Shown here piece after piece: positions 1 through 64,000 of a stretch of DNA of 64,000 nucleotides. The stretch covers positions 55,481 through 119,480 of the forward strand of contig CAZRYF010000001.1 in the NCBI GenBank assembly GCA_964604165.1, read 5' to 3'. Under the pieces are notes generated by a model. The model was not told the origin of the DNA, ran no database searches, and saw nothing but the letters and a program-made list of their open reading frames with translations. The translations under genes were made by a program, and so were the position numbers. This DNA is from an uncultured Enterobacterales bacterium. GTDB lineage: Bacteria > Myxococcota_A > UBA796 > CAJQPC01. How positions within the stretch are numbered: the first letter of the stretch is position 1; each line of letters starts with the position of its first letter.

Positions 1-11
1 CCCTGCGACGA

Positions 12-1709
12 TTGTTGGCCTGGGTCCGACCCCATTGGGCAGCCTTGGGCTTCGCGGGGGCTCTCCTTGCCATCGGAGCTCTCTGCGAGGGCGGTCTGAT
101 CTTTCTGTTGGAGACCGTTCTTGATGACGGACTGATTCAGGGAGATGCCACGGTGCTGGCATGGATTCCGGTGGCCGTGGCATGCCTGTACGGGATCAAG
201 GGGGCGGCCCGGGTGGGAAGCGGCGCCTTGGTGCACCGAACCGGCCTTCGCATCGTTCGAGATCTGCGATCAGCGCTGTTTGGGCACCTGATGGTCCTGG
301 AGCCTGCTTTTCATGCGGAGGGGTCCTCTGAGGAGCGCCTGTCCCGGCTCACCCAGGATGTGGCCCGCACCGAGGGGATAGTCCATGGCCTCGCCCATGG
401 GGTGGAGAAGCCCTTGACCCTTTTGGCGCTCTTGGGTGCGGCCTTCTGCATGGACTGGCGGCTGACTCTCGCGGCGGTTGTGGTGCTTCCCGGTGTGGGG
501 TTGGCGATTCACCTCTTTTCTACTCGACTTCGGCGGACCTTTCGCCAGAGTCTGGACAACCTGGGTCGCCTGGGCGTGAGCGCGGGACAAAGCCTCGACG
601 GTGTGGAGGTGATTCAATCCCTGGGGGGACAGAAGGTGCGGGAGGCTCACTTTGAGCAGGAGAACGAGGAACAAGAGCGGCTTCTCTTTCGCGCCCGGTT
701 GGCCCGGATCATTCCGGGGCCCTTGATCGAGGCTCTTGCTGCTGTCGGGGTGGGGCTGGTCATCTACAGCGGCGGGGCGCGGGTTCTGGCCGGAACGCTC
801 CAGCCCGGGGAGCTCATGGCCTTTCTGGTGGCGATTGGCATGATGCACATGCCTTTGAAGGGCCTCTCCGCCATGGCCGCGGATCTTCAGGAGGCGCTTG
901 CGGGTGCGGAGCGGGTGTTTGAAATCCTGGACCGTTTGCCTGCCATAGAAGGGGGCGCTGCCGTTCTGCCAGCGGGGCCCAGTACGCTTGTCTTCACCGA
1001 TGTGTGGGTGACCCGTGGGAAACAGGGGGTCTTGAGAGGGGTGGATTTGGAGGTGCAGCCAGGGGAGGTGGTGGCGCTCGTAGGCGCGAGCGGGTGCGGG
1101 AAGACCACCTTGGCGTCCCTGGTACCCCGCCTACTGGATCCGGATCGAGGTACCATTCTCCTTCACGGTCGCAGTCTTGGGGAGTACACCCTTCAGAGCT
1201 TGCGATCCCAGGTGGCATTCGTACCCCAGCATCCGGTACTCTTTGCCGCAAGCGTGGCGGACAACGTGGCGTTGGGACGCCCAGGGGCCACACGCCCGCA
1301 GGTCGAGAAGGCGTGTCAACAAGCGGGGGCAGCAGACCTCATCTCGCGGCTTCCACAGGGGTTGGACACTTTCTTGGAGGGTGCAGGAGCCCGCCTGTCC
1401 GGGGGCGAACGCCAGAGGCTTTGCATTGCGCGGGCCCTCCTCCTGAACGCGCCGGTGCTCTTACTGGACGAAGCCACGTCTTGCATGGAGCCGGGATCAG
1501 ATGCGGTCTTTCAGGAGACTCTGGCGCAGCTTTCGAAGGAGAGGACCATTCTTGCGATCGCCCATCGTCTCTCCACGGTTCGTGCAGCGGACCGAATCGT
1601 GGTCTTGGAGGAGGGTCGCATCGTGGACATGGGGCGCCACGAGGAACTCCTTGGCAGCAGCGTCTCCTATCGGCGATTCCTGGGTGCAACCGTTGAGGCC
1701 CAATCCTGA
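12..1709 (+). CDS. msbA: ABC exporter, fused permease/ATPase, MsbA-like lipid A flippase (true N-terminus may lie upstream of the window)
   Basis: 565-aa ORF. TM-rich N-terminal half. Walker A GASGCGKTT, ABC signature LSGGERQR, Walker B LLLDEATS. TGATG stop/start overlap with the downstream lipid A gene. Confidence 0.85.
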   Translation: MLAWVRPHWAALGFAGALLAIGALCEGGLIFLLETVLDDGLIQGDATVLAWIPVAVACLYGIKGAARVGSGALVHRTGLRIVRDLRSALFGHLMVLEPAFHAEGSSEERLSRLTQDVARTEGIVHGLAHGVEKPLTLLALLGAAFCMDWRLTLAAVVVLPGVGLAIHLFSTRLRRTFRQSLDNLGRLGVSAGQSLDGVEVIQSLGGQKVREAHFEQENEEQERLLFRARLARIIPGPLIEALAAVGVGLVIYSGGARVLAGTLQPGELMAFLVAIGMMHMPLKGLSAMAADLQEALAGAERVFEILDRLPAIEGGAAVLPAGPSTLVFTDVWVTRGKQGVLRGVDLEVQPGEVVALVGASGCGKTTLASLVPRLLDPDRGTILLHGRSLGEYTLQSLRSQVAFVPQHPVLFAASVADNVALGRPGATRPQVEKACQQAGAADLISRLPQGLDTFLEGAGARLSGGERQRLCIARALLLNAPVLLLDEATSCMEPGSDAVFQETLAQLSKERTILAIAHRLSTVRAADRIVVLEEGRIVDMGRHEELLGSSVSYRRFLGATVEAQS

Positions 1710-3841
1710 TGGGTCGGCTTGTCTACGGGTTGCTCTGGCTCGCCGCCATGCCGTGGGTGTGGGGGGTGTCCCGGCTACACCCGAGACTTCGGTTTGGGTG
1801 GGGTCAAAGGTGGGGCTGGGGCGTGCCGGCACTGGAGCCTGGGTGCATTTGGATTCACGCGGCTTCTGTGGGGGAAGGCCGAGCGGCGGAGGCCATTCTC
1901 CTTTCCCTTCGGGAGGCCGGCTGCGACAGGGTGACCCTTCGCACGGCTGCTACGCGGGAAGGATGGGAAACCGCACGGGGCCAGGACCTGTTGGCCATCG
2001 GTCCTCTGGACCATCCATGGGTGGTGGCCCGGTGGCTGAACCGGGTGCGCCCGGGGCTGTTGATCTTGGTGGAGGGAGAGCTCTGGCCCCACCTGCTCTT
2101 GGCCGCAAAGGCCCGCGGCATTCCGGTCTTGGTGGCGGGAGCCCGGTTGGGTCCAGGGATCCGCCGCCTTCAGCGTTTCGCTCCCTCGCTTTTGCGGACC
2201 TGCATGGATTGTGTGTCTCGTTGGCTTCCCGCCGATCGCCAGGCGGCAGACCAACTGGAAGCCTGGGGGGCGGCCTCGGTGCGTTGCGTGGGCCACCCCA
2301 AGAGCGATGCTCCACCCGGACCGGGTTTGGAGTTTGGCCGCCCAACGCTGGTGGCGGGCTCCACCCGGGCAGGGGAGGAAGCCATGCTCTTGGAGGCGAT
2401 TCAGTGCCTGGAGGAGCCACCTCTTCTTGTGTTGGCGCCGAGACATCCAGCCCGATTCGAGGAAGTGGGAGCCCTTCTTGGCGCTGTCGGTCTCCCCTGG
2501 TGCCGAAAGAGCGAGCTGGAAGAGGTGGTTCCAACGGACGTGGACGTGCTCTTGGTGGATTCCATGGGAGAGCTTTCGGGGCTCTACCGCGGCGCTGCTG
2601 CTGCCTTTGTGGGGGGCACTTTTCACCCGGAGATTGGGGGCCACTCACCTGCGGAGGCTGCAGCGGGCGGTGTTCCCCTGGTCTCGGGTCCGTTCAATGA
2701 GGCCCATCGCCCGTTGTGGGCCGTTCTGGATGCCCATGTGGCGCTGGAACCCGGGGACTTGCCGGCCTGTATTCAGGCAGCCCTTTCGGCGCCGGCGCCG
2801 GCGCCCTTGCCGGGGGGCGCAGCCGGAGAGGTGGCGCAGGAAGCGTTGGCGTGGGTGCCTTTGGAGGCGATCCGAGCCCGAACGCCTCGACCCTGGTTGG
2901 CGCCCATTGGTTGGGTGTGGATGGCCCTCATGAGCTATCGAAACCTGTTTTACTCCTTCCGAACAGGCGTTCGTACCCGTGGGCCGGTGGTGTCCGTGGG
3001 AAGTTTGGGCAGCGGGGGAGCGGGGAAGACGCCGGTGTCCGCCTGGCTGGCGGAGCACCTCGGGGAGCGGGGAATAGCAGCCACTGTAGTGGCCCGGGGC
3101 TACGGGAGGGGCCGAGTTGGCAAGTACGTGCGCACCCCGGTGGCCCGCAGGGATGCGGTCTGGTTGGGGGACGAGCTGGCGATGCTGGCCAGGAGGGGGC
3201 TCTCTGTGATCTCCAGCCCCGACCGAGTGGCGGGGGCGGAGGTGGCCTTTGCCCAAGGAGCGCAGGTGGTGGTGCTTGATGATGGATTTCAACACCGCCG
3301 AATCGCCCGGGATCTCGACATCGTGGTGGTGGATGGTCGCTGGCCGGAAGAAGGTGGACCTCTGCCAGCCGGAGAACGCAGGGAGCCACTGGATGCCGTA
3401 CGTCGTGCGGATGTGCTGTGGGTCAGCGGTGGAGCGACTCCCAAGGGGTTGGCGCAGTCTCTGAAACCCGGGGCGCTTGTGGTTCGCTCCCATGTGCAGC
3501 CAGTTTGTTGGATTCGGGGGGAGGAGGAGTTGCCCCTGGGGGAGCTGGCAAGCCGTTCGGTGTGTGCTTTCGCCGGAATCGCCCGTCCGGGCCGCTTTCT
3601 CTCCCAGCTGGTGGGTCTGGGGATACGGATCGGAGGGTGGCGCACCTTTCCCGATCACCACCGCTTCAGCGCCCGGGAGGTTCGGGACCTGCTCACCTGG
3701 TCAAGGGGGCGGCCCCTGGTCACCACGGAGAAGGACCAGGTCCGTTTGCCCTCGGACCTGGAGGTTTGGTGCCTCCGGGTGCGATGTGTTCCCGTGGAAG
3801 GCCGGGAGCCCCTGGAGCTGTTGTTGCGGGAGATCGCATGA
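1709..3841 (+). CDS. waaA-lpxK: Fused Kdo transferase (WaaA/KdtA) and tetraacyldisaccharide 4'-kinase (LpxK)
   Basis: 710-aa uninterrupted ORF. N-terminal half has the WaaA hallmark WIHAASVGEGRAA and a GT30-like C-terminal lobe. From about aa 395 there is an LpxK-like TM segment and P-loop GSLGSGGAGKTP (3008-3031). Confidence 0.85.
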   Translation: MGRLVYGLLWLAAMPWVWGVSRLHPRLRFGWGQRWGWGVPALEPGCIWIHAASVGEGRAAEAILLSLREAGCDRVTLRTAATREGWETARGQDLLAIGPLDHPWVVARWLNRVRPGLLILVEGELWPHLLLAAKARGIPVLVAGARLGPGIRRLQRFAPSLLRTCMDCVSRWLPADRQAADQLEAWGAASVRCVGHPKSDAPPGPGLEFGRPTLVAGSTRAGEEAMLLEAIQCLEEPPLLVLAPRHPARFEEVGALLGAVGLPWCRKSELEEVVPTDVDVLLVDSMGELSGLYRGAAAAFVGGTFHPEIGGHSPAEAAAGGVPLVSGPFNEAHRPLWAVLDAHVALEPGDLPACIQAALSAPAPAPLPGGAAGEVAQEALAWVPLEAIRARTPRPWLAPIGWVWMALMSYRNLFYSFRTGVRTRGPVVSVGSLGSGGAGKTPVSAWLAEHLGERGIAATVVARGYGRGRVGKYVRTPVARRDAVWLGDELAMLARRGLSVISSPDRVAGAEVAFAQGAQVVVLDDGFQHRRIARDLDIVVVDGRWPEEGGPLPAGERREPLDAVRRADVLWVSGGATPKGLAQSLKPGALVVRSHVQPVCWIRGEEELPLGELASRSVCAFAGIARPGRFLSQLVGLGIRIGGWRTFPDHHRFSAREVRDLLTWSRGRPLVTTEKDQVRLPSDLEVWCLRVRCVPVEGREPLELLLREIA

Positions 3842-4656
3842 GCCGGGTGCTCTTGGGACTCCTTGTACGCCTGCCTTGTCGTGTAGCGTGGGCGGCTGCC
3901 TGGGCACTGTCCTGGACCTGGTGGAGCCTGGTGCGGACTCGTCGGTCGCTCGCGGTGGAGAATCTGAGACAGGCCCTCCCGGAGGCGCCCCCCGGGCCCG
4001 TGCTACGTACCATGATGCAGGAGCTCATTCTCGCCATGTGGGAGGGACTCAGGCACCGACACCGGATCCTTCCCGGTCTCACCTTTGAAGGCTTGGAACG
4101 TCTTGAGGAACGTGCCGGTAAGGGGGAGGGGAGCCTGGTCTTGACGGGCCATGCGGGGGCCTGGGAGTTGTTTGCGTTTGCCGCCGCCCGGGAGCACGGC
4201 CTCCCCGTTACCCTGATCGCCCGTCCTCCCACTTGGGGGCCCGCCCGTCGCCTTTTGCGGGAGGCAAGGACGGGGGCCGGTATGGAGATTCTGCCCCCGG
4301 AGCGATCTATCTGGCGGGTCCTGGCGGCCTTGAGAGAGGGGCGGGTGGTGGTCTTTCTCTTGGATCAACGCCACAACCAGGGACAGCCCGTACCCTTTTT
4401 TGGCCGAGAGGCCTGGACCTCCCGCGCACTCGCGCTGGTCGCAGCCCGAAGCGGCTGCCCGGTGTTTGGGGCTTGGGCCTGGCGAGAGGGTCTGGGTCGC
4501 CACAGGTTTGTGGTCGAGGCTCCGTTGGAAACGACGGGGGACCTGGTCCGAGATACCTCCCTCTTCATGTCCTTTTACGAGGCGCACATTGCAGCGCGTC
4601 CGGCCTCTTGGCTTTGGCTCCATGATCGGTGGCGGCGCCCGAAGGTGGCGGCGTGA
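3838..4656 (+). CDS. Lipid A biosynthesis acyltransferase, LpxL/LpxM/HtrB family
   Basis: ATG at 3838 forms an ATGA overlap with the waaA-lpxK stop. N-terminal TM helix. Acyltransferase motif LTGHAGAWELF. The longer ORF-track start at 3418 lies inside the upstream gene and was rejected. Confidence 0.8.
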   Translation: MSRVLLGLLVRLPCRVAWAAAWALSWTWWSLVRTRRSLAVENLRQALPEAPPGPVLRTMMQELILAMWEGLRHRHRILPGLTFEGLERLEERAGKGEGSLVLTGHAGAWELFAFAAAREHGLPVTLIARPPTWGPARRLLREARTGAGMEILPPERSIWRVLAALREGRVVVFLLDQRHNQGQPVPFFGREAWTSRALALVAARSGCPVFGAWAWREGLGRHRFVVEAPLETTGDLVRDTSLFMSFYEAHIAARPASWLWLHDRWRRPKVAA

Positions 4657-4859
4657 GTATTCCCCACGAGGTGCGTGCTCTCCTTGTCTGTCCGGTGTGC
4701 GAGGGGGAATTCGAAGACACGGAGCAGGGGTTGCACTGCCTCCATTGCCAGAAGGTGTACCCGGTCCTGGATGGCGTTCCGGTGCTGTTGCCTGCCCGGG
4801 CCCGCAAGGCTCCCTCGATGGTCGAGGGCGGGGGCGACGGAAGCCCGCCCCGGAGATAG
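4629..4859 (+). CDS. Trm112/YcaR (UPF0434) family small zinc-ribbon-like protein
   Basis: Motif LLVCPVCEGEF...GLHCLHCQKVYPVLDGVPVLL. Lies next to lpxK-related genes, as ycaR does in E. coli. A GTG at 4653 (GTGA overlap with the upstream stop) is an alternative start. Confidence 0.7.
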   Translation: MAAPEGGGVSIPHEVRALLVCPVCEGEFEDTEQGLHCLHCQKVYPVLDGVPVLLPARARKAPSMVEGGGDGSPPRR

Positions 4860-4868
4860 GGGCCTGTC

Positions 4869-5657
4869 GTGCCCGCCCCGGATCCAAAGCGCCCCTCCAG
4901 GAAGCGGAGGCGGCAGTCGTCTCGGCCTCCTGAGTTGTTGTTCCACGGGACCTGCCTGTCTCAAGTACGGCGGGCCAGGGAGCTCGGCGAGCTTGTTCGT
5001 GACAACGGCCAGGACCTGTACCTCTCCACCTCGGAGTCCCAGGCTTGGAAGGTCGCCCACCGCTCGGCCCAGGAACCGGTGGTGTTGGTGGTGGAAGCTC
5101 GAAGAGCCGTGCGGGATGGGGTCTCTTTTCGGCGGGGGAGGGGAGGTCTGTTCTTGACGGGGGCTGTGCCGTCTCGACATGTGCTGAACCTGGGGGATGG
5201 TTTTGGGGAGCAGTTCTCAGCCGGTGGTTTTCTGGTCCGGGAGCGGGACGGTCAGGCGCAAGTGGCGCTGGTGAGCTGTCGTAGGGGGCGGCGGGACTCC
5301 TGGGAGATCGCCAAAGGAAAGCTCGAGGACGGGGAGACGCCACAGGAGAGCGCCAAGCGGGAGCTTCAGGAAGAAATGGGGTTTACCTCCGGTCTCGAGA
5401 TCCTTCATGACCTCGGTGTTGTGCACTATGCATTTCACGTTCCAGGGACGGGACCCCGCCTCAAACGACTTCATGTCTACGTGCTCCAGGCAGATCCTGA
5501 GCCAGAGACATTTGAACCCAGGGAGGAAGAGGGGATACTGGAGGTTCGCTGGTTCCCTGTGGAGGAGGCCCGGCGCCTTGTGCCCCACCCCTCTCTTCGG
5601 CCGGTCCTGAACCGATTGGCCAAATTGTACAGAAAGGATGCAACAAATGGCAGCTGA
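4869..5657 (+). CDS. Fusion protein: KptA/Tpt1-like C-terminal (NAD-binding, ART-fold) lobe plus Nudix hydrolase
   Basis: aa 20-105 (PPELLFHGT...LYLSTSESQAWKVAHR...PVVLVVEA...GLFLTGAVPSRHVL) line up with the E. coli KptA C-lobe as I remember it. Canonical Nudix box GKLEDGETPQESAKRELQEEMG at 5316-5381. GTG start. Confidence 0.65.
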   Translation: MPAPDPKRPSRKRRRQSSRPPELLFHGTCLSQVRRARELGELVRDNGQDLYLSTSESQAWKVAHRSAQEPVVLVVEARRAVRDGVSFRRGRGGLFLTGAVPSRHVLNLGDGFGEQFSAGGFLVRERDGQAQVALVSCRRGRRDSWEIAKGKLEDGETPQESAKRELQEEMGFTSGLEILHDLGVVHYAFHVPGTGPRLKRLHVYVLQADPEPETFEPREEEGILEVRWFPVEEARRLVPHPSLRPVLNRLAKLYRKDATNGS

Positions 5658-5949
5658 CTACCTGTCTTGGTTTGAAGACCTCTTTGAAGAAGCGCAAGTG
5701 CCCCTGAACCCAGAGAACGAGGACTGGCTGGACCGGGCAGTGCACCGCATCGCGGGTCTTTCCCACCCCCAGGAGGACCCAAATCGCGTGCTGGAGATCA
5801 TTCGGGAGCGGTTTCTGCGCCTTGGTCCGCCGGGAAGACAGCTATTTGCAGCGCATTTGCGCGATGAGGCCTTTGCCCGTCGAGACAGCCCCATGAGGCC
5901 TGCCCAGGGGGCTGCCTACTTCGACAATGAATCGGGGGGGTATTCCTGA
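5638..5949 (+). CDS. Hypothetical small acidic protein
   Basis: 103-aa ORF with coding-like codon usage and no recognised motif. An ATG at 5647 has better SD spacing (AAAGGA N8) and may be the real start. Confidence 0.45.
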   Translation: MQQMAADYLSWFEDLFEEAQVPLNPENEDWLDRAVHRIAGLSHPQEDPNRVLEIIRERFLRLGPPGRQLFAAHLRDEAFARRDSPMRPAQGAAYFDNESGGYS

Positions 5950-6030
5950 CCCGGTTCAGCCAGGATGGCTCAACCTCCAATGTGTCCGTGTTACGGTGGG
6001 AGTGATGCGAAACTGAAACACGGGTGAAAC

Positions 6031-7440
6031 ATGGACGCCCACAGGCAATTCCAGAGGTGGATACGCCAGATTGGGCCCGTGGAGGCCTTCACAGGCCTGG
6101 TGGCCCTCCTGGAGTCACTGGATGAAGACGGTGCAGCGGTCTTCGCGGTCGATGCGGGTCGGAACATCCAGTTCTGGAGTGAGGGGGCACAGCGCCTTCT
6201 TGGATTTCCGGCGGAGGACGTGGTGGGGCAACACTGTCTCAAGTCCAACCGGTGTGAGAACTGCATGGCCGGGTGCGGGATCACGACCCACGGTCAGATC
6301 AGTGACGTGCCCCTGAAGTACTTTGATTCCCACGGCAATGAGGTGTTGATCGAGAAGTCTGGACGGGCTTTCTTTGATGCGGCCGGAGATTTCGCAGGGG
6401 GAATTGAGATTCTGCGACCCAGGAGGGAGGGGAGGAAGGCGAAGGGGGAGCGTCTCCCGCGTCCATCCCAGAGGGATGATCTCCTCGCTGGGTTTGAGGT
6501 GGAGCAGTTTCACGGACTGGTGACGGGAAACCCGGAAATGAGGAGGGTGTTCGCGCTCATCCGAAATGTGGCTGAGACCCAAGCGACCGTCCTGGTGCGG
6601 GGGGAGAGCGGAACCGGAAAGGAGCTGGTAGCGCGAGCTCTGCACGAGGAGAGCCAGCGACGGAACAAGCCATTTCTGGCGGTGAATTGCGCGGCCTTGA
6701 GCGAGAACCTGTTGGAGAGCGAGCTCTTTGGACACGTGAAGGGGGCCTTCACCGGCGCGGTTGCGAACCGAAAGGGGCTCTTTGAGCAAGCGGACGGGGG
6801 GACCCTCTTTTTAGACGAGGTGGCAGAGCTGCACTTGGACCTGCAGGCCAAGTTGCTTCGGGTTTTGCAGGAGCAGGTCTTCTCTCCCGTGGGCTCTACC
6901 CGAACGGTGAAGGTGGATGTGCGCATCATCTCGGCGACGCATCAACCCCTTCGACTTCGCGCGGCAGAGGGGACGTTTCGCGAAGACCTCATGTACCGCC
7001 TGAGGGTCGTGCCCCTCTACATTCCGGCCCTTCGAGAGCGGCGCCTGGACGTGGAGATCCTGCTTCGCCATTTTGTGCAGCGAAACAACGAACGGGGTCC
7101 GCGCATGGTGAGAGACATCCACCCGGATGCGCTCCGCGTTCTCCTGGATCACCGCTGGCCCGGAAATGTTCGGGAGGTGATCAACGTCGTCCAATATGCC
7201 TTTGCGGTGGGCCGTGCTCCGACGCTTGGGCTCTCCGACTTACCCCCTGAATTCCGGGAGGCGGATTCATCCTTGCGGGTTCCAATGCCCGGAGTCATGC
7301 AACACAGTCCGGAACAAAGCGAGAAGAGGGAAATGGAGTTGGCTCTTTCCCAAACAGGCGGTCACATCGGCCAAGCGGCGGAACGGCTGGGCATGAGTCG
7401 TCCCACCTTCTGGCGAAAGCGGAAGAAGTACGGCTTTTAA
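6031..7440 (+). CDS. Sigma-54-dependent transcriptional activator (bEBP): PAS-like sensor with a Cys4 cluster, AAA+ domain and Fis-type HTH
   Basis: Walker [22 protein letters not shown] loop (KGAFTGA), C-terminal HTH ([25 protein letters not shown]). N-terminal PAS-like domain carries C-x5-C-x2-C-x3-C at 6235-6276. Confidence 0.9.
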
Positions 7441-7486
7441 CCCGCAAGCCGCCGCCCAAGTGGATGGACAGGCGGCTGCGGGTTGT
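7441..7486. terminator. Probable bidirectional intrinsic terminator hairpin between convergent genes
   Basis: CCCGCAAGCCGCC (7441-7453) pairs with GGCGGCTGCGGG (7471-7482), with one bulged A and a 17-nt loop. Followed by TTGTG. Lies between the 3' ends of 6031-7440 (+) and 7504-8067 (-). Confidence 0.6.
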
Positions 7487-7503
7487 GAGGAGACGGGGTG
7501 AGT

Positions 7504-8067
7504 TCAACGAAGAATGCTGGCCATATCCTTCTTGTCGATCTTTGAGATTTCCGACTGCACTGTCTTGGCATCCGCCCCGGAACAGGTCCAGTCGACCTGC
7601 TCGTCCAGTGCAACCTTGCCGGCCGCGGCAAAGAAGATCTCGAAGTTGGAGAGGTTGGCAGCGGCGGTGTGGTACGGGCCCGTGAAGCCGGACATGATGG
7701 TCGGCATGTCGAAGTAGCCAAATCCATCCGTGAAGTCAGCCCACTGGGCCGTGGTGGGTTCGAACTTCCACTGAAAGGCCTCGCCCTTGTAGGCTCCGCC
7801 TGAGACACAGCGAGCCTGGCCGTTTGCATCCGCGGCGATGGTCAGCTGGACCTTTCCCCAGCCCTGGCAGTCCCGTCGGGACACCACCCTGGTTTGGCTG
7901 CCACGGCTGTCGGCGCTGTCGATCCACTCGGAGCCGCTTCGGCCGAGCTTCTTGGGAAGGGAGGTCTGGTTCCAGGCCTCGCAGAGATCGGCCGCGAAGG
8001 CGGCGTCCAGGAGTTGGCCGTCCGCGTGTGCGAGGCCGGCGGTGAAGAGGAGGGGAATCAGGGTCAT
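7504..8067 (-). CDS. Secreted hypothetical protein (signal peptide; possibly SCP2-like)
   Basis: Start chosen at MTLIPLLFTAGLAHADG (GGAGAA SD upstream). The 5' extension of the ORF-track entry (to 8376) is P/T/S-rich and overlaps the upstream gene. No diagnostic motif. Confidence 0.55.
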   Translation of the reverse strand: MTLIPLLFTAGLAHADGQLLDAAFAADLCEAWNQTSLPKKLGRSGSEWIDSADSRGSQTRVVSRRDCQGWGKVQLTIAADANGQARCVSGGAYKGEAFQWKFEPTTAQWADFTDGFGYFDMPTIMSGFTGPYHTAAANLSNFEIFFAAAGKVALDEQVDWTCSGADAKTVQSEISKIDKKDMASILR

Positions 8068-8095
8068 GTTGTTCTCCAGTGGAAGGGTTGGGTGA

Positions 8096-9268
8096 CTACC
8101 ACCGCTCCCACCACTGCCTGACATAGACAAGTCCCACGACCATGTGTCCGCCCTGTGCAAGGAGGAGGCCGTTGTTGTGGGGTGCGGCGGAGGTGTGGGT
8201 GTTGTGGATTGCGACCTGCAGTTCGACATAGTGGCCTTGGAAGTCCTCCAGGAGGCCTTCGGGCAGGGTGAAGCTTCCATCCGGTGTGACGAGGCAGCGA
8301 ACTGCGGTGTCGTCCTGGGTGGAGAGGAGACGAATGACGCCGTAGTCGGCCGAGCTGGCAGCGTAGCGAACCACAAAGTTGTCCACCCCGACGCGGGGGA
8401 CGGCTTGCTCGTAGACAGGCGGACTGATCACGGCCAGGCTGGCGGGCGTCTCAAAGGCCCCCGGGATCGCAAGAGGGGGTGCTGTGGCGCCTCCGGAGAA
8501 CTGGAGGTCATGCTCAACACCCGCGGTCCAGGCCCCGGTGCCCAGGAGGGAGTGGTAATGGTCGGTTCTGGACTCCCAGGAGACCGCTTCCGCTGATCCG
8601 TCGCGGCTCACCACCACCTCCGACCCGACCGATTGGCCGTTCATCTGGACCCAGGGCTCCTCATGGGTCCACCCGTCGTCTCGCACACAGGCGTCCATGC
8701 TCGTGCCCCAAAAGGGGGGCAGGTCCCGCGAGGTGGGCTCAAACCAGGCCATTCGGGCCGCGACACCGCTCTCTGCATCCTGCCAGTGGGAGGTGCGTGC
8801 CATGTCAATGAAGGTCCAACTCGCCAGCGCGGTCTGCAACCCGGTGGCGTCCTCCCAGTAGGTGAAGGGCGAGTCGGGCTGAAGGCTGTGAGCACTCCCA
8901 ACCAAGCGAATGTTGGCCTGCCCCGGGGCCCCGGAAGGAGGTGTCAGGACCTCCAGGCGCGTCGCCTCCAACGAGACGATCTCCGCGAGGGCCCCGCCGA
9001 TCCACACCTCCACCACCTGATCGAGTCCCTCCCCCTGGAAGAGGAGGCGTGTTCCGCCAAGGGTCGATCCGTGGAGGGGGGCGATGTCGTCCAGAGCAAA
9101 GGGCTCCTCGGCCGTGTCCCCTGAATCGCCCGAATCCTGCCAGCCGTGGAAGGAAGGAGAAGGGGCAATTGCCTGGTCTGGGCGCTCCTCGTCGACGGGA
9201 GTGGAGCCGATTTCCAGGACAGCAGAGGGTGCGCAGGCGGCGAGGAGGAGGACGGGAAGGAATCGCAT
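8096..9268 (-). CDS. Lipoprotein with an IPT/TIG domain
   Basis: Start at MRFLPVLLLAAC (lipobox LLAAC), with GGAG 7 nt upstream. IPT/TIG-like segment IAPLHGSTLGGTRLLFQGEGL...VWIGGALAEIVSLEATRLEVLTPP. Confidence 0.65.
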   Translation of the reverse strand: MRFLPVLLLAACAPSAVLEIGSTPVDEERPDQAIAPSPSFHGWQDSGDSGDTAEEPFALDDIAPLHGSTLGGTRLLFQGEGLDQVVEVWIGGALAEIVSLEATRLEVLTPPSGAPGQANIRLVGSAHSLQPDSPFTYWEDATGLQTALASWTFIDMARTSHWQDAESGVAARMAWFEPTSRDLPPFWGTSMDACVRDDGWTHEEPWVQMNGQSVGSEVVVSRDGSAEAVSWESRTDHYHSLLGTGAWTAGVEHDLQFSGGATAPPLAIPGAFETPASLAVISPPVYEQAVPRVGVDNFVVRYAASSADYGVIRLLSTQDDTAVRCLVTPDGSFTLPEGLLEDFQGHYVELQVAIHNTHTSAAPHNNGLLLAQGGHMVVGLVYVRQWWERW

Positions 9269-9308
9269 CGGCAGGCTCCAGGTTTGAAGGGCGGGTGAGT
9301 GGGGCTTA

Positions 9309-9324
9309 CGCAGGATTCGTGCCA
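9309..9324 (-). promoter_or_regulatory. Candidate sigma-54 (-24/-12) promoter for the 9268 lipoprotein operon
   Basis: Minus strand reads TGGCACGAATCCTGCG. GG-N10-GC spacing is correct. About 40 nt upstream of the ATG at 9268. The -12 element is CTGC rather than TTGC. Confidence 0.5.
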
Positions 9325-9433
9325 AGTGTGGGGTGACCATTGGATGCCGCAAGGCCCGCATTCTCCGCAGGCTTGTTTCAATTGGCGAAACGCGTGAAAC
9401 GCGGGATGAAATGCCCGTCGCCCCTTGTGGGAA

Positions 9434-10996
9434 CTACCGCGTGGCCTCCACCACATAGGTGGCGAGATCGGCAATCTCCTCGGCGGTCAGGGTCTCTTGA
9501 AAGGAGGGCATGACTCCGACGCCGTGGGTCACGGCCCTCTCGACCTGATCCTGGCTCGGCTTCAGGGTGTCCAGGTTGGGCCCCACGGCCCCCAAAGCCT
9601 CGGCCTCAGAGAGGGTGTGGCAGGAGCTGCAAGCAGGGGTGGACACCTCGGAAAAGACCGTGCGGCCCCGCTCTCCGGCTTCCGAGAGCTGGACCTCCTT
9701 TCTCGGGGGTGCGAGGACGGTCTCGGCCTGGCCCTCTTGTGGCCCGGGGCGCTGGGCGAGGGATGCCACCACCTCTAGTTCGAGGATCGCATCGCGCCAG
9801 GCGTTGTGGCTGTATCCACGCTCATTCTCTTGACGGGCCTCGGGTTGGACCTCTCCGGCCTTGTCTGTGGCCCGGGACACAATCGAGTGGCGGCCCGGCT
9901 GCAGGCTGGCGGAGAACTGAAAGGTGCGCCAGGCGTTGGAGCCCATGTCCGGGCCGACCCAGTCGGCCTTCTGCCAGCTCGTCCCCTGGTCCAGGGAGAC
10001 CTCCACCCGCTCGACGCCTCTCTCTCCTGAGAAGGCCACCCCGTGAAAGTGAACCTGTCCGGCCTGAACGGGCTCGCCGTCAGCCCCAGGGCCGTTGACC
10101 CAGGACTTGACCGGCATTCGCCACATGGAAGGTTGGGTGGGGTCACCCTTCTCACCGAGAGGCCGAATCCGGTATCCCCGCTGTTGGATCTTCGCGCCGG
10201 ATTGATGCTCGGTGAAAGCCAGCGTCTTGATGTACTTCACCTGGTTGCACCCAAAATACCCCGGCACCACCAGCCGCAGCGGACCCCCGTGGGTCAGGGG
10301 GATCGGCTGACCGTTCATCTCCCAGGCGAGCAGGCAGTCCTTGAGTCCCTTTTCCAGCGGGATCGAGCGCTCCACCACCACGGAGGCCGCGTCGACCCCT
10401 TCGGGGATCTCCTCTCCCCCTGTGGCGGTGACAAACCGGGCGCCCGGCGAGGCCCCCCCCAGGTGTGCAGCCACCTTGGAGAGCGCCACCCCTGTCCAAT
10501 TCACACAGCCAGCGGCCCCAAGGGACCAGGGTGACCCGGACGGGCTGTGGTCGAAGAAGCGCCGACCGTTTCCGGAACACTGAAGGACGGATGTGATCGT
10601 GTCTCGCCCCAGAGATGCGAGATCCGCAAGCGACAGGGTGCCGGCGGTGCCGGTGCCTTGCACCTGCAGGCGCCATCGCTCCGGGTGATCCACAATGGAG
10701 CGGTCTGGACGGGGGAGGTTGTTTCGAACGAACAACAGGCTCGCGGGGGTCAGCGAAGCGGACGCCAGCTTCGAGCGGCGTGTCTCCAGGGCCAGAGGGC
10801 GCTCATTGTGGACATGAAAGTCGGAGCGCTTCAGTCCATCCGGGAGAGGGGCCACAGCCCCGGTCCCCGGGGTGGGGTTGGGTTTCAACGGGGCCGCGGG
10901 CGGTGGCTTGAGACGGCAGGCGCCCAGAAGTGCAGCGCCGCTGCCCAGGGAGAGGGCCGTCAGAAACTGGCGCCGGCTCTTGGGTTTGGAAGGCAT
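9434..10996 (-). CDS. Sulfite dehydrogenase/oxidase family molybdoenzyme (SorA-like) fused to a C-terminal class I cytochrome c domain; Tat-exported
   Basis: Twin-arginine leader SRRQFLTAL. Moco-binding Cys motif VLQCSGNGRRFF. Dimerisation domain. Heme motif CSSCH at 9617-9631 with a distal Met candidate (GVMPSF). Confidence 0.8.
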   Translation of the reverse strand: MPSKPKSRRQFLTALSLGSGAALLGACRLKPPPAAPLKPNPTPGTGAVAPLPDGLKRSDFHVHNERPLALETRRSKLASASLTPASLLFVRNNLPRPDRSIVDHPERWRLQVQGTGTAGTLSLADLASLGRDTITSVLQCSGNGRRFFDHSPSGSPWSLGAAGCVNWTGVALSKVAAHLGGASPGARFVTATGGEEIPEGVDAASVVVERSIPLEKGLKDCLLAWEMNGQPIPLTHGGPLRLVVPGYFGCNQVKYIKTLAFTEHQSGAKIQQRGYRIRPLGEKGDPTQPSMWRMPVKSWVNGPGADGEPVQAGQVHFHGVAFSGERGVERVEVSLDQGTSWQKADWVGPDMGSNAWRTFQFSASLQPGRHSIVSRATDKAGEVQPEARQENERGYSHNAWRDAILELEVVASLAQRPGPQEGQAETVLAPPRKEVQLSEAGERGRTVFSEVSTPACSSCHTLSEAEALGAVGPNLDTLKPSQDQVERAVTHGVGVMPSFQETLTAEEIADLATYVVEATR

Positions 10997-11005
10997 GCGC
11001 GGCTC

Positions 11006-12034
11006 CTAAGCGCCCATCAATACCCGGGTCACCACGAAGCCGCCGCCTACCAGCCAGGCAAAGAGGGACAGGGCCAGGTAGATCGGGGCCATTCCCACGC
11101 CTTTGAACTTGCTTGCGTTGGTCTCGATGCCCAGGGCGGTCATGGCCATGGTGAGGAGAAAGGTGTCAAACACGTTGACCCCTTGCACCAGGGAATCGGG
11201 CAACAGAGCCAGACTGTTGAAGCCTGCCACCGCCACGAAACCCACGGCAAACCAGGGAATGACCACGGGGGGGCGCTTGCCTCCCTCGGTGGCGGCACCC
11301 CGGGACAGGGCCCAGCCGATCACGATCAGCGCAGGTGCAAGGAGCATGACCCGGGTCATCTTGACGATGACCGAGGTCTGGGCAGCCTGGGCTCCGACTG
11401 CTTCCCCCGCGCCCACCACATGGGCGACCTCGTGAACCGTGGCGCCGATGTAGATGCCAAAGACGTTCTCCGGCATGGGGATCCAGCCCATGCGGTAGAC
11501 GAACGGATAGGCGAACATCGCCAGGGTGCCAAAGAGAACAACGGTCCCCACGGCCACTGCCGTCTTGTGGGCTTCTGCCTTGACCACCGGCTCAGTGGCC
11601 ACCACGGCCGCCGCGCCGCAGATGGCGGCCCCAGCGGAGGTCATGATCGCGGTCTCCTTGTCCATTCTCAGCACCTTGATGCCGAGAAAGGTCCCCAGGG
11701 CCAGGGTGGTGGAGAGCATGATCACATCCACGATGAAGCCGTTCAGTCCCACGGCGGCGATCTGTGAAAACGTGATGCGAAAGCCGTAGAGGATGATGGC
11801 CAGGCGAAGAATGATCTTGGCGGCATAGAGGATGCCGGAGGACCAGTCCGTCGGGATTTTTTGCCTGGCGGTGTTGCCCAGCACCGCGCCAAGGAGAATG
11901 CCGATGATCAGCGGGCTGATGCGCAGGGAGAGCATCGCTGGCGAGCCTGCGAGCCAGGTGGCGGCGGCCGACAGGAGCGCCACCAGAGTGAGGCCTTCAA
12001 AGAACCCGGGCGATTGGTAGGGGAAGTACTTCAT
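11006..12034 (-). CDS. YeiH/UPF0324 family membrane protein (putative sulfate/sulfite exporter)
   Basis: Start at MKYFPYQSPGFFEGL, overlapping the upstream stop. Polytopic membrane protein with YeiH-like segments (ISPLIIGILLG, FGIYIGATVHEVAHVVGAG). Confidence 0.7.
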   Translation of the reverse strand: MKYFPYQSPGFFEGLTLVALLSAAATWLAGSPAMLSLRISPLIIGILLGAVLGNTARQKIPTDWSSGILYAAKIILRLAIILYGFRITFSQIAAVGLNGFIVDVIMLSTTLALGTFLGIKVLRMDKETAIMTSAGAAICGAAAVVATEPVVKAEAHKTAVAVGTVVLFGTLAMFAYPFVYRMGWIPMPENVFGIYIGATVHEVAHVVGAGEAVGAQAAQTSVIVKMTRVMLLAPALIVIGWALSRGAATEGGKRPPVVIPWFAVGFVAVAGFNSLALLPDSLVQGVNVFDTFLLTMAMTALGIETNASKFKGVGMAPIYLALSLFAWLVGGGFVVTRVLMGA

Positions 12035-12480
12035 GAGCCGAGCCCCCCGCCCGTCAATCTCTTGCTCAAGGCGGCGTTCAACACCTGATAGAGGAACATT
12101 CCAAGGAGCAGGGTGCCCACAAAGGTGACGGCGGCGCCGCTCCCGGTGATGCAGGACACAATCCCCGGACCGGGGCAGAATCCACCCAAGCCCCATCCCA
12201 CGCCAAACAGCCCGGCGCCGAACACCAGCCGCTTGTCGATGTTTGTGCGCGTGGGAATGGAGAAGGCGTCTTCGCACAAGGGGTTGTCCCGGCAGGTGAC
12301 CCATTTGAAGGTCCCCAGGTGGGCCCCGATGGCCCCGACCATGACAAAGGCCAGGGAGGGGTCCCAGGAGCCGGCAGCGTTGAGAAAGCCGATCACCTTG
12401 TTGGCGTCGGTCATTCCCGACACGCCGAGTCCGATGGCGAAGAGCGTTCCCGAGAGGAACGCCGCGGTGGATGACTTCAC
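12031..12480 (-). CDS. YeeE/YedE (DUF395) sulfur-compound transporter, second half-size subunit
   Basis: GTG start at 12480 in a GTGA overlap with the upstream stop. 4-TM protein with GGFCPGPG motif. Paired with the adjacent half-size YeeE/YedE gene. Confidence 0.7.
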   Translation of the reverse strand: MKSSTAAFLSGTLFAIGLGVSGMTDANKVIGFLNAAGSWDPSLAFVMVGAIGAHLGTFKWVTCRDNPLCEDAFSIPTRTNIDKRLVFGAGLFGVGWGLGGFCPGPGIVSCITGSGAAVTFVGTLLLGMFLYQVLNAALSKRLTGGGLGS

Positions 12481-12905
12481 AGGACACCTCCAGCGAAGAT
12501 CTGGATGCCCGTGGCGGTGGCGAAACCAGTGGCCATGAAGGTCAGTGTCGCCACCAGGGAACGAATGGAGAGGCGGGAAAGTCCGCAGACGCCGTGCCCG
12601 CTCGTGCAACCAGATCCCATTCGAACCCCAACGCCCACAAACAGACCCGCGAGGGCAACAGACGAAAGCCCGCGACTCGCTGGAGCGGAGATGGACTGGG
12701 GAAGGGCGAGCATGAGGGCGAGACCGCCTACCAGGAGCCCCCCCACAAAGGCGGCCCTCCAAGCCACCTCGCCAGAGGAGGGCGTGAGCAGACCGCCGAC
12801 GATGCCGCTGATGCCGGCGATTCGTCCCAGGGACAGCAGGAGAAAGGAGGCGGAGAGGCCAATGAGGGCACCCCCCAGGACCGCCAGGATGATGGATTGC
12901 AACAT
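12477..12905 (-). CDS. YeeE/YedE (DUF395) sulfur-compound transporter, first half-size subunit
   Basis: 142-aa 4-TM protein with the conserved Cys loop GSGCTSGHGVCG. Confidence 0.75.
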   Translation of the reverse strand: MLQSIILAVLGGALIGLSASFLLLSLGRIAGISGIVGGLLTPSSGEVAWRAAFVGGLLVGGLALMLALPQSISAPASRGLSSVALAGLFVGVGVRMGSGCTSGHGVCGLSRLSIRSLVATLTFMATGFATATGIQIFAGGVL

Positions 12906-12908
12906 AAT

Positions 12909-13634
12909 TCAGGCTCCGGCCACGGGGTTCTCGGGGAGGGACCTTCCACAGGCCATGTTGGCCGGTAGCGCTTCCTTGATCTTGTTTGGGTAGGCCAGGT
13001 TGAGGTTGTCCATGATCTCCACAAACTGCTTCTTGCTGTTGGCGAGCTTGAGTCGGGGATTGAAGGTCTTCTCCTCCCGGACGGTGGAAACCGCGTGGCC
13101 CTTGTAGTCATGGCCTGGGTAGACGAGGGTGTCATCCGGGAGGCTGTAGATTTCGTCGTGAACCGAGTCGTACAAGGTGGAAGCGCTCCCCTGTTGAAAG
13201 TCGGTCCGTCCGCAGCCTCGAACAAAAAGCGCATCCCCCGAAAACACGTAGGTGCCTCCGTTGTCTCGCACGACGACCGACATGCAGGAGCTGGTGTGGC
13301 CGGGGGTGTGACGGAGCTCCGCGGTGAGTGTGCCAAACAAGAGTACCTCCCTGTGTTCCGCTCTTCGGTCGGCGCAGTCGACGCCGGCTGCGCTGCTCAA
13401 GACAGACTGGGCCCCCAAACGCTCCCGCAGCACCCCCGATCCCGTGATGTGGTCCGCGTGGACATGGGTGTCAATGAGGTAGAGCAGTGTCAGCCCGAGC
13501 TCTCTCACCAGGCGGGAGTCTCGTTCTACCTGCTCCAACACCGGGTCGATCAAGATGGCCTCCTTCGTGGACGCGTCTGCGAGCAAGTAGGTGTAGGTGG
13601 AGGTTTCTTTGTCGAAGAGCTGACGGAAAATCAT
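12909..13634 (-). CDS. Persulfide dioxygenase (ETHE1-type metallo-beta-lactamase fold)
   Basis: Start at MIFRQLFDKETSTYTYLL (GGAG 6 nt upstream). MBL motif THVHADH. The ETHE1-like N-terminus F(R/K)QLFD..S.TYTYLL is typical of PDOs. Confidence 0.8.
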   Translation of the reverse strand: MIFRQLFDKETSTYTYLLADASTKEAILIDPVLEQVERDSRLVRELGLTLLYLIDTHVHADHITGSGVLRERLGAQSVLSSAAGVDCADRRAEHREVLLFGTLTAELRHTPGHTSSCMSVVVRDNGGTYVFSGDALFVRGCGRTDFQQGSASTLYDSVHDEIYSLPDDTLVYPGHDYKGHAVSTVREEKTFNPRLKLANSKKQFVEIMDNLNLAYPNKIKEALPANMACGRSLPENPVAGA

Positions 13635-13726
13635 GAAGGGCTCCGTTGGGGAAGGGTCACTGTCCTGTGGTGGTGAAGGTCCTGCACTCCAGGGGAGGCC
13701 AGGTGCCGACTTGCAGCCAGCCAATA

Positions 13727-13742
13727 AGCAATTGCCGTGCCA
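13727..13742 (-). promoter_or_regulatory. Sigma-54 promoter for the sulfur-oxidation operon
   Basis: Minus strand reads TGGCACGGCAATTGCT, a perfect TGGCAC-N5-TTGC. About 90 nt upstream of the PDO start codon. Confidence 0.75.
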
Positions 13743-13840
13743 ATTCCGAGAACCACACCGCAATTATCGTGATTATAGGGGGTTGGAGAGAAGGGATCGC
13801 CCCCTTGGCGTGGTCATGGTGTCCAGGTCGTGCATTCCTG

Positions 13841-13888
13841 TGTTTCAATCCAGCAATCCAGATAGACCAGGAATGAAACATTGAAACA
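13841..13888. promoter_or_regulatory. Candidate enhancer (UAS) between divergent sigma-54 promoters
   Basis: Inverted repeat TGTTTCAAT (13841-13849) / ATTGAAACA (13880-13888), plus a tandem TGAAACA at 13874-13880. AT-rich island about 100-150 nt from both -24 elements. Confidence 0.4.
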
Positions 13889-13999
13889 AGGTGAATGCGG
13901 GGGGTGGATGCATCCGGCGAGGCAAAACTGCGCCTGAATACAGTGGGTTGGGGCCGAAATGTCGGTGGTCTGGTGGCGGCCCAGGGGGTGGACGTGAAA

Positions 14000-14015
14000 T
14001 GGCACAACTGTTGCT
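14000..14015 (+). promoter_or_regulatory. Sigma-54 promoter for the 14043 lipoprotein gene
   Basis: TGGCACAACTGTTGCT, a perfect TGGCAC-N5-TTGC. 28 nt upstream of the start codon, followed by AAGGAG SD and the ATG at 14043. Confidence 0.75.
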
Positions 14016-14042
14016 AATGGGTGTATCGCAAAGGAGATCTGC

Positions 14043-15725
14043 ATGCCTTTTCCCTCCATTCGGTCATCCGCTCTTCTCACGGGGTTTTGCCTGGCCCCTG
14101 TCGCCTGCGGGAGCGAGGAGAGCCCCTCCCTCCCGGAGGCTTCCTACCTGGAGGTCACCGCGCCGCTTCCCGGCGCGGTGATCCAGACACCAACGGTTGG
14201 GTTGGGGGGCCTACTTGAGGGTCTCATGTCCCTGACGCTCGCAGGCGAGTCGACCCACGCAAAGCCGGAGGCAGGGGCGTTCAGGTTCTCAGTGCCTGTA
14301 GCGCCCGGCATTCGCACGTTCAGGGTGGAAGGGCGCGGTCAAGATGGAACACCCCACTTGGATGTTCGCTCCGTTCTTGCCGGTGAATTTGAACATGCAG
14401 ACCGCGTGGTAGAGGAAGCAGCGGGTGTTTTCCTGGGGCGAGACGGTTTGCAGAGCGTGGGAGAGGCCCTGGTGGAGGAGCTGACCCCGTCCCACTTGTC
14501 TGACCTCCTGCGGGACGAGAACCCCCTCTTCCGGGAATTCGTCCAGGTAGAGGGGTGGGGGGTCGATTTGGCTTTGGCGGTGGAAGCGGTGGACTTCTCC
14601 GACGCTCGGGCGTGGGTGCAGCCCCGGGAAGGAACCCTGGAGGTCTCACTGGATCTGTCGTTCCTTTCGGCCCAGGTGCAGATCCAGGGGGGGATCTTCG
14701 GCTGGATTGAGCATGACATGAACGGGGTGCTCACGGCGGATCGGCTCCAAATCCAGGTCTCGGTGTCGCCCCTGGCCTCCGGGGGTGGCATTGCCCTCGT
14801 GTCCCAGGGAGGGGAGGTCTCCCTGGAAGGGTTTGGTTTTGACATGGAAGGGGTACCCGATTTCCTTGAGGATCTTCTGGCGGCAGGGGGGGGGCTGCGG
14901 AAGGAGCTGGAGGAGGAGATGTATGCTCAGATTCAGTCCACCTTGTTGCCTCGACTCGAGGCACATCTTGGAGAGCTTGAGTTCGCCCGGGAGGTGCCCG
15001 TTCTGGGTACAGAACTGGAAGTGGACGTGGCCATTGGGCGGGTGGAGGTAAGCCGTGACGGACTTACCCTCGTGACCGAAATCAGCGTTCGCGGGCAACA
15101 TGGCGAGAGTTTGGGTCCGGGCTCTCTTGCGGGACCCTCCCCCACGCTGCAAGGAGCGGGTTCAGACCAGGGGGAGCTGCTCCTGTCCGACAACTTCCTG
15201 AACCTCGGCCTCTACCAGCTCTGGCAAGCGGGGGCGCTGGACACCAGCTTCTCCACGAGCGAGGGCACACTGGACCCACTTCTGCCCCTGTTCTTTGACA
15301 CCCGGGAGGCAGCGATTCGACTGGTGGAGCGTCTTCCTCCTGTGGTGGTGGAGCGAGACGGAGAGCTGACCCTTTCCTTTGGAGAGCTGGAAATGGAGCT
15401 GCTGACCCCGGGGGCCCCCTTGGGGGAGAGAGCCCTGGTGATCTTGCAGGGGGAGGGCGCAGTGGAGGTTGCCCTGGCGGACGGCACGCTCACACTCTCC
15501 GCAGCCGAGCCAGAGGTGACCGTCTTTGTGCGGGAAAGTGACTGGGGCCTGTCCGCAGCGGAGGCCACCGCGGCCGTGAAGGAGGTGCTTCCCATGGACC
15601 TGCTGGTGGAACGGTTTCGGACCCTGCAGATTCCGGTGCCAACGCTGCCGGTGTTGGAGGGGCGTGCGCTCACCCTTGTCCGCGGCGAAGGCGGCCACCA
15701 GAGCGCGGTGGTGTTCGGAAACTGA
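14043..15725 (+). CDS. Lipoprotein of unknown function (sigma-54-dependent)
   Basis: 560-aa ORF. Signal peptide with lipobox LAPVAC. Strong SD. No recognised catalytic motif. Confidence 0.7.
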   Translation: MPFPSIRSSALLTGFCLAPVACGSEESPSLPEASYLEVTAPLPGAVIQTPTVGLGGLLEGLMSLTLAGESTHAKPEAGAFRFSVPVAPGIRTFRVEGRGQDGTPHLDVRSVLAGEFEHADRVVEEAAGVFLGRDGLQSVGEALVEELTPSHLSDLLRDENPLFREFVQVEGWGVDLALAVEAVDFSDARAWVQPREGTLEVSLDLSFLSAQVQIQGGIFGWIEHDMNGVLTADRLQIQVSVSPLASGGGIALVSQGGEVSLEGFGFDMEGVPDFLEDLLAAGGGLRKELEEEMYAQIQSTLLPRLEAHLGELEFAREVPVLGTELEVDVAIGRVEVSRDGLTLVTEISVRGQHGESLGPGSLAGPSPTLQGAGSDQGELLLSDNFLNLGLYQLWQAGALDTSFSTSEGTLDPLLPLFFDTREAAIRLVERLPPVVVERDGELTLSFGELEMELLTPGAPLGERALVILQGEGAVEVALADGTLTLSAAEPEVTVFVRESDWGLSAAEATAAVKEVLPMDLLVERFRTLQIPVPTLPVLEGRALTLVRGEGGHQSAVVFGN

Positions 15726-15747
15726 CGTTCGCTTGCCGCGTCGGCCC

Positions 15748-16230
15748 TCAGCGAGCCATCTCGTAGCCGGCAGCCTCCCACTGGAGGTAGCCGTCCGGCA
15801 GATCGTGGACGTTGCAGAAGCCGGCGCTGACCAAATCGGAGGCGGCGATATCACTCATGGGGCCCGTCTTGCAGTAAAGCACCACCTTGGTGCCCAGGTC
15901 TCCAATGGCCGCCTTGAGGTTCTCGGTCTGGAGGTAGGAGATGTGGTCGTCCGTACCCGCGATGTCAGGCCCATGGGGGACATGAACGTTGATCAGGAGA
16001 AAGTCGGTCTCCCCGGCCTCTTCCTGGGCGAGGAGCTCGTCCAGCTCCGCGAGACCAAGGACATTGACCTGGGCATCGACCTCTGCGCAGTCGATCACCT
16101 CGGGGCCCTCCGTCGTGGGCTCACCGGTTTCGCTGTTCCCGGAGTCCACTGTGTCGCTGTCGCCGACACAGGACACGAGGAACACAAGCACAAGGGGCAG
16201 GGAGGTCTTGGACATGGTGGTTTCCTTCAT
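15748..16230 (-). CDS. Exported rhodanese-domain lipoprotein (sulfurtransferase)
   Basis: Lipobox FLVSC. Acidic linker. Rhodanese active-site loop YCKTGPMS. The start at 16230 forms an ATGA overlap with the upstream stop. An alternative ATG at 16215 has an AAGGAAA SD. Confidence 0.7.
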   Translation of the reverse strand: MKETTMSKTSLPLVLVFLVSCVGDSDTVDSGNSETGEPTTEGPEVIDCAEVDAQVNVLGLAELDELLAQEEAGETDFLLINVHVPHGPDIAGTDDHISYLQTENLKAAIGDLGTKVVLYCKTGPMSDIAASDLVSAGFCNVHDLPDGYLQWEAAGYEMAR

Positions 16231-17084
16231 TCTGAGGTCTTGGTGACGGCCAGCCAGAGTGTGCTTCTGTCCAGGCCCGCGGCGGTGCTTATCACGGTGC
16301 CGCCCTCTTCGAGGGTGGCCCCTTCTTCGAAGAAGACCCCGTGTTGGAACCCGTAGGTGTAGTCGGCGACGAGCAAGGCCACGTCCGCGGTGGTCTCCAG
16401 GGCTTCCGGCAAGGGGGCTCGCACGGAGAAGCCGTCGGGGATCTCCATGTCCCACACCGCCATCCCCCAGGCTGCGAGAATCGTCCACGCCCCCAGGCCG
16501 CCGGTGGGCCATTCGGCTTGGTCCACCTGGAATCCCCCCAGCCAGGGTGCCTCCGCGGGGGCGGGGAGGTGGGACAGGGCGCTGGCATCCACGGTGACCT
16601 CCAAGCCCCCATCCAGGATCAGGGTTTCAGGGGCCTGGGGCAGCAAGGTGGAACCGATCACCTCTCGAAGCACGAGGGGGCGCTCCAGCACGAGGGCCAC
16701 AGGCTCCACGAGGGTGATGATGTCGAACACCCGGGAATAGGCGTGGGCTCCGGCCGTGGAGTCCGGCCCGGGCGAGGTGGCATTCTCCAGGACGTGGTTG
16801 GCCACCTCGGCAATGGGAAAGAAGAACCGCCCATCGGATTCCGTGGTGGCGGTTCGGCAGGAGATGGCACACAGGGTCATACGAATGCCTTCGAGCGGCT
16901 CCCCGAGGGCATCCACCAGCTCTCCTTCCACCGAACCGGTGGGCCCCTGGGGACCGCCGGTGTCCATTTGCCCGGTCTCCTGGTGGTCCGTGTCCTTGGG
17001 CTCTACGGGGCGCGGGCATCCAATGGAAAAAAAACACCCAAGCCAAACCAGCAGGAGTCTGATCCATGGGAATGAGGTGTTCAT
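16227..17084 (-). CDS. Lipoprotein with a carboxypeptidase-regulatory-like (CarboxypepD_reg) beta-sandwich
   Basis: Signal peptide with lipobox FSIGC. Segment GSVEGELVDALGEPLEGIRMTL...TTESDGRFFFP. Confidence 0.6.
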   Translation of the reverse strand: MNTSFPWIRLLLVWLGCFFSIGCPRPVEPKDTDHQETGQMDTGGPQGPTGSVEGELVDALGEPLEGIRMTLCAISCRTATTESDGRFFFPIAEVANHVLENATSPGPDSTAGAHAYSRVFDIITLVEPVALVLERPLVLREVIGSTLLPQAPETLILDGGLEVTVDASALSHLPAPAEAPWLGGFQVDQAEWPTGGLGAWTILAAWGMAVWDMEIPDGFSVRAPLPEALETTADVALLVADYTYGFQHGVFFEEGATLEEGGTVISTAAGLDRSTLWLAVTKTSE

Positions 17085-17194
17085 GACCCTCCGATAACCT
17101 CCGGGGCGGGCGCCGCCCCTCGTGGTGTTCCCTGCACCAAGGGCCCGATCATGAGACGATTCTTTAGAAGAAGGAAGAAGGAGAGGGAGTCACG

Positions 17195-18553
17195 ATGCGC
17201 AGTCCATTGGACTGGTTTCGAACTGGGGCGGTCAAAGCCCCTCCGGGCCCGGAGGCCGGGGATCTGCGTCCTGCTTATCGCCGCACCCAGTGGCGCGTCT
17301 TTCTCGGCCTTCTTTTCGGCTACGCCTTCTTCTACACCTGTCGCTTGAGCTTGTCGGTGGCCAAGAAGCCCATGCTCGACGCAGAGGTGGTGACCGTGCC
17401 CCAGCTGGGCGCAATTGGATCTGCGCTCTTTGTGACCTACGCCTTTGGGAAGCTCGTGAACGGCTTTCTCGCCGACCACGCCAATGTCCGCAAGATGATG
17501 TCCCTGGGGTTGATGGTGTCCGCCGGGGTGAATCTGTTGTTCGGGTCCATGGAAGGCGCCACCTTCTTTGTTCTCCTCTGGGGGCTGAACGGGTGGTTTC
17601 AGTCCATGGGGTCCGCCCCCTCGGCCGTGTCCATCTTTCAGTGGTTTGAGCCCAGCAGGAGGGGCCGCTTCTACGGCGCGTGGGCGGGGTCCCACAACAT
17701 CGGGGAGGGGATTTCGTTTGTGGTTACCACCAGCGTGGTGGCCTGGTTTGGGTGGAGGGCGGCCTTCTGGGGACCGGGAGTCATGTGCGCAGGCGTCGCC
17801 GTGATCCTCTTCTTCACCCTGTCCGATCGCCCACAAGCTCTGGGCCTTCCCACGCCTTCCGTTTTGTTCCAAGAGCCGGACAGCGTCTCGGCGCGCAAGC
17901 CGAGCTTCTCCACTCAGTTGGGTGTATTGAGGCTTCCAGTCGTGTGGCAGCTGGGGATCGCGTGCGCCCTGATGTATGTCTCCCGCTATGCGCTCAACTC
18001 CTGGGGGGTGCTCTACCTGGAGACGGTGAAGGGCTACTCCACCCAGCGCGCGGGTGTGATCATGGGGGTCTACCCGGTCCTCGGGCTTGCGGGGGCGGTA
18101 CTCTCCGGACTTGTCTCGGACAAGCTCTTTCAATCCAATCGCCACATCCCCACCTTCCTCTACGGCCTCTGCAACATCGGGGGGATGTGCCTCCTGTTCT
18201 TTGGTCCAGGGGGCGGGTACGACATGGTCGCCCTGGGATTCTTCGGCTTTGGAATTGGCGGCTTGATCGTGTTTCTCGCAGGGCTCACTGCTGCTGAATA
18301 CTGTCCTCGGGATGCGGTCGGGGCGGTCAAGGGAGTGATCGGCTTGTTCTCCTACCTGGCGGCCGCGGTGCAGGAGGGGGTCAGCGGCCAGCTGATTCAG
18401 CTCACCGGCACCGGAGAGGCCGCGGTCTATGACTTCTCCCGGGCCATCGTCTTCTGGATTGCCGCCGGGGTGCTCTCCGCAGCGGTGGCCGGAAGCGTTC
18501 ACTTCACCGCCAGGAGTCCGTCGCCCCCCACGCGATCCGCGACAGACGACTAG
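17195..18553 (+). CDS. MFS transporter, organophosphate:Pi antiporter family (GlpT/UhpC-like)
   Basis: 12-TM protein. N-terminal YRRTQWRVFLGLLFGYAFFYTCR and LNGWFQSMG resemble GlpT/UhpC signatures. GGAGAGGGAG SD. Confidence 0.75.
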   Translation: MRSPLDWFRTGAVKAPPGPEAGDLRPAYRRTQWRVFLGLLFGYAFFYTCRLSLSVAKKPMLDAEVVTVPQLGAIGSALFVTYAFGKLVNGFLADHANVRKMMSLGLMVSAGVNLLFGSMEGATFFVLLWGLNGWFQSMGSAPSAVSIFQWFEPSRRGRFYGAWAGSHNIGEGISFVVTTSVVAWFGWRAAFWGPGVMCAGVAVILFFTLSDRPQALGLPTPSVLFQEPDSVSARKPSFSTQLGVLRLPVVWQLGIACALMYVSRYALNSWGVLYLETVKGYSTQRAGVIMGVYPVLGLAGAVLSGLVSDKLFQSNRHIPTFLYGLCNIGGMCLLFFGPGGGYDMVALGFFGFGIGGLIVFLAGLTAAEYCPRDAVGAVKGVIGLFSYLAAAVQEGVSGQLIQLTGTGEAAVYDFSRAIVFWIAAGVLSAAVAGSVHFTARSPSPPTRSATDD

Positions 18554-18560
18554 GTGCACC

Positions 18561-19655
18561 TCAATACCGAAAGGGCCAGGTCAAGAAGTAGCGCTTGATG
18601 CGCAGGTAGATGCCCAGCAGCCCCAGGGGCTCGAAGATCAGGAAGCCGCATACCAGGAGGCTGAAGACCAGGGTGCTTCGCTGGGCGGAGGTCAACTCCG
18701 AGAGGAGAGGCAGGCCGGCGGTCACAGTCTCCACGAGAGGGGACACCATCACCAGGGTGATGGCTCCTGCCACCGCACCAAAGATGGTGCCGATGCCGCC
18801 GATGACGATCATGGCGATGTACTGCACGCTCATGTGCAGGTCAAAGGGAGGCTCCACGGTGATGTATTGCTGTTCAAAGGCGTACATGGCCCCGGCAACC
18901 CCGGCGAGAAAGGAGGAGATCCCAAATGCGAGGATTTTCGTGCGGGCCGGGTCAACTCCCAGGGCCTCGGCGGCGAGATCGCTGTCGCGAACCGCCATCA
19001 TGGCCCGTCCGCTGTGGGAACGCCGAATGTTGACCCCCATGAGGCAAACGCCGATGGCGAGGACCAGGTACAGATAGTAGAGCTTGGTGGAGAAGCGGAT
19101 CTCCACCCCGGCCACGGACCCCGTGTGGGTCATGGCCCCCAGAGAGGACGTGCCCTCCGGGGCAGAAAACCAGGTGTGCATGGGGACCGAGAGCCCGGAC
19201 ACCCCGCCGGTGACATCGGGAAAGCTCAAGAGAAGGTGCGCCACGATGAAGATGAGACCCAGGGTCACCAGGGCCAGGTACAGCCCCCGAAGCCGAAGGG
19301 CAAAGGGCCCCACGCACAACCCCACGGCGGCAGCGGCCAGGCCAGCGAGGGGCATTGCCAGCCAGAAGGGCATGTGCAGTGCATGGCCCACAATCGCGGC
19401 CGTATAGGCACCCACCGCGAGGAAGGCTGCGTGGCCCAGGCTTACCTGCCCGGCAAAGCCCGTGAGAATCATCAACGCCACCGACCCCACCACGGCGGTC
19501 AGGGTCTGGACGCCGATGGTGAGCCAGCGGGCGCTGACCACCCACGGCCACGCCAGGAGAATCACCCCGCCCAGGACCCACGCGATCTTGTGCCACAGGT
19601 CGGCAAAGAGCCGGCTGTCCTCTCGGTAGGTGGTGACGAGGGCCCGGGTTGGCAT
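18561..19655 (-). CDS. Branched-chain amino acid-type ABC transporter permease (LivM-like)
   Basis: 364-aa polytopic protein. LivM-type motifs (GQVSLGHAAFLAVGAY). 1-nt stop/start overlap with the upstream permease. Confidence 0.8.
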   Translation of the reverse strand: MPTRALVTTYREDSRLFADLWHKIAWVLGGVILLAWPWVVSARWLTIGVQTLTAVVGSVALMILTGFAGQVSLGHAAFLAVGAYTAAIVGHALHMPFWLAMPLAGLAAAAVGLCVGPFALRLRGLYLALVTLGLIFIVAHLLLSFPDVTGGVSGLSVPMHTWFSAPEGTSSLGAMTHTGSVAGVEIRFSTKLYYLYLVLAIGVCLMGVNIRRSHSGRAMMAVRDSDLAAEALGVDPARTKILAFGISSFLAGVAGAMYAFEQQYITVEPPFDLHMSVQYIAMIVIGGIGTIFGAVAGAITLVMVSPLVETVTAGLPLLSELTSAQRSTLVFSLLVCGFLIFEPLGLLGIYLRIKRYFLTWPFRY

Positions 19656-20551
19656 CAGACGCGCTCCACTTCCCGGGTGCCGAACAGCCCGTAGGGCCGC
19701 ACCACGAGAAAACCAATCATGACGAGGTAGGGGAAGACCGCGTGGAAGTTGTGCCCCAAGGCGCCCAGGTGCTCATTGACGTAGCCCTGGCACAAGACCT
19801 CCAGGAGCCCGAGCCCCAGCCCCGCGACCACTGCCCCTCCGATGGAGTCCAGCCCCCCCACGATGACCGCTGGAAAGGCGCGGAGGGCCACGAAACCCAG
19901 GTTGGCATCCAGGTTCCTTGGAAACATGCTCAAGAAGATGCCCGCCAGGGCGGCGACCGCACCCGCCACAAACCAGGTGGTGGCAAAGATTCGGCCGACG
20001 GGGATTCCCAGGGCCAGGGCAGTCTCCTGGTTGGAGCTGGTGGCCCGCATGGCGACCCCAAGTCGGGTCCTCAGGATCATCCACCAGAAGCTGCCCAGGG
20101 TGATGGCTCCTGCACCGAGCGCCACGAGGGAGCTCACGAGCACCCGGGCGGGGCCCACCTCCACGGCTGCGGTGGGGTCCCAGGGGGTGGGCATGCCCAC
20201 GGGGTCTGCGCCGCAGACGAGCAGCACGATGGAGCGGAGGATCATCCCGATAAAGATGGTCACAATGATCGTCACGAAGACCGGTCGCCCGATGAGCGGC
20301 CGCAGGACCAGGCGCTCGATGCCGGCCCCCAACAGCCCGGTGCCGGTCATGGCGCCGAGCAGCGCTGCGGGCCAGGGCCAGCCTGCTGTGCACAGCCCCA
20401 CCATCAAGAAGCTCCCCGCGGTCAGAAGCTCCCCCAGGGCAAAGTTGAACACCTGACTGGCCCGGTAGACCACCACAAAACCAAGGGCGACCAGGGCATA
20501 GGTGGTGCCGAGGGCGAGGCCACTGAAGGCCAGCTGAAGAAAGGTGCTCAC
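19655..20551 (-). CDS. Branched-chain amino acid-type ABC transporter permease (LivH-like)
   Basis: GTG at 20551 (GTGA overlap with the upstream stop, GAGGAG SD) gives MSTFLQLAFSGLALGTTYALVALGF, a typical LivH N-terminus. Confidence 0.8.
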   Translation of the reverse strand: MSTFLQLAFSGLALGTTYALVALGFVVVYRASQVFNFALGELLTAGSFLMVGLCTAGWPWPAALLGAMTGTGLLGAGIERLVLRPLIGRPVFVTIIVTIFIGMILRSIVLLVCGADPVGMPTPWDPTAAVEVGPARVLVSSLVALGAGAITLGSFWWMILRTRLGVAMRATSSNQETALALGIPVGRIFATTWFVAGAVAALAGIFLSMFPRNLDANLGFVALRAFPAVIVGGLDSIGGAVVAGLGLGLLEVLCQGYVNEHLGALGHNFHAVFPYLVMIGFLVVRPYGLFGTREVERV

Positions 20552-22326
20552 CGGTACATCTCCTCGATGAGCCCGCACCAGATCTCGGAGACCTGGCCCC
20601 GGCGCACCTTCTGGGTGGCCGTGAGTTCTCCATCGTCCTGGTGCAGCTCCTTGGGGAGCAGCCGGAAGGACCGCACCTGCTCTACCCGAGCCAGCTGCTC
20701 GTTGAGGCGGAGTACCTCCTCCTGGATCAGCCTGTGGACCTCGTCCTTGGAAGTGAGGTCTTCAAAGTCGGTGTGGGGGAGCTGTCGTCGTCCGGCCCAG
20801 TCCGAGACGGCCTCCCAGTCGATCTGGACCAGGGCGGAGACGAACTTCCGTCGGTCTCCTACAGCCACGGCCTCTTTGATGTAGGGACTCACCTTCATGG
20901 CGTTCTCAATCCGCTCGGGGGAGAGGTTCTTGCCTCCGGCTGTGATGATGATCTCCTTTTTGCGCCCCGTGATGTGGAGGTAGCCCCCTTCATCGATGCG
21001 CCCCACATCGCCCGTGTGCAGCCAGCCTTGGGCGTCCACGGTGGCCCGGGTGGCGGTCTCGTTGTGCAGGTATCCAACAAACACAAAGGAACCACAGAGG
21101 AGCACCTCGCCATCCTCAGCAATGCGGCACTCCATGCCCGGGATGACTCGCCCGACGCTCCCAAAGCAGACAGCGTCCGGGGGGTTGACATGGCTCACGC
21201 CGGCACACTCCGTCTGGCCGAAGGCCTCCAGCACGGGCACGCCGATGTCGTGGTACCAGCGGAGCATCTCCTCCGAGATCGGGGCGGCGCCGGAGAAGGG
21301 GAGCCGGCAGCGACGCAGGCCGAGGCGCTCCTGGAGCGGGCGCAGCACCAGGAGGTCTCTCGCTCGTGTGGCGAGCCAGCGAAACCAGGCGGGCCCCCGG
21401 GTGGCCGGGCGGGTGGCCCAGGCAAAAAGCGTACGCTTTGCCCAGGAGGAGTCCGCCATCTTCAGGTGAATGCTGGCGTACATCTTCTCCCAGATGCGGG
21501 GCACCCCCAGGAAGACTGTGGGGGAGACCTCCATGAGATCCGCCTGAACCGTCTCGATGGCCTCCCCAAAATGCACCACCGCGCCGGAAGCGAGGGGCAG
21601 AAAGAGGGTGAAGATCTTCTCTGCGACGTGGCAGAGGGGGAGGTAGGACAAGAGGCTGTCCTCCGGACCGATGACGAGCATTCCGGCGAGCGCGTCGGAG
21701 GCGGGACACACGTTGGCGTTGGAGAGCTGTGCGCCCTTGGGTTGGCCGGTGGTGCCCGACGTGTAGACCACCATGGCGCACGCCTCGGGGTCCAGCTGGG
21801 CGAGCTTCTGCGTGGCCCATTCCGCGGAGGGAGGGCCCGCCCGCCTCAGAAAGTCTGCGTGGCTCTCCAGGCGGGGGTCCTGGTAGTGCCGCAGGCCTCG
21901 GGGATCGAAGACCACCACCCGGGATACGCTCGGCGTCTCCTTTTCACACTCCATGACCTTGTCTACTTGCTCCTGGTCTTCGCAGAACACGATGCGCGAC
22001 TGGCTGTGGGACAGGGCATAGGCCACATCGCTGGTGGGGTTGGTCTGGTAGATGCCCACCGAGCGCGCCCCAATGAGCTGGGCGCCCAGGTCTGCGTACA
22101 ACCACTCTGTGCGGTTCCCGCTCAAGATGGAGATGTGGTCTCCTGGTCGGACTCCGGCGGCCTCCAGGGCTCGTCCGACGTGGCAGACAGCCTCCCAGTA
22201 CGCCTGCCAGGAGGTCTCTTTCCAAACGCCCAGGACCTTCTCCCGAAGGGCCACCCGATCCCCGTGTGCGCGGGCCAGGAAGGCGAGGCGTCCGACGAGG
22301 GTAGGCTGCTCCTTTAGGGTCCCCAT
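20548..22326 (-). CDS. AMP-dependent acyl-CoA synthetase (long-chain fatty acid-CoA ligase-like) embedded in the ABC operon
   Basis: 592 aa. AMP-binding motif YTSGTTGQPKGA. Other adenylate-forming motifs GWLHTGD and GRKKEIIITAGGKN. Confidence 0.85.
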   Translation of the reverse strand: MGTLKEQPTLVGRLAFLARAHGDRVALREKVLGVWKETSWQAYWEAVCHVGRALEAAGVRPGDHISILSGNRTEWLYADLGAQLIGARSVGIYQTNPTSDVAYALSHSQSRIVFCEDQEQVDKVMECEKETPSVSRVVVFDPRGLRHYQDPRLESHADFLRRAGPPSAEWATQKLAQLDPEACAMVVYTSGTTGQPKGAQLSNANVCPASDALAGMLVIGPEDSLLSYLPLCHVAEKIFTLFLPLASGAVVHFGEAIETVQADLMEVSPTVFLGVPRIWEKMYASIHLKMADSSWAKRTLFAWATRPATRGPAWFRWLATRARDLLVLRPLQERLGLRRCRLPFSGAAPISEEMLRWYHDIGVPVLEAFGQTECAGVSHVNPPDAVCFGSVGRVIPGMECRIAEDGEVLLCGSFVFVGYLHNETATRATVDAQGWLHTGDVGRIDEGGYLHITGRKKEIIITAGGKNLSPERIENAMKVSPYIKEAVAVGDRRKFVSALVQIDWEAVSDWAGRRQLPHTDFEDLTSKDEVHRLIQEEVLRLNEQLARVEQVRSFRLLPKELHQDDGELTATQKVRRGQVSEIWCGLIEEMYR

Positions 22327-23111
22327 CAGGCCATCTCCCCGGTGTCTGTGGCAGCCGCACCCAGGTAGGCTGCTCGCACAGCGGGGTCCTTCTGAATCGT
22401 TTGTGGGCAGCCCAGGGCGATGCGCTTTCCAAAGTCCAACACGGCCACCCGGTCCGCCAGGTCCAGCACCATGCGCAGATCGTGCTCGATCAGCACCTGC
22501 GCGATCCCGCGCTCTTCCTTGATATCCAGAATGTACCGGGCCATGTCCTCGGTCTCCTCCCGGTTCAGGCCCGCGGCCGGCTCATCCAGGAGGAGGAGGG
22601 TGGGCTGCATGCACAGGGCCCGACCAAGCTCCACGCGCTTGAGCACGCCGTAGGGAAGCGTGCCGGCGGGCTTCTTTCGAACGGCTTCCAAGTGCAGGAA
22701 GTCGATGACGTCCTCCGCCAAATCCCGGGCTGAAATTTCCTCCTTCTGGGCCGATCGACTCCAGGTCATGTCCGCCCACCAAGGGCTCTGAAACCGGTGG
22801 TGGCAGCCCACCAGGAGATTCTCCAGTACGGTGAGGTGCTCGTAGAGGGCCAGGTTCTGGAACATCCGGGCAATGCCCAGGCGGGCCCTGTGATGGGCGG
22901 GTACGCCCGTCAGGTGCTTCCCCGCGAAGACCATGGTTCCAGAGGGGAGGTAGAGACCTGATATGCAGTTGAACAGGGAGGTCTTTCCAGCCCCGTTCGG
23001 ACCGATCACCGCCAGCAGCTCTCCGTCTTCCACGTCCAGAGAGACGCCCTTGAGGGCGCGAACCCCGGAGAAGGAGAGCTCCAGATCCTGCAGGGACAAC
23101 AGGGTGCCCAT
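22326..23111 (-). CDS. ABC transporter ATP-binding protein (LivG-like)
   Basis: Walker A GPNGAGKTS. LivG-type insertion. Walker B LLLLDEPAAGL. An ATG at 23111 overlaps the LivF stop. Confidence 0.85.
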   Translation of the reverse strand: MGTLLSLQDLELSFSGVRALKGVSLDVEDGELLAVIGPNGAGKTSLFNCISGLYLPSGTMVFAGKHLTGVPAHHRARLGIARMFQNLALYEHLTVLENLLVGCHHRFQSPWWADMTWSRSAQKEEISARDLAEDVIDFLHLEAVRKKPAGTLPYGVLKRVELGRALCMQPTLLLLDEPAAGLNREETEDMARYILDIKEERGIAQVLIEHDLRMVLDLADRVAVLDFGKRIALGCPQTIQKDPAVRAAYLGAAATDTGEMA

Positions 23112-23893
23112 CAGCTCAACCACCGCTTGCGCCGGCGGTAGTGCTTGACGTCTCGATAGCTGCCTTCTGCCTGCCCGCTGCCCAGATAGAACGCCTGGAT
23201 GTCCGCGTCTTGGCGGAGGCTCTCGGAGGAACCCTCCAGCACGACTTTTCCCGTCTCAAGAAGGGTGGCCTGGTCTGCCAACTCCAAGGCCATGGCGGCG
23301 TTTTGCTCCACCAACAACACGCTCACACCTTCGGCATTGATTTCCCGAATCAGGTGGCCCACATCTGCCACGATCCTGGGGGCAAGGCCCAAGGAGGGCT
23401 CATCCATGAGCAGAAGTCTGGGCCGACTCATCAGTGCTCGGGCGATGGCCAGCATCTGCTGCTCCCCGCCGGAGAGAAACCCGGCGGCTTGTCTGCGCCG
23501 CTCGGCAAGAATCGGGAAGCGCGTGAAGTGCCGATCCAACTCCCGGGGGATCTCCCCTTTGGGTGTGGACCATGCACCTGCGCGGAGATTCTCTTCCACG
23601 GTCAGCTCCGGCAGAATTCGTCGGCCCTCCATGACCTGGGAAATGCCTGCCCGAACGATCTCCTCCGGGCCAAGGGAGGTCAGGTCCTGGCCGTCCAGGG
23701 TGATGGAGCCCTTGGTGATCTTGCCGTCGTGAATGTCCAAGAGCCCGGTGATGGCGCGCAGCGTGGTGGTCTTGCCTGCCCCATTCGGGCCCAGCAGTGC
23801 TGTCACGCCGCCCGTGGGAACGGCAAGGCTGACGCCTCGCAGCACCCGGACGACGTCGTGGTACACCGCTTCGAGGTTTTGAACCTCCAGCAT
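23111..23893 (-). CDS. ABC transporter ATP-binding protein (LivF-like)
   Basis: Walker A GPNGAGKTT, signature LSGGEQQM, Walker B LLLMDEPSLGL. Confidence 0.85.
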   Translation of the reverse strand: MLEVQNLEAVYHDVVRVLRGVSLAVPTGGVTALLGPNGAGKTTTLRAITGLLDIHDGKITKGSITLDGQDLTSLGPEEIVRAGISQVMEGRRILPELTVEENLRAGAWSTPKGEIPRELDRHFTRFPILAERRRQAAGFLSGGEQQMLAIARALMSRPRLLLMDEPSLGLAPRIVADVGHLIREINAEGVSVLLVEQNAAMALELADQATLLETGKVVLEGSSESLRQDADIQAFYLGSGQAEGSYRDVKHYRRRKRWLS

Positions 23894-23911
23894 GTGCTCC
23901 CCCTGGGCAGG

Positions 23912-25177
23912 TCAGCCCTCTTCGGGCTTCTCACTGGCCGCGGCGTACTCCCCGACCACGCTCCAGCTTTTGTTCGCGAAGTCGGGCTTGAGCACCCGTG
24001 TGGCGGTGCCGGTCTCGTAGGGAAACGCCTTCAGGCTCAAGGGTTGGATCATCCCGGCGGCGGTCCAGTTGTCGATGGTGGAAAGCTGGGAGAGGAAACC
24101 CGAGCGGGTGATGTCTCCCGCTTCGATGGCCCGCTTGGCGGCCTCCACCTGGACCAGGCCCTGGATGTAGGAGAGCAGGAGGTAGAAGTCCTCGCTGCCC
24201 AGCTCGGCGCCGTGGGCGGCGTAGGCCTTGGTAAAGGCCTCCATTCCGGGCACGTCCTCTCCCCAGAAGGGTAGGCCGTTCACCTGGTGGTACTTGGCGA
24301 AGACCGCGGAAGGAATGACCTCCGGGTTGAAGAATCCGTCGATCCAGGCGGGTGTGTTGCCAATCCAGGTGGGCTGGTAGCCCAGTTGCGCGGCGGTGCC
24401 GAGAATGGGGCCTGTGGCGCTGGGCAGGGTGGTCAGCAGCACCATGTCGGCGCCGGCATCCTTGAGGGAGGTGATCACCGCGGTGAAGTCCTTCTGGCCG
24501 GGGGCGACGGTCTGCTCCGACACCACTGTCACGCCGTGGTCGGACGCGGCTGCCATCCAGCCTGTGTGTCCGTCCTTGCCGTAGTCATCCTGTTGGTAAA
24601 TGATGCCGGCCTTGATGGGGTCTGCGCCTGCACCGGAGACAGCCCAGTCCATGGCACGCCGGGCCTCGAGGATGTAGCTGGGGCCAATGGGGGGGGTGTG
24701 CTTGTGCTTGCCCATCTCGCTGGACAGGGAAGCCGGAAAGGCCACCACGTTGTCCGCCTCGAGCATGGGACGAAGAGGCAAGGTGTTCGGGGTGCCGAAG
24801 CTCGTGCCCACGAAAAGCACGTTCTCGGAGATCTCCTTGAAGGCCTGGGTGGACTTCTGGGGGTTGTAGCCGTGGTCGCGTTCCACAAGCTCCACGGACC
24901 AGCCTTCCGGGAGCAGACCGGAGTTGCCCGCGTTGATCTGGGCGGCCAGGAGACGCTTTCCAGCGGCATAGGGCTTTCCGATGACAGCGGCGGGTCCGCT
25001 CTCATCGTTCAGCGCGCCAATGCGAATGGTCTTGGCTTTCAGGTCGACACCCTTGTCGGCCTTCAGCTCAGCAGCAGGGGCATCTGTGGCAGGCGTCTCA
25101 TCGGTGGCTGGTTCTCCGCCACAAGCGAGCAGGGTAGCGGTGAGAAGAAGGGTGCCGAGACGGCGTGGGTCGATCAT
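23912..25177 (-). CDS. ABC transporter substrate-binding lipoprotein (LivJ/K-type, periplasmic binding protein type I)
   Basis: Lipobox LLAC. 421 aa. First gene of the Liv-type operon. Confidence 0.75.
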   Translation of the reverse strand: MIDPRRLGTLLLTATLLACGGEPATDETPATDAPAAELKADKGVDLKAKTIRIGALNDESGPAAVIGKPYAAGKRLLAAQINAGNSGLLPEGWSVELVERDHGYNPQKSTQAFKEISENVLFVGTSFGTPNTLPLRPMLEADNVVAFPASLSSEMGKHKHTPPIGPSYILEARRAMDWAVSGAGADPIKAGIIYQQDDYGKDGHTGWMAAASDHGVTVVSEQTVAPGQKDFTAVITSLKDAGADMVLLTTLPSATGPILGTAAQLGYQPTWIGNTPAWIDGFFNPEVIPSAVFAKYHQVNGLPFWGEDVPGMEAFTKAYAAHGAELGSEDFYLLLSYIQGLVQVEAAKRAIEAGDITRSGFLSQLSTIDNWTAAGMIQPLSLKAFPYETGTATRVLKPDFANKSWSVVGEYAAASEKPEEG

Positions 25178-25298
25178 GGGGGCTCCAGAGACGGGAATAT
25201 TGATTCAGCCACGGCCCATAACAGAAAAACCAGGAAACGGCGAAGCGAACCGGGCGATGTCAGCCCTTTGAAGGGCACAATGGGTGTCTCTTTCCGGG

Positions 25299-25823
25299 CT
25301 AGAAGTCGTCCAGGTACTCATCCCAGACCAGCACTGGAGTGACGGACTCTCCGTTGACTTCCACGGTGAGCCGGTACTCAACCGTTTCAGCAGCGCAAGG
25401 CTCAGAGGCCACGTCCACCACCATGTGGAGGGTCCCTGCAGCGTTCGAGGTCCAGTCGACCTCAGGGCACTGGGCTTCTTCAGGCGGGGGAGTGAAGGAG
25501 CACTCCATGTTGTCTGTCATCCAGAGCTCGTAGTCCGCAAAGGGCAGGGACTGCTCCCAGGTGATGAGCAGGACGGGATCGAACGATGTGGCATCGGAGA
25601 CCGTGTCTACCTGGGCCAGCAGCTCATCCCCTTCTTCGAGCTCCACACTCCAGACATCGATGTACCAGTCCGTGCAGTCCAGGGTGCCGAGGGTGCCAGC
25701 AAGTTCTTGGGTCTCGCCGGTGTCCTCTGGAGTGTTGTCGGACGGGTCCTTTAGACACCCGGCCAGCAGGAGTGGAACCAGCAACACGGGTCCAAGGGGG
25801 GGGCTTTGGGTCTTCACAGTCAT
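25299..25823 (-). CDS. Small acidic lipoprotein, unknown function
   Basis: Lipobox LLAGC. ATGA overlap with the upstream FG-GAP gene. Confidence 0.6.
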   Translation of the reverse strand: MTVKTQSPPLGPVLLVPLLLAGCLKDPSDNTPEDTGETQELAGTLGTLDCTDWYIDVWSVELEEGDELLAQVDTVSDATSFDPVLLITWEQSLPFADYELWMTDNMECSFTPPPEEAQCPEVDWTSNAAGTLHMVVDVASEPCAAETVEYRLTVEVNGESVTPVLVWDEYLDDF

Positions 25824-27730
25824 TCGTCCTCACAAAAGGGTCCGCCCCAGATCACGCCGTTGTTCATCTCGGAGCACTCGTCGTGTTGTCCAGATCCGGT
25901 GCCGTCATCATCCACGACCAGCCACAAGCTGCTCGCATCCGTCAGGTCGTCTGCATCCACCTCGAACACAACGGTCTCGCTGGTCCAGCCCGCATCGAGG
26001 CCGCCAGCAATGGAGGCGGTGGCGACAAGCCGGTCGGCGCCGTTCACCGTGGCGTACAAAGCGAGGGGGGCCCACCCGGTGGCCTGGTCAATGCCTCGGT
26101 TGATGGCCCGGGCGGAGACGTACACAAGGCCGGCCTCGCACTCCGCGCAGACATCAATGATCTCCCCGGTAAAGTCCACGCCGTCGGCGTTTGACCCGGC
26201 GTCTCTGCTGGGGGCTGCATGCCAGGTGTTGTAGGACCGGAAGTTCGGCGTGGCGGTCGTCGGGACGGTGAGGTCGTCATCGATGTTGGTGATGCCGTAA
26301 GCATGCTGGTTCCATACCTTGCGCGTACTTGCCCAGGAGTCATTGGCATCGCCAAACACGGTCATCGCGGCGCTGTAGCCGTCGTGGCACACCAGGATCT
26401 CCGCGTGTCCGTCCGCATCCACATCCGCGATCACCGGGTAGTCAAACATGGTGGCGGAGGCGTGGTTGGGGGTCTGGTACTTGACGGTTCCTGTCGCCCC
26501 TTCGTAGGCCACCATCTGGATCTCGTCGATGTAGACCACCTCGAGATCTCCGTCGCCCTCAAAGTCAAAGATCGATGCCCCCGTGGCCCCGCTTTCATCT
26601 TGTACCGTGGCTTGCCAGAGTACGGTCCCATCGTGGTTCAAGGTCCACAGGGTGTTGCCGCCCGCCACCACGATCTCCACCTGCCCGTCTCCGTCCAGGT
26701 CGGCGATCGCCGGTGGGGAGAGGATGTTCGCCCCTGGAATGGGGTTGGGCCCCCAGAGGATCGAGCCGTCGGTGTCCACGGCCCGAACGTCCGCGTGGGA
26801 GACCATGACGGCCTCCCCCTCCACGTCGGCATCCAGGTTGGCCACGGCGACCATCGCATCCTGTTGCATGGGTTGGTAGACCAGCGCGACCCCCTCTGGG
26901 CTGTACATGGCGTTGCCCACGATGACTTCCTCCACCCCATCCAGATCCAGGTCGGCCACGGCCGGCACGGATGCCTCGGAGAGGGTGTACTGGCCGAAGG
27001 TGGTGATGCCGTAGGAGCCCCGGCCGTGTGCGCCCACTCCCCGGGTGCTGCCATCGGCGTTCAGAATCACCCGTCCGGCTATGATCTCCACGTGGCCGTC
27101 GTGATCCATGTCGGAGATCACCGGGGCCGTGGCATAGTCAAAGTCCAGTCCCACAAAGTGGTCGGACTCCCAGAGGAGAAAGCCCGCGTTGTTGAAGAGC
27201 TTGATGGTGTAGTCGCCCACGGCCATGAGGGAGTTTGCGTACTCGTTCACCACGACGATGTCCGGGTTGCCGTCTCCGGTGACATCGCCCACCGCGGCGG
27301 GAGAACCGTAGCCCGCGGCGGCTGAGAGCGTCATGACGAGACCGGAGCCGTCGCCTCGGTAGACCCGAATGGTTCCGGTTCCGATTCCATAGCCCTCGTT
27401 GACCAGGACTTCTGGAAGCCCGTCACCATCCAGGTCGGCCACCACAGGCATGGCCATGCAGCCGACATTGCCGGCCTCCCACTCCACCACGGGGGTAAAG
27501 CCGCCGGTCTCGCCGGAAGCGCAGTTGTCTCCTTTACCCACATCTTCGGCTGTGGGTTCCTCCAGGTCGCACTCCTCGGGGACCTCCGGGGGTTCATAGG
27601 GCTCGCCGGTGTCCGTGGGTTCCCCGGGGGTGGTGACTGGCTTGTCCCTGCCCTTCAAATTGTAGTCAGTGCAGCCGGCTTGCAGGCCAAGGAACAACAG
27701 GGAGGAGAAAGCAATCACGGGGCGCTCCAT
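25820..27730 (-). CDS. FG-GAP/VCBS repeat lipoprotein (beta-propeller)
   Basis: Lipobox LQAGC. At least six repeats of the D-x-D-G-D-G type (ADLDGDGLPE, GDVTGDGNPD, SDMDHDGHVE, ADLDLDGVEE, ADLDGDGQVE, FDFEGDGDLE, ADVDADGHAE). Confidence 0.8.
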   Translation of the reverse strand: MERPVIAFSSLLFLGLQAGCTDYNLKGRDKPVTTPGEPTDTGEPYEPPEVPEECDLEEPTAEDVGKGDNCASGETGGFTPVVEWEAGNVGCMAMPVVADLDGDGLPEVLVNEGYGIGTGTIRVYRGDGSGLVMTLSAAAGYGSPAAVGDVTGDGNPDIVVVNEYANSLMAVGDYTIKLFNNAGFLLWESDHFVGLDFDYATAPVISDMDHDGHVEIIAGRVILNADGSTRGVGAHGRGSYGITTFGQYTLSEASVPAVADLDLDGVEEVIVGNAMYSPEGVALVYQPMQQDAMVAVANLDADVEGEAVMVSHADVRAVDTDGSILWGPNPIPGANILSPPAIADLDGDGQVEIVVAGGNTLWTLNHDGTVLWQATVQDESGATGASIFDFEGDGDLEVVYIDEIQMVAYEGATGTVKYQTPNHASATMFDYPVIADVDADGHAEILVCHDGYSAAMTVFGDANDSWASTRKVWNQHAYGITNIDDDLTVPTTATPNFRSYNTWHAAPSRDAGSNADGVDFTGEIIDVCAECEAGLVYVSARAINRGIDQATGWAPLALYATVNGADRLVATASIAGGLDAGWTSETVVFEVDADDLTDASSLWLVVDDDGTGSGQHDECSEMNNGVIWGGPFCEDE

Positions 27731-27776
27731 ACGGATTCCGCCGCCTTATAGCGCCTTTTTGGCTGGGTTTGCAGGA

Positions 27777-28568
27777 CTATTTTCGCTTGGTTTCGTGGAC
27801 CCGCACGTCCATGATTCGGCCGTAACGGTCATAGAGCGTGGCTTTGTCGTAGCTGTTGTTCCAAACCGGCGTGGGAGAGCCCAGAAAGACCGTGAGCTGT
27901 TCTCGGGGATCGGTCTGGTGCACGCCTTCACCGGAGTGGATTCGAATGGTGTGCCCCGGCGGAATGGTCAGCGCTGGCATGACCCACCGATCCCCCGAGG
28001 CATCATTCAAGGCGTATCCCTCCAGGTTCAGCGGGTGGTTTGTGATGTTGCAGACGCGGAGGTACTCGCCGTTGACGTTTTCTCTGTCGTCGCCGGCGGC
28101 GTTGGCGTGAAAGGAGGTCATGTGCAGATCACCGCGGTAGCCTTCGGTGCTCCAGATCCCCCGGCGGGCTCGCTGGGCCCTTTCCTGGGCGGCCAGGAGG
28201 GCCGAAACATCCAGTTCCTCGTCCACGGGAGGTATCAGGAAGAGATGTGCCAGCCCCAAGCTCAGAAGGTGCTCCGAGAGCTGCTTGCCGTCGACCGAGG
28301 CGCCCGCCACGATCCGACCATACCCATCCCGCTCGGTGGCTCCCGTGTGCAAAAGCACCGTGCCACTGGAGAGAAAGGCCTGGGTCGCGTCCCGGCCCTC
28401 CACGGCGTAGGGCTCGGAGGGGGACAACTCCGGGGTGTTGACCGAGGAAAGGCGCACCTTCTCCCCGGTGGAGAGCGTAAAAGTGTCGCCATCGTACACG
28501 TTGGTGACGACGACCTCGCGGGGGCTGCCGGCCAGGGCGGAAGCAAAGAGTAGAAGCGTAAGATTCAT
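27777..28568 (-). CDS. Secreted staphylococcal-nuclease (SNase/thermonuclease) domain fused to a lamin-tail domain (LTD)
   Basis: Signal peptide. SNase core VTNVYDGDTFTL...VRLSSVNTPE...GRD...RDGYGRIVA. C-terminal LTD-like EYLRVCNITNHPLNLEGYALNDASGDRW...IPPGHTIRIHSG. Confidence 0.75.
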   Translation of the reverse strand: MNLTLLLFASALAGSPREVVVTNVYDGDTFTLSTGEKVRLSSVNTPELSPSEPYAVEGRDATQAFLSSGTVLLHTGATERDGYGRIVAGASVDGKQLSEHLLSLGLAHLFLIPPVDEELDVSALLAAQERAQRARRGIWSTEGYRGDLHMTSFHANAAGDDRENVNGEYLRVCNITNHPLNLEGYALNDASGDRWVMPALTIPPGHTIRIHSGEGVHQTDPREQLTVFLGSPTPVWNNSYDKATLYDRYGRIMDVRVHETKRK

Positions 28569-30583
28569 GGCGATTGGGTGGTGGCCAGGGCATCCAGCCG
28601 ACGGAATTGCCAGAGGTGGTACAGCATCTCCGGAGAGTATCGGGCGGCCTTCCAGGAGGCTTCCCGCGCCGCCTTGTAGTTCCCCAGACCCACTTGCACC
28701 ACCGCGAGCGTGTCCAGGAAATCCGACCGGTGGGGGTCTTGCTCCAGTGCCTGTTCAATGAAATGGAGCGCCTGTTCCAACTCAGACTGCGCCATGCCCC
28801 GGTACCACGCCTCGCAGTTTGCCTTTGAGGTCTTGGCCTCGACGGGGTCGCAGTCCCTCTTCAGGCCTTCTTCCATGGCACGTCTTGCGCCTGTTGGATC
28901 TCCATGGAGCATGAGCGCGGCTGAGATGAAGTCGTGGGGGAGGGACTCGTGGTGTAGCCGGTTCTTCGCCCGCTCCAGGTCTGCGAGGAAGGTGCCTGCC
29001 AGCTCGGGCAGTGCCGCAGCGAGCAACCCGTAGGACCAGAGGGCGTATCCATCGGTTGGATAGAGGTCCAGGCGCCGCCGCAAGTGGGCTACCGCGGCAT
29101 AGGCATCCCCCTCTGCGAGGGCCAGCTGCGCTCGGCGGTGCAGAAAAGCGTCCGGGTTCTCCCGCAGTTGAGAGGCCCGCCGCAAGGCCGCCCCTGCGTT
29201 TTCGGTTTTGCCTGTGGCCATGGCCACATCGGCGAGGGCAATGTAGGCAATCGCGTCGTTGGGGCGGGCGTCCCGCGCAGCGTGGGCCAGGCGCTCCGCT
29301 GCCTCCAATTGTTCCGCCAGCACGAGGGAGTTGACCGAAGCGAGGATTTCTCCGTGATCGACCAGGTCGCCTGCCCCGACTGCAGCGGTATTGGCAAGGG
29401 CCTGGTGGAAGCGGCCACCGCTCCTCAAGAGGAGGGTCAGGGTGATCAGGGCTTCTGCATCTTGGGAGTGAACGTCCAGGTATGCGCTTAGATCGTCCAG
29501 GGCGTCGTCATAGTGGGCCTGGGCCAGGTGCATGCGGGCGCGAAAGAGTCCTCGGTCCGGGTCCTGTCCGTACCGCTTGAGGTCCTGCTCCAGCAGCACC
29601 TGGTGACCGTCCAACTGCCGGGCCTTTCGGTGGGAGGGCAGAAGCGCGAACTGCTGGCCTGGGAAGTCAATGATGACCCGGTGGTTGGAGAGCACCGCGT
29701 GCCCCAGGAGGCCCGTGAGGCGCGGGGGTCCTATACGCTGTTGGTTCTTGTAGTTCAGCCAGGTGGCGGATCCAGGGGACTCCACCACCGCGCCCCCGAG
29801 CTCCACGCGCACGATGGGGACCCTTCGGGTCTCTCGATAGAATGCGGACAGGGGCACATCTTCCGAGGCCCCGATGCCGAAGATCGGCTCCTGTCCCTCC
29901 CTTGCCAGCACCTCAAAACCCTCTCCGGTTGAGCCTGACAAGAGGATTCTGCGTGCGCCTGTGTCCAGCTCCAGGTGAAGTGAGCGGCTGACCTGAACCT
30001 CGCCGCCCAGTCCCGCATGAAGGGTCACTGGCACCAGGACATGCTGGCCGTCGAAGGTCATGGGAACCGCGGCGTCGGGCAGTCGAATGGACCCGGGACG
30101 ACCAAGTTCGAGGACATCCGCCTGGTAGTCAATGACCATCACCAACCCCGCCCAGACGTTGTTTCCCAGGATCCCGTCGATAGGCATCCAGCCGGCATGA
30201 GAAGGAAGTCCCGGCACACCAATGGCCACCTCCACATCCCGAACCTCCAGTCCTCCAAGGGAAATGCTGGAGAGCAACCCTTCCACCAGGGCAGACTGTC
30301 CCCCCAAACCTGAGAGGGTGCTGTTCGACATTTTGCCAGTGATTCCCAGCCGTTCAGCGAGGGCGCTCGAGATCGCGGAGATGCCCGCGCCTGTGTCCAC
30401 CAGGAAAATCCCCTTTTCGCCGTTGGGAAGAAGCGCTTGGATGTAGAGCTTCTCCGCTCCGGGCGCGGAACGAAGCAGGTCGAGTGTGACCCGGTCCCTT
30501 GTCTTCTCCCCCGGCGTGTGGACTCCTGCACAGGCGGAGAAGATCCACAGGGTGAGGCAGGCGAAAAGAAGACGGGAACGCAT
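28565..30583 (-). CDS. Lipoprotein with two retropepsin-like aspartyl protease lobes plus C-terminal TPR repeats
   Basis: Start at MRSRLLFACLTLWIFSAC (lipobox). Two D-T-G-A motifs (FLVDTGAGIS at aa 63, LELDTGARRI at aa 207). C-terminal half is TPR-like. The ORF-track 5' extension to 30937 was rejected. Confidence 0.7.
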   Translation of the reverse strand: MRSRLLFACLTLWIFSACAGVHTPGEKTRDRVTLDLLRSAPGAEKLYIQALLPNGEKGIFLVDTGAGISAISSALAERLGITGKMSNSTLSGLGGQSALVEGLLSSISLGGLEVRDVEVAIGVPGLPSHAGWMPIDGILGNNVWAGLVMVIDYQADVLELGRPGSIRLPDAAVPMTFDGQHVLVPVTLHAGLGGEVQVSRSLHLELDTGARRILLSGSTGEGFEVLAREGQEPIFGIGASEDVPLSAFYRETRRVPIVRVELGGAVVESPGSATWLNYKNQQRIGPPRLTGLLGHAVLSNHRVIIDFPGQQFALLPSHRKARQLDGHQVLLEQDLKRYGQDPDRGLFRARMHLAQAHYDDALDDLSAYLDVHSQDAEALITLTLLLRSGGRFHQALANTAAVGAGDLVDHGEILASVNSLVLAEQLEAAERLAHAARDARPNDAIAYIALADVAMATGKTENAGAALRRASQLRENPDAFLHRRAQLALAEGDAYAAVAHLRRRLDLYPTDGYALWSYGLLAAALPELAGTFLADLERAKNRLHHESLPHDFISAALMLHGDPTGARRAMEEGLKRDCDPVEAKTSKANCEAWYRGMAQSELEQALHFIEQALEQDPHRSDFLDTLAVVQVGLGNYKAAREASWKAARYSPEMLYHLWQFRRLDALATTQSP

Positions 30584-30689
30584 GGGGCTCCGTGGAGACG
30601 GGAGGGATAACCCGCCCCTCGGGATGGAGGTTCCCTGGACCGGGAAACCAATGCCGGCGGCGGGCGTTATGAGCGTGGCAGGAGGTTCC

Positions 30690-32963
30690 ATGATTGGGAT
30701 CACGTTGTCCTTGTTCTCCTTTGCTCTCGCCCAAGACGGTGATTCCTCAGAACGGGTGGCACCCACCGTTCGGGAAGAGGCCGTTCCTGTAGACGGCTCG
30801 TTGGATGCAGCCCGGGTCGAATTGGAGGCCCTTCGAGAGGCGGCCTCGTTGTCGGGCCAGGCGTCTGGAGCATTGCAGGCGCTTTTGGAGAGCTCCGCAG
30901 CGCTTCTGGATGACCGGGAAGCTTCGGCGGATCGCAAGGCAGCTGCAAAGGCATTGGCGGAGGCAGGGGATGAGCAGGCGATTCCCTTTCTGAGAGCCGC
31001 TGCGATGTCACGGGATCCCGGCCTTCAGCTGTCGGCGCTGCGGGCAATGCAGTCCTTTTCGCCCCGGGAGGCAGCCAGCTTGAGCGCAGCCGTTGCCACG
31101 GGAGGGTTCGGACCGGGCCTCACGGAAGAAGCGATCTCCCTGCTGAAAGCGCAGCAACACCCGGAGGCTGCTCTGCGTCTCTGGGCCATGGCCGGAAAGG
31201 AAGCGGGAGGGAACCGTCTGCGGGCAGAAGCGCTGGCTGCCTTGCGGGAGAGCTATCCGGAGTTTTTGGCAGAAAAGGGCGATCCCCAGGGGGTTCGGGG
31301 AGTCTTTGGTTCGATCGCGGCCACGGCCGCAAATGGCGTGGCGGGCGGATTTGCGCTGCACAGCGTGGGGGCCTGGGGGAAGACCGAGGCTGGAGAGGTG
31401 ATCGGCGGCATTGGGGGTTCGGTGATTGGTGTGGGCACGGGGGCTCTGTACGCCATTCAGGCCCCGGTCTCAGATGGCCAGGGCTTGTACTACGCCAGTG
31501 GAATCGCCACGGGCCTCACAGCAGGGACCCTCGCGGGATTCGCCGTGTCGGGTGAGCAATACGGAGAAGACCGCCGCAACCTGGAGGCCGCCCTTCGTCT
31601 TGCTGGACTGGGCGCTGGGGGTTGGTACACCTTCCACAATCTGGACCGCAACCCATCCGTGTCGGATGTACTTGAAATGGATGGAGCCACCTACCTGGGC
31701 GCTCAGCTTGCGGTGGGAATTGCTGATCTTGTACGGGACCACAAGTACCCGGAGGACCTCTGGATGGATGACGCGGAGCACTCGGATGCTGAGTGGGATG
31801 CGTTCTACCAGGAAGAATTCGAGGCAGCGCACTGGGACAGTGGGGTGGACTCTGCGGTGGCGTTGGCAGGCATGGTTGCCGGATTGGGGGTGGGCCACAG
31901 GCTTGTGGGGGACTGGAACCCGACCACGGCCGACCTCGGGGTGGCGGGGGTTCTTGGGGTGGAAGGAGCGCTGGTGGGAGCGCTGCTTCCACAGGTTCTC
32001 TATGGGGAGGACGGCTGGGACCGGATGGAGGGCACGGCGCGCACGGCCATTCACGCGGCAGCACTTGGAGGTCTGGCGTATGGCCACCACCATGGGGTAG
32101 AGGCCCGGCATGCTGGCATCGGTGCCTTTGGGCTCGGGGTGGGCAATATTCTGGGGATGGGAATCGCGATGCTTAGCGACCCGGAGAATGACAACGAGGC
32201 GCGGGTGGTCTATGCCGGAACACTCCTCGGGGGTGTGGTGGGAACGCCACTGGCTATTCGGGCAGCGGATCACACGAGCTGGAGCGGGGGGGACGTCTCC
32301 ATGATTGGGGTGGGTATGGGCCTTGCCGCCTGGGAGTCGGCAGCCCTGGCGTATGTTGCTGAGGAAAAATGGAATCTCTATGCGGACTCCATCCAGGTGC
32401 CAGGCACCATAGAGACTGCCATTGCAGGTTCGGGATTGGGGTTGGCCATGCTGGCCCACAAGATCGATCCCGATCCCGCCAACATGCTCTTCTTGGGTAC
32501 CTCGACGGCTTGGGGGGCCTACTACGGTGCCCTGCTGCCCATCGCCCTGGATACGGACGGAACGACCCCGGACTACGTGCTCACCATTCTTACAGCCAGC
32601 GATATCGCCCTGGCCGCGGGTGCCTTTGCGGTCTCCAAGAGGGGGTTTTTGGATGCAGGTGACACGCTGCTGCCCCAGTTGGGAGGTGTCGCGGGGGCGA
32701 CCCTTGGTTCCCTGGCGGTGACCCTGGGCACGGAGGACGGACCCGCCATCGCCACCGGGGCTCTGGCAGGCTCGACCCTTGGGATGGTGGGCGGTGGGTT
32801 GTGGACCCGCTCGCGAAAGGCCCGGGGCAAGGAAGCGGTGACGGTGAGGATACCGGTCCCCCGGATGAACGTCCCGGGCTCCTGGGGAATCACCGTGCAG
32901 CCCATGCCCGGGCCCGATGGAGACATCACGCCGTGGCTTGGAATGACGGGGCGGGGGTTCTGA
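30690..32963 (+). CDS. Large polytopic membrane protein: N-terminal HEAT-like repeats, then many Gly-rich TM helices
   Basis: ATG at 30690 preceded by GGAGG. Signal/TM MIGITLSLFSFALA. HEAT/PBS-lyase-like ADRKAAAKALAEAGDEQAIPFLRAAAMSRDPGLQLSALRAM. At least 12 glycine-zipper-like hydrophobic segments. Confidence 0.6.
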   Translation: MIGITLSLFSFALAQDGDSSERVAPTVREEAVPVDGSLDAARVELEALREAASLSGQASGALQALLESSAALLDDREASADRKAAAKALAEAGDEQAIPFLRAAAMSRDPGLQLSALRAMQSFSPREAASLSAAVATGGFGPGLTEEAISLLKAQQHPEAALRLWAMAGKEAGGNRLRAEALAALRESYPEFLAEKGDPQGVRGVFGSIAATAANGVAGGFALHSVGAWGKTEAGEVIGGIGGSVIGVGTGALYAIQAPVSDGQGLYYASGIATGLTAGTLAGFAVSGEQYGEDRRNLEAALRLAGLGAGGWYTFHNLDRNPSVSDVLEMDGATYLGAQLAVGIADLVRDHKYPEDLWMDDAEHSDAEWDAFYQEEFEAAHWDSGVDSAVALAGMVAGLGVGHRLVGDWNPTTADLGVAGVLGVEGALVGALLPQVLYGEDGWDRMEGTARTAIHAAALGGLAYGHHHGVEARHAGIGAFGLGVGNILGMGIAMLSDPENDNEARVVYAGTLLGGVVGTPLAIRAADHTSWSGGDVSMIGVGMGLAAWESAALAYVAEEKWNLYADSIQVPGTIETAIAGSGLGLAMLAHKIDPDPANMLFLGTSTAWGAYYGALLPIALDTDGTTPDYVLTILTASDIALAAGAFAVSKRGFLDAGDTLLPQLGGVAGATLGSLAVTLGTEDGPAIATGALAGSTLGMVGGGLWTRSRKARGKEAVTVRIPVPRMNVPGSWGITVQPMPGPDGDITPWLGMTGRGF

Positions 32964-33074
32964 ACCCGGGCGCCGCTCGCTGCCACGGGGGCTCCAGCCC
33001 CCAGCGCTGGTTCGGACTGTGCACGGGGCGACAGGGGTGAGGTGGGTTTCTCGTGGTCCGTTTCCTTCTCTGGC

Positions 33075-33566
33075 CTACCTCAAGTCCGTTGCGATTTCCC
33101 GCTGGAGGTTCTCAAGCACTCGCTGCCAGCTCGCTTGCAGGGCCTCTCTGGCGATGGCCATGTCCAGCATGGGTCCCAGCAGCCGCCCGGCCTGGTAGTC
33201 GTGGTGCAGGGTCACCATGGTGTTTCCGGCGGGCTTGACGGATCGCAGGGAGAACGTGAGGTCCCCGGCGGTTCGCCTGCCCGACGTCTGGCACCGCACC
33301 CGCCGGCCGCCATGGGCATCATCCGCGCCCAAGAGCTCGTACCCCATGGAACGGGGCAGGGGACCTGCGGTGAAGGAGACCTCCCAGGTGCACTCCCCGG
33401 TCTGCAGCACCCGGTCGAACGCGGCCTCAAGAATGCGGGCCTGGTTCCTGGCCTCGCCAAGCCACGCCATGATGGGGTCACGTCGAATCCCCTCTATGAG
33501 AATGTCTGAGGTCAGTACTGGCACGACAGGCTCCTGGATGCGCGGCGGAATATAGCACGCCCCCAC
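33075..33566 (-). CDS. SRPBCC (polyketide cyclase/START-like) superfamily protein
   Basis: 163-aa ORF of size and pattern consistent with SRPBCC. Exact start uncertain. Confidence 0.45.
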   Translation of the reverse strand: MGACYIPPRIQEPVVPVLTSDILIEGIRRDPIMAWLGEARNQARILEAAFDRVLQTGECTWEVSFTAGPLPRSMGYELLGADDAHGGRRVRCQTSGRRTAGDLTFSLRSVKPAGNTMVTLHHDYQAGRLLGPMLDMAIAREALQASWQRVLENLQREIATDLR

Positions 33567-33580
33567 CTTGGTGATTTCTC

Positions 33581-34414
33581 TTGTCTATCCCCCTTGCAAT
33601 TCCATTTTGGCAGCCTCGGATCTACGAATTGGGTCCGATTCCCCTGGATCCCTGGGCGACCCTGGTCTGCGTGGCCTTTCTGGTGGGACTGGAGATCAGT
33701 CGGGCCCGGGGCCTTCGCCACGGACTGGAGCCGCGAGATGTCGTGGACGGCGCAGTCTTTATCGTGGGAATGGGGTTCTTGGTGGGACACCTGGTCCACG
33801 TCTTGGGGTATCACCCGGAGCAGTATGAAGAGGATGGGATCATGTCTTTGCTCCGAGTCTGGGCGGGATTCTCCTCCATGGGGGGAATGCTCGGAGCGGT
33901 CATAGGTTACGTCCTGTTCTTTCGATTCATCCGAAAACGTGACTTCTGGGCCCATGGCGACAACATCATGTTTGCCTTCCCCTTCGGTTGGTTCTTTGGA
34001 CGTATGGGCTGTTTTTCCGTCCACGACCATGTTGGGCGCCTGACCACCTTTCCCTTGGGCGTGGAGTACCCGGCCAACTGGCTGGCGGCAGGGGACCCTG
34101 GAGGCATTCGCCACGACGTGGGCCTCTACGAGGGCCTGTGGGCCCTGGGAATCGGCCTGGTCTTTTTGTGGCTGGATCGCAAACCCCGACCCGCCGGCTT
34201 TTTCCTCGCCACATGGGCCATGTTGTATGCACCCGTGCGTTTTGGCCTGGACTTCCTTCGAAGCACGGACCTTGGGGTCAACCGTTCCGACATCCGCTAC
34301 CTGGGCCTCACACCCGCCCAGTACCTGGCAATGGCCATGTTCTTGGGGGGGGGCACGATTCTCCTCTGGATGCGTTCGAACACCGGGTCGGAGGAGTCGG
34401 CACTGGAGGAGTGA
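33581..34414 (+). CDS. lgt: Prolipoprotein diacylglyceryl transferase
   Basis: Lgt-like N-terminus (ELGPIPLDPWATLVCVAFLVG), GGMLGA, and GRMGCF in place of the Lgt GR.GNF box. TTG start at 33581 is uncertain. Confidence 0.7.
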   Translation: MSIPLAIPFWQPRIYELGPIPLDPWATLVCVAFLVGLEISRARGLRHGLEPRDVVDGAVFIVGMGFLVGHLVHVLGYHPEQYEEDGIMSLLRVWAGFSSMGGMLGAVIGYVLFFRFIRKRDFWAHGDNIMFAFPFGWFFGRMGCFSVHDHVGRLTTFPLGVEYPANWLAAGDPGGIRHDVGLYEGLWALGIGLVFLWLDRKPRPAGFFLATWAMLYAPVRFGLDFLRSTDLGVNRSDIRYLGLTPAQYLAMAMFLGGGTILLWMRSNTGSEESALEE

Positions 34415-34446
34415 AGGGGATAGGGGAGGCTCGAAACGGAGACACA

Positions 34447-34890
34447 ATGAGCATTCCAGAGACCATTTCCGCCCAATTGAAGGACGCCATGCGGGCCCGC
34501 GACACCGCCCGTCTCTCCGCGCTGCGCATGATCAAGGCCGCGCTGCTGGAGGCAGAGAAGAAGGCCGGTAGCACCCCTGCAGACGACGACTGTGTCGCGG
34601 TGCTGCGCCGCATGCGAAAGCAGCGGGAGGATGCTGCCTCCCAGTACCGGCAAGCGGGTCGCCAGGACCTTGCAGAAGGAGAGGAGGCGGAGATGACGGT
34701 TATCGACGGTTTTCTCCCGCAACTTGCCGATGCAGACACCACCCGTGCTTGGGTTCGCGAGGCCATTGAAAGCTCTGGCGCGACCGCGGCGAACCAGCTT
34801 GGCATGGCCATGGGCGCCTTGATGAAGTCCCACAAAGGAGAGGTGGATGGCGGCCTGGCCCGGTCCATTCTCCAGGAGGAATTGGGGTAG
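34447..34890 (+). CDS. GatB/YqeY domain protein
   Basis: MSIPETISAQLKDAMRARDTARLSALRMIKAALLEAEKK is a typical YqeY N-terminus. 147 aa. Confidence 0.8.
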   Translation: MSIPETISAQLKDAMRARDTARLSALRMIKAALLEAEKKAGSTPADDDCVAVLRRMRKQREDAASQYRQAGRQDLAEGEEAEMTVIDGFLPQLADADTTRAWVREAIESSGATAANQLGMAMGALMKSHKGEVDGGLARSILQEELG

Positions 34891-34893
34891 ACA

Positions 34894-36228
34894 ATGTTTC
34901 GCCGAATCCTGATAGCCAACAGGGGGGAGGTGGCTGCGCGGGTGCTCCGCACCTGCAAGGGGATGGGAATTGAGGTGGTGGCGGTGACCTCCTCTGTGGA
35001 TCGAGATCTCGCTTGGCTCAAGGGTGCGGACAAGGTGGTCTGCATCGGTGGACCGAAAGCCTACCTGGACGAAGACGCGATCTTGGACACAGCGGTTGCA
35101 GAAGGCGCCAGCGCGATCCACCCAGGGTGGGGGTTTCTCTCCGAGCGTCCCTCCTTTGCTGCCCGCTGCGAGGCCGTGGGCATTAGTTTTCTCGGCCCTT
35201 CCTCGGCGCTGCTTCGACGAATGGGTGACAAGGTGGAAGCCCGCCGGACCATGACCGAACTGGGGGTGGAAGTCATTCCTGGATCCGGGTTGTTGGGTGG
35301 GCTGGAAGAGGCCTGTGAAGTCGCCGCCGGAATTGGCTACCCGGTGTTGCTGAAGGCCGTCAGTGGCGGCGGCGGCCGGGGTATGCGCCGGGTAGATGCG
35401 CCCGAGGCGATGGAGGCGGCCTGGGGCGAGGCAGCTGGTGAGTCCCGGGCTAATTTTGGGGATGATCGGCTCTACATGGAGAAGCTCATCGAGCGGGGAC
35501 GTCACATTGAATTCCAGGTGCTTGGAGACCGAAAGGGAACGATCTGGCAGCTGGGGGAGCGAGAGTGCTCTCTGCAGCGTCGCCACCAGAAATTGGTGGA
35601 AGAGAGCCCCTCCTGTGCGGTGACGGACAGCGTGCGAGCCCAGGTTGGGGAGCGTCTTTCAGAGGCCCTGTCGGCCTTGGGCTACGTGGGTGCTGGAACG
35701 GTGGAAATGCTGCGCACCCGAGAGGGAGATCTCTACTTCATGGAGATGAACACCCGACTGCAGGTGGAGCACCCGGTCACGGAGCTTGTCTGTGGCCTGG
35801 ACCTGGTGGAGTGGCAGCTTCGGGTGGCTGCAGGCCAGTCGCTTCCGTCGTCGCGGCCAGAGCGATCGGGCCACTCCATTGAGGTCCGCATCAATGCAGA
35901 GGACCCAGCAAATGGATTCTCTCCATCTCCCGGAGTCCTCACCACCTGGGAGCTTCCAGCGGGGGCGGGGATCCGGGTGGACACGCACCTGGAATCCGGC
36001 GATCGGATCTCCCCGGACTATGACTCGCTCCTGTGCAAGCTCGTCGTGCATGGGGCGGATCGTCCTGAAGCGCTGGCTCGCATGGAGCTGGCCCTGGAGA
36101 GCCTGATCATTGAAGGGGTGTCCACCACCAAGACACTCCACCAACAGATCCTTGTGGATCCAGGCTTTCGTGCAGGCCAGTACGATACGGGTTCCGTGGA
36201 GGACCGAATTGTGGCGGAGGTGACTTAG
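34894..36228 (+). CDS. accC: Biotin carboxylase subunit of an acyl-CoA carboxylase
   Basis: MFRRILIANRGEVAARVLRTCK..., ATP-grasp motifs, 444 aa. Confidence 0.9.
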   Translation: MFRRILIANRGEVAARVLRTCKGMGIEVVAVTSSVDRDLAWLKGADKVVCIGGPKAYLDEDAILDTAVAEGASAIHPGWGFLSERPSFAARCEAVGISFLGPSSALLRRMGDKVEARRTMTELGVEVIPGSGLLGGLEEACEVAAGIGYPVLLKAVSGGGGRGMRRVDAPEAMEAAWGEAAGESRANFGDDRLYMEKLIERGRHIEFQVLGDRKGTIWQLGERECSLQRRHQKLVEESPSCAVTDSVRAQVGERLSEALSALGYVGAGTVEMLRTREGDLYFMEMNTRLQVEHPVTELVCGLDLVEWQLRVAAGQSLPSSRPERSGHSIEVRINAEDPANGFSPSPGVLTTWELPAGAGIRVDTHLESGDRISPDYDSLLCKLVVHGADRPEALARMELALESLIIEGVSTTKTLHQQILVDPGFRAGQYDTGSVEDRIVAEVT

Positions 36229-37962
36229 ATGGCGCGACTGTGGATGGAATCACTGGGCTCTCCTTTGGGGGAGGTGGTCGATGGCGAGGAAGAAGCGAGA
36301 AACCGCTCCGTCATGGAGGCGCTGGATGACGAGTTGATGGTCAAGAACGACGTTGTGCGTGCCGGCTGGGGCCAGAAGTACGTGGACCGCGTGCACGAAA
36401 AGGGAAAGCTCACCACTTGGGAGCGTCTGGAGGCTCTCTCGGATCCGGGAGAGGAGATTCGCTCCTTTGGGACTCTGGTCAACTGGGGTGTGGAGTTCTC
36501 TGGAAGCAAGCGAAAGGCGCCGGGGGCTGGCGTTGTCACAGCAATCGTGAGGGTGCACGGAAAGCTCGTGATTGCCATCGCCAATGACAATACGGTGGCC
36601 TCCGGAAGCTGGTGGCCAAAGACCCCTGAGAAGATCCAGCGGGCCCAGGAGGTGGCTCTCCGCTTGCGGTTGCCTGTGGTGTACCTGGTCGACTGTTCCG
36701 GTCTGTTTTTGCCTGAGCAGTCCAAGTCCTTTCCAGGTCGCTTTGGGGCCGGCGCGATCTTCCAGAAGAACGCGTTGTTGGCGGATGGCGGCGTTCCCCA
36801 GATCGCTGGCGTCTTTGGCGACTGTATTGCCGGCGGTGGGTACATGCCCATCATTTCTGACCGGGTCTACATGACCGAAGGTGCCTACATGGTCATCGCC
36901 GGGGCCGCACTGATTCAGGGGGCCAAGGCGCAGAAGCTGACCTCCCTGGACATCGGTGGGCCCGAGGTCCATGTTCACAAGTCTGGCTGCGCGGATGTGC
37001 GCGTGCCAGATGATGCCGCGGCTTTGGAGGCCATTCGGAGCGAGGTCGCTCGGTTGCCATCAACCGGCGCCGATTTCCACCGCCACGGGGTGGAGAGCGA
37101 GGCCCCCCGTTTTCCCGCCACGGATCTTTCCGCGTTGTTTCCAGCGGATCACCGCCACGTCTACGCCGTGCGGGAGGTCATCAGTCGCCTGGTGGATGGC
37201 TCTTTGTTCCACGAGGTCCTACCCCACACCGGACGGGAGGTGGTGGTGGGAGTGGCCCGCATAGGAGGTCTCTGGTGCGGCCTCGCTGCCAATGAGCTGG
37301 CCCCAATGCCCCACCCGGAGCGTCCGGAGGAGATGCGACCCGGGGGAATTCTCTACAAGCATGGTATCGCCAAGCTTGCGGCCTTCTCCCGGGCCTGCGA
37401 TGCGGATGGACTGCCCTTGATCTGGCTCCAGGACATCGCAGGGTTCGACATCGGCGTGGAGGCCGAGGCCCAGGGGCTTCTCGGGTATGGCTCCTCTCTC
37501 ATCTACTCCAACTCCACCAACCGGGCGCCGGTCTTTACGGTGCTTCTTCGAAAGGCCTCTGGTGCCGGGTACTACGCCATGCACGGTCTGCCCTACGCGC
37601 CGGTTCTGCAGCTCTCGACGCCCATTACCCGCCTGTCGGTGATGGAGGGCAGAACCCTCGCCATTGCCTCGTTCAATTCCCGCTTGGACGAAAACTTCGA
37701 GATCGCCACGGAGGATCCAGGAGAGCGCGCAGAAATCGAAGCGGGCATGGCAGCGGTGGCAGATCGAATCGAGGGAGACATGGACCCTGCGGGGGCGGCG
37801 GCACGGATGGACACGGACGAGGTTGTGCCTACGAAGGAATTGCGGTCCTGGCTGGAGGTGTGCGTGGAGGCTGCATGGCAGTCCACCTCCCACCGTCGAA
37901 CCAAGAACCCGCGCATCTGGTCCTTGCATGACCTGGAGATCCTTGCGGGAGGAGGCCAGTGA
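36229..37962 (+). CDS. Acyl-CoA carboxylase carboxyltransferase (fused beta/alpha, PccB/MccB-like)
   Basis: 577 aa. Carboxyltransferase motifs ([40 protein letters not shown]). The ATG follows the accC stop directly. Confidence 0.8.
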
Positions 37963-38474
37963 ACTGCTTGCGCCAACAAGATGCGCTGGGGGCGCCCACT
38001 GTGGGCACCTGGCACCCGGCCTGTGGGGTCGGGGATGTCCTGGTGCCGGGGGCCGTCCTGGGTCGGGTGCGACGTGCTGGCAAGTGGGTGCCCCTGCGAG
38101 TTCCTCCCAATGGCAGCGGCCTGGTCACCGGGGTTTTTCCGGCCTGTTCCCGGGTGGAATGGGGCACGCCGGTGGTTTGCATAGGAGGGGAGGTAGCGGT
38201 ACAGACGGATGCTGTGGCAGAGCCTGCCCCTGACGGAGTGGAGGTGGTGCTTGCACCCATGGTGGGTACCCTCTACCTGCAAAACCGTCCCGGGGAACCC
38301 GCCTTTGCAACGGAAGGGTCCCTGGTGGAGCGGGCACAGACCCTGGCCCTGGTGGAGGTCATGAAGACGCTGTCACCCGTGAAGTCTCCCTGTGGAGGGC
38401 GCCTGCTGCGGTGGCTTGCTAAAGACGGAATGTCGGTGTCCCAGGGCGAGCCCCTCGCTTGGATCAAGGTATGA
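37959..38474 (+). CDS. Biotin carboxyl carrier protein-like, with a degenerate N-terminal biotinyl-like domain plus a biotinyl domain
   Basis: GTGA overlap with the upstream stop. C-terminal biotinyl-lysine context [11 protein letters not shown]. The N-terminal half resembles a lipoyl/biotinyl fold without the Lys. Confidence 0.7.
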
Positions 38475-39436
38475 TGGGGGCCATGAGAGTGCTGGGGTTG
38501 GTGCTGGTGGCTGCGGTTTTTGGCTTGGGCAGGGTCGAGGCAGCAGAGTGCGAGCGCCGCGCTCGCGTCGACGACTTCCTCGTCCAGTACCAGGAGACGA
38601 TCAGCGCCTTGCGAGGACAGGACGCCGAGGCGTTCCTCTTGTCTTCCGAGGGGCTCGCCGACCAGTTTCCCTGCCTGTCAGAGACCGTTCCGCCCCGCAT
38701 GCTGGCCTCGGCCTACCGCCTGTTGGGCGTCCGCCACTACCGAACAGGGGATACAAAAGCCGCCACGCGTTGGCTTCGCACTGCCAGGGAGCTGGATCCG
38801 GGGTTTGAGTGGGACATCGGCACACTCGGTGTGGATGCGCCAGAGAGGGCTCTTTATGCCCAGCAGCAGATGTTTGCGGGCCTCGACCCGGTGGGCGTTC
38901 CGGGCAAGTTGTTGGCCCGGCAACCAGGCACGCGGGTGCTGCTGGATGGGGAGGTTTTACAGGAGGCGGCCGCCACGCCAGACCGGTACCACTTGCTGCA
39001 GGTGGTAGACAACAGCGGCCCGGTTCGGAGTTCTCAGGTGATTGTCGGCAACGCCTTTCCCCCGGAATTCCTGAGGGTGCCCGCAGCCGAGGAGGCCGAT
39101 CGAATCGCGGGTCAGCTGGTAGCTGCCGCGGCTCCGACCCCTACCGCACAGTCCGCCGTCGAGAGGGTTCAGCGAGAACGACCGCCGCTCAAAACCCCGG
39201 TGTTGGCCCTTGGGGGTGCCGGCCTGGCGGGTGCAGCGGCACTCTACGGTTTGTCCTATGGGGCCAACCAGGACTTCATGACCGCCACGAAGACTACGCA
39301 ATTGGCGGCGGCGCGAGGGAGCGCAAATACGTATTTTTGGGCGTCCCTGGCCTGCGTCGCCGCGGGAACTGCCACTGCGAGCTGGGGGGTGTACATGTCC
39401 GACACAATGGGTTGGACCTACCAGGGGCGCTGGTAG
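38471..39436 (+). CDS. Secreted/membrane-anchored hypothetical protein (signal peptide, C-terminal TM)
   Basis: ATGA overlap with the BCCP stop. Signal peptide MRVLGLVLVAAVFGLG. C-terminal hydrophobic helix YFWASLACVAAGTATASWGVYM. Confidence 0.55.
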   Translation: MMGAMRVLGLVLVAAVFGLGRVEAAECERRARVDDFLVQYQETISALRGQDAEAFLLSSEGLADQFPCLSETVPPRMLASAYRLLGVRHYRTGDTKAATRWLRTARELDPGFEWDIGTLGVDAPERALYAQQQMFAGLDPVGVPGKLLARQPGTRVLLDGEVLQEAAATPDRYHLLQVVDNSGPVRSSQVIVGNAFPPEFLRVPAAEEADRIAGQLVAAAAPTPTAQSAVERVQRERPPLKTPVLALGGAGLAGAAALYGLSYGANQDFMTATKTTQLAAARGSANTYFWASLACVAAGTATASWGVYMSDTMGWTYQGRW

Positions 39437-39440
39437 ACGT

Positions 39441-40010
39441 TCAGGTGGACCTGGGCGACCAGAGCACCTCCGGCTCTCCGAGCATTCGCGTGGCCCAACG
39501 TCCCAGCACGAAGAGGAGGTCGGACAATCGGTTCAGGTAGATCAATCCGCCTGTAGGGGTCTGTGGCTCTGCCTCAAGCAAGTCCAGAAGGCGCCGCTCG
39601 CCTCGGCGGCAGACACAGCGTGCAAAGTGAAGGGAAGCGCCAATGGGTCCGCCTCCTGGCAGGATGAATTCCCGCAGGGGGTCCAGGTCTTCATTGAAGC
39701 TATCAATGGCCTCTTCCAGCGCCCGAACCTCGATCTCTCCGACACGAGGACCGTCGGGCCCCGGTTTTGGCGTGGCGAGGTCCGCGCCGAGCTCGAACAG
39801 TCCATGCTGAACCTCCTGCAGTGTTTGGGCCAGTCTTTCCACATTTCTTGCATCCCGGGCAGCGGTCAATACGAGTCCAATGGTGGCATTCAGCTCGTCG
39901 ACACAGCCGTAGGCTTCGATGCGGACATGGTTCTTTGAAACCCGGCTTCCATCCGCAAGCCCGGTGGTGCCCTGGTCTCCTGTTTTCGTATAGACCTTTG
40001 TGATGCGCAT
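39441..40010 (-). CDS. ATP:cob(I)alamin adenosyltransferase, PduO type
   Basis: MRITKVYTKTGDQGTTGL...RIEAYGCVDELN is the canonical PduO-type N-terminus. 189 aa. Confidence 0.85.
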   Translation of the reverse strand: MRITKVYTKTGDQGTTGLADGSRVSKNHVRIEAYGCVDELNATIGLVLTAARDARNVERLAQTLQEVQHGLFELGADLATPKPGPDGPRVGEIEVRALEEAIDSFNEDLDPLREFILPGGGPIGASLHFARCVCRRGERRLLDLLEAEPQTPTGGLIYLNRLSDLLFVLGRWATRMLGEPEVLWSPRST

Positions 40011-40086
40011 GACGGGGTTCCTCCCGCAAATCCCTATCTTGTTTCCCCTTGGCCGGGAGGTGTTAGGCTGGAGCCAGGGAGGGACC

Positions 40087-40836
40087 ATGGCACGAGCACA
40101 CGTCGAGGGTCTAAGGCGGTACGACGCCATGACGATTCAGGTGCTCGCAGGTGACCTGCTGCGGGTGCCACTTAGTGGGGTGGATCGAAGAAGCCTCTGT
40201 GATCTGGTGGCCCTGTCGGAGCGAACGGACTTGCCTGTTCAGCTGACCCGGGACCTCCAAAGGTACCGGGAACAGATGCTCCGGGAGTTCAATGACCTGC
40301 CCGATGGGGACAAGCTGGGACTCTTCCTGACTGAATTGGCTGAGGTGGACGCTGACCGGGTTCCAGCCAGCCTCCGAACGGGGGTTTTGGCCCGCAGTGA
40401 GGAGCACCTGCTACCTCGCACCATGGAGTTGTTCGAGGGGCTGGTCAGGCACTTTGACTCTCTGGAGCCCATGGATGCTGAGTCCACCGACAAGCCGGCA
40501 GTGCGGGTAGAGCAGGTGCAGGCGAAAAAGAAGCCCGTGGCCCGCACCGAGGCAAAGCGCAGCGCCCCGCGACGCCGTGATGAACCCCGTAAGCCAGCGA
40601 AGCCAAAGATCACCCCTGAGAGAGCCGAGTGGATTCGCATTGATGTCCTGGCGCGGCTGGCGGACTACCCGAACCAGGGCCTGAAGCAGGCCATGCTGGT
40701 GGCGGGTGCCCGACACCGATCGCCATGGAACGACCTCAAGGAGGCCGAGGTCGTGATTGTGCTCAAGAGCCTGGAGTCCGGAAACCGGGTCCGGAAGAAT
40801 GGCGGACGGTGGATTCGCGTCGCGAAGATTCGCTAA
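40087..40836 (+). CDS. Hypothetical protein with a central Lys/Arg/Pro-rich region
   Basis: ATG at 40087 preceded by GGGAGGGA. No recognised motif. Its stop overlaps the convergent stop of the PgsB-like gene. Confidence 0.5.
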   Translation: MARAHVEGLRRYDAMTIQVLAGDLLRVPLSGVDRRSLCDLVALSERTDLPVQLTRDLQRYREQMLREFNDLPDGDKLGLFLTELAEVDADRVPASLRTGVLARSEEHLLPRTMELFEGLVRHFDSLEPMDAESTDKPAVRVEQVQAKKKPVARTEAKRSAPRRRDEPRKPAKPKITPERAEWIRIDVLARLADYPNQGLKQAMLVAGARHRSPWNDLKEAEVVIVLKSLESGNRVRKNGGRWIRVAKIR

Positions 40837-43800
40837 AGGAGCGGGTCGTCTCTGAGGGGACCCTCCAGTGGCTCCACTGGCTCCAGCCCTCCCAGAACCT
40901 GGGCGGCCCGGCCCACGGAGATCCTGTGATCCGCGAGGTCCCTCCAGACTTGTTCCGCCTGCCGGCGTTGATGAATTGCCCACAGGGGCGCCAGCTGACC
41001 GGAGAGCCAGGAGATGGCTCGCGCAAAGCCGCTCATGGGAACCCGCCCCAGGGCCAGGGCGGCCTGCCGCTCCCCGATAGCTGCGTCCAGTTGGGCTACA
41101 GCGGTTCGACGCGGCTCGTGTAGGCCTTCCTCCAGATCCATGGACTGGACCAGGCTTCGGGCCTCCAGGAGGGCAGGCAGGCAGGCGGGCGGAGGATGAC
41201 ACAAGGCCTGGACCGCATCGGGAGCAGTCTGGGGATCGGCAAGCGACTCCAGAGTGGCCTGCAAGCTGGCTGCGTGCACCCAATCCCGGGCGAGTCCCAG
41301 ACCCGGTCCGCCGATGTTCTGGATGCCCATGGCGCGAACGTTGGATCCCGCCGGGCAAACCCTCGCCACGAGCCCCGTGATGCGATCTCCAAGAGGAGCG
41401 GCATCCTCCAGAAGGTGAATGTGGGAGAGGAAGATCTCCCGGCCGAGAATTCGCGCGGCCTCGTCCCGTTCCTTCACGTCGTCTGTTGCGCTGCTGAACC
41501 GTACCAACGCAGCAAACGCCATGGCCTCCGCTGCAATGTTGAGCCAGTCATTTGCCAGGTCGGTGGTCCCGTTCCTCCTATCCATCTCGTCGTGAAATGC
41601 GGTTCCCTGGGCGGTCCCTGCCAGGGCTTCCAGGCGAGGCAGCAACGGCTCCAGCAAGGCACGGGCATCAAGAAGCCCCAAAGGCTCGGTGGGGGGCTGC
41701 CCTACAGCCTGGTCCAGGGCCCGGGTGACGGACAGAGTCAACGGCCTGTCCAGTCCAAGCCGTGTGGCGGTGCTCCGAACCAAGGCTCCAGGTGCCACCA
41801 GGCACAGGCGGCTTCGAAGTTGGTTGAGGCGGCGCTGAACGCCTCGAGGCTCAGAACCCAAGGAGAAATCTGCCAGGGTTGCCCCCAGCTGGGCTTGAAT
41901 TTCCGCCAGCAAACCCCGCACGTTTGACCCCATGAGGATGTGCCGGTGGGCGGTGGCACGGTGCACCAGCAGCTCGGCGAACACCCGGGATCGCGCCACC
42001 CGATCCCGGCGATTGTTCACGACGGTGACCAGGAATTCATCGGGCTTGGACTGGGAGCCAAATTCGCTGAACCCCGCCCTCTTCCAGCTCGAGAGAAATC
42101 CCATTCGGTGGTTTGCGGACATGGCGTTTGTAAAGGAGACCCGACGTCCGAGGTGCCGGAATGGTCCCGCCGTGGCCAGGGATCCCAGGTCGGGCACCAC
42201 GTGGTCCGCCAGGAGAATCAAAGCCTCCTCGTCGTCCAGGCCAAGCTCACGCGCCATGGCCCGCACCAGGGCAAGGTTCTGGGGGTGCTCCCCGTAAGGA
42301 AAACGCTCCAAGAGATCCTTGGGCACGGCCTCGGTGGTCTCCACAGCTCGAAGGGGGGCCTCCTTCTTGTGGGCCGCCTCCCGGAGGAGGGGAAGCATTT
42401 CTTGTTCTGTGGTGAGGATCGGTGCGCCGGGAGGAATGAAACGACCGATCACCCGGGCCACATCCTCAGCACCGGGTCCCTGGACGTCCTCGTGATCCGG
42501 GTGGGCGTTGGTCAGGGTGGAGAGATCATCCCGGGTCCATTCTCGCTGGAGCTGGTCGACGTAGTCGCCGCGAAGCGCCATGCACTCCCATAGGAGAACC
42601 CGAGGTTGCAGTGCGGCCGCCCGTTTCAAAAAGGTGGGGTGCTCCCAGATGCTGGCCTTGCCCATGGGGCGCTCCCATCTCAAGACCTCCTGAATTCCGC
42701 CTCCTGGTGAGTACAACGCGGAGGCTTCCGTCCCCGTGGTACGGCAGATCACGGAGTAGCCAAGGCCCTGAAACAACGCGGCTTTCAAGCGCTCCGTGCT
42801 GGTCTTCCCGCGGGTCCCCCATCCCCCGATGACCAGGGGCAAGACCGCCCGGTCTCGGCGAATGACATGCTGGGCCCAGACAAGTCGTGAGAAATACAGA
42901 AAGGCCACCGCACCAGCGGCCACGGCGAGATCGCCGGGCGTGTTCCGGTGTGCACCCAACATCAATGCCAGCGGCGAGAGGAGGCCTCCAAAGTACTGCT
43001 CAATATGGGGAGTGGGCATGCCTGCGTCCCCGTGGGTCTCAAAATCCATGGTGAAGCCGAGTTCCGTCAATCCGGCGGCAAACCGTCCCCGCCCTTCGGG
43101 ATCCGTTGCTGACAAGGCGTTCATGCGGGCATCGGCAAGGGACTTCATGTGCCAGTTGATCGACCACTGGGCCTTGATTCGCGCGGAAGTGTTCCGTGGT
43201 GCGGAGAGGGTGGTGACACCCTGGGAGGTCACCAGCACAAGGGTGCCCCAATCAGCGGCCTCGATGCAGTCCTCGGGCATGGGGAGCCAAGGGGCCCAGC
43301 TCTCCAACCGTTCATCCCGGACTCTCTGGCCCGGGTGGGTTGGAGCGGCTCCACCTAGTCTTTCCGGCGGGACGCGAATCGGACCATGGGCTGCTCGACC
43401 CGTGAGATGATCGCCCAGGTGTCTCTTGTCCGGTGCGGGATTGCGGAATTCATGCAAGAGGCGCCAGAAACGGATCACCTGCTTCTCTCCACGGGTCACC
43501 CGGACCTTTCCCTTGGAGGCGGGGGCCAGGGTGTACCCGTGGCTGTGATCGGCGGAAAACACCAGTGCGCGGGCGAGGTCCATGGGGCTTCCGTCGGGCG
43601 GGAGCGCCACAATTCGACTCCGTCCCACCGGCAGGTTCGCCAGGACGTCCGAGAGCGCATCCATTTCCGGACTCGGAACGTGGCGGGTCCTGTGCAGAGG
43701 GTCCTCAAGTCGTGCCCGTGGATGTCCGTGCTCCCGGAGCAGCCTCCGTGCCCTGGCCCGTACGCTGGGTGCCGGATCAGTGCGGGAGAAGGAGCGCAGC

Positions 43801-44666
43801 AGGTCGGTGGCGGCGGGTGTTTGATCGGCCGCCATTCCGTCTAGAAGGGCGCATCTCACGGTCTCGGATTCATCGGCTTGTGCAGCTGGCACCACCCAGG
43901 CTCTCCATGAGGAGGGGCCGGCCAGTCCCGCCCGCACGGCCTGGGCTCGCAGCAAGAACTGGCTCTCACCGCCCGCGTCGCCTGTGAACACTCGCTGGAA
44001 CACCTCCTGCGCTTCGCTCTCCGCCAAGCTTTGAAGGACTCCCAGGCACCGCCGCGCCGTCAGAATGTCGTCATTTTGAATGTTCTCCACGAGTCGCGTG
44101 GTGCGAAGAGAGTCGGCGGTGACTTCTTCCTGTCCGCGAACCGCGTGGGAGACAAGCGTGGCAGCGGCTGCACGCCGGGTGGGCAGACGCGGGTCACCCA
44201 AAAGCAGGCTCAGGAACTGTACGCCTCGGGTCTCCAGGGGTGTTTCGGAGAGAAGTGCGGCCAGGATCTCCAGGTGCACCCCATGTCGATCGATTCCCAG
44301 GTGCAGTCTTTCCAGTACGGCCGACGGATCCAGCCATCTCTTCATGGCCCTCAGATCTCCCCACAACGCTCGGCCTCGACGGGTGCGCCGCAGGTGGTGT
44401 TCCAGGGTGCGCTGGCGGGAGCGCTCGTTGTCGGCCATGAGAAAGGCGTCGGACAGCTGGTCCCGCTGGTTGATGTCCAGATCCCTTGCACGCAAGATGT
44501 CCATTCCCAAGCGTGCGACCGTTTCGCTCTTGCTGTTGTCCAGCAGCTGTCCCAGGTAGTCCACCGCCGGGCCACGAAGGCGTACCAACAGGGCAGGCAG
44601 TTGTTCTGCAAGGTCCAGCCCGTTGGGGGTGGTGGGTCCTCCCCCGGTTGGAATGGCGTGGTTCAT
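40833..44666 (-). CDS. Giant PgsB/CapB-like Mur-ligase-family amide ligase: about 580-aa N-terminal helical-repeat extension, one TM segment, and a C-terminal extension
   Basis: Start MNHAIP at 44666 (ATGA overlap). aa 605-925 line up block by block with B. subtilis PgsB as I remember it. The blocks are the P-loop GTRGKTS (42798-42818), TTGTEA, ECMAL..DY, NAHPDHEDVQGP, FTNAMSAN and VVNNRRDRV. Confidence 0.75.
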   Translation of the reverse strand: MNHAIPTGGGPTTPNGLDLAEQLPALLVRLRGPAVDYLGQLLDNSKSETVARLGMDILRARDLDINQRDQLSDAFLMADNERSRQRTLEHHLRRTRRGRALWGDLRAMKRWLDPSAVLERLHLGIDRHGVHLEILAALLSETPLETRGVQFLSLLLGDPRLPTRRAAAATLVSHAVRGQEEVTADSLRTTRLVENIQNDDILTARRCLGVLQSLAESEAQEVFQRVFTGDAGGESQFLLRAQAVRAGLAGPSSWRAWVVPAAQADESETVRCALLDGMAADQTPAATDLLRSFSRTDPAPSVRARARRLLREHGHPRARLEDPLHRTRHVPSPEMDALSDVLANLPVGRSRIVALPPDGSPMDLARALVFSADHSHGYTLAPASKGKVRVTRGEKQVIRFWRLLHEFRNPAPDKRHLGDHLTGRAAHGPIRVPPERLGGAAPTHPGQRVRDERLESWAPWLPMPEDCIEAADWGTLVLVTSQGVTTLSAPRNTSARIKAQWSINWHMKSLADARMNALSATDPEGRGRFAAGLTELGFTMDFETHGDAGMPTPHIEQYFGGLLSPLALMLGAHRNTPGDLAVAAGAVAFLYFSRLVWAQHVIRRDRAVLPLVIGGWGTRGKTSTERLKAALFQGLGYSVICRTTGTEASALYSPGGGIQEVLRWERPMGKASIWEHPTFLKRAAALQPRVLLWECMALRGDYVDQLQREWTRDDLSTLTNAHPDHEDVQGPGAEDVARVIGRFIPPGAPILTTEQEMLPLLREAAHKKEAPLRAVETTEAVPKDLLERFPYGEHPQNLALVRAMARELGLDDEEALILLADHVVPDLGSLATAGPFRHLGRRVSFTNAMSANHRMGFLSSWKRAGFSEFGSQSKPDEFLVTVVNNRRDRVARSRVFAELLVHRATAHRHILMGSNVRGLLAEIQAQLGATLADFSLGSEPRGVQRRLNQLRSRLCLVAPGALVRSTATRLGLDRPLTLSVTRALDQAVGQPPTEPLGLLDARALLEPLLPRLEALAGTAQGTAFHDEMDRRNGTTDLANDWLNIAAEAMAFAALVRFSSATDDVKERDEAARILGREIFLSHIHLLEDAAPLGDRITGLVARVCPAGSNVRAMGIQNIGGPGLGLARDWVHAASLQATLESLADPQTAPDAVQALCHPPPACLPALLEARSLVQSMDLEEGLHEPRRTAVAQLDAAIGERQAALALGRVPMSGFARAISWLSGQLAPLWAIHQRRQAEQVWRDLADHRISVGRAAQVLGGLEPVEPLEGPLRDDPLL

Positions 44667-47600
44667 CGCTTGCCCTCGGGAATGTCCAGTGCGGTGCGAA
44701 ACGGCAGGTCCAGCGGCGAGTGATCCCGCAAGCCTCGGTGGGGACCTCGCTGTACCTCCGCCTGGGCATAGATATCCACCGCTCCAATGGTGGGCAGGTA
44801 TTGACCCCCGGCCCCCAGGGAGATCCTGGTGCGGCTGCCAAGCCAAACGGACTGCATGATCTGCCCCGTGGCACGAGGGCGCCAATAGGCCTCAACCCGG
44901 GCAGGCTCGACAAATCGATATCCCATGCCGGGGGAAAAGGTCAGCCGGGTGCCTGGAGCGAGCAGGCAGTCCAGGCGCAGAGAGCCCTCTATCCAATTGG
45001 GGCGAACAAGAGCAGTGGACCGGCCCTCCAGGGTGAAACGAAGCCGCCCATCTCGAAGGGGGCGCCAGTCTGCGTGTGCCCCCAGTCCAAGTCCGCCTGG
45101 ATGGAGGCGCTCGTACGCGTTCCAGGCCGCGGGGTCCACGGCCACAAGGGAGGACTCGGACCACCGCCCCAAGTGGGCCGTGGCGAATGGCTTGGCGCTC
45201 CAGTTTGGGGCAAGGGGAACCTCTCGGCGTAGTTCGGCGGCCGCGCGGACGTGGCCTGCCCCTCCCGAAAAGCCACCATCCAACGCGGTTCGTAGGAGCC
45301 ATGGATCCCAGGAACGGGTCCAGCGGGCCTCTGCCAGGGTGCCTGGAACAGACTGGAGACTGGTGCGGTTCTGAACCTCAAAAAACAACCAATCCTGGGA
45401 AGAACCGAGCCGCTTTCGGAGGGTCACACGGGCGGCTTGAAAGCCGTGGTTGGTCAGGTCGTCCCGGACGCCGGTGGCGTCATTGCCCAGCAAATAGGCG
45501 CCGGAGATCGTGCCTGTGCGCCCCATGGGTAGGGGCATTGGACTGGCTGGAAAGGCAGACTCAGCCAGCCAACGCTGTGCGTGTTGCGCTGCGAGCGGAT
45601 CGGGTGAGGGTTTGGGAGGGGTGGGCCTCAACCCGCTGACCTCCCCCCGTGGCCAGGTGGACTCCTCTGCCTGCAAGCGAGACAACGACACCCGCGTGTT
45701 CAGTGGCCCCCGCAAACGGACCTGCTGCAGTCCATGGGCGGGTAGGGGCACCATACCCACACTCTCAATGGTCCATGTTCGGTCTCCCACCATGGCCTGG
45801 ACCGGTTGATTGCCGTGTACTCGAATGCGCAGGAGGCTCTCACCGGCCACCCGGAGCGAGAGGCCCTTGGCACCCAGCCTGTGGACCGCAGCCCGTCGGG
45901 TCGGGGGGAGCGCAGTCTCGTTGTGCACCAGCTGAACCCCAAGGGCGCATCCGGGGGCGGCCCTCATCATGCGAAGGACGTGTTCGCCTTCCGAAAGCGC
46001 CCATTTGTGGTGCACGGAGGGCCCGAAGAGAACCTCCAACTCGGTCAGGGTGCCATCCAATTCCAACCCGAGTGAGCAGGCTGGAGGAGAGATCGCGTGG
46101 GTTTCATCCGAAGACACCGCCGAAAGCTCAAGGGTCCCACCGCCGTGTATTTCAACCCGCACGATGCCTCCTGCCCGGAGGACCACGTGCTCTTCTGGAA
46201 CCCAGGGTGCAGCAAGCATGGCGTCCCGGGCCAGCCTGAGCACGCTGTCGCCGGGTTTGGGTCCCCGCCGGGGCACGTCGACCGAGTCGGAACCACCGTC
46301 TTCATCGACTCGGGTGATGTGTTGCCAAGGGGCGCTGGCGGCGATCTGGAGGCGGGCGACCCTGCCCAGGTCACCTGCCAAGGATGCGTGAAGCCAGGCG
46401 GTTCCCGGGCGCAGATCCTTAAGGTACATCTCGGCGAGCGCGAGGTGGACGGGGGCGTCAATGCGATCCGGAAGGTGCGCCGCGAGGCGCTCCAGCCCGC
46501 TGGTCGTGGCAGGAGCGGCGATCCCAGCCCGGCCGGCAGCAGCCGCCAGGGAAATGGGGCCGGGCATGGGTGCTGAGAGAACCAAAGGCTGGGCATTCCA
46601 ATACAGGTGACTGGCTTGCTGGATCTGCTCAAATGTGGCACCCGGCATTCCCCCTGCAGCGGAGGCTTCTGCCCGGGCAGAGGCGTGGAGGCCCAGGGTC
46701 GCAAGCTGCTGGGCCCGAGAGAGTCGCAGGGAGACCCGCTCCCCGGGGTTCCTGGCTTTGCGGAGATTGGCGCTGTCCAACCGCAGCTGCTCCAGGGGGT
46801 CTATGCCCGGTACGACGGAGGCCGCTGAGCCCCGCTCCAGTGCCCTGCGAAAGGCCGCACCTACCAACACCTCCTGCTCGGCCACGACCTCCAGGTGGTC
46901 GGCCCATGGGCCCACGGGGACTCGCACTCTGGAGAGACCTTCATGAGACTCTGCCTCCCAGGTGTGTCCGTCGGAGGTGGCGATCACCAACCCGGTCGCG
47001 CTGCCTTCAATCAAGAGCTCCACCTCTCCAGGAGCGCCGACATCGGGCAAGTACCAAGCAGCCGGAGTGCGCATGGCAGGTCGCTCCCGGAATGGAGTCC
47101 CCCCATCTACCAGGTCGCCCTCCAGCGCCTCCAGGATTCCTTCTTGCACTTCCACCCGGTGGTTTCCAGCTGAGACCGCCTCCGCAAACAGACCTTGGCC
47201 CCGAAAGGGAATTCCATCCAGGGTGAATTGCACAGGCGCCTCGGAGCGAAGACGAAGGATGGGGTACTCACCGTTGCCAGGTTCGGGTGCGGTAATGCCG
47301 ACACTCTGGCCTGCGTGAATCCACGCCCGTGACGTGCCGCCCCGAAGACCGGGCGCCTTCAACGACTCTGTCGCACGGTCGGCCACCGGTACCGGCCACA
47401 GTGCGGACCAGCGAGCGTGAACATCCGTCCCCGTGGGAAGCTCCGCCAAGGTTCGGATGGCAAGGCCGCGAGAACGGTAGAACCCGGCTGGAATCTGGTC
47501 TGCGACTTCAGCCAACAGGGATGGATCGATGGGAAGCTCACCCCCCAATTCCACTAGCAGAGCAGGGTCCACATCCCGCCAGCGCTGCCAGCGACGTGCG

Positions 47601-48679
47601 AGGGCCAGTGCTGTGAGGGGGTCGGCGGTTGCCTCGGAAAGGTGGGCGAGCGCCTGGTCGGGATCCGGGTGATGTTCCACAAGACGTGCCCGCGCCAGAG
47701 GGGCCGCAGAGGTGTCCAAGAGCGCCTCGGCAGCCGCCACGCAGGCGACGTTGTCCAGGCCCAAGTGCGCGGACTCCATTGCCCGAAGCAGGTCCCGTGG
47801 GTGGCTCCGGTCGAGACGGGCATGGCGTAGGACGGAGTGCAGACTTGGACGAAGACGAAGAAGGGAAGGCTGCAAGCTCGCGGAGCCCCCCTGCACCTCC
47901 ACCGAGAGCGTGTGGATGCCGTGCGGAAGCAGGACATGGGTGCGTCGGAGGTGCGTCCAGCCAGGTACCTCGGGGTTTTCGGAGGCCCCGAGAGCTGCAT
48001 GGTGGATGGGGGTGTCATCCTTTGCCACCACAATCGCGTAGCGTACATATCCAGCCTCGGTTGTCGGGGTGCGGGTGGCCAACTCCAACAGTCCTGGCCC
48101 TCGAACCTCCAGGGAGTGGGATTTGCCATCCGCCAATTCAGTCGGAGGAAGGAGGAGGGTGCCGTGATCGGCGGCGGACCGAGCACGGACCTTTTCAAGC
48201 TCCAGCAGGGCAGCGGCGTATTGGAAGTGGTGGGCCCGGGTTCCCATAGAAGAGAATGCCTCTCGCCGTGCGCTCCACTCGACCTCCAGGGCTGCGATGG
48301 TGGCGGGGGCTTGGGGAAACGCTCCTCCTGTACGAAACCACCTGGAGAGGCGCCGTTCGTAACGGCCCCAGGCCTCTGCATCTCCGTCGTGGGTCTCCAC
48401 CCAGCCATCGATCTGGCTGAAGTCGGCCAAGCGCAGCTCCACGGCGCGTTCCCGGGTCGGTGCTGGCAAGAGCACCGTGCCTCCCGGGCCTTCCGCAAGG
48501 TCCAGACGAAGCCCCTCGCTCCAAGCGGACAGCGCCTTGGGGAGGGGGTCAAAATGGAGGAGCACGCGCTGCCCAGCCTTCTGCGAGATGACGAGCTGTG
48601 AGCGGGGTTCGTTGTCGATTCGGTCCTGGGGAATCCAGGCGGTGGCAAGAGCCGTCTGCACCAGAAGGAGCCACATCAT
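44663..48679 (-). CDS. Giant secreted protein (1338 aa), unknown function
   Basis: Signal peptide MMWLLLVQTALATAW. ATGA overlaps at both ends. No catalytic motif recognised. Recurrent G-x-H-x-[LV]-x-V beta-sandwich-like motifs. Confidence 0.7.
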   Translation of the reverse strand: MMWLLLVQTALATAWIPQDRIDNEPRSQLVISQKAGQRVLLHFDPLPKALSAWSEGLRLDLAEGPGGTVLLPAPTRERAVELRLADFSQIDGWVETHDGDAEAWGRYERRLSRWFRTGGAFPQAPATIAALEVEWSARREAFSSMGTRAHHFQYAAALLELEKVRARSAADHGTLLLPPTELADGKSHSLEVRGPGLLELATRTPTTEAGYVRYAIVVAKDDTPIHHAALGASENPEVPGWTHLRRTHVLLPHGIHTLSVEVQGGSASLQPSLLRLRPSLHSVLRHARLDRSHPRDLLRAMESAHLGLDNVACVAAAEALLDTSAAPLARARLVEHHPDPDQALAHLSEATADPLTALALARRWQRWRDVDPALLVELGGELPIDPSLLAEVADQIPAGFYRSRGLAIRTLAELPTGTDVHARWSALWPVPVADRATESLKAPGLRGGTSRAWIHAGQSVGITAPEPGNGEYPILRLRSEAPVQFTLDGIPFRGQGLFAEAVSAGNHRVEVQEGILEALEGDLVDGGTPFRERPAMRTPAAWYLPDVGAPGEVELLIEGSATGLVIATSDGHTWEAESHEGLSRVRVPVGPWADHLEVVAEQEVLVGAAFRRALERGSAASVVPGIDPLEQLRLDSANLRKARNPGERVSLRLSRAQQLATLGLHASARAEASAAGGMPGATFEQIQQASHLYWNAQPLVLSAPMPGPISLAAAAGRAGIAAPATTSGLERLAAHLPDRIDAPVHLALAEMYLKDLRPGTAWLHASLAGDLGRVARLQIAASAPWQHITRVDEDGGSDSVDVPRRGPKPGDSVLRLARDAMLAAPWVPEEHVVLRAGGIVRVEIHGGGTLELSAVSSDETHAISPPACSLGLELDGTLTELEVLFGPSVHHKWALSEGEHVLRMMRAAPGCALGVQLVHNETALPPTRRAAVHRLGAKGLSLRVAGESLLRIRVHGNQPVQAMVGDRTWTIESVGMVPLPAHGLQQVRLRGPLNTRVSLSRLQAEESTWPRGEVSGLRPTPPKPSPDPLAAQHAQRWLAESAFPASPMPLPMGRTGTISGAYLLGNDATGVRDDLTNHGFQAARVTLRKRLGSSQDWLFFEVQNRTSLQSVPGTLAEARWTRSWDPWLLRTALDGGFSGGAGHVRAAAELRREVPLAPNWSAKPFATAHLGRWSESSLVAVDPAAWNAYERLHPGGLGLGAHADWRPLRDGRLRFTLEGRSTALVRPNWIEGSLRLDCLLAPGTRLTFSPGMGYRFVEPARVEAYWRPRATGQIMQSVWLGSRTRISLGAGGQYLPTIGAVDIYAQAEVQRGPHRGLRDHSPLDLPFRTALDIPEGKR

Positions 48680-49533
48680 GGGGTCTCTCCAGCCTCGAGA
48701 AGTGCCAAAGAAAATGCTTCCCGGCGTGACTCCTCGGTGAGAAGCCCCTCACGTGCGGCACGGGAGAGCTCCAGGTGAAGAAAGGCAGCGCTGCTGGACA
48801 ATCCACGACCTTGGACGTTCTTGGTTCCAGCCAACTCGGGGAGGGAAGCCCCATTCACAACGGGTCCGAGGTCTCCCATGACCTCCTGCAGCGCGGCCAG
48901 CAGCCCTTGCTCAAACCGTGAAGGCTGGAGGGCGGATCCCGCCGAGACCACGACGGATTCCCCGTCACGCGGTGCGAAGCCGTGGATTTGCACCACGATG
49001 GGATCGGAAAGCCCCCGCGCCGCCCCAAGGGTGGCAGCCTGAAACAAGGAGGCGGGTCGGTGGGCCACATCGGGATGTACCTCTTGCTTCTCTTCCCCCC
49101 CGGGCCCCCCAAAGCGATGGCCCTGGTTGAAGAAAGCTGCTCGTGCTGCACCGGATTCGAAGAGGTCGGCCACCAGGCGCCCGGTGTCCAGGTCATACCA
49201 CCCGTGGGGCGCCTCCAGGACGAGAGAGGGGGCCGGGCCAAGGCGAACGACAAAAACGCCGAGAGGAACGTCCTTTGCGCCCCAGAGCAGCACCCGTTCC
49301 TCCTCGATGCGAAGGTGAAGTCCCAGGTGGGCTGCCCGTGACACCAGATCCGCCGGCACGTTTCCAGTGGGTGCGACCGCAAACAGGTCCATCATCAGGC
49401 TCTGCATGTCCAGGCGCTCGCCGGGAGAAAGGTCACCAAAGGGGGCGTCTCTTCTGGCTTTGTCCACGGTGGTCCAGAGATCATCCGCCCGTGCGGGATG
49501 CAGGAGAAAAAACAAGGCAAGCCAGCTGCTCAT
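48676..49533 (-). CDS. Secreted putative zinc amidohydrolase (PghP / N-formylglutamate amidohydrolase-like fold)
   Basis: Start MSSWLALFFLLHPARA (ATGA overlap). Candidate metal ligands in LEAPHGWYDLDTG (H110, D114/D116) and VVQIHGF (H184), resembling the PghP-family HGG..E ... IHGY pattern. Confidence 0.5.
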   Translation of the reverse strand: MSSWLALFFLLHPARADDLWTTVDKARRDAPFGDLSPGERLDMQSLMMDLFAVAPTGNVPADLVSRAAHLGLHLRIEEERVLLWGAKDVPLGVFVVRLGPAPSLVLEAPHGWYDLDTGRLVADLFESGAARAAFFNQGHRFGGPGGEEKQEVHPDVAHRPASLFQAATLGAARGLSDPIVVQIHGFAPRDGESVVVSAGSALQPSRFEQGLLAALQEVMGDLGPVVNGASLPELAGTKNVQGRGLSSSAAFLHLELSRAAREGLLTEESRREAFSLALLEAGETP

Positions 49534-51929
49534 CGGCCGTCCATCTCCCACCTGGGGCTTGTGTCGGTCAAAGGTTCCGGAGCGCTACCCGCATCAAACC
49601 GCAGGTAGACTGGGCCATCACTGCGGGTCACCCGCACGCGAACCCGGTGGGTTCCGGACAACAGGTCGTCTCCAAGGGGGATGTACAGGGCACGCCTGGG
49701 GACAAGGGCACCGCTGGCGCGATCCTCCATCCAGGCGCCGCCTCCTCGAGGAGCGGGCCGCCCGCTGACGACGGCGGGGGTAATTCTCTCAACCCGTCCA
49801 TACCGGCGCCGGGGGTTTCCCCCGTCGACCCTGGCCTCCAGGGTTGGGCCGGCTCTTCCCTCGGGTGTGTAGCTGCGCACATAGAGGGTGGTGCCGCCAG
49901 CGGGCACCTGCACCAGGACCTCCAGATCCTTCCGATCCCCCCGAACCACTCGGCGCCGCGCCCACTTTCGGCCATCACCGGGCACGTCTGCAAGATAGCG
50001 CCCCACAGGAGCGGTCAGGCGGCAGGGCTGTTCTCCCGGGGGCAGCCCATCAAAGTGTACGGAGGAGGCTGCAGCGGGAAGCCGGCTGGTGACAGACGTG
50101 TCTCCGCAGTTCAGCGTGATGGGACGCCCCGAGGATAGAGGGTCCACCCGGTAGTCCACCCGGACCCTGCCGCTTTCCGGAACCAGGAGCTGGTTGATGG
50201 GCGCCAGGCGGGTGCGATCCCAGGCCTGCCAGAGGCGACGGGTTCGGCGCACCGGTTCGGAGATCAAGTGCGACTCGCTTCTCCCCTCTGGAACGACGGT
50301 TCGGGTGCGCCAGGCGCCAGGGGTTGGAACCTTCTCTGGAAGGACAGGCCGGACTGTTGCATCAAATCGTACGAGCCGGTGATTCTCAGCCAAGGAGGCC
50401 GCGTGGTTCGGGGAGACGGACACGTAGGGCGCTTGGACCCAGGGTGCATTGTGGGGGCGCCATTGACCGGGAAGATCATAAGCAGCAGCCCGTTGGCCCG
50501 AATCCAGGGGAACCAAGAAGCGCATATCCACTGGAGAGTCCGTGGCCAGGCGCAAGGTGATTGCTTCTGGGGGATGAAGAATCTGGATGCTCGTGGCCTC
50601 ACTCATGGGGGAGGTCTCGGGCTCGATTCTGTGCTCCAGGGGGGTGGGAAGAAAGGGCGCATCAAATGCACCTTCCACAAGGACCTGGTCCTCGCGCCCC
50701 AACAGCTGGTACCGAATGCGCGTCAAAAGGGGGTCTTGTGTGGCAGCGTGCGGTGTCCAATCCTTTGGTGGAAGAGGCCTTGCCTTGACCTTGAGGCGGC
50801 CGTGGCTTGTCCCCGTTGCCAGGGGAATCTCCAGGGGGTCAGACTCTGGAGAGAGATGCCAGGCGGTGAGACGACGAGTCTCCGGAGCGATGGTTTGTTC
50901 CATCCCACTGCCTGGGGGCGCGCCCCAAAGGCACTGGGGGGAGGGGTGTGCGGTGAAGGCCAGGGACACAGGGTCGCTCTCCAAGGGCACGTTCCACCTC
51001 AGGGTCACCATTTCCCCGGGGTTGGCCGCCAATGGATGGTCCGTCGTTTCCACCCCTGAATCGTCGGTGACGGGCTCGCCGTGCACCAAGATGCGCTCCA
51101 CGTCCAACGTGACCGGTAGCTGGTCGGGAAGACTCCGCGCGGTCATCTCGATCCGGCAGGGCCCGATCAAGGTGAGCTGCGTCGCTTGGCCGGGCTCCAA
51201 GCGCACACCCTTGGGATGGGTGGTCGGTGCACGGTGAATCGGGCCGAGCCGATGAAGGGCACGGGTCGTTCCGGACAGGCTCTCGGCAGCCACGGGGCGC
51301 GTGTCTGCGCTGGCAAGACGGATGCGCTCCACTTCCTCCAGGGCGGTCCACGGAAAGGGGCCAGCCCTCTCCGCTCTGCTGTTCATCAGGTTCTCGGACT
51401 GCAGATGGAGGGCCACCGTGGCCGAATCGGGTCGTTGTCGGCTCTCGACTCGAACCTGCAGGCGCATATCGGACGTCCCCAGCAAGGGAGAAATTGTCAG
51501 CAAGCCGCCTTCGGGGGCCAACTTGGCAAGGGGCACGTCCACCCGGCGAATGTCTGTGAGAACCATGCCTGCCCGGGCCCCGTGGATTCGCTCTGCTCCG
51601 TTTTCCAGCAGGCTGCGCCGTGCTCGAAACCACAGGTCATGGGTGAATTCCTCTCCCTGGTGGGGCTGCAGTCGAAGTTGAACGCCAAAGGTCCAGGTCT
51701 GGGTCTCATCTCGGGCAGGAGGCTCGGGCACTTCCAACGCCATGGAGAGCACCAGGCTGGACTCCCCCTGCGCCAGCCGAACGCTCACGGCAGTCTCTGG
51801 ATCAAGGGCGTAAAAGAGCGACCGATCTCCCGTGGTACTCGAGGGTTCATCCACCCGGGTCGTCAGGGCTTCTGTGATGCCTGCAGCAAGGAGCGCCCAA
51901 CCGAGAATTGGCAATGCGAACCGTGTCAT
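49530..51929 (-). CDS. Large secreted protein (799 aa), unknown function
   Basis: Signal peptide MTRFALPILGWALLAAG. ATGA overlaps at both ends. Looks beta-rich. No recognised domain. Confidence 0.7.
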   Translation of the reverse strand: MTRFALPILGWALLAAGITEALTTRVDEPSSTTGDRSLFYALDPETAVSVRLAQGESSLVLSMALEVPEPPARDETQTWTFGVQLRLQPHQGEEFTHDLWFRARRSLLENGAERIHGARAGMVLTDIRRVDVPLAKLAPEGGLLTISPLLGTSDMRLQVRVESRQRPDSATVALHLQSENLMNSRAERAGPFPWTALEEVERIRLASADTRPVAAESLSGTTRALHRLGPIHRAPTTHPKGVRLEPGQATQLTLIGPCRIEMTARSLPDQLPVTLDVERILVHGEPVTDDSGVETTDHPLAANPGEMVTLRWNVPLESDPVSLAFTAHPSPQCLWGAPPGSGMEQTIAPETRRLTAWHLSPESDPLEIPLATGTSHGRLKVKARPLPPKDWTPHAATQDPLLTRIRYQLLGREDQVLVEGAFDAPFLPTPLEHRIEPETSPMSEATSIQILHPPEAITLRLATDSPVDMRFLVPLDSGQRAAAYDLPGQWRPHNAPWVQAPYVSVSPNHAASLAENHRLVRFDATVRPVLPEKVPTPGAWRTRTVVPEGRSESHLISEPVRRTRRLWQAWDRTRLAPINQLLVPESGRVRVDYRVDPLSSGRPITLNCGDTSVTSRLPAAASSVHFDGLPPGEQPCRLTAPVGRYLADVPGDGRKWARRRVVRGDRKDLEVLVQVPAGGTTLYVRSYTPEGRAGPTLEARVDGGNPRRRYGRVERITPAVVSGRPAPRGGGAWMEDRASGALVPRRALYIPLGDDLLSGTHRVRVRVTRSDGPVYLRFDAGSAPEPLTDTSPRWEMDGR

Positions 51930-54748
51930 CGCTGCCTCCGAAAGCCGATGGCGGCTCCCGTTGTGCGCAAGGCCTGGATATCACCGGCCCGGTCCGCTAC
52001 CTCTCCGTTGTAACGGGAAAGAGGCACCACCATGAGTGTGCCCCGCCGAGATGCCTTCAAGTACGGCACGTCGTCCCCGTCCACGATGACTTCCAGAGAG
52101 ACGCCAGCCTGGATTGCCTGTCGCTGCAGTCGCTCCAGCTCCCCAGGATGGGTGGTGCGTCCGTAGCGGGCGAGGTTCTCCAAAACCCGTCCGTACAGGG
52201 CCCGCACATCCTCGGGCGAGATCGGTTCATGGGCCAGGAGCGTCTCCAGCGACTCATCCCGAACAGGTAGACCCACGGCTTGAAGGGCGGACCTGAGGGA
52301 GCTGGAGTCGGCGAGGGCTGGGAAGCGAAGGCGGTAAAGGGGAGAGAGCCACACCGAGAGAAACCGGCCCTGGGCCAACTCCACCATGTCGCGCCGGGCA
52401 TTGGACGGGTCGTGGAACCGAAATTGAGTGGCTTCGCCTGTGTACGCCAGCGTGGTGCCGCCGGCCCTTTCTACCAGGCGCTGGGTGGCCTCCAACTCCG
52501 CCGGCACCTTCTCGGTGGGGAGGAGCGGTCGGCCCAGGGAAACGATGGCGTCAGCGCCGGGATTCTCGTCCTGGCGGAAGCCTGCCACGGAGACCACGCT
52601 GACGTCTTCGGTCTCCAGGGCAAGGCGCCGAAGGACCGTCCCCTCCCCGGATTGAAAGCCGGCGCGATCCAGCGCCCGGGCGTCTCGGTCTGCGTTGGCG
52701 TCATGCACCACCAGGGCGCTTCCCTGCATTGCAGCCCACCAGCTTCGGGCCACCAACGCTGTCCCGGCCTGCCTTCCCCCTGCGGGGGCCTCGAAGATCC
52801 AGGGGCTGTGGGTGCGGCGCAGCCAAAGAGTCCACCGGGGGGATTGGCGGCCAGGTCCCGGGCCCAGGGAGAGCGTGTCCTCATCTGCGGCAACGGTGAG
52901 CTTCAAGTCTGCTGCATGTGCCGCCGCAAGATTGGCCCACCTGGGATCCCCGGTTCGGGCCAGGAGAAGTGGCTGAACTACGCCCCGATCGAGGGTGGCG
53001 AGCTCCTGGGCTGTTGGGAGTAGGGGGGCGGTGGCCAGGTGGTTGCCCAACAAGGGGACGCGCCCAGAATTCACGGTTCCTGCAAAGCGCAACAATGCAG
53101 CGCTCAACCGATCGGACTCGCTCATGGACAGGGTGATCGTCCGTGGATCCGTAGCATTCCACTGGGTGGTCAGGGAGCCCAAGACCCGCTGGAGAACGTC
53201 CAGTTGGAGCCCCTCTGGCAAGGATCCAGCGGCTTGCAGGGAGGTCTCCACGCTTGTTTGGAGGAGTAGGAGGTGGTCCGCCTCTTCCCTCGCAAGGCCA
53301 AGCAGGAGGGGCGCAGGAGAGAGAGCCAAGGCCTGGGCGTCGAGGAGCTCCGCCAGGACAATGGCCGCCTCGGTCATGGCGGGGACGCTGTGGGCTTGAG
53401 GGGCCACAATCCAAAGGCCGGTGGAGGACTGTGGACGAAACCAGAGGCGCCCGAGTCCGGTGTCCTCTTCGCCCTGAAGAACCCAACCGTCCGTGTGGTT
53501 GTCCACGCGGAGGCCCGGGACCTGGCTGGGCCAGCCCTGCTGGGCTGCATCCCACGAGGATCGCAAGGTTGCTTCATCGGGCTCCCGGCCGGCCAGATGA
53601 GGCAAGACGCCCCTGGCCATCGCCTGCCAGGCCGGAATCTGAGGGGGAGGCGCCAGCGCGGCGGGGGTGTCCGCTGCCAGCGGTCGGACCTCCTCCAAGG
53701 CCATTCCCACACCGGTGCCCAGGACAAATCCCCCAAGGGACGCAAGTGTGGTGGGCAGAAGCACCCGCATCAGCTGGCCCTGTCGCCAGCAACGCACGAC
53801 CACAAGCGACGGCAGGAGGTACCCAAAACCAAAAAGGTCAGTGGCCCGCAGCCCGGGGGCGCTCTCGCCTAGCCAGACTGCGAGACCCATTTTCAAGAGG
53901 TAGGAAACGGAAAAGGCCAACACCAGCGGCCGAAGTCCTGACAGGTTCACCCGGGAAAAAGGGGGAATGCGAGTCAGGACCCTCAGGATCCAGACGGTGA
54001 CCAGCACTTCGGCCAGGGTGGCCAGCAGCTGCTCTGGGTGAATCCAGGCAATGGCCAAAAGTCCGGGAACGAGGACCCCACCAAACTCCCAGCCGAACCG
54101 CAGGTTGAGCCGCATGGCGAGCAGAGTGCTCACCAGGAGAAGGATGTAGGCCCGGGGCACAGAGACAAAATCGTGTGCCAGGTTTTCATAGGTAAAGGCG
54201 AAGTGGGACAGGTTCAGGTTTGTGTAGGGGAGCAGCACACCATCCAGCAGCCAGTAGACGGCCAGCACGGGAAGTCCTACCAGAGGCACCCCCCGCAGTA
54301 GCCCCGGCATCCAAAGGGCGTTGGCGGCAAGTGGAACCAGAACCAGGCCCATGGAATGGAAGGGGCCCTGGACATCCCATCCCATGGAAACCGCAAAGTC
54401 CTCACCCCAGCCGGCCTCCACGGCGAGGCGCACGAAGACGCTGCACAGGAGAATCAGGAAGAACCGGTCTCTGCCAAAGGGCCGACTGATGGGGAACACC
54501 TTGGGCAGGCCGCGACCCAGGGCCATCGCGAGGGCCCAGGTGAGTACAGCTTCCACGGCGATGACCGCCGCCGCTGCGGGCTGGATGACCAGCACACCCG
54601 CCAGGTATCCAGGCACAACCAGTCCGGACTGGGGCCAGCCGTAGAGCTCTCCCAGCAAGAAAAGCAACAAGACACCCAGCAGAACCGCTGTGAAGAGGCT
54701 GCTGTCTACGTAGGTGTTTGGAACAAGGGGAAGGAGAGCGGAGGGCAC
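51926..54748 (-). CDS. Tandem PgsC/CapC-like membrane modules fused to a roughly 600-aa C-terminal region holding two degenerate copies of the 48676-49533 amidohydrolase-like fold
   Basis: GLVVPGYL (54602-54625), GRDRFFLILLCSVFVRL and MGLVLVPLAANAL match PgsC blocks. A second module repeats them (GGVLVPGLLAIAW, LRPLVLAFSVSYLLKM, FGYLLPSLVVVRCWRQG). GTG start at 54748 has no clear SD. Confidence 0.7.
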   Translation of the reverse strand: MPSALLPLVPNTYVDSSLFTAVLLGVLLLFLLGELYGWPQSGLVVPGYLAGVLVIQPAAAAVIAVEAVLTWALAMALGRGLPKVFPISRPFGRDRFFLILLCSVFVRLAVEAGWGEDFAVSMGWDVQGPFHSMGLVLVPLAANALWMPGLLRGVPLVGLPVLAVYWLLDGVLLPYTNLNLSHFAFTYENLAHDFVSVPRAYILLLVSTLLAMRLNLRFGWEFGGVLVPGLLAIAWIHPEQLLATLAEVLVTVWILRVLTRIPPFSRVNLSGLRPLVLAFSVSYLLKMGLAVWLGESAPGLRATDLFGFGYLLPSLVVVRCWRQGQLMRVLLPTTLASLGGFVLGTGVGMALEEVRPLAADTPAALAPPPQIPAWQAMARGVLPHLAGREPDEATLRSSWDAAQQGWPSQVPGLRVDNHTDGWVLQGEEDTGLGRLWFRPQSSTGLWIVAPQAHSVPAMTEAAIVLAELLDAQALALSPAPLLLGLAREEADHLLLLQTSVETSLQAAGSLPEGLQLDVLQRVLGSLTTQWNATDPRTITLSMSESDRLSAALLRFAGTVNSGRVPLLGNHLATAPLLPTAQELATLDRGVVQPLLLARTGDPRWANLAAAHAADLKLTVAADEDTLSLGPGPGRQSPRWTLWLRRTHSPWIFEAPAGGRQAGTALVARSWWAAMQGSALVVHDANADRDARALDRAGFQSGEGTVLRRLALETEDVSVVSVAGFRQDENPGADAIVSLGRPLLPTEKVPAELEATQRLVERAGGTTLAYTGEATQFRFHDPSNARRDMVELAQGRFLSVWLSPLYRLRFPALADSSSLRSALQAVGLPVRDESLETLLAHEPISPEDVRALYGRVLENLARYGRTTHPGELERLQRQAIQAGVSLEVIVDGDDVPYLKASRRGTLMVVPLSRYNGEVADRAGDIQALRTTGAAIGFRRQR

Positions 54749-54823
54749 GAGGAGAAGGACTGCTCAAAGGGGGGGCTGGTTCTGCGGACCCCCTCAGGAA
54801 GGGGATGCCTCGTATCGATTCAG

Positions 54824-56023
54824 CTAACCTGCTTTTCCCAGCAGATCCGCTGCCGTCCAGAGTACGGCTTGAGGGTCGGTGTCTCCGCAGTCCCCCGGCT
54901 GCAGCAACAGCGCCCGCCGGACCCCGTTCGGGCGCCGGAAGGGTGCGGCCAGAAAGGCGTGGTCCACGCCGGAAGGGACGGAGTGGTCTGCAAGTCGGGA
55001 CATCACGTCTACGGGCAACGGCCCTGTGTCCCCGGCCTGGGCGAGGGGAATCCAGGTGCCGTTGCGTTCCTCCGCAATCCAGCAAGCCAGTCCCCCTGCT
55101 CGGGCCAGGACCACCTCGCAGGCGCCCTGCCAGGGATCGGGCTCCAGGCGTTCACGGAGGTTTGGCCGAACGATCGCGGCGATAACAGCTCCCCCCCACA
55201 AGGCCCACAGCCCGGAATCCACAGGGATCGGACGGCCAAACCCCTCCAGGAAAAGTGCCAGGGCTCCGAGAATGCCAGTGGCGCCGCAGCACCACCTTGT
55301 GATGCTGCGGCCTGGGCTCTCCAAGAGACGGGCCCAGAAAATCCCCAAAACACCAAAGATTGCCAGAAGGGTGGTTGGGTGCCACCCTGGGTGAAGGCGT
55401 CCGGAGAGGCAGCGGGCAATGATCTCCGGCAGGGGAACAAGGCCAGCGGGGGTTGCAAGGGTCGTGGTGCCCCAGGGCGCCGCGCCACTCACGAGAACCA
55501 TCTTCCCCGCGAGAGCTTCCTGGTCCAGTGCTTGAAGTTGGACTGCATTCAGGGTGGGGACGGGGCCGGTCACGCGGGGAATGAGACCCTCGATAGGAGG
55601 AAAGTCCTCTCCGCGGGCTGCCAGGAGCCGGCCAATGAACGTGGCGCCGTGTTGGGAACGAGTTCGCGCCCGCCGATGAATCCCGTCCTGGTCTGCAGGC
55701 AGGCCCGCCTCCTCCATCCAGTGGACTTGGGAAGAAAACTGAATGGACTCCACGGACCCAGGCAGGTCCGGCCCCACCACCCCGACGGTGCGGGCTCCCT
55801 TCTCCTTTGCCAGCTGAACAGCGGCTTGCCAGGCCCGAAGGGGAGCACGGCTGGCGACGGTCACCCGGAGCACGGAGTCCCCAGGCGAGGTTGCATGGAG
55901 GGCAGCCATCCGATCCCCAAGGGGTTGAAATCCCTGGAAGCCCAACACAGCCATCCCCACGCTCCAAAGAGGGATCAGGAGCGCCAACAAGGCGCTGTGA
56001 GAGAGTCGGGGGATCGGGTTCAT
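54824..56023 (-). CDS. CHASE2-like membrane sensor protein without a recognisable output domain
   Basis: N-terminal TM, about 200-aa extracytoplasmic region with CHASE2-like blocks (GKMVLVSGAAPWGTTTLATPAGLVPLPEIIA), three TM helices, then a roughly 90-aa unassigned tail. Confidence 0.5.
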   Translation of the reverse strand: MNPIPRLSHSALLALLIPLWSVGMAVLGFQGFQPLGDRMAALHATSPGDSVLRVTVASRAPLRAWQAAVQLAKEKGARTVGVVGPDLPGSVESIQFSSQVHWMEEAGLPADQDGIHRRARTRSQHGATFIGRLLAARGEDFPPIEGLIPRVTGPVPTLNAVQLQALDQEALAGKMVLVSGAAPWGTTTLATPAGLVPLPEIIARCLSGRLHPGWHPTTLLAIFGVLGIFWARLLESPGRSITRWCCGATGILGALALFLEGFGRPIPVDSGLWALWGGAVIAAIVRPNLRERLEPDPWQGACEVVLARAGGLACWIAEERNGTWIPLAQAGDTGPLPVDVMSRLADHSVPSGVDHAFLAAPFRRPNGVRRALLLQPGDCGDTDPQAVLWTAADLLGKAG

Positions 56024-56096
56024 GGGGGAGATTCCGGCAAGCAGGGGTTAACAGGCGATGGAGTCGCCGGGGAATCGCCCGGTTCCAGGAGAAACC

Positions 56097-56972
<876 letters not shown>

Positions 56973-56981
56973 CTCACCCTC

Positions 56982-58745
56982 GTGCGGGATTGGCTTGAAC
57001 AGAAGGCCCGGCAGGGCCAGCACCTGGAGCAGTGGCTCGGGCGCCGCTCGTTGCTGGTGGTTCTTGTCGTGCTCGGGGTCGCGCTCGGCTTTCGGTACTA
57101 CCTGGGAGGCCATCTGGACCTGCGGGGAGCGCCTGGTGCGGGCGCGATCCAGCGGTTGGCACTGGTGTCCGTGGGGGATGTGAGCCACTGGGATTCTCGA
57201 CTTGTGGGCTTGCTTCTTCCCCTTGTGGACGGAGATGTTCTGTCTGCAGGTCGCCTGGCAGGGGCGCTAGGCGGTGCCTTGGGGGCGTTGGGGGCCCTGC
57301 TCTGCGCTTGGGCGGTGGGAGGCCCCATCGCTGGCCTCGCGGCAGGACTCTTGGCGGCCGTTTGGGCCCGCGGCGTCTTCATTACCTTGACCTATGGGAT
57401 GGAAGGACCCGCCTGGGGTATCGCCTGGCTTGGGGTGGGCCTGGTGTGGATGGGCGCAGTCACCCGTCGTTGGTGGGGCCTTGTGGGAGTGGTCTCCGGC
57501 GCCGCATTGACCATGTTGGGTGCCGCGGTCAAGGGGACGGCGCTTCCGGCCATGGGCTACCTGGTCGTGGCTCCCTTTCTCGTTCGCAAGAGTCGCAGGG
57601 CGGCGGCAGCTGTGGCCGGGGCCCTGTTGGCCACCACCTGGTGGTGCCGGAACCAGTTCTTCGCGGATTCTGTGCCTCCACTGCCCAGTGGAAGTCTGGA
57701 AATAGGCGTCGCTGCGGCAGTGGAAGGCTTGCAGTCGCTCGCGGATCAGCCTGATTCAAAGCCCCTCGGGTGGTTGCCGGAGCTTGGGGCTGTGTCGTTG
57801 CTGGGAGCGTTGCTGCCCGGGGCGGGTTGGTGGCGGCGGGTCCTTGTAGGCGGTGGATCTGCGGTCGTGGTGGGGCTCACAGTCAACCACCTGCTCACGG
57901 GAGATCACCTGGGCCCTATGCTTCGCATGCGGTACCTCGTTCCTCCTATCCTGGGGCCCCTGGTCTTGTTCGGTTGCGCCGTAGGGTGGGGTGTACGCCG
58001 TTGGGGGACGGTCGTGGACACGCTCCTCTTTCGGCGGAAGCCTGAGCTCCACTCGCCGGTGGGCTGGCTGGCGGCCGCGCTCCATGGGGTGGGTCTCCTG
58101 GGAGCGCTCTTGCCGGCCTGGGTCGGCGCCTTGGACGCCATGGCGCTGTGCCGCGCCTGGGGGAACCAGCGGTCCGTTCTGGAGGGTGCCAGGCCTTCCA
58201 CCATCCCGGTGGCGCCCCGGATCTGGACTGACCGATACGCTCACCTGGGATCCGGGTCCTTCTTCAACACCTCTGCCATTGGCGGAATCGACCTGTTTGA
58301 GCTGGCGAAGGACGGCCCGGATGCGGGCGTGGCCACGGTTCCGCTCCGGGATGAGCGAGAGGGCCACTTGACTCTGTCCGCCAACCTGCAGCGGATTCCC
58401 AGCTGGGTTCTCCACCCACGGCACTGCTGCGACCAGGAGGTCGCCACAGCGACTTGTGCCGCCCAGGTGGTGGCGGACATCGATGCAGGTGGGGTGCTGC
58501 TGGTGTTGCCACAGCTGGGTGCTGACCCCCGGGGGCGGGTGGATGGTCGGCTACTCCCTTGGACGCGCTGGCTCTTTGCAGCCGCCGAGTCCCGGGGCGC
58601 TGTGGAGTCGAGCTCCGCTTGGTGGGCCACCTTTCAGGGCCGGGGAGAGTCGCCTCCAACGGTCTGCGGTTGGACCGGCGATCAACGATTCAGCGGCCGC
58701 CGCCGAGGGGGGCCAGGCCCCGAGAGAAGTCCGGGACCGGGTTGA
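56982..58745 (+). CDS. Polytopic membrane protein, unknown function (possibly GT-C/ArnT-like)
   Basis: 587 aa. About 10 hydrophobic helices in the first 350 aa, then a soluble C-terminal domain. No diagnostic motif confirmed. Confidence 0.5.
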   Translation: MRDWLEQKARQGQHLEQWLGRRSLLVVLVVLGVALGFRYYLGGHLDLRGAPGAGAIQRLALVSVGDVSHWDSRLVGLLLPLVDGDVLSAGRLAGALGGALGALGALLCAWAVGGPIAGLAAGLLAAVWARGVFITLTYGMEGPAWGIAWLGVGLVWMGAVTRRWWGLVGVVSGAALTMLGAAVKGTALPAMGYLVVAPFLVRKSRRAAAAVAGALLATTWWCRNQFFADSVPPLPSGSLEIGVAAAVEGLQSLADQPDSKPLGWLPELGAVSLLGALLPGAGWWRRVLVGGGSAVVVGLTVNHLLTGDHLGPMLRMRYLVPPILGPLVLFGCAVGWGVRRWGTVVDTLLFRRKPELHSPVGWLAAALHGVGLLGALLPAWVGALDAMALCRAWGNQRSVLEGARPSTIPVAPRIWTDRYAHLGSGSFFNTSAIGGIDLFELAKDGPDAGVATVPLRDEREGHLTLSANLQRIPSWVLHPRHCCDQEVATATCAAQVVADIDAGGVLLVLPQLGADPRGRVDGRLLPWTRWLFAAAESRGAVESSSAWWATFQGRGESPPTVCGWTGDQRFSGRRRGGPGPERSPGPG

Positions 58746-58755
58746 GCGGACAGGG

Positions 58756-58838
58756 TAGGGGCGGAGGGACTCGAACCCTCAAGGCCATAAGCCACTCGAT
58801 TTTGAGCCGAGCGCGTATACCAATTCCGCCACACCCCC
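58756..58838 (-). tRNA. tRNA-Leu (anticodon CAA), class II with a long variable arm
   Basis: Folded by hand. Acceptor GGGGGTG/CGCCCCT, D-arm UGGCGGAAUUGGUAUACGCGC (nearly identical to E. coli tRNA-Leu), anticodon stem CTCGG/TCGAG with loop CTCAAAA, T-arm GAGGG-TTCGAGT-CCCTC, discriminator A. CCA is not fully encoded (followed by CCC). Confidence 0.9.
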
Positions 58839-59011
58839 GCCTGTCCGACAACGAGCACGGCTCCTTCACACGATGGGTTCTGGGCGGCAAGCGGATCGTC
58901 ACGAGCCTGTCACGAGGCGGGCTCGACGGCTGCATTGGGCGCCCATAGATCATCCTTGTCTACCGGCCGCAGTGTGTGGGTACGGAGACATCTTTTTGGA
59001 GGGCAGGCGGT

Positions 59012-59260
59012 TTGAAGGCGCATGTATACGTGACGTTGCGGGACGGTGTGCTGGATCCTGCCGGCAAGGCGGTGCTCGGGGGTCTGCACTCTATGGACTA
59101 TGGCGAGGTGGCCTCTGTTCGCCTCGGGCGGTTCATTGAGGTGGAGCTCTCCGACACCCTCGATTCTGACGCCGCCAAAGTGCGGCTCGGGGAGATGTGT
59201 GAGCGGCTCTTGGCCAACACCGTCATCGAGCAATACCGCATCGAACTGGTAGAGGAATAG
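59012..59260 (+). CDS. purS: Phosphoribosylformylglycinamidine synthase subunit PurS
   Basis: (M)[20 protein letters not shown]...[10 protein letters not shown] is typical PurS. The TTG at 59012, preceded by GGAGGG, gives the expected size of about 82 aa. The ORF-track GTG at 58976 is an alternative. Confidence 0.8.
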
Positions 59261-59265
59261 ACCCC

Positions 59266-59961
59266 GTGGCTCTTCGCGCCGGGGTGGTGACCTTTCCGGG
59301 TAGCAACTGTGATGCGGACCTTCGGCATGCGGTGGGCTGCGTGGAGGGGCTGGAGGCGGTAGCGCTCTGGCACAAGGATCGGGACATCCAGGAGGTGGAT
59401 GCCATCTTGCTCCCGGGCGGGTTTTCCTACGGGGACTACCTGAGGTGCGGGGCAATTGCCCGCTTCAGTCCGATCATGGAGGAGGTGGTGGCCTTTGCCC
59501 GGCGGGGAGGTCCAGTGTTGGGCATTTGCAACGGATTTCAGATTCTGGCGGAGGCCGGACTTGTTCCGGGCGCCCTGCTTCAAAACGCTGGGCAGAAATT
59601 TCTGTGCCAAGACGTCACGCTTCGCCCCGAGGGCCGGGAGACGCCGTTTACCAGGGGCCTGCCCACCTCCATGCGCGTCCCCATCGCCCACAATGAGGGC
59701 AACTGGGTGGCGGACGATGAGACTCTCGCCCGGGTGGAGGGGGAGGGCCAGGTGACCTTTCGCTATGTCTCCGAGGGGGGAGAACGGGTGAACGGGATTG
59801 CCCCAAATGGCGCCATGAACGACGTGGCAGGGGTGTGCAACGCGGCGGGCAATGTGCTGGGAATGATGCCGCACCCGGAGCGCGTGGTGGAGAACGTCGT
59901 GGGCGGTGAGGACGGCCTCGGTATGTTTCAATCCCTCTTCCGTTTTCTGGAGTCAAGATGA
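59266..59961 (+). CDS. purQ: Phosphoribosylformylglycinamidine synthase, glutamine amidotransferase subunit PurQ
   Basis: [10 protein letters not shown]..., catalytic GICNGFQ, MPHPER. Confidence 0.9.
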
Positions 59962-62141
59962 TCACCCCGGAGCTGGTGGCAGAGCACGGCCTGAGCACAG
60001 AGGAGTACGAGAGGCTTCTCGCGGATCTGGGGCGCGTGCCAACCCTGCCCGAGCTGGGGGTGTACTCGGTGATGTACTCGGAGCACTGCTCCTACAAGAG
60101 CTCGCGGGTTCATCTGGCCAAGCTGCCGACCACGGGGCCGCGGGTCTTGATTGGTCCAGGGGAAAATGCTGGCGCGGTGGACTTGGGGGACGGGCTCGCT
60201 GCGGTCTTCAAGATGGAGTCTCACAACCACCCCTCTTACATCGAGCCCTACCAGGGCGCCGCTACGGGAGTGGGGGGCATTCTGCGGGACGTGTTCACCA
60301 TGGGCGCTCGTCCAGTCGCAAACCTGAACTCCCTGCGCTTTGGTCGGCCAGCCCACCCAAAGACTCCTCATCTCGTGCACGGCGTGGTGGCGGGCATCGG
60401 TGGTTACGGCAACTGCATGGGTATTCCCACAGTGGGAGGCGAGCTTCGGTTTCACGCCTCTTACGACGGAAACTGCCTCGTGAATGCGTTTACCTGTGGT
60501 GTGGTGGACTCGGAGCGAATCTTTCTGGGCACGGCGGCGGGGGTGGGGAATCCCATTTTCTATGTGGGGGCTCGAACCGGCCGAGATGGCATTCACGGGG
60601 CCACCATGGCTTCCGAAGAGTTTGGAGAGGGAAGTGAGGAGAAGCGCCCCACGGTGCAAGTGGGCGATCCCTTCTACGAGAAGCTCTTGTTGGAGGCCTG
60701 TCTGGAGCTCATGGAAGGAGACTGCATCGTTGGGATTCAGGACATGGGCGCAGCGGGCCTGACGAGCTCATCGGTTGAGATGGCGGGCCGAGGAGGCGCT
60801 GGCATCCGCATGGACCTGGACAAGGTACCCATGCGCGAACCCGACATGACGCCCTATGAGATTCTTCTCTCCGAGTCCCAGGAACGCATGTTGGTGGTGA
60901 TTCGGCAGGGTGCCGAGGAGGCTGTCTACCGAATCTTCAAAAAGTGGGACCTGGCCGTGGCGGAGATTGGAAGGGTCACGGACGACGGCATGTGGCGGTG
61001 CACGTGGCACGGCGAGGAGGTCTGTGCCATTCCCGTGCCCGCACTGACGGATGCGGCTCCCAAGTATGATCGACCCCAGGAGGTTCCATCCTGGCAGCAT
61101 GAGGTGCAGACCCTTGGGCTTCCCGGGGACGTGGAGGATCCGGCGGAGGTTCTCTTGCGCCTGGTGGGACATCCCGATGTGTGCGATCGAACGTGGATCT
61201 ACAGACAATATGACCACCAGGTGGGCGTGGACACGGTTGTGAAGCCCGGGGCAGATGCTGCCTTGGTGCGCATCAAGGGGACCGATAAACACCTGGCATT
61301 TGCCACGGATTGTAACGGTCGACATGTGTACCTGGATCCTCATAGGGGAGCGGCGGGGCAGGTCGTGGAGTGTGCCCGCAACCTCGCCTGCGTGGGCGCG
61401 GAGCCCTTGGGGCTCACGGACTGTCTGAATTTTGGCAACCCGGAGCGGCCCGAGATTATGTGGCAATTTGCCCGCGCCGTGGAAGGCCTCGCAGAGGCAT
61501 GCCGCGCCATGGACGTGCCCGTGGTTTCTGGAAACGTGAGCCTCTACAACGAGACAGAGGGCACCGCGATTCTTCCGACCCCGGCAGTGGCGATGGTCGG
61601 CCTGCTGGAAGGGCCGAGCCCGGTGCTCTCCAATTCATTCCGAGAGGGCCAGGCCATTGCGCTCCTTGGGGGGGCCACCTCTCACCTGGGAGGAAGCCTC
61701 TACCTCTACGCAGAGCACAGCCTGGAGCGGGGGATGCCACCTGCGGTGGATTACGTCGCCGAGCGAGCCTTGCACGACACTGTACGCGAGCTGGTACGCT
61801 CCGGTAGCGTGCAGATGGCCCACGACCTCTCCGATGGGGGGTTGGCGGTTGCACTGGCGGAGGGGTGTGTCTCCGGTGTGGGCTGCGATGTGGTCTTGCC
61901 TGGAGAAGGGCGCCGGGACGGGCGGCTTTTCGGAGAGGACCACGGCCGGATTCTCGTGGCCTTCGCACCCGAGGCCCTGGACCGGGTGGAGGCCATTTGT
62001 ACAGGCCGTACCCAATTCCTTCCCCTGGGCCGGGCGGGGGGAGATCGCCTGCGAATCCTGGATGGGGCGGCGCCGATTGTGGATGTTTCGGTAAAGAAGG
62101 TGGCGAGTCGCTGGACGAGCACGCTACCGGAGATGTTGTGA
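59958..62141 (+). CDS. purL: Phosphoribosylformylglycinamidine synthase subunit PurL (FGAM synthase II)
   Basis: 727 aa. [23 protein letters not shown] motifs. ATGA overlap with purQ. Confidence 0.9.
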
Positions 62142-63565
62142 GCGACGACTCTCTTCCGTTTGACAAGCTGCGCGAGGAATGTGGCGTAGTGGGAATATGG
62201 GGGGACCCAGAAGCGGCCAACCTGATCTACCTGTCCCTGCATTCGCTCCAGCACCGAGGGCAGGAGGGTGCGGGGATTGTCACCTCTGCAGGCGATCGGT
62301 TCAGCAGCTACCGGGGGCTTGGCCTCGTGGGGGAAGTCTTCTCCCCGGAACACCTGGAGCGCCTTCCCGGCTCCTGCGGCGTGGGCCACGTGCGCTACTC
62401 CACGACGGGAGCCAACAGCCAACGAAACGTGCAGCCCTTTCTGGTCCGGTACCAGAACGGCCAGGTGGCCATTGCCCACAACGGGAACCTGGTCAATGGG
62501 GTCAGCTTGCGCAGGGAGCTGGAGGCCCGGGGATCGATCTTCAACACGACCTCGGACACGGAGGTCATCCTCCACCTGATTGCCACGTCGACCCAGCAGA
62601 CTTTCGTGAATCGATTGGTCGATGCTCTGGCCCAGGTGCGCGGTGCCTACTCCCTCGTCCTGTTGACCGACGACATGCTCGTGGCGGTGAGAGACCCCCA
62701 GGGCTTTCGGCCTCTGGTCATGGGCCGCAAGGGAAACGCGGTGGTGTTTGCCTCGGAGACCTGCGCTCTTGATCTAATTGATGGGGAGCTGGACCGAGAG
62801 ATCGAGCCCGGGGAGATGGTGATTGTAGACAAAGACGGTCTGACCTCCCTGTCACCTTTTCCGCGCCAGTCCCGCAAGGCTTGTGTCTTTGAACACATCT
62901 ATTTTTCTCGTCCCAATTCCAAGACCTTTGGCGTGTCTGTGTATGAATCCAGGTACTTGATGGGCAAAGCCCTGGCGGGGGTGCAGCCCGTGGATGCGGA
63001 TGTGGTGATCGCCGTGCCGGATTCCGGAACGTCCGCAGCCTTGGGGTATTCCTTTGCCTCTCAGGTGCCCTTTCAGCAGGGCTTGATTCGTTCCCACTAC
63101 GTAGGCCGCACCTTTATCGAGCCGTCCCAGAGCATTCGGGACTTTGGGGTGAAGCTGAAGTTGTCGCCAGTGCGGGAAGTCATTGAAGGAAAGCGGGTGG
63201 TGGTGGTGGACGACTCTTTGGTGCGTGGGACCACTTCCAAGAAGATCGTGCGCATGCTTCGACAGGCCGGGGCCACGGAAGTTCATGTGCGGATTTGTTC
63301 CCCCCCTATTCGGGGATCCTGTTTTTATGGGGTGGATACCCCCACTCGAGACGAACTGATTGCCCACAAGATGTCCGAGGAGGCGATCTGCGACTACCTC
63401 AAGGCCGACTCCTTGTCGTACCTTCCGCTGAACGTGCTGCATGAGCAGCTTGGCGAGACATCTCCGACCTATTGTGATGCCTGCTTCTCCCTGGACTACC
63501 CCGTGGCGGTGGATCCAGAGGAGTCCAAGAGCCAGCTGGGCCTGTTTGTGGAGTCTGATCTATGA
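62138..63565 (+). CDS. purF: Amidophosphoribosyltransferase with a short propeptide and Fe-S cluster cysteines
   Basis: GTG at 62138 (GTGA overlap with the purL stop). Propeptide ...LREE precedes the catalytic CGVVGI. PRPP motif [13 protein letters not shown]. Cys ligands [12 protein letters not shown] and YCDACF. Confidence 0.85.
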
Positions 63566-64000
63566 TCGTGTCCTCACCTGAACGGGGGGGCATGGGCGCG
63601 GTCATTGGAATTGACTTGGGAACGACCAACACGGTCGTGGCGGTGGTGGAAGGCGGCCGTCCACGGGTGTTGGAGGATTCCAGGGGCTACCGGGTGATTC
63701 CGTCCTGTGTGGCGGCGAAGGAGAGTGGGCGTTTTGTGGTGGGGCATGCGGCGAAGAGCATGATCCTGACGCATCCGGACCGCACGGTCTATGCGGTGAA
63801 GAGGCTCCTGGGGCGACCCTTCGATGCGGAGGAGACCCGGGAGGCTGTGTCTCGGGTGGGCTACCACGCGGAGTCCACAGAGGAGGGTTGGGTGCAGCTG
63901 CAGGTAGGGGAGGGGACGATGTCTCCGGTGGAGGTGATCGCCGTGGTACTTCGCGTGGCCCGGGAGACCGCCGAGGCGGTGCTTGGCGAGCCGGTACAGG
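63562..64000 (+). CDS. Hsp70/DnaK-family chaperone paralogue (3' end outside the window)
   Basis: ATGA overlap with the purF stop. AVIGIDLGTTNTVVAVV and VYAVKRLLGR motifs. The open frame runs to the window end. An alternative ATG lies at 63592. Confidence 0.8.
   Translation, partial: MIVSSPERGGMGAVIGIDLGTTNTVVAVVEGGRPRVLEDSRGYRVIPSCVAAKESGRFVVGHAAKSMILTHPDRTVYAVKRLLGRPFDAEETREAVSRVGYHAESTEEGWVQLQVGEGTMSPVEVIAVVLRVARETAEAVLGEPVQ

Follow-up and report, generated by a model that had tools for sequence, protein, structure and literature searches.

The locus described here raises the question of what signal a sigma-54 activator with a cysteine-rich PAS domain perceives and which genes it controls. 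The protein, P0001, is encoded as an open frame of 469 amino acids at positions 6031-7440 (+) of the window, by which we mean the whole 64,000-nucleotide stretch of DNA that was analysed. A first-pass annotation had placed four cysteines within 14 residues of the PAS domain, had tied the protein to a persulfide dioxygenase (PDO)/sulfite dehydrogenase operon through the regions 13841-13888 and 9374-9412, and had proposed that it acts by analogy to FisR with a different sensor. Bacterial reactive-sulfur sensors fall into three recognised classes; FisR represents one of them, and its sensing mechanism is unsettled (PMC7315123, PMC12754779). In the literature that we searched, we found no description of a form of FisR with a four-cysteine (Cys4) PAS domain.

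P0001 displays the complete three-domain layout of FisR, namely a regulatory domain, a AAA+ domain with the GAFTGA motif, and a Fis-type helix-turn-helix (HTH). Pfam assigned residues 34-128 to PAS and 164-329 to Sigma54_activat, followed by AAA_lid_14, and residues 427-467 to HTH_8. The PAS sensor core (residues 35-130; 6133-6420, +) was delimited using the Pfam PAS and PAS_9 matches, an AlphaFold2 (AF2) model, and Foldseek. The AAA+ sigma-54 interaction domain (residues 164-329; 6520-7017, +), which contains GAFTGA, matched PF00158 with E = 1.4e-70, and the Fis-type DNA-binding domain was located by Pfam at 7309-7431 (+). A helix of this HTH_8 domain is similar to SRTTLWRYRQK in Acinetobacter baumannii FisR. 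When compared with NCBIfam, P0001 scored above the curated cut-off of no equivalog. The genome encodes 15 enhancer-binding proteins, and P0001 is the only one on its contig.

The FisR protein used for comparison was taken from A. baumannii chromosomes that are filed as plasmids and were found by PDO matches in a plasmid collection. In A. baumannii ATCC 17978, FisR corresponds to A1S_1707, and the arrangement of its gene has been published (PMC7315123). In our locus L054, which matches this arrangement, a 423-amino acid sigma-54 activator is oriented divergently to pdo, a BLH-SQR fusion, and tauE. Between the AAA+ domain and the end of the aligned HTH (304 residues), P0001 and A. baumannii FisR are 49% identical, and the two are reciprocal best matches (300 versus 254 bits and 308.6 versus 219.9 bits). 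A maximum-likelihood tree of AAA+-HTH modules was calculated from 17 family members together with 13 activators of P0001's genome and 4 of A. baumannii; it omits two paralogues that lack a Walker A pattern and three family members of insufficient length. P0001 and A. baumannii FisR fell, with ten family members (nine with the Cys4 motif and the three-cysteine protein P0061), into a clade with 100/98 support. This clade leaves out every paralogue in the tree, 12 from P0001's genome and 3 from A. baumannii. Taken together, the identity, the reciprocal best matches, and the clade indicate that the output half of P0001 belongs to the FisR family by descent and not by mere analogy. The fisR-pdo spacer of L054 contains ATGTTTCACAATCGTTTCATTGAAACATACTTGAGTTTCAT and then TGGCATCTTATTTGCA, the same boxes as found in the window, and TGTTTCA/TGAAACA boxes also occur in the fisR-pdo spacer of Acinetobacter haemolyticus. 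The alignment with FisR that the first-pass annotation had suggested upholds its view that the sensor is different and goes beyond the proposed analogy: the AAA+-HTH module is orthologous and the boxes are the same.

Searches of the window for such boxes and for sigma-54 elements pointed to a small number of putative control regions. Three TGTTTCA/TGAAACA boxes at 13841-13888 form a candidate upstream activating sequence common to two divergent sigma-54 promoters, both with perfect -24/-12 elements. One of these, TGGCACGGCAATTGC (13728-13742, -), is the predicted promoter of the PDO operon, and the other, TGGCACAACTGTTGC (14000-14014, +), precedes a gene for a 560-amino acid lipoprotein (14043-15725, +) whose product was assigned to no Pfam family. 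A second array, composed of TTGAAACA, GTTTCG, GTTTCA, and ATTTCA (9374-9412, -), is situated 50-90 nucleotides upstream of a third sigma-54 promoter, TGGCACGAATCCTGC (9310-9324, -). This promoter has one mismatch and stands before a gene recognised by Pfam as encoding an IPT/TIG lipoprotein (8096-9268, -), with the ATG at 9268 and opening with MRFLPVLLLAAC. Finally, the box search and the layout of the homologues identified three GAAAC boxes, CGAAAC, TGAAACA, and TGAAACA (6008-6031, +), which finish exactly on the ATG of P0001 itself (TGAAACATGG); no divergent gene lies beside them in the window. None of 500 shuffles produced a group of at least three boxes within 80 bp. Across the 4.66-Mb assembly as a whole, clusters with a strict box were found at 6008-6031, 9374-9412, and 13841-13888 only, all inside the window, so that the two regions singled out beforehand are two of the genome's three clusters.

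The putative target operon (9434-13634, -), annotated with Pfam and NCBIfam, starts with PDO (12909-13634) and continues with a Sulf_transp half-protein (12477-12905), DUF6691 (12031-12480), YeiH (11006-12028), and a SorT-SorU sulfite dehydrogenase fusion (9434-10996), all on the minus strand. The Sulf_transp half and DUF6691 are encoded by small membrane-protein genes with PDO on one side and YeiH on the other, and together (12031-12905, -) they probably constitute a split YeeE/YedE-type sulfur transporter pair. The fusion unites a SorT-type sulfite dehydrogenase and a SorU-type cytochrome c in one 520-amino acid frame (9434-10996, -), in which NCBIfam assigned residues 57-409 to SorT and 444-515 to SorU. 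Elsewhere in the window, a Kdo transferase domain (Glycos_transf_N) and LpxK are encoded together in a single 710-amino acid frame (1709-3841, +).

We compared 22 homologue loci, 20 with flanks of up to 20 kb and two from the genome collection. A PDO homologue adjoins the activator in 14 of the 22 and is divergent in 10 of those 14; in two further loci the neighbour is a divergent rhodanese gene or a Sulf_transp gene downstream. Of the ten divergent spacers, most have (T)GTTTCA/TGAAAC(A) box arrays beginning at or near the start codon of the activator, and a GGCA-N-TGC sigma-54 element precedes PDO in seven. The exceptions are L036, where both boxes and promoter are absent, and the pair L033 and L035, which have boxes but no promoter match. 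We read the conserved boxes and sigma-54 element as the phylogenetic footprint of a predicted enhancer. This footprint agrees with both regions named beforehand, 13841-13888 and 9374-9412, and together with the synteny between activator and PDO it supports the proposed link of P0001 to the PDO/sulfite dehydrogenase operon.

In the window itself, the P0001 gene does not adjoin PDO and lies 5.5-6.3 kb from the PDO promoter. Because PDO is divergent in the relatives, the boxes at the activator start double there as the PDO enhancer. The layout in the window looks derived: the activator gene has kept the boxes at its 5' end, and PDO lies 5.5 kb off with its own enhancer copy. The boxes at 6008-6031 may be left over from the ancestral arrangement, or they may serve autoregulation. 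We assign P0001 to the three promoters because it is the only enhancer-binding protein of the contig, because the window holds the sole box clusters, and because of the PDO synteny and the homologue spacers. It is a strongly supported prediction that the Fis-type HTH of P0001 binds the TGTTTCA box arrays, and an equally strongly supported one that its AAA+ domain activates the three sigma-54 promoters in the locus, those of the PDO operon, the 560-amino acid lipoprotein gene, and the TIG lipoprotein gene. The PDO/YedE-half/DUF6691/YeiH/SorT-SorU operon would then convert persulfide to sulfite and sulfite to sulfate and would provide candidate transporters. We regard it as highly probable that P0001 is a FisR-family regulator of this sulfur regulon.

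P0001 contains five cysteines. Four of them fall inside 14 residues of the PAS domain, in the motif C69-x5-C75-x2-C78-x3-C82 (6235-6276, +), and the fifth, C220, is in the AAA+ core. Alignment A1, which comprises 39 sequences (P0001 and 38 homologues of similar length, with residues 1-160 as query), shows no variation at the four cysteines or at R74 and G83, and the four cysteines are again invariant in alignment A2, built from the 22 loci from genomes. When 1.84 billion cluster representatives (50% identity) were searched exhaustively with HMMER, 1471 matches were obtained, and the motif was scored in the best 150 of these. The exact C-x5-C-x2-C-x3-C was present in 80 of the best 150, and none of the 150 had a variant Cys4 spacing. 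Matches without the motif were mostly long multi-PAS proteins whose alignment is confined to the first, generic half of the domain. The best score in the exhaustive search belonged to P0040, a protein of 4799 amino acids with 32 PAS-like stretches and without the Cys4 motif. Invariance across homologues places the Cys4 cluster far beyond chance, and a fortuitous grouping of cysteines is thereby excluded. The four closely spaced cysteines of the first-pass annotation are thus confirmed by translation, and the conservation that it had asked about holds in the PAS-bearing orthologues, as seen in A1, A2, and the representatives.

In some relatives of the same clade, between one and four of these cysteines have been lost, and some representatives of the PAS-bearing branch retain C69, C75, and C82 alone, or fewer. 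The sources assign the branch homologues to metagenome bins of Myxococcota, Alphaproteobacteria, and Gammaproteobacteria. Going by the source names of the closest homologues, the organism that encodes P0001 probably belongs to Myxococcota. A six-frame search for the sensor domain in 401 genomes of the same phylum gave 44 positive genomes, a patchy distribution; with this query, no match was obtained in G107, the one additional genome of this genus covered by the search.

Beyond the activators, the Cys4 PAS domain occurs in fusions with histidine kinases of the HisKA_3 or HisKA type and in a PAS-HTH protein without AAA+. Its presence in histidine kinases as well indicates that it is a portable, self-contained sensor. 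The set of P0064, P0180, P0115, P0094, P0109, P0183, and P0194-P0197 takes in these architectures together with the tandem-PAS activators and the chemoreceptors described below; P0064 has two copies of the Cys4 PAS domain together with HisKA_3, and one Cys4 protein is a PAS-PAS-HTH_8 protein without AAA+. P0044, P0047, and P0140 combine the Cys4 PAS domain with AAA_lid_14, and P0047 and P0140 also with HTH_8. None of the three gave a significant Sigma54_activat match, and these proteins may be activators that have degenerated and lost contact with sigma-54.

The AF2 model of residues 1-160 adopts a PAS fold with a mean pLDDT of 83.7, with values above 90 in the PAS core outside the Cys loop and of about 74 in the loop. 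In this model, the four cysteines are located in the short helices linking strand 2 and strand 3, and the helices between these strands form the usual cofactor side of PAS domains. The dip in pLDDT at the Cys loop would be expected of a site modelled without its cofactor. The best Foldseek matches to the model were LOV and PAS domains. No solved structure of a close relative was found among the generic PAS, LOV, and phytochrome matches, the ESM Atlas yielded nothing beyond generic PAS clusters, and a query of the plasmid collection with the N-terminal domain produced one weak, unrelated match only.

The R domain of A. baumannii FisR, of about 120 amino acids, has no cysteine, in agreement with its published description (PMC7315123). 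A. baumannii FisR is nonetheless sulfide-inducible by experiment (PMC7315123), and the Cys4 motif is therefore not the sole sensing route of the family. An hhalign comparison of A2 with the single A. baumannii R-domain sequence gave a probability of 3%; with a profile of 33 diverse Acinetobacter R domains the probability was 59% (E = 9e-5), over 33 N-terminal columns only, which correspond to the N-cap helix and the first strands. MAFFT placed a gap in the Acinetobacter R domain across the Cys loop. These alignments are suggestive of an Acinetobacter R domain that is a decayed PAS domain and lost the Cys loop. The final protein search for FisR relatives returned Acinetobacter orthologues only. 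Some Acinetobacter plasmids encode a 327-amino acid FisR-like form from which the R domain is absent altogether. On the A. haemolyticus plasmid NZ_CP139049.1, for instance, this activator without a regulatory domain (L053, 3834-4817, -) is oriented divergently to pdo, blh-sqr, tauE, and cydAB. The boxes there are again the same, a sigma-54 promoter is present, and the protein may represent a constitutive form carried on plasmids.

Only one sigma-54 activator with an Fe-S PAS domain has been published, OrpR. In OrpR of Desulfovibrio vulgaris Hildenborough, sensing by the PAS [4Fe-4S] cluster depends on the conserved cysteines C52, C61, and C65, and Asp/Glu54 is the proposed fourth cluster ligand (PMC8359166). 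Judged by the published residue numbers, C69-x8-C78-x3-C82 of P0001 reproduces the C52-x8-C61-x3-C65 spacing of OrpR in the same place of the domain. Among the HMMER matches, tandem-PAS activators pair a Cys4 PAS domain with a second PAS domain of the pattern C-x-D-x6-C-x3-C, which is in register with the Cys4 motif and has Ser, Asn, Ala, Thr, or Gln at the position of C75. The likeness to OrpR is drawn from these residue numbers together with the look-alike PAS domains. There are also chemoreceptors with two C-x-D-x6-C-x3-C PAS domains, and a search seeded with a protein bearing such a domain retrieved chemoreceptors and kinases; OrpR was not among the matches.

Four invariant cysteines with rigid spacing favour a ligand geometry over a two-cysteine polysulfide switch. 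From these sequence patterns, we consider it rather probable that Cys4 is a metal or cluster site. That the centre is specifically an Fe-S cluster is a more tentative assignment, to which we give somewhat less than an even chance.

The chief alternative is that the motif belongs to a metal-free thiol sensor, in which sulfane sulfur persulfidates Cys4 and the resulting tri- or tetrasulfide bridges relieve repression of the AAA+ domain. The position of P0001 in the FisR clade, with the same regulon, speaks for such a sensor. In addition, a passage of PMC9495516 that cites Li et al. 2017 describes a Cys53-Cys64 tetrasulfide in Cupriavidus FisR, and these two residues fall where MAFFT aligns the Cys loop, provided that the numbering is near that of A. 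baumannii FisR. However, known persulfide sensors of this kind need two cysteines only, and the cysteines of Cupriavidus FisR are not generally conserved (PMC7315123, PMC12754779). Four cysteines that stay invariant and identically spaced across 80 divergent representatives are moreover typical of ligand geometry, and we consider the thiol sensor unlikely.

We find it decidedly improbable that the cysteines hold a structural Zn(Cys)4 site that merely steadies the PAS helices, with the signal read elsewhere by a PAS-pocket ligand, a partner protein, or the AAA+ domain. A compact Cys4 motif with one CxxC fits zinc, and the sulfide response of A. baumannii FisR without Cys4 and the loss of cysteines in some relatives are in line with a structural role. 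Against this, the Cys4 motif is in register with PAS domains containing three cysteines and an Asp, the reported pattern of the OrpR cluster ligands, and a Zn(Cys)4 site can itself sense sulfane sulfur, as has been reported for PerR (PMC9952342). Least probable of all, and only a slight prospect in our view, is an O2/redox sensor that gates the O2-dependent PDO/SorT pathway by redox state instead of sensing sulfide or persulfide: its Cys spacing would be OrpR-like and OrpR reads redox potential, not one specific molecule (PMC8359166), but P0001 is orthologous to the sulfide-inducible A. baumannii FisR, with the same sulfur-detoxification regulon, and both the binding site and the regulon of OrpR differ from those of P0001.

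Our preferred reading remains a metal-centre sensor in a FisR-family activator. The N-terminal PAS would be the input domain, and its four cysteines would bind a metal centre within the cofactor pocket of the PAS fold. The likeliest such centre would be an Fe-S cluster that resembles the [4Fe-4S] cluster of OrpR, with C75 standing in for Asp/Glu54. By analogy with OrpR and other activators of that class, the sensor would keep the ATPase off until sulfide, sulfane sulfur, or a change in redox state modified the centre and so lifted the block. Taken as a whole, a FisR-family activator with a Cys4 PAS metal-centre sensor acting on the sulfur regulon is the best explanation of the data, although we put it at no better than an even chance. 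Several points count against it. PDO needs O2 and the PDO/SorT pathway is aerobic, which would make an O2-labile cluster an awkward sensor. A. baumannii FisR responds to sulfide without cysteines in its R domain, and close relatives have three cysteines or fewer. The distance of 5.5-6.3 kb between the regulator and the PDO promoter and the low pLDDT of the Cys loop, about 74, also weigh against the model.

These results indicate that a large branch of the FisR clade has a PAS domain with four invariant cysteines that are spaced like the cluster ligands of OrpR. The domain is a concrete candidate for the sensing site in a family with an unsettled mechanism, and it joins the FisR and OrpR literatures. 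We further predict a compact regulon set by one box motif, which brings in the 560-amino acid and TIG lipoproteins as candidate sulfur-stress genes outside current models of sulfide detoxification. A bolder and rather doubtful proposal, again from sequence comparison, is that the Cys4 PAS is the ancestral and still most widespread input of the FisR clade, with an Fe-S cluster that reports sulfide or persulfide by its assembly or ligation state. If true, this would define a new cluster-based class of reactive-sulfur sensor, would account for the unconserved cysteines of Cupriavidus FisR and for the gap in the A. baumannii mechanism, and would mean that the same portable Cys4 module also feeds histidine kinases. 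FisR (2017, 2020) and OrpR (2021) were already known; what is new here, as far as the literature searched goes, is a FisR-clade activator with a Cys4 PAS sensor.

Among known systems, OrpR shares with P0001 the PAS/AAA+/HTH architecture of a sigma-54 activator. It differs in having three cysteines plus Asp/Glu54, whereas P0001 has an invariant fourth cysteine, C75, and lacks an Asp or Glu two residues after the first cysteine, the Asp position being occupied by a lysine (K71). OrpR recognises GGGCGYRTTTTGCGCCC and controls the orp cell-division operons in an obligate anaerobe, whereas P0001 is linked to TGTTTCA boxes and a PDO/SorT regulon. With a different DNA site and regulon, P0001 was rejected as an OrpR orthologue.

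NreB and NreBC also sense through PAS domains but are two-component kinases and not sigma-54 activators. Staphylococcus carnosus NreB is a PAS kinase whose [4Fe-4S] cluster is held by four cysteines in a C-x2-C-x11-C-x2-C motif, unlike the pattern of P0001, and with this different spacing an NreB-type motif was rejected for P0001. In Bacillus licheniformis, NreBC responds to sulfide by activating sqr-pdo via a PAS domain, for which the authors suggest heme (PMC9918477).

The closest comparison is with FisR of A. baumannii and Cupriavidus pinatubonensis JMP134. Like these proteins, P0001 is a sigma-54 activator composed of an R domain, a AAA+ domain, and a Fis-type HTH, and it is associated with a PDO-led sulfur detoxification operon that has a sigma-54 promoter and, in most relatives, is divergent from the regulator. 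Unlike A. baumannii FisR, whose R domain has neither cysteines nor the loop, P0001 has a full PAS domain with CX5CX2CX3C. The Cys53/Cys64 pair of Cupriavidus FisR, compared by published residue numbers, is spaced otherwise. No SQR gene adjoins PDO in the window operon, unlike the A. baumannii operon, and in contrast to the FisR loci the regulator of the window stands apart from PDO, with a regulon that adds SorT-SorU and two lipoprotein genes.

Follow-up and report, generated by a model that had tools for sequence, protein, structure and literature searches.

Among described systems, the locus analyzed here is most closely matched by the FisR regulons reported from Cupriavidus pinatubonensis JMP134 (Li et al., 2017, Mol Microbiol 105:373) and from Acinetobacter baumannii. 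To our knowledge, only two genera have so far been used to study how FisR-type proteins control the detoxification of sulfide.

In A. baumannii, sulfide has been shown experimentally to induce the persulfide dioxygenase (PDO) operon through FisR (Walsh et al., 2020, PMC7315123). The regulatory cysteines of FisR are reported not to be generally conserved (PMC12754779, PMC7315123). A further system that bears on the locus is the orp1/orp2 pair of Desulfovibrio vulgaris Hildenborough, where one enhancer-binding protein, OrpR, drives two divergent sigma-54 operons (PMC3897727, PMC8359166).

We analyzed a 64 kb stretch of DNA (C1:55481-119480, called the window throughout) from a 4.66 Mb assembly (63.7% GC) that contains a single rpoN gene (Sigma54_DBD match, 215.6 bits) and approximately 15 genes for enhancer-binding proteins (bEBPs; 15 strong Sigma54_activat matches). 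The window shares with the FisR regulon a sigma-54 activator with a sensor, AAA+ and Fis-type HTH layout, as well as a PDO-containing operon that includes a sulfite/sulfate-type exporter and that has a -24/-12 promoter upstream of PDO. With the Acinetobacter FisR loci it also shares TGAAACA/TGTTTCA boxes and a similar HTH region. However, the activator gene of the window is not the divergent neighbor of the PDO operon but lies at its distal end, at a distance of about 6.2 kb, and the divergent slot is occupied by a second sigma-54 promoter and a BPI-like lipoprotein gene. Unlike the published FisR regulons, the operon in the window has no SQR gene and codes for a SorT-SorU sulfite dehydrogenase and a YeiH fusion, and unlike Acinetobacter FisR, which lacks them, the bEBP of the window carries four cysteines in a PAS-like sensor. 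The resemblance to orp1/orp2-OrpR is of a different kind, consisting of an outward-facing pair of sigma-54 promoters within one intergenic region and a bEBP with a Cys-bearing PAS sensor. The operator in that system is GGGCGYRTTTTGCGCCC whereas the window has TGAAACA boxes, two functional IHF sites are present there whereas none is recognizable in the window, and the regulated genes are unrelated, with OrpR sensing redox via a [4Fe-4S] cluster.

Overall, the comparison supports the assignment of this system to the known kind of FisR-type sigma-54 regulon, in a new layout where the activator gene stands apart, one bidirectional enhancer is shared by two promoters and new members have joined. 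Specifically, we hold with good confidence that the region 13635-14042 is a FisR-type bidirectional sigma-54 control region in which a bEBP at shared boxes would open both promoters, and that a FisR-like sensor probably induces the PDO operon jointly with the gene for a lipid-binding-type lipoprotein.

Two predicted sigma-54 promoters with exact consensus face outward from one intergenic region

The ATG of the PDO gene (13634) and the ATG of a probable lipoprotein gene (14043) are separated by a 408 bp intergenic region (13635-14042) that contains two exact matches to the -24/-12 motif TGGCAC-N5-TTGCW. The first of these, P_pdo, is located at 13742..13727 on the minus strand and reads TGGCACGGCAATTGCT, the reverse complement of the plus strand sequence AGCAATTGCCGTGCCA at 13727-13742; including its flanks it reads TTGGCACGGCAATTGCTT. 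The second, P_lipo (TGGCACAACTGTTGCT), is located at 14000..14015 on the plus strand. In both sites the conserved GG and GC dinucleotides are exactly 10 bp apart. P_pdo is positioned approximately 93 nt upstream of the PDO ATG, which is preceded by GGAG and which is also the residue from which PDO homologues align, while P_lipo ends 27 nt before the lipoprotein ATG with the SD sequence AAGGAG (14031-14036) in between. From these positions, transcription is predicted to start near 13716 for P_pdo, giving a 5'UTR of about 82 nt, and near 14026 for P_lipo. An earlier note on this DNA had reported two exact TGGCAC-N5-TTGCT sites with GG-N10-GC spacing, both followed by start codons with SD sequences, and had taken them for two divergent sigma-54 promoters; the sequence on both strands bears out the sites and the start codons, and the statistics below argue for the promoter assignment.

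Besides P_pdo and P_lipo, the 64 kb window contains no exact match to TGGCAC-N5-TTGCW. Chance alone predicts 0.09 such matches, and a count of two was reached in one of 100 shuffles. They account for two of the 19 exact matches in the 4.66 Mb genome (9.3 Mb when both strands are counted). When the same motif was counted genome-wide with other spacings there were 4 matches with N4, 4 with N6 and 6 with N7, so that the N5 form is enriched 3- to 5-fold. This excess over the wrong spacings indicates that the sigma-54 motif is under selection in this genome. We estimate the chance of a second exact consensus on the opposite strand within the 408 bp gap at approximately 1e-3. Motif matches so far beyond chance suggest that both sites are sigma-54 promoters, and TGGCAC-N5-YTGCT is also present at the equivalent place upstream of orthologous PDO genes in relatives. 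A scan of 13500-16000 detected no sigma-70-like promoter and no intrinsic terminator. We also considered a 17-nt direct repeat (13770-13786 and 13935-13951, 82% identity) as a paired architectural site, which was set aside as not significant because by our estimate about 0.3 such pairs would occur by chance in 408 bp.

The persulfide dioxygenase operon and its candidate activator

As in FisR regulons, the gene downstream of the sigma-54 promoter P_pdo codes for a persulfide dioxygenase, in this case with an ETHE1/PDO-type metallo-beta-lactamase fold (12909..13634, minus strand). It is the first gene of a tightly packed operon whose remaining part spans 9434..12905 on the minus strand and comprises a YeeE/YedE-like half transporter (12905..12477), a YeeE-like/YeiH fusion (12487..11006) and a SorT-SorU fused sulfite dehydrogenase with cytochrome c (10996..9434). 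The operon may plausibly constitute a route from persulfide to sulfite and on to sulfate, with export.

The candidate cognate activator is a bEBP encoded at 6031..7440 on the plus strand, with a PAS-like sensor, an AAA+ domain and a Fis-type HTH_8 domain. Its Pfam matches are PAS, Sigma54_activat, AAA_lid_14 and HTH_8, and GAFTGA is present in the translation. This gene is convergent with the PDO operon and approximately 6.2 kb from the PDO start and the boxes described below, and there are about 14 other bEBPs in the genome. The C-terminal HTH recognition region is similar to that of Acinetobacter FisR, which fits an operator common to both. When Paraburkholderia, Roseateles, Sorangium and Acinetobacter genomes were searched with the sensor domain, only marginal PAS matches were returned, and no orthologue of this domain was obtained from the Burkholderiales genomes searched. 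When the bEBP was compared by tblastn with plasmids and chromids, the best full-length matches were unrelated bEBPs in acetoin or fatty-acid contexts and were discarded.

The sensor contains the cysteine motif C69-x5-C75-x2-C78-x3-C82 inside the PAS-like domain, with C69, C75 and C82 invariant among six aligned orthologues. This motif raises an alternative that concerns the signal only, namely that the activator senses redox or oxygen through a metal or an Fe-S cluster held by the four PAS cysteines, in the manner of OrpR/NreB. OrpR holds its [4Fe-4S] cluster via three PAS cysteines, C52, C61 and C65 (PMC8359166), and the sensing chemistry within the FisR family is itself unsettled since A. 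baumannii FisR lacks the regulatory cysteines (PMC7315123). The context of the activator points elsewhere, however, as the genes to be regulated are those of persulfide and sulfite oxidation, the orthologues are tightly linked to PDO, and TGAAACA shows no relation to the OrpR operator GGGCGYRTTTTGCGCCC. In addition, Cupriavidus FisR reportedly senses sulfane sulfur with three R-domain cysteines (as cited in PMC12754779). We therefore consider metal or Fe-S sensing possible yet unlikely, and we favor sulfide-derived sulfane sulfur as the signal that would induce this regulon, by analogy with FisR.

TGAAACA boxes lie between the promoters and at the start codon of the candidate activator

Three perfect 7-mer boxes are present between P_pdo and P_lipo at 13841..13888, specifically TGTTTCA at 13841-13847, TGAAACA at 13874-13880 and TGAAACA at 13882-13888, and form a shared candidate UAS flanked by the outward-facing promoter pair. 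Within it, TGTTTCAAT at 13841-13849 and ATTGAAACA at 13880-13888 are the two arms, 30 bp apart, of a perfect 9-bp inverted repeat. The boxes are 104-144 bp from the GG element of P_pdo and 116-158 bp from that of P_lipo. The earlier note had placed a repeat midway between the promoters, at a distance typical of a UAS, and both parts of that description hold, the repeat being a perfect inverted one that is joined by an extra TGAAACA at 13874-13880.

A second array is found at the start of the bEBP gene (6009..6031, plus strand), where GAAAC (6009-6013) is followed by TGAAACA at 6014-6020 and again at 6025-6031. The sequence runs GCGAAAC-TGAAACA-CGGG-TGAAACA-TG, so that the last box overlaps the bEBP ATG at 6031. 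The same GAAAC-ATG juxtaposition is present at the bEBP start in two relatives (L104 and L108), and boxes are located 0-20 nt from the activator start codon in five other loci (L036, L005, L032, L072 and L055). From this placement we infer that the boxes at 6009-6031 may be an autoregulatory site.

Such arrangements are rare in the genome. At least two TGAAACA sequences within 80 bp occur in only three places in 4.66 Mb, two of which are the shared UAS and the 5' end of the bEBP gene. Relaxing the requirement to at least three GAAAC/GTTTC in 50 bp yields 25 clusters across the genome, and a single 8 kb gene cluster has three of them in its intergenic gaps (6009-6030, 9375-9396 and 13842-13887). 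When approximately 1,016 relaxed sigma-54-like sites were surveyed across the genome, P_pdo and P_lipo were the only ones with three TGAAAC boxes within 300 bp upstream.

The region between the UAS and P_pdo also includes a stretch at 13761-13778 that is locally 60% AT in a 64% GC genome. Its position, the need of the divergent orp promoters for IHF (PMC3897727) and the five HU/IHF-family proteins encoded in the genome would fit the proposal that IHF must bind this stretch for the UAS and P_pdo to be looped together. The earlier note had suggested such a site; the AT-rich stretch exists as described but its identity as an IHF site is not supported, as even the best match within it departs from the IHF consensus WATCAANNNNTTR at 3 of 9 specified positions. 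A pattern search and a best-match scan both failed to locate this consensus with one mismatch or less anywhere in the intergenic region, the best match (2 mismatches) overlaps the boxes, and there is no equivalent AT-rich stretch on the P_lipo side. With only poor consensus matches at hand, we rejected 13761-13778 as an IHF site for want of support and regard IHF-dependent looping at P_pdo as doubtful.

The boxes accompany orthologous activators across phyla

A nucleotide search of 40 relatives with the 408 bp intergenic region matched only the genome of origin. As this DNA is unconserved in relatives, the comparison was made through proteins. The nearest relatives of the PDO are from Myxococcota MAGs with at most 63% identity, and the same set contains Acinetobacter and Burkholderiales PDOs. 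Orthologues of the bEBP show 51-60% identity over the full length, a span that takes in the N-terminal PAS-like domain and its cysteine motif. A bEBP orthologue adjoins PDO in six of 80 PDO loci (L036, L047, L055, L080, L051 and L005) and is divergent from PDO in all of these but L080. In four loci from the same family or order as the window (L104, L107, L108 and L110), a bEBP orthologue with 53-60% identity is likewise divergent from a PDO-YeeE operon.

The intergenic regions between orthologue and PDO contain two to six TGAAACA/TGTTTCA boxes in nearly all cases, the exception being L047. A TGGCAC-N5-YTGCW promoter facing PDO was found in six of ten loci, and there the boxes are 40-160 bp upstream of the promoter. 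Three Acinetobacter loci (L032, L061 and L072) also have TGAAACA/TGTTTCA boxes upstream of a -24/-12 promoter. When 47 boxes from 14 regions were gathered by the core GAAAC only, a consensus of T-GAAAC-A emerged, with the flanking T present in 41 of 47 and the flanking A in 37 of 47, and with positions further out unconserved. These flanks are conserved in genomes that range from 38% to 73% GC. From one locus to another the boxes differ in number, spacing and orientation.

We next asked how the boxes are distributed over all 80 PDO loci, defining a cluster as at least three boxes and a neighboring bEBP as one within 4 kb. Clusters are present in 10 of the 16 loci that have a nearby bEBP and in none of the 64 that do not (Fisher's exact P = 4.9e-9). 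This indicates that the boxes go with the activator and not with PDO as such. Two loci (L010 and L041) have boxes and a sigma-54 promoter yet no bEBP within 4 kb. Taken at the level of sequence comparison, these results support the view that the TGAAACA/TGTTTCA boxes are the operator of a FisR-type enhancer-binding protein. The searchable literature, which does not include the original 2017 FisR paper, yielded no published FisR operator sequence, and a literature search for the TGAAACA motif together with sigma-54 turned up no paper that contains the motif among those listed.

The same distribution bears on whether the sigma-54 promoters, though real, are served by boxes that some other bEBP or a non-bEBP factor occupies in place of the 6031-7440 protein. 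Such an arrangement is conceivable given that the 6031-7440 gene is non-adjacent and convergent and that the genome encodes about 15 bEBPs. Weighing against it, the boxes track the orthologous bEBP across phyla with their clusters absent from PDO loci that lack a bEBP, they abut the start codon of the 6031-7440 gene as they do in its orthologues, and nowhere else in the genome is a sigma-54-like site preceded by such a cluster. We accordingly see little chance that another regulator is responsible and retain the 6031-7440 bEBP as the likely activator. The earlier note had named this protein as the probable activator in a sulfide context and had proposed one shared UAS for both promoters; both proposals are strengthened by orthologues that adjoin PDO genes with the same boxes and by three-box clusters that are unique to the two promoters.

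Compared with the four loci of its own family or order, the window has the same boxes, the same type of TGGCAC-N5-YTGCT promoter for PDO and a box that abuts the bEBP start. However, in those loci the UAS and the activator 5' end are in a single intergenic region whereas they are 7.8 kb apart in the window, and a sigma-54-driven lipoprotein replaces the activator as divergent partner. What sets this genome apart is the layout, with the activator detached and its usual divergent slot taken by the gene for a BPI/LBP-like lipoprotein under predicted sigma-54 control.

A probable BPI/LBP-like lipoprotein is the single gene behind P_lipo

P_lipo is followed by a single gene (14043..15725, plus strand) that codes for a 560-aa probable lipoprotein with an invariant Cys22, and the next gene converges on it. 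The protein has no match in Pfam or NCBIfam. An AlphaFold model built from 10 sequences (mean pLDDT 81, pTM 0.77) matches BPI, LBP and CETP over approximately 470 columns with an E value of 3e-21 and a TM-score of 0.66 when normalised to BPI. Based on these matches the modeled protein has a two-barrel BPI/LBP/CETP-like (TULIP) module, of the type that binds hydrophobic ligands, with an Ig-like domain ahead of it at the N-terminus.

Elsewhere, in relatives and in metagenomes, the lipoprotein homologues have neither linked sulfur genes nor boxes, and an upstream sigma-54-like site was observed in only one of the approximately 17 examined (L117, TGGCACGCTTGTTGCG at -75). The attachment of the lipoprotein to a FisR-type enhancer thus appears to be specific to the lineage of the window, and for the same reason the evidence for P_lipo consists of its perfect consensus and its placement. 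This evidence nonetheless leaves very little room for the reading that only P_pdo works and that 14000-14015 is a fortuitous or silent site with the lipoprotein expressed from some other, non-consensus promoter, since, even though the homologues lack boxes and E. coli reportedly has sites that sigma-54 binds without productive outcome (PMC4591121), an exact 11/11 consensus is as scarce as the counts above show, this one faces the gene just ahead of its SD and ATG, and the flanking sequence scanned offers no sigma-70-like promoter.

A third box array precedes a second lipoprotein gene

A third array of boxes is located on the minus strand at 9374..9412, comprising TGTTTCA (9374-9380), GAAAC (9387-9391), TGAAAC (9395-9400) and a degenerate TGAAAT (9407-9412). 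It is 54-76 bp upstream of the GG of a weaker sigma-54 candidate (TGGCACGAATCCTGCG, 9324..9309, minus strand) that has 2 mismatches in the -12 element. This candidate is approximately 38 nt upstream of an ATG at 9271 that begins an IPT/TIG lipoprotein starting MRFLPVLLLAAC. Matches with 2 mismatches to the sigma-54 motif are at chance level (32 found versus 31 expected), so it is the context that speaks for this candidate promoter. The ATG at 9271 opens a clean lipoprotein signal, and the longer annotated ORF start at 9361 is therefore probably wrong.

A model for bidirectional control

The motifs, their rarity and placement and the conservation of the boxes alongside the bEBP across taxa suggest a sequence of events; what follows on box binding, on looping, on activation in both directions, on self-regulation and on the inducing signal is our deduction. 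Sigma-54 holoenzyme would form closed complexes at P_pdo on the minus strand and at P_lipo on the plus strand. The three boxes at 13841-13888 would be occupied by a FisR-like enhancer-binding protein, for which the 6031-7440 product is the most likely candidate; it would oligomerise there, and DNA looping together with ATP hydrolysis would then open both promoters, which are 104-158 bp to either side. The outcome would be co-induction of the PDO/YeeE/YeiH/SorT-SorU operon and the periplasmic BPI/LBP-like lipoprotein. The same bEBP probably also binds the boxes at its own start codon, which would result in negative autoregulation, and probably the 9374-9412 array as well, from which it would act on the third, weaker promoter of the IPT/TIG lipoprotein.

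Significance for FisR-type regulation

The T-GAAAC-A boxes, which are kept from Acinetobacter to Myxococcota, provide a concrete and testable operator for a FisR-type regulator. The window also represents a natural case in which one enhancer apparently serves two divergent sigma-54 promoters and in which the activator gene has moved while keeping boxes of its own. The regulon has unexpected members, specifically the BPI/LBP-like lipoprotein, the IPT/TIG lipoprotein and the fused SorT-SorU sulfite dehydrogenase.

A bolder version, which we put forward as a long shot, is that a FisR-type sensor acting from one enhancer fires both the persulfide/sulfite oxidation operon and a periplasmic TULIP lipoprotein that either carries zero-valent sulfur (S8 or long polysulfanes) in its hydrophobic tunnel or else repairs or shields envelope lipids when sulfide is a stress, with T-GAAAC-A as the general FisR operator. 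If true, sulfur metabolism would for the first time be tied functionally to the TULIP lipid-transfer proteins of bacteria, and T-GAAAC-A would be a general operator, undescribed in the searchable literature, that predicts regulons across Pseudomonadota and Myxococcota. The box motif is directly usable for the prediction of FisR regulons in genomes and metagenomes.

Repeats, activator and PDO loci of other organisms

The TGAAACA/TGTTTCA boxes (core GAAAC) that lie between the two back-to-back sigma-54 promoters are accompanied by further repeats. Between boxes, at 13846-13861, an 8-mer occurs in tandem (CAATCCAG-CAATCCAG), and a second inverted repeat of 8 bp (CATTCCTG / CAGGAATG, 13833-13875) is interleaved with the inverted repeat formed by the boxes. 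Neither the tandem 8-mer nor this second inverted repeat was found in the other loci.

The candidate FisR-like activator (bEBP, 6031-7440, plus strand) carries a cysteine motif, C69-x5-C75-x2-C78-x3-C82, within its PAS-like sensor (residues 69-82, 6235-6276). In six orthologues, drawn from Myxococcota, Methylococcaceae and Methylotenera, C69, C75 and C82 do not vary; Acinetobacter FisR lacks the motif. Its cysteines may either sense through thiol persulfidation or hold an Fe-S or metal centre.

Two persulfide dioxygenase (PDO) loci of other organisms, L010 (3890-3970) and L041 (3870-3975), both contain GAAAC boxes together with a perfect TGGCAC-N5-TTGCT promoter and have no bEBP gene within 4 kb, so the FisR-like activator is detached in other organisms too. 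At a Methylococcaceae locus, L047 (3800-3950), a bEBP orthologue (54% identical) is divergent to PDO, and the region between the two genes lacks the boxes; it holds instead a long element that resembles a palindrome (gtaggtgcgaatttattcgc ... gcgaataaattcgcacctac) and may be an inserted repeat.

Other sigma-54 motifs

For the IPT/TIG protein (8096-9361), the longest ORF begins at 9361. The ATG at 9271 is probably the true start; it has a lipobox (MRFLPVLLLAAC) and a GGAG 7 nt upstream, and the sigma-54 candidate at 9324..9309 lies upstream of it. Elsewhere in the same genome, a single strand carries three exact TGGCAC-N5-TTGCA motifs arranged in tandem within 140 bp (C23:28194-28331), upstream of a 265-aa ORF; together they constitute a candidate triple sigma-54 promoter, an unusual arrangement.

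The lipoprotein family

The 560-aa lipoprotein (14043-15725) has no Pfam or NCBIfam matches. Its structure model is confident (pLDDT 81) and matches human BPI (Foldseek E 3e-21), with a predicted fold of an N-terminal Ig-like domain followed by a two-barrel BPI/LBP/CETP-like (TULIP) region. A homologue in another MAG (L117, 28% identity) has TGGCACGCTTGTTGCG 75 nt upstream, at about 4926-4941, and no TGAAACA boxes; some members of the family may be under sigma-54 control with other activators. That a putative sulfur-responsive enhancer would control a bacterial TULIP protein is unexpected.

Follow-up and report, generated by a model that had tools for sequence, protein, structure and literature searches.

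Poly-gamma-glutamate (PGA) systems of the Bacillus type, PgsBCA(E) and CapBCADE, are among the closest described counterparts of the locus considered here. They contain a PgsB-type ligase and PgsC/CapC, and a polymer-directed hydrolase gene lies alongside (pgdS, capD). PgdS has an NlpC/P60 fold and CapD a GGT fold; PghP, a PGA hydrolase of phage and prophage type like YndL, has a metal site spaced H-x4-E. Likeness of another kind is found in the synthase-dependent exopolysaccharide systems for cellulose (Bcs), PNAG (Pga), Pel, and alginate (Alg), where the outer-membrane barrels of PgaA, PelB, and BcsC have 16 strands and that of AlgE has 18. Co-occurring CapB and CapC homologues are found in diderm phyla, for example Planctomycetes, Fusobacteria, and Synergistetes, in a CapsuleFinder survey whose model scores only CapA to CapE (PMC5542703).

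The present locus lies in a 64-kb window (the whole stretch of 64,000 nucleotides that was analysed). Its six minus-strand genes span 40833-56023, and the open reading frames are found where the initial annotation had placed them:

54824-56023, minus strand: g1, sensor-like protein, 399 aa
51926-54748, minus strand: g2, double PgsC/CapC fusion, 940 aa
49530-51929, minus strand: g3, probable periplasmic protein, 799 aa
48676-49533, minus strand: g4, hydrolase-like protein, 285 aa
44663-48679, minus strand: g5, predicted outer-membrane barrel protein, 1338 aa
40833-44666, minus strand: g6, PgsB-like ligase, 1277 aa

The genes g2-g6 seem to us, with reasonable though far from complete confidence, to encode a synthase-dependent trans-envelope machine that makes and exports PGA or a closely related anionic polyamide. 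They are joined, as initially described, by four ATGA overlaps (51926-51929, 49530-49533, 48676-48679, and 44663-44666), which read TCAT on the plus strand and ATGA on the coding strand; a gap of 75 nt separates g1 from g2. Overlaps of 4 nt recur at most junctions in two relatives (L014 and L005, 41-49% identical), so the translational coupling is conserved and not a chance feature. The flanking LPS genes rest on the initial annotation alone; near the block, only Lgt was noticed.

The catalytic core of the putative synthase resides in g6, where three regions are distinguished:

41910-42908, minus strand: PgsB/CapB catalytic core, g6 aa 587-919
42876-43001, minus strand: hydrophobic segment(s) directly before the P-loop, g6 aa 556-597
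43632-44234, minus strand: HEAT-like alpha-solenoid repeats, g6 aa 145-345

The motifs GTRGKTS, TTGTEA, ECMA..DY, N..PDHEDV.GP, F.N..SAN, and N.R.DRV are present, and the core, with these aligned, is ∼27-28% identical to CapB/PgsB. The proposed PgsB-like nature of the core is upheld by its match to TIGR04012 (E=6.6e-53), far above that to FolC (only E=0.0075), and by a PgsB-family profile that matched no Mur ligase in the PDB. The TIGR04012 score of 179.8 bits is below the equivalog cut-off of 222.7. B. cereus PgsB 14-328 aligns with g6 593-918 at 99.7% hhalign probability (E=4e-27), and in a plasmid search with the ligase core all matches that carried an annotation were PgsB/CapB, and a few in Streptomyces lay where no feature is annotated. 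A word search gave seven clusters of g6 homologues, the most distant at 29-33% identity. The family profile matches alphaRep proteins (E=5.5e-11), and the Pfam match of g6 to HEAT_2 has E=5e-4. Hydropathy peaks at aa 589, 29 residues ahead of the P-loop (two peaks in the homologue P0007). In alignment the segment at aa 556-597 coincides with the hydrophobic N-terminal stretch of PgsB, and it is read as the counterpart of the N-terminal TM anchor there, perhaps a hairpin; the topology of g6 rests on that assumed hairpin. By sequence, g6 is a PgsB-like ATP-dependent amide ligase with large N-terminal and C-terminal extensions, ligation itself being inferred.

The second recognisable component, g2, combines membrane modules with domains related to g4:

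53690-54703, minus strand: twelve hydrophobic segments, two CapC modules of six, g2 aa 16-353
53255-53659, minus strand: first g4-like amidohydrolase-fold domain, partial and degenerate, g2 aa 364-498
52286-53047, minus strand: second g4-like domain, complete, g2 aa 568-821

Both of the tandem PgsC/CapC-like modules recognised earlier at the start of g2 pass the CapC HMM PF14102 (E=5.9e-37; 127 bits over two stretches, cut-off 27 bits). Their identity to B. cereus CapC is 33% and 24%, and the TIGR04011 score of 56.8 bits is under the equivalog cut-off of 96.45 bits. Topology was assigned from mean hydropathy and K+R/D+E counts per loop across 76 homologues, with positive loops at 76-95, 146-154, 263-274, and 319-330 and acidic loops at 1-15, 111-130, and 174-195. 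By the positive-inside rule both termini are predicted to lie outside, and the ∼590-aa region that follows the modules would be periplasmic. Within it, aa 364-498 aligns with the g4 family at 95.7% hhalign probability (E=9.5e-9) and aa 568-821 at 99.2% (E=1.3e-19; 89.5% with small alignments). The latter domain is without the invariant His/Asp/His/His/Glu of g4, the His residues are missing from the g2-family consensus, and the aligned motifs APHGW, QIHGF, and FLHLELS of g4 become APAGG, SVAGF, and FLSVWLS. Judged by profile comparison, the periplasmic part of g2 contains the g4 fold twice, both times without a working catalytic site, with aa 568-821 a pseudo-enzyme.

In g4 no Pfam or NCBIfam match and no significant PDB sequence match was found; the PghP/FGase likeness first suggested for it is confirmed at the level of the fold. 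The AF2 model (pLDDT 92, pTM 0.90) shows the Zn-amidohydrolase fold of N-formylglutamate amidohydrolase (FGase), succinylglutamate desuccinylase, and PghP-YndL. Foldseek matches in the PDB include 2q7s (E=9e-6), 2bco, 5onj (YndL with PGA), 21dc, and 3a9l (PghP), with E=9e-6 to 9e-5 for 5onj, 3a9l, 21dc, 2q7s, and 2odf; in BFVD a Bacillus phage PGA hydrolase is matched (E=6e-6). The TM-scores are modest (0.37-0.59 on target), and the fold is shared with peptidoglycan amidases and carboxypeptidases. H110, D114, H184, H253, and E255 are invariant across 45 g4 sequences, and the His/Asp/His set suits a metal site. With signal peptides in its homologues and an active-looking site in the model, g4 looks like a secreted periplasmic metallo-amidohydrolase whose activity is inferred.

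Every PgsB sequence motif has its conserved counterpart in g6, no other Mur-ligase family scores comparably, and the best fold matches of g4 act on glutamate amides, two PGA hydrolases among them. These points count against a rival in which the same architecture exports a different product, either a mixed or beta/epsilon-linked poly-amino acid or glutamyl chains on a lipid, glycan, or protein envelope acceptor. That rival draws on the ∼28% identity of g6 to CapB and on the two missed equivalog cut-offs, by which the substrate or linkage could differ, on the large extra domains of unknown function that flank the g6 core, and on the lack of a Pfam assignment of g4 to the PGA hydrolase family. 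A different product is doubtful, though it cannot be set aside.

The predicted outer-membrane component for the export of PGA or a related polyamide is g5, whose modelled regions are:

47447-47842, minus strand: first alpha-helical repeat module, TPR-like, g5 aa 280-411 (DSSP helices at fragment 142-273)
46340-46798, minus strand: second alpha-helical repeat module, g5 aa 628-780 (DSSP helices at fragment 490-642)
44747-45511, minus strand: 14 long antiparallel strands, predicted outer-membrane beta-barrel, g5 aa 1057-1311 (fragment 919-1173)

No Pfam or NCBIfam match was found for g5. Its AF2 model (aa 139-1338, pLDDT 82.8) places helical-repeat and beta-sandwich modules ahead of a C-terminal 14-stranded barrel, in whose strands block pLDDT is mostly >90. 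Almost all of the best 50 Foldseek matches are outer-membrane barrels. OmpG 2iwv is matched with E=2e-5 and a target-normalised TM-score of 0.54-0.67, and the exopolysaccharide exporters PelBC 9h80, PgaA 4y25, and AlgE 3rbh are also matched. The homologues have signal-peptide-like N-termini; the barrel is without the usual aromatic C-terminal residue. According to the model, g5 consists of a signal peptide, periplasmic modules, and a C-terminal outer-membrane barrel, and the initial idea that the giant secreted partners serve outer-membrane export is supported as far as g5 is concerned. A two-membrane host is supported by this modelled barrel and by the labelling of the nearest named relatives as Myxococcota. 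The other large secreted protein, g3, likewise yielded no Pfam or NCBIfam match. It has one N-terminal hydrophobic peak, kept in homologues (signal-anchor or signal peptide), an internal duplication (self-hhalign of 29-489 against 346-797, 94%), and weak similarity to the g5 beta-sandwich regions (65%, E=6e-5). In the absence of a structural model, g3 is probably membrane-anchored, with a large, duplicated region that is beta-rich and periplasmic.

Of 54 loci, 49 have g3 downstream of g2; the corresponding counts are 39 of 42 for g4 and 27 of 33 for g5. The order is collinear in all 32 loci that have at least four of g2-g6, including cultured Corallococcus (Corallococcus exiguus). A few loci depart from the pattern, with no detectable g5 (L056, L091) or with g4 located elsewhere (L053, L058). 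The g2 family comprises ∼704 homologous clusters, cultured Corallococcus, Pyxidicoccus, Aggregicoccus, and Archangium included, and the system is not rare. The six-gene block had been put forward as a unit; g2-g6 are indeed syntenic in distant relatives, but g1 homologues stand upstream of g2 in only 10 of 58 loci. The conserved core is therefore the five genes g2-g6, in Myxococcota-type bacteria.

Gene order strictly kept across relatives 30-50% identical, together with translational coupling, is hard to square with g3-g5 being an envelope-remodelling or uptake module (a peptidoglycan amidase and a porin) that shares the operon while the polymer stays in the periplasm or cytoplasm. The g4 fold does also match Amidase_3-type cell-wall amidases (AmiC2, CwlD, LytH, AmiP; E ∼4e-4), and barrels of the OmpG-like, 14-strand kind mostly serve as solute porins. 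However, the dead g4-fold copies fused to the PgsC modules of g2 tie that fold physically to the synthase, and the g5 barrel is joined to ∼1000 aa of periplasmic modules, as in PelB, PgaA, and BcsC-type exporters and unlike solute porins, which leaves this explanation improbable. It is scarcely credible that the locus has decayed or lost its function and that the long fusions are annotation artefacts. Nothing but the unusual protein sizes suggests it, whereas no reading frame is broken, proteins of these sizes in this order are seen again in dozens of independent assemblies and in complete genomes from cultured strains, and the catalytic motifs and many other residues are invariant.

Outside the core, the CHASE2-like label given to g1 is weak: the match reaches 17.2 bits (E=0.004), short of the 26.3-bit cut-off, and five g1 homologues gave no match to CHASE2. 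Hydrophobic peaks at aa 20, 225, and 254 accompany a layout of N-terminal transmembrane segment, ∼190-aa extracytoplasmic domain, more transmembrane segments, and ∼100-aa cytoplasmic tail. The homologues are longer (517-781 aa), the 781-aa one having weak GAF_2 and HisKA matches and a kinase-like C-terminus. Sensor-like in this respect, g1 would be a truncated, clade-specific membrane sensor, accessory or regulator. As for PgsA, tblastn with a related CapA-like protein as query found no PgsA/CapA in the window, as initially noted; the absence does not extend to the relatives, since PgsA-like (CapA-like) genes adjoin the block in four related loci. B. subtilis is able to make PGA without pgsA (PMC6029982).

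In the trans-envelope machine proposed for g2-g6, g6 would be held on the membrane by its hydrophobic segment, with HEAT-like and C-terminal cytoplasmic domains flanking the core, and would polymerise the amino acid together with g2, a 12-segment membrane protein that presumably forms the translocation path. The dead g4-like domains of g2 are inferred to bind and guide the emerging polymer, and this periplasmic region may stand in for PgsA. With its inner-membrane anchor, g3 could be a bridge or scaffold of the periplasmic path, while g4 may trim, release, or clear polymer, a job comparable to that of the periplasmic hydrolases and lyases BcsZ, AlgL, PelA, and PgaB. The helical-repeat and beta-sandwich modules of g5 would receive the chain and pass it through the barrel, with g1 possibly contributing clade-specific regulation. 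What the analysis shows directly is the identity of the domains, the g4 and g5 folds, the inactive g4-like domains of g2, the kept gene order, and the coupled translation; how the parts touch, which way the polymer moves, and what each accessory protein does are inferred. No polymer has been observed, and the product is unproven.

A literature search found no paper describing this system, in line with the original view that no known system explains the architecture. The CapsuleFinder model has none of the fused giant proteins, dead hydrolase domains, g3, or outer-membrane exporter (PMC5542703). With Bacillus PgsBCA(E)/CapBCADE the locus shares a PgsB-type ligase that has every motif and, ahead of the P-loop, a hydrophobic anchor, together with PgsC/CapC modules and a neighbouring gene for a putative polymer-directed hydrolase. 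It differs in that g6 has 1277 aa against ∼395 aa, with HEAT-like and C-terminal domains added, PgsC is duplicated, fused, and lengthened by ∼590 predicted periplasmic residues, PgsA and PgsE are lacking from the window, both equivalog cut-offs are missed, and the locus is predicted to add an outer-membrane component plus another large periplasmic protein. The hydrolase also differs, g4 having the PghP/FGase fold and neither of the PgdS and CapD folds. It shares the fold and the invariant His/Asp/His set with PghP/YndL/FGase, but lacks a significant Pfam or PDB sequence match to them, has an extra N-terminal helical region of ∼70 aa and a putative metal site spaced H-x3-D, and belongs to a biosynthetic operon, not to a phage. 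With Bcs, Pga, Pel, and Alg no sequence homology was detected, and no c-di-GMP receptor was identified here. The likeness lies in the arrangement: a synthase-translocon in the inner membrane, an enzyme that cleaves the polymer in the periplasm, and an outer-membrane barrel fused to periplasmic helical-repeat modules, the g5 barrel matching those of PelB, PgaA, and AlgE with 14 strands of its own. In those systems the polymerase is a GT2 glycosyltransferase, whereas here it would be an ATP-dependent amide ligase, and the product would therefore be a polyamide.

The genes g1 to g6 form a run of six co-directional open reading frames (ORFs) on the minus strand of the window, at 40833-56023. The five-gene core g2-g6 is referred to below as the block.

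54824-56023, minus strand: g1, 399 aa, membrane protein that looks like a shortened sensor
51926-54748, minus strand: g2, 940 aa, fusion protein with two PgsC/CapC-like membrane modules
49530-51929, minus strand: g3, 799 aa, internally duplicated protein
48676-49533, minus strand: g4, 285 aa, protein with an amidohydrolase-type fold
44663-48679, minus strand: g5, 1338 aa, predicted outer-membrane barrel protein
40833-44666, minus strand: g6, 1277 aa, protein with a PgsB-like ligase core

The coordinates proposed for these genes in the initial annotation were confirmed, as was its claim that the last five are joined by 4-nt overlaps: ATGA occurs on the coding strand at each of the four junctions from g2 through g6. 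The gene calls are identical in independent assemblies of the same organism. A gap of 75 nt separates g1 from g2. The run is bordered by a convergent gene that directly adjoins g6 at its 3' end and by a divergently transcribed lipoprotein gene upstream of g1. Promoter and terminator scans of both operon ends were uninformative, and calling genes in the window by GC3 failed to distinguish true genes from shadow ORFs. The reading of the locus as a pseudogene remnant was rejected.

The divergent gene next to g1 (56058-56972, plus strand) encodes a lipoprotein-like product with a tandem repeat at 56190-56333, in which GCCGAC is repeated 24 times and translates as (Asp-Ala)n. Three related loci (L014, L023, and L025) have homologues with 28-31% identity, likewise divergent and upstream of the block, and the gene may be an extra, clade-specific component. 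Elsewhere in the window, all on the minus strand, one ORF (9434-10996) combines molybdopterin oxidoreductase (sulfite-oxidase-like), Mo-co dimerisation, and C-terminal cbb3-type cytochrome c domains. Another, of 790 aa (28565-30937), combines TPR repeats with a domain of the retropepsin-like aspartyl protease type and neighbors a 636-aa FG-GAP repeat protein (25820-27730). The stretch 17081-25177 resembles an ABC uptake cluster of the branched-chain amino-acid type, in which the gene of an AMP-binding (acyl-CoA synthetase-like) enzyme is interspersed with those of a BPD_transp_2 permease and a periplasmic binding protein.

The ligase core of g6 is PgsB-like, as initially proposed. PgsB (CapB) is the ligase of poly-gamma-glutamate (PGA) synthesis, and the NCBIfam PgsB model TIGR04012 matches residues 587-919 of g6 at E=6.6e-53 with 179.8 bits, short of the equivalog cut-off of 222.7 bits. 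PgsB is the best-scoring Mur-ligase-type family, the next-best NCBIfam family being FolC at only E=0.0075. In an hhalign comparison, residues 14-328 of Bacillus cereus PgsB align with 593-918 of the g6 family (99.7% probability, E=4e-27). A tblastn search of 72,556 plasmids aligned the core with CapB at 27.9% identity over 94% of the query; the matches were PgsB/CapB wherever annotated, with a few unannotated Streptomyces matches besides. The P-loop and the other PgsB motifs listed in the initial annotation are collinear, stand in register with PgsB, and are invariant across the g6 family. A hydrophobic segment peaks in hydropathy at aa 589, 29 residues ahead of the P-loop (aa 618), and aligns with the N-terminal hydrophobic segment, or anchor, of PgsB; the topology of g6 is assumed. 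FolC, a Mur ligase, and cyanophycin synthetase were rejected as the identity of g6 on the TIGR04012 score relative to that of FolC and on the search of the PDB with the g6 family profile, in which no Mur ligase was matched. The single g6 sequence matched nothing among PDB sequences, and no PgsB or PgsC structure appears to have been deposited there.

Outside the core, the family profile aligns residues 145-345 of g6 with designed HEAT-like alphaRep proteins in the PDB (E=5.5e-11). Between these HEAT-like repeats and the ligase core lies a strongly conserved basic stretch (~aa 399-431, ~43374-43472; RFWRLLHEFRNPxPDKR...), with conserved residues R399, W401, R402, E406, R408, K414, R415, H420, G428, and R431. 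It has no assigned function and could be a ligand-binding or regulatory site. A word-indexed search with g6 returned only 7 clusters, a count that understates the family because the search with g2 yields ~700.

The second recognizable part of a PGA synthase resides in g2. PgsC (CapC) is the membrane protein of PGA systems, and two PgsC/CapC-like modules had been proposed here; Pfam CapC (PF14102) indeed matches two stretches of g2, in total far above threshold (127.2 bits against a gathering value of 27). The modules share 33% and 24% identity with B. cereus CapC. Against TIGR04011, g2 scores 56.8 bits, below the equivalog cut-off of 96.45. The protein is a 940-aa fusion rather than a stand-alone PgsC/CapC of ~150 aa, and public annotations call it either 'PgsC/CapC' or 'hypothetical'. 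Hydropathy and charge counts over 76 homologues reveal twelve hydrophobic segments with alternating K/R-rich and D/E-rich loops. This alternation fits a topology with both termini outside, so that the 590-aa tail of g2 is predicted to lie in the periplasm, the same compartment as the secreted g4. The single g2 sequence found no match among PDB sequences.

The product of g4 was modeled with AlphaFold2 from a 45-sequence alignment (pLDDT 92, pTM 0.90). Its top Foldseek match in the PDB is N-formylglutamate amidohydrolase (2q7s, E=9e-6), and the model also matches succinylglutamate desuccinylase (2bco), PGA-bound YndL (5onj), the phage PGA hydrolases 21dc and 3a9l, and Atu2144 (2odf). For 2q7s, 5onj, 21dc, 3a9l, and 2odf, E-values range from 9e-6 to 9e-5 with a probability of 1.00 and TMt of 0.43-0.59, while M14 carboxypeptidases and Amidase_3 enzymes rank lower. 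A Bacillus phage PGA hydrolase is the third-ranked match in a viral structure library (E=6e-6). By contrast, g4 has no match in Pfam or NCBIfam at E<=0.1, and its 45-sequence profile retrieved nothing relevant from PDB sequences. The initial description of g4 as PghP/FGase-like therefore holds for its fold alone, and does not extend to membership of the Pfam families PF05908 or PF05013. N-terminal signal peptides are general in the g4 family, and H110, D114, H184, H253, and E255 are invariant in the 45 sequences, which makes them no more than candidates for metal-binding and catalytic residues. Besides the g4 within the block, a second g4-like gene occurs upstream of g2 in two related loci, one from Corallococcus exiguus (L013, 1-1192; E=9e-21 against the g4 HMM) and one other (L037, 2-1153; E=7e-20).

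The fold of g4 recurs in the tail of g2. Profile-profile comparison of the two families aligns g4 25-276 with g2 568-821 (99.2% probability, E=1.3e-19) and g4 33-185 with g2 364-498 (95.7% probability, E=9.5e-9). The homology is visible by this comparison only, BLASTP of g4 against g2 detecting no similarity. In g2, other residues stand in place of the invariant His, Asp, and Glu of g4 (APHGW to APAGG, QIHGF to SVAGF, and FLHLELS to FLSVWLS). Judged from sequence, g2 carries dead copies of the g4 fold.

Exhaustive searching with HMMER brought up no more than 39 relatives of g5, all similar in size, with short signal peptides at the start of the homologues. As far as such searches can tell, g5 is a fast-evolving family without link to known families; its profile matched designed Ig domains only among PDB sequences. 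A model of aa 139-1338 built from a 27-sequence alignment (pLDDT 82.8) contains two helical modules, a helical-repeat one at aa 280-411 and another at aa 628-780. One beta-sandwich precedes the first module, two lie between it and the second, and further ones come after the second; a disordered linker then leads to 14 long antiparallel strands (aa 1057-1311) with pLDDT mostly >90. Among the best 50 Foldseek matches listed for this model in the PDB, outer-membrane barrels appear almost exclusively. OmpG matches the barrel at E=2e-5 with a target-normalised TM-score of 0.54-0.67, and other listed matches include OmpM1, three exporters of exopolysaccharides (PelBC, 9h80; PgaA, 4y25; AlgE, 3rbh), KdgM, NanC, and Occ porins.

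No Pfam or NCBIfam family matches g3. It has one conserved N-terminal hydrophobic segment, a signal-anchor or signal peptide, and an internal duplication in which residues 29-489 align with 346-797 (94%, profile self-comparison). Profile comparison also relates g3 weakly to the parts of g5 that form beta-sandwiches.

The earlier label of g1 as CHASE2-like could not be upheld. Its score against PF05226 is 17.2 bits (E=0.004) against a gathering value of 26.3, and CHASE2 is absent from the five homologues scanned; only the topology (one TM, ~190 aa, further TMs) is compatible with a CHASE2 sensor. Homologues of g1 are longer. Some have 517-553 aa with an extra C-terminal domain, and one group of 781 aa has a histidine-kinase-like C-terminal region with weak GAF_2 and HisKA matches. 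These longer forms occur upstream of g2 in L018, L019, and L020, and also in L014, L024, L025, L026, L028, and L032. The g1 of the window consequently looks like a shortened or truncated sensor.

The block is widespread. The g2 architecture is represented by ~704 clusters at 90% identity, and its named relatives are Myxococcota MAGs, the closest (58%) being labeled Myxococcota bacterium. Cultured carriers are found in Corallococcus (including C. coralloides DSM 2259, COCOR_06300), Pyxidicoccus, Aggregicoccus, and Archangium. Relatives with 41% and 33% g6 identity, one with 49% g2 identity, and the complete genome of C. exiguus all show the order g2-g3-g4-g5-g6. When 95 fetched loci were scanned with HMMs built from homologues, and only loci with enough sequence downstream of g2 were counted, g3 followed in 49/54, g4 in 39/42, and g5 in 27/33, the divergent g3 and g5 being undercounted by this approach. 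All 32 loci carrying >=4 of the five genes are collinear. The proposed six-gene synteny hence stands for g2-g6 and fails for g1, which lies upstream in only 10/58 loci, all of the closer clade. Exceptions to the order exist: g5 and g6 precede g2 in L004, and g4 is displaced in L053 and L058. No g5 could be detected between g4 and g6 in L056 and L091, which do carry g2, a short g3, g4, and g6; either the outer-membrane component is encoded elsewhere or these lineages are without one. Taxonomic labels of MAGs are unreliable. A copy of the entire block with 87% identity (L001, CAZSZE010000002.1) comes from a MAG labeled 'uncultured Enterobacterales bacterium'; this label is doubtful given 64% G+C and Myxococcota-labeled nearest relatives, and is probably a mislabel or binning error.

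The initial annotation also recognized no PgsA/CapA, the PGA_cap protein, and tblastn of the window with the CapA-like protein of the related locus L005 likewise detected none (best E 1.1). In L005 (14522-16942), a relative with 41% g6 identity, and in L007 (10352-12772), the block is followed first by a response regulator gene and then by one for a protein of 668 aa that has both a CarboxypepD_reg and a PGA_cap domain; CapA-like genes adjoin the block in L033, L035, and L057. The absence of PgsA from the window and the presence of PGA_cap genes beside some related blocks indicate that PgsA is optional for the system. B. subtilis is reported to make PGA without pgsA (PMC6029982).

By analogy, the parts encoded by g2-g6 would add up to an envelope-spanning assembly with the logic of synthase-dependent exopolysaccharide systems, an amide ligase replacing the glycosyltransferase. 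In this proposal, g6 would be the ligase on the inner membrane, facing the cytoplasm, and g2 a fused PgsC pair with its pseudo-hydrolase region in the periplasm, where g3 may be an anchored protein and g4 a soluble hydrolase; g5 would provide an outer-membrane barrel with long periplasmic modules. The most likely product is gamma-PGA, given the PgsB/PgsC-type parts and the match of the g4 fold to enzymes that cleave glutamate amides. Since g6 and g2 each fall short of their equivalog cut-off and chemical data are lacking, a related polyamide is still possible. Functional statements beyond domain and fold identity, including ATP-dependent gamma-glutamyl ligation, are inferences.

What is understood of PGA synthesis comes almost entirely from Bacillus, whose envelope has a single membrane. 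The literature searched offers no described answer to how a PGA-type polymer would cross an outer membrane, contains no PGA outer-membrane exporter, and does not link PgsB or PgsC with Myxococcota. CapsuleFinder reports CapB/CapC pairs across many phyla without the extra components of this block (PMC5542703). The initial view that no known system explains the architecture agrees with the lack of any description in that literature. The block supplies a candidate machine with a concrete parts list, conserved in hundreds of environmental genomes, and cultured carriers such as C. coralloides DSM 2259 make direct testing possible. For evolution, it is an example of an enzyme fold put to use again in inactive form, as a domain joined to a synthase. 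Confirmation of the product would add an unrecognized polymer to myxobacterial matrix, capsule, or spore-coat biology, and a Gram-negative export route is a possible applied gain for PGA biotechnology.

An evenly balanced case can be made for a broader proposal: that no earlier system is known to be dedicated to secreting a poly-amino acid across the whole envelope, and that this one arose independently as the polyamide equivalent of the machines for cellulose, PNAG, Pel, and alginate. An outer-membrane barrel bearing periplasmic repeat modules would have been added to a PgsBC synthase, and the synthase's own polymer hydrolase would have been duplicated and inactivated into a periplasmic chain-handling domain replacing PgsA. 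Myxococcota, cultured Corallococcus included, would then possess a polymer of the surface or matrix that has never been sought. No c-di-GMP receptor was evident, in that neither a PilZ nor a GGDEF I-site domain occurs among the Pfam matches of g1-g6. Like the Bcs, Pga, Pel, and Alg systems, g5 joins an outer-membrane barrel to periplasmic helical-repeat modules, a resemblance at the fold level only. Those systems rely on a processive GT2 polymerase, whereas g1-g6 have no glycosyltransferase domain in Pfam or NCBIfam and their polymerase is of the PgsB type.

Follow-up and report, generated by a model that had tools for sequence, protein, structure and literature searches.

The ligase gene and its operon

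The window, a stretch of 64,000 nucleotides, carries on its minus strand the gene of a long-form PgsB-family ligase (positions 40833..44666). As the first-pass annotation had proposed, it is one uninterrupted open reading frame, encoding 1277 amino acids. The start codon, ATG at 44666, is preceded by a GAGGG Shine-Dalgarno-like motif and lies within an ATGA overlap with the stop codon of the upstream gene. At the other end, the TAG stop codon (40835-40833) shares bases with the TAA stop codon (40834-40836) of the convergent plus-strand gene at 40087-40836, which confirms the tail-to-tail overlap noticed earlier.

The upstream gene (44663..48679, minus strand) encodes 1338 aa and is coupled to the ligase gene by this 4-nt overlap. 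The pairing is kept in other species, with homologous giant genes (1605-1788 aa) adjoining the ligase gene or the gene of its N-terminal part in Polyangium, Massilia, Lujinxingia, and genome G042. Three genes upstream of the ligase gene and on the same strand lies the gene of a 940-aa protein with two CapC/PgsC domains (51926..54748, minus strand; Pfam PF14102 in two stretches, E = 5.9e-37), so that the operon contains a PgsC/CapC-type protein, the presumed membrane partner of the ligase. CapC-domain genes of 1046-1087 aa occupy the equivalent position in Massilia and Polyangium. These two genera keep the whole cassette, with a CapC fusion followed by genes of ~820 aa, ~260-370 aa, and ~1600-1800 aa and by the long PgsB, and Lujinxingia carries a rearranged version; a conserved operon around the fused form was found in the three species examined. 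No Pfam match to PgsA/CapA (PGA_cap, PF09587) was found among the operon products, and the PGA_cap genes of this genome lie elsewhere, on contigs C10 and C36.

Domain organization of the ligase

The protein divides into eight structural segments instead of the single module of ~390-400 aa of PgsB equivalogs. The more than three-fold enlargement of a PgsB-like ligase that had been claimed for it (1277 aa versus 393 aa in canonical PgsB) is real, with extensions that are genuine and conserved, whereas the domain boundaries first assigned were wrong, an alpha/beta domain and an internal insertion having both been missed.

The Mur-ligase-type ATPase domain, together with the larger part of the C-terminal domain, occupies aa 608-915 (41922..42845, minus strand). 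The NCBIfam profile TIGR04012 matched aa 587-919 of the window protein at E = 6.6e-53 over profile positions 6-325 of 380; the match is not full-length, and its score of 179.8 bits falls under the curated equivalog cut-off of 222.7. An hhalign comparison with 16 canonical PgsB sequences paired aa 584-919 with PgsB 4-328 (probability 99.9, E = 2e-36), and the PgsB-like core suggested by the first reading is thereby borne out. The ATP-binding P-loop GGWGTRGKT (aa 614-622; 42801..42827, minus strand) is invariant in 40 relatives and pairs with GIRGKS of B. subtilis PgsB. The key residues of the core are G617-T622 of the P-loop (with K621), R666, E675, E694-C-M, N720, D724-H725-E726, N852, and N884-N885-R886-x-D888-R889. 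K621, E694, and D724-H725, invariant in the same 40 relatives, pair with K41, E111, and D141-H142 of B. subtilis PgsB. In the C-terminal domain, N847/A851/N852 (NGxxAN) and N885-R886-x-D888-R889 (NxRxDR) pair directly with canonical PgsB; N852 and N885/R886/D888/R889 are likewise invariant, and each of these residues, as well as K621, E694, and D724/H725, matches an invariant residue of canonical PgsB. On proper alignment, therefore, no residue needed to bind ATP or Mg is missing, and the refuting condition that the first reading had set on this point does not hold.

The AlphaFold2 (AF2) model of the protein (pLDDT 85.9, pTM 0.85) has the fold of the Mur ligase superfamily, a central ATPase domain with a Rossmann-like C-terminal domain. 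Foldseek returned 73 matches to it at E <= 0.001, nearly all of the 50 listed being FPGS, MurC/E/F, pseudomurein ligases, or the M domain of CphA1. At the sequence level, the FolC profile matched at E = 0.0075 and Pfam Mur_ligase_M at a non-significant E of 0.32; Pfam searches on the three thirds of the protein (E <= 10) gave weak HEAT matches and non-significant Mur_ligase_M, and nothing else. A PDB sequence search with the single 1277-aa protein gave no match at E <= 1. Of the 74 matches to the family profile, the 60 listed were all HEAT proteins, with no PgsB among them; the PDB copy searched contained no experimental PgsB structure.

Directly ahead of the catalytic domain, as in PgsB, lies a hydrophobic anchor helix (aa 580-607; 42846..42929, minus strand), which is internal here, not N-terminal. 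Its sequence is LAVAAGAVAFLYFSRLVWAQHVI, followed by RRDR. It forms the only Kyte-Doolittle peak of the protein above 1.5 (1.71) and was modeled by AF2 as a 28-residue helix. In 205 of 210 fused relatives, it lies 32-39 aa ahead of the P-loop. The pairing of aa 584-602 with aa 4-22 of B. subtilis PgsB by hhalign supports the earlier suggestion that this segment holds the place of the PgsB N-terminal anchor.

The C-terminal domain is interrupted by an eight-helix insertion of 166 aa (aa 916-1081; 41424..41921, minus strand), which lies between strands 908-913 and 1083-1086 of the AF2 model. The insertion is clade-specific and weakly conserved in sequence (mean identity 22%). Canonical PgsB is without it, and the hhalign alignment ends at aa 919, equivalent to PgsB 328. 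A beta-alpha-beta segment (aa 1082-1120; 41307..41423, minus strand), modeled as strands 1083-1086 and 1109-1115 with helix 1093-1102, then returns the chain to the C-terminal domain. Here begins an invariant motif, Q1116-N-I-x-G-x-G1122, whose counterpart in B. subtilis PgsB is GNIHGA (aa 370-375); with the tail alone as query, hhalign placed aa 1092-1122 collinear with PgsB 349-376, weakly (P = 0.036). The model topology, the invariant motif, and this weak collinearity together support QNIxGxG as the likely equivalent, after the insertion, of GNIHG in PgsB. The remaining aa 1121-1277 (40836..41306, minus strand) form a helical tail with pLDDT mostly 85-95 in its helices and clade-wide conservation at D1226, R1233, L1244, R1248, and A1254. 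Of the ~350 aa first described as a tail behind the core, only this last part deserves the name, since aa 916-1081 are an insertion and the ligase fold comes back at 1082-1120. The distance from the P-loop to the C-terminus is 627-791 aa in 80 of 80 related loci, versus ~356 aa in canonical PgsB. Neither insertion nor tail had a Pfam match, in the window protein or in 34 relatives.

The ~580 aa ahead of the anchor had been described as HEAT/ARM-like repeats throughout. This is correct for aa ~78-320, which are HEAT-like helices, but not for aa 333-546, an alpha/beta domain, or for aa 547-579, a disordered linker. Within the N-terminal helical region (aa 1-320; 43707..44666, minus strand), modeled with pLDDT mostly 85-95, the pairs of antiparallel helices stand out best at aa ~200-320. 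This region varies more than any other part of the family (mean identity 26%), and Pfam HEAT_2 (PF13646) matched the window protein at E = 1.5e-4 to 4.9e-4, with 20.8-22.4 bits against a cut-off of 27.7. Across the family, the HEAT-like nature of this arm is clear: HEAT_2 was matched in 21 of 34 relatives, a standalone N-terminal protein (P0243) scored 32.9 bits with it, and the family profile of the arm matched alphaRep HEAT proteins (E = 2.6e-29) and the PP2A A subunit (~1e-6) in the PDB.

The alpha/beta domain (aa 333-546; 43029..43670, minus strand) is kept in almost all relatives, with R392, R402, R415, T443, P445, W457, P462, G483, and R514 invariant. Modeled on its own (aa 328-566), it reached a pLDDT of 91.1 and a pTM of 0.89, and Foldseek found no credible fold neighbor for it in the PDB (best E 0.77, TM <= 0.2). 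Pfam and NCBIfam left it unmatched in the window protein, as did Pfam in 34 relatives. It is present in 439 cluster representatives; among the best 150 of these, all 138 near-full-length carriers are either ligase fusions or standalone proteins of ~700 aa. We regard aa 333-546 as a candidate new domain family.

Split and fused forms, proposed function, and alternatives

The linker between the alpha/beta domain and the anchor (aa 547-579; 42930..43028, minus strand) is variable, without conserved columns, and has a pLDDT below 50. It coincides with the fusion junction mapped by BLASTP against the split pair of another locus (L085), where the standalone N-terminal protein ends at ~aa 559 and the split ligase starts at ~aa 555. 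In genomes G042, G288, and G048, an N-terminal-part gene of 689-739 aa lies directly upstream of a ligase gene of 714-749 aa, and in the first two the genes overlap by 4 nt; the junction corresponds to aa ~555-560 of the window protein. Overall, in about 15% of relatives the N-terminal part is a standalone protein of ~700 aa that lacks a signal peptide, and its gene directly precedes that of a ligase of ~740 aa. The best 150 cluster representatives bearing the module include 20 standalone proteins, none with a signal-peptide-like N-terminus, and 116 in-frame fusions. The N-terminal part is a separable subunit, and natural pairs of split and fused forms predict, Rosetta-stone style, that it physically interacts with the ligase.

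The fused architecture was found in at least 349 protein clusters and at no fewer than 514 loci in species-representative genomes. Its carriers include Myxococcota, many Proteobacteria, Acidobacteriota, Planctomycetes, and Poribacteria.

We consider it likely that the product is the ATP-dependent amide-ligase subunit of a relative of the poly-gamma-glutamate synthase PgsBC in Gram-negative (diderm) bacteria, and that it arose by natural fusion of two proteins for which some lineages still have adjacent, translationally coupled genes. The first would be a cytoplasmic accessory protein made of the HEAT-like arm (aa 1-320) and the conserved Arg-rich alpha/beta domain (333-546). The second is a long-clade PgsB with its anchor (580-607), a core in two pieces (608-915 and 1082-1120), the insertion (916-1081), and the tail (1121-1277). 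As in PgsB, FPGS, and Mur ligases, the core would use ATP to phosphorylate the carboxylate of the growing chain, the amine of the incoming glutamate would attack this activated carboxylate, and the tandem PgsC-like membrane protein would receive the product. On the cytoplasmic side, the N-terminal part may pack on the ligase and scaffold or regulate it, the arm serving protein docking and the basic alpha/beta domain binding the membrane, the polymer, or an anionic ligand; further contact surfaces could come from the helical insertion and the tail. These putative roles are suggested by domain type and conservation. A scaffolding or regulatory role is plausible for the N-terminal part, given that it can exist as a subunit of its own and that HEAT repeats typically act as scaffolds. 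A pTM of 0.85 over 1200 residues implies that nearly all domains are placed confidently relative to one another, with the N-terminal part predicted to pack on the ligase.

Poly-gamma-glutamate is the putative product. Alternatively, a functionally distinct paralog might use PgsB-like chemistry to make something else, for example a different poly-amino-acid, or to decorate another acceptor with an amino acid or peptide. Such a paralog would account for the TIGR04012 score under the equivalog cut-off and for the bimodal scores in the phylum survey, where canonical proteins reached 390-485 bits and the long clade 175-224 bits with no intermediates. It would also fit the operon partners, which are wholly different and without PgsA, and the very long branch that sets the long clade apart from canonical PgsB in a tree whose canonical members were Bacillales only, five canonical genes from the same phylum being left out. 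Moreover, a long or split form stands alongside canonical PgsB in at least four genomes (G157, G042, G048, and G096); because both co-occur, the long form may not be a simple functional equivalent of PgsB. Against this, the substrate-domain motifs invariant in canonical PgsB (NGxxAN, NxRxDR, and NIxG) are invariant here too, and the operon retains its CapC/PgsC-domain partner. On balance, we think a different product rather unlikely.

The anchor poses a topological paradox, as in most fused members a single hydrophobic helix should join two presumably cytoplasmic parts, which an ordinary single-pass anchor cannot do. A membrane hairpin was considered as a way out; it fails to resolve the paradox family-wide because a second hydrophobic segment is found in only 29 of the 210 fused relatives. 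In the window protein, the second hydrophobic stretch is short (14 residues).

Were the anchor a true single-pass transmembrane helix, the HEAT and alpha/beta part would be periplasmic and could dock the secreted operon products. The helix is the lone conserved hydrophobic one, and the positive cluster RRDR at its C-terminal side suggests an N-out, C-in orientation. However, a signal peptide is lacking both in the fused protein and in the 20 standalone N-terminal proteins, whose N-termini are hydrophilic, and AF2 puts all domains into one confident assembly; to our knowledge, no bacterial N-out anchor exports 580 Arg-rich residues without a signal sequence. We therefore hold a periplasmic N-terminal part to be improbable. 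Since its standalone versions lack signal peptides, the N-terminal part looks cytoplasmic, and the docking of secreted partners that the first-pass annotation had envisaged for the extensions is accordingly unlikely.

For a cytoplasmic N-terminal part, we tentatively offer a further reading, possible though short of probable, in which the PgsB anchor does not span the bilayer. It would be re-entrant or embedded in a subunit, plugging into PgsC from the cytoplasm, and the N-terminal part would be a cytoplasmic control or processivity subunit whose invariant Arg cluster would bind a ligand such as an anionic polymer end, a nucleotide signal, or an anionic lipid. If true, the membrane topology assumed for PgsB proteins in general would have to be revised, a new domain family would be defined, and the N-terminal part would be an unrecognized subunit of a widespread Gram-negative polyamide-secretion machine.

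Finally, it is scarcely credible that the long reading frame is an artefact, with two or three neighboring genes merged by a frameshift or assembly error: the N-terminal part and the ligase are genuinely two genes in some relatives, but the linker is in frame and free of stop codons, an ortholog of exactly 1277 aa recurs at 87% identity in an independent MAG, a relative with 55% identity has 1279 aa, and the fused form prevails in frame not only among the 150 representatives above (116) but also in almost all of the best 80 genome loci (P-loop 613-960 aa from the start) and in complete genomes of cultured Sorangium, Polyangium, and Zhongshania, so that close and distant relatives share the single-ORF architecture.

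Comparison with known systems

Poly-gamma-glutamate synthesis has been studied almost only in Bacillus, as the source of an industrial polymer and of a capsule that is a virulence factor. The gene described here belongs to a large unstudied sister clade of PgsB, present in at least 514 species genomes, in which the ligase gained three additions particular to the clade and is encoded in a different operon that spans the envelope; our literature search found no paper on the long-form PgsB or its clade. Among the carriers, Massilia glaciei, Zhongshania antarctica, Marinobacterium weihaiense, Vreelandella rituensis, Polyangium, and Sorangium are culturable, which makes testable the identity of the secreted polymer, the regulation and scaffolding of a PgsB-type ligase, and the engagement of its anchor with the membrane partner.

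With PgsB/CapB of Bacillus, the protein shares the hydrophobic anchor helix ~35 aa ahead of the P-loop, the motifs GxRGK[ST], KTTG, R...E-Q, ECMA, N...DH.D..GP, NGxxAN, NxRxDR, and NIxG, and a CapC/PgsC-domain partner in the operon. It differs in its length, 1277 aa against the 393 aa of B. subtilis PgsB, with ~580 aa (HEAT arm and a domain without a known fold) ahead of the anchor, a 166-aa helical insertion in the C-terminal domain, and a tail of ~155 aa. The operon is without PgsA or PgsE and has different, giant secreted proteins as partners, the host is Gram-negative, and the clade is a separate, deep one.

In structure, the AF2 model comes closest to FolC/FPGS and the Mur ligases (1o5z at E = 8e-7; TM ~0.45-0.53 normalized on the target for MurC, MurE, and pseudomurein ligases), with which the long PgsB would share the ATP-dependent acyl-phosphate amide-ligase chemistry. 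In contrast to them, the long PgsB is membrane-anchored and has no UDP- or pterin-binding N-domain, and its sequence similarity to them is marginal, as the FolC and Mur_ligase_M E values above indicate.

The HEAT-like arm resembles PBS-type HEAT-repeat proteins, alphaRep, and the PP2A A subunit in the stacked helix pairs of its AF2 model, but it is short, with 3-4 clear repeats, and the least conserved part of the protein. Cyanophycin synthetase CphA1 offers a parallel at the level of architecture, a Mur-ligase-type domain inside a much larger polymer-making protein with extra non-catalytic domains, and several of its structures (7lgj, 7lg5, and others) were matched by Foldseek at E ~1e-6. The match is confined to the M domain (TM 0.18-0.25, rmsd above 30 over long alignments), an ATP-grasp G domain is absent from the long PgsB, and the alpha/beta module of the latter is unlike the N domain of CphA1.

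Gene boundaries and catalytic core of the long PgsB

The long PgsB gene is a single unbroken minus-strand ORF running from 44666 to 40833 and encoding 1277 amino acids. The ATG at 44666 is its start, because it shares an ATGA with the stop codon of the upstream gene (1338-aa product) and has a GAGGG motif ahead of it, and because the closest relatives start at the same place (the database protein P0004, 87% identical, also has 1277 aa). Initiation at the most distal in-frame codon available, TTG at 44885, would create an overlap of ~220 nt with the upstream gene. At the opposite end, the tail-to-tail stop overlap claimed by the first-pass annotation was confirmed: the TAG (40835-40833) shares bases with the TAA (40834-40836) of the convergent plus-strand gene 40087-40836, the two overlapping as CTAA. 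This convergent gene matched no Pfam or NCBIfam model.

The NCBIfam PgsB model TIGR04012 matched aa 587-919 (E 6.6e-53, 179.8 bits, not reaching the curated cut-off of 222.7), versus an E-value of 0.0075 at best for the FolC model. A database search with a B. subtilis PgsB sequence retrieved entries that included P0123 (B. subtilis PgsB, 393 aa, 99% identical to the query). A profile of 40 long relatives was compared with one of 16 canonical Bacillales PgsB proteins. The profiles aligned with 99.9% probability (E 2e-36), pairing window aa 584-919 with PgsB aa 4-328, N-terminal anchor helix included. Aligned and invariant in both families (window/PgsB) were the P-loop lysine K621/K41, R666/R83, E675/E92, E694-C-M/E111-C-M, N720/N137, D724-H725/D141-H142, G730-P731/G147-P148, N852/N266, and N885, R886, D888 and R889/N293, R295, D297 and R298. 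The ATP- and Mg-binding residues, whose absence had been named beforehand as grounds against a ligase, are therefore in place. As judged from these alignments, the core looks PgsB-like, with a complete set of catalytic motifs, and appears active.

AlphaFold2, given 54 input sequences, modelled aa 78-1277 with a pLDDT of 85.9 and a pTM of 0.85. The model's best-ranking PDB neighbours were FPGS, MurC, MurE, pseudomurein ligases and the M domain of cyanophycin synthetase; no PgsB structure was among the PDB matches listed in sequence, family-profile and structure searches.

Domain layout and the alpha/beta module

The first-pass annotation had described ~580 aa of HEAT/ARM-like repeats upstream of the core and a tail of ~350 aa after it, and both descriptions held in part. 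Helices occupy aa ~78-320, with antiparallel pairs clear at ~200-320, but aa 333-546 form a separate alpha/beta domain and aa 547-579 a low-confidence linker. One long helix follows (aa 580-607), its hydrophobic portion being the segment already flagged as an anchor, and leads into the ligase (aa 608-915). The extra C-terminal residues exist, but eight helices (aa 916-1081) are inserted in the C-terminal domain, to which a beta-alpha-beta segment (aa 1082-1120) returns before the helical tail (aa 1121-1260), so about half of the supposed tail is insertion and about half is tail. The return segment carries an invariant Q1116-N-I-x-G-x-G, the counterpart of G-N-I-H-G-A close to the C-terminus of canonical PgsB; in a tail-only hhalign comparison with canonical PgsB, the sole local match was collinear with this pairing and weak (P 0.036). 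Mean identity to the query was 55% in the core, 42% in the core return, 37% in the alpha/beta module, 26% in the HEAT arm, 23% in the tail, 22% in the insertion and 20% in the linker.

The window protein scored 20.8-22.4 bits against Pfam HEAT, under the cut-off of 27.7, which one standalone N-part homologue exceeded. HEAT_2 matched 21 of 34 relatives, and the family profile matched alphaRep HEAT proteins (E 2.6e-29) and the PP2A A subunit. The profiles indicate that the arm is HEAT-like at the level of the family.

Folded by itself (aa 328-566), the alpha/beta module gave a pLDDT of 91.1 and a pTM of 0.89. Foldseek found no credible PDB neighbour (top match E 0.77, TM <= 0.2) and no Pfam or NCBIfam model matched, leaving the predicted fold a candidate new domain. 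Nine residues are invariant, among them R392, R402, R415 and R514, and K414 and H420 are almost so; this conservation suggests a functional site, which may accommodate an anionic ligand. HMMER, run exhaustively against 1.84 billion cluster representatives, recovered the module in 439 proteins (298 at E <= 1e-10). Among the best 150 of these, 116 also carried the ligase P-loop and were thus fused (median length 1383 aa), 20 were standalone (659-845 aa, module C-terminal), 12 were short fragments and 2 were unclassified; no further architectural context was seen in this set.

Distribution and split forms

Protein clusters with this architecture number at least 349 (1250-1550 aa), and species-representative genomes contain at least 514 such loci. 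The matches listed include Sorangium, Polyangium, Lujinxingia, Zhongshania, Vreelandella, Marinobacterium, Thiomargarita, Alteripontixanthobacter, Magnetococcus, Zetaproteobacteria, Acidobacteriota, Planctomycetia and Poribacteria. Among the best 80 of the at least 514 loci, the start lies 613-960 aa ahead of the P-loop in nearly every complete ORF, and the P-loop lies 627-791 aa from the C-terminus without exception, compared with ~356 aa in canonical PgsB. On this evidence the long form is not an artefact. Three larger variants (P0040, P0060 and P0081; 1799-1857 aa, each with ~400-500 extra aa) are 50-53% identical to the window protein over the core only (26-28% of the query), and P0040 has weak HEAT matches.

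Lujinxingia vulgaris belongs to the window's phylum, since genome G055 of the phylum is identical to G303 in contig and coordinates; NCBI places L. vulgaris in Deltaproteobacteria/Bradymonadales, and we take its GTDB phylum to be Myxococcota. The closest relative among the matches listed (L005, CAZSZE010000002.1, 87% identity) and several other loci come from MAGs labelled 'uncultured Enterobacterales', which conflicts with the phylum and is probably an automatic mislabel.

Across 301 genomes of the window's phylum, PgsB genes were cleanly bimodal: ~67 canonical genes (390-485 bits, full model covered, frames mostly ~390-560 aa) and ~33 long ones (175-224 bits, coverage to about model position 330, frames 1145-3134 aa), with three split ligases of 733-755 aa. 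Canonical and long or split forms coexist in four genomes (G157, G042, G048 and G096; canonical >400 bits, ~400-535-aa frames), which argues that they are non-redundant; the window's own genome has the long form only. In G096 the ligase (C33:1337-2317) sits in a 3134-aa open frame, and at locus L062 the P-loop lies 2289 aa from the frame start; these ligases may be fused to an upstream giant protein, or the frames may merely be stop-free high-GC sequence.

In three genomes of the phylum (G042, G288 and G048), a 689-739-aa gene directly precedes a 714-749-aa ligase gene, the two sharing 4 nt in G042 and G288. The upstream G042 product corresponds to window aa 185-559 and its ligase to aa 555-936 (46% identity) and 1077-1258, which places the fusion junction in the disordered linker. 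Listed by locus, the split forms, a HEAT-plus-module gene of ~690-740 aa followed by a ligase of ~715-770 aa, are L085 (7396-11690) and L086 (5870-10230), both on the minus strand with 4-nt overlaps, L093 (1763-6050, minus strand) and L031. Standalone N-part proteins have hydrophilic N-termini and no detected signal peptide, so they should be cytoplasmic. From this gene organization, the N-part is evidently a separable subunit. When the ligase cores were placed in a maximum-likelihood tree, split forms fell in at least two places, one as sister to the fused Massilia protein (support 100/98); fusion or fission therefore occurred more than once. The window fusion is genuine and not separate genes merged by error, although its extensions are naturally separate genes in some genomes.

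Operon, topology and proposed mechanism

The long PgsB comprises a PgsB-family core, a conserved anchor helix, a fused, presumably cytoplasmic accessory protein and a clade-wide insertion and tail, and its operon with a PgsC-like partner is conserved. The 940-aa product of 51926-54748 contains two CapC/PgsC domains (E 5.9e-37). Between it and the ligase lie 44663-48679, 48676-49551 and 49530-51929 (minus strand), for which neither Pfam nor NCBIfam gave a hit at E <= 0.01. Genes of similar size stand at these positions in Polyangium mundeleinium and Massilia glaciei, where the order is the same (CapC fusion, ~820-840 aa, ~260-370 aa, ~1630-1790 aa, long PgsB) and the final two share 4 nt; in Lujinxingia the cassette is rearranged. 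The operon has no PGA_cap (PgsA) gene, and two CapA/PgsA-like PGA_cap genes (PF09587) lie elsewhere in the genome (C10:16973-17743 and C36:16868-17578; 191 and 155 bits).

Canonical PgsB was located in the cytoplasm by PhoA fusion (PMC7490850). The N-part and ligase should both be cytoplasmic, yet a single hydrophobic helix, 32-39 aa ahead of the P-loop, joins them in 205 of 210 fused proteins, and a second, separate hydrophobic segment is present in only 29. An ordinary single-pass anchor cannot fit this arrangement; possible alternatives are a re-entrant helix, a peripheral one, or one inserted into PgsC from the cytoplasm.

Relatives are currently labelled "capsule biosynthesis protein CapB" or "HEAT repeat domain-containing protein", and our literature search found no paper on the architecture. 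Three features stand out: the domain with its apparently new fold, the pairs that occur in nature both split and fused, and the paradoxical topology. The N-part would dock onto the ligase, given that a pTM of 0.85 across 1200 residues points to a single, confidently placed assembly. It would act as a scaffold or regulator, and the helical insertion and tail could offer an additional interaction surface. The product would be handed to the PgsC-like membrane protein and the envelope-spanning partners. By analogy, the core would add glutamate to the growing gamma-linked chain by ATP-dependent acyl-phosphate ligation, the reaction established for PgsB, FPGS and the Mur ligases.
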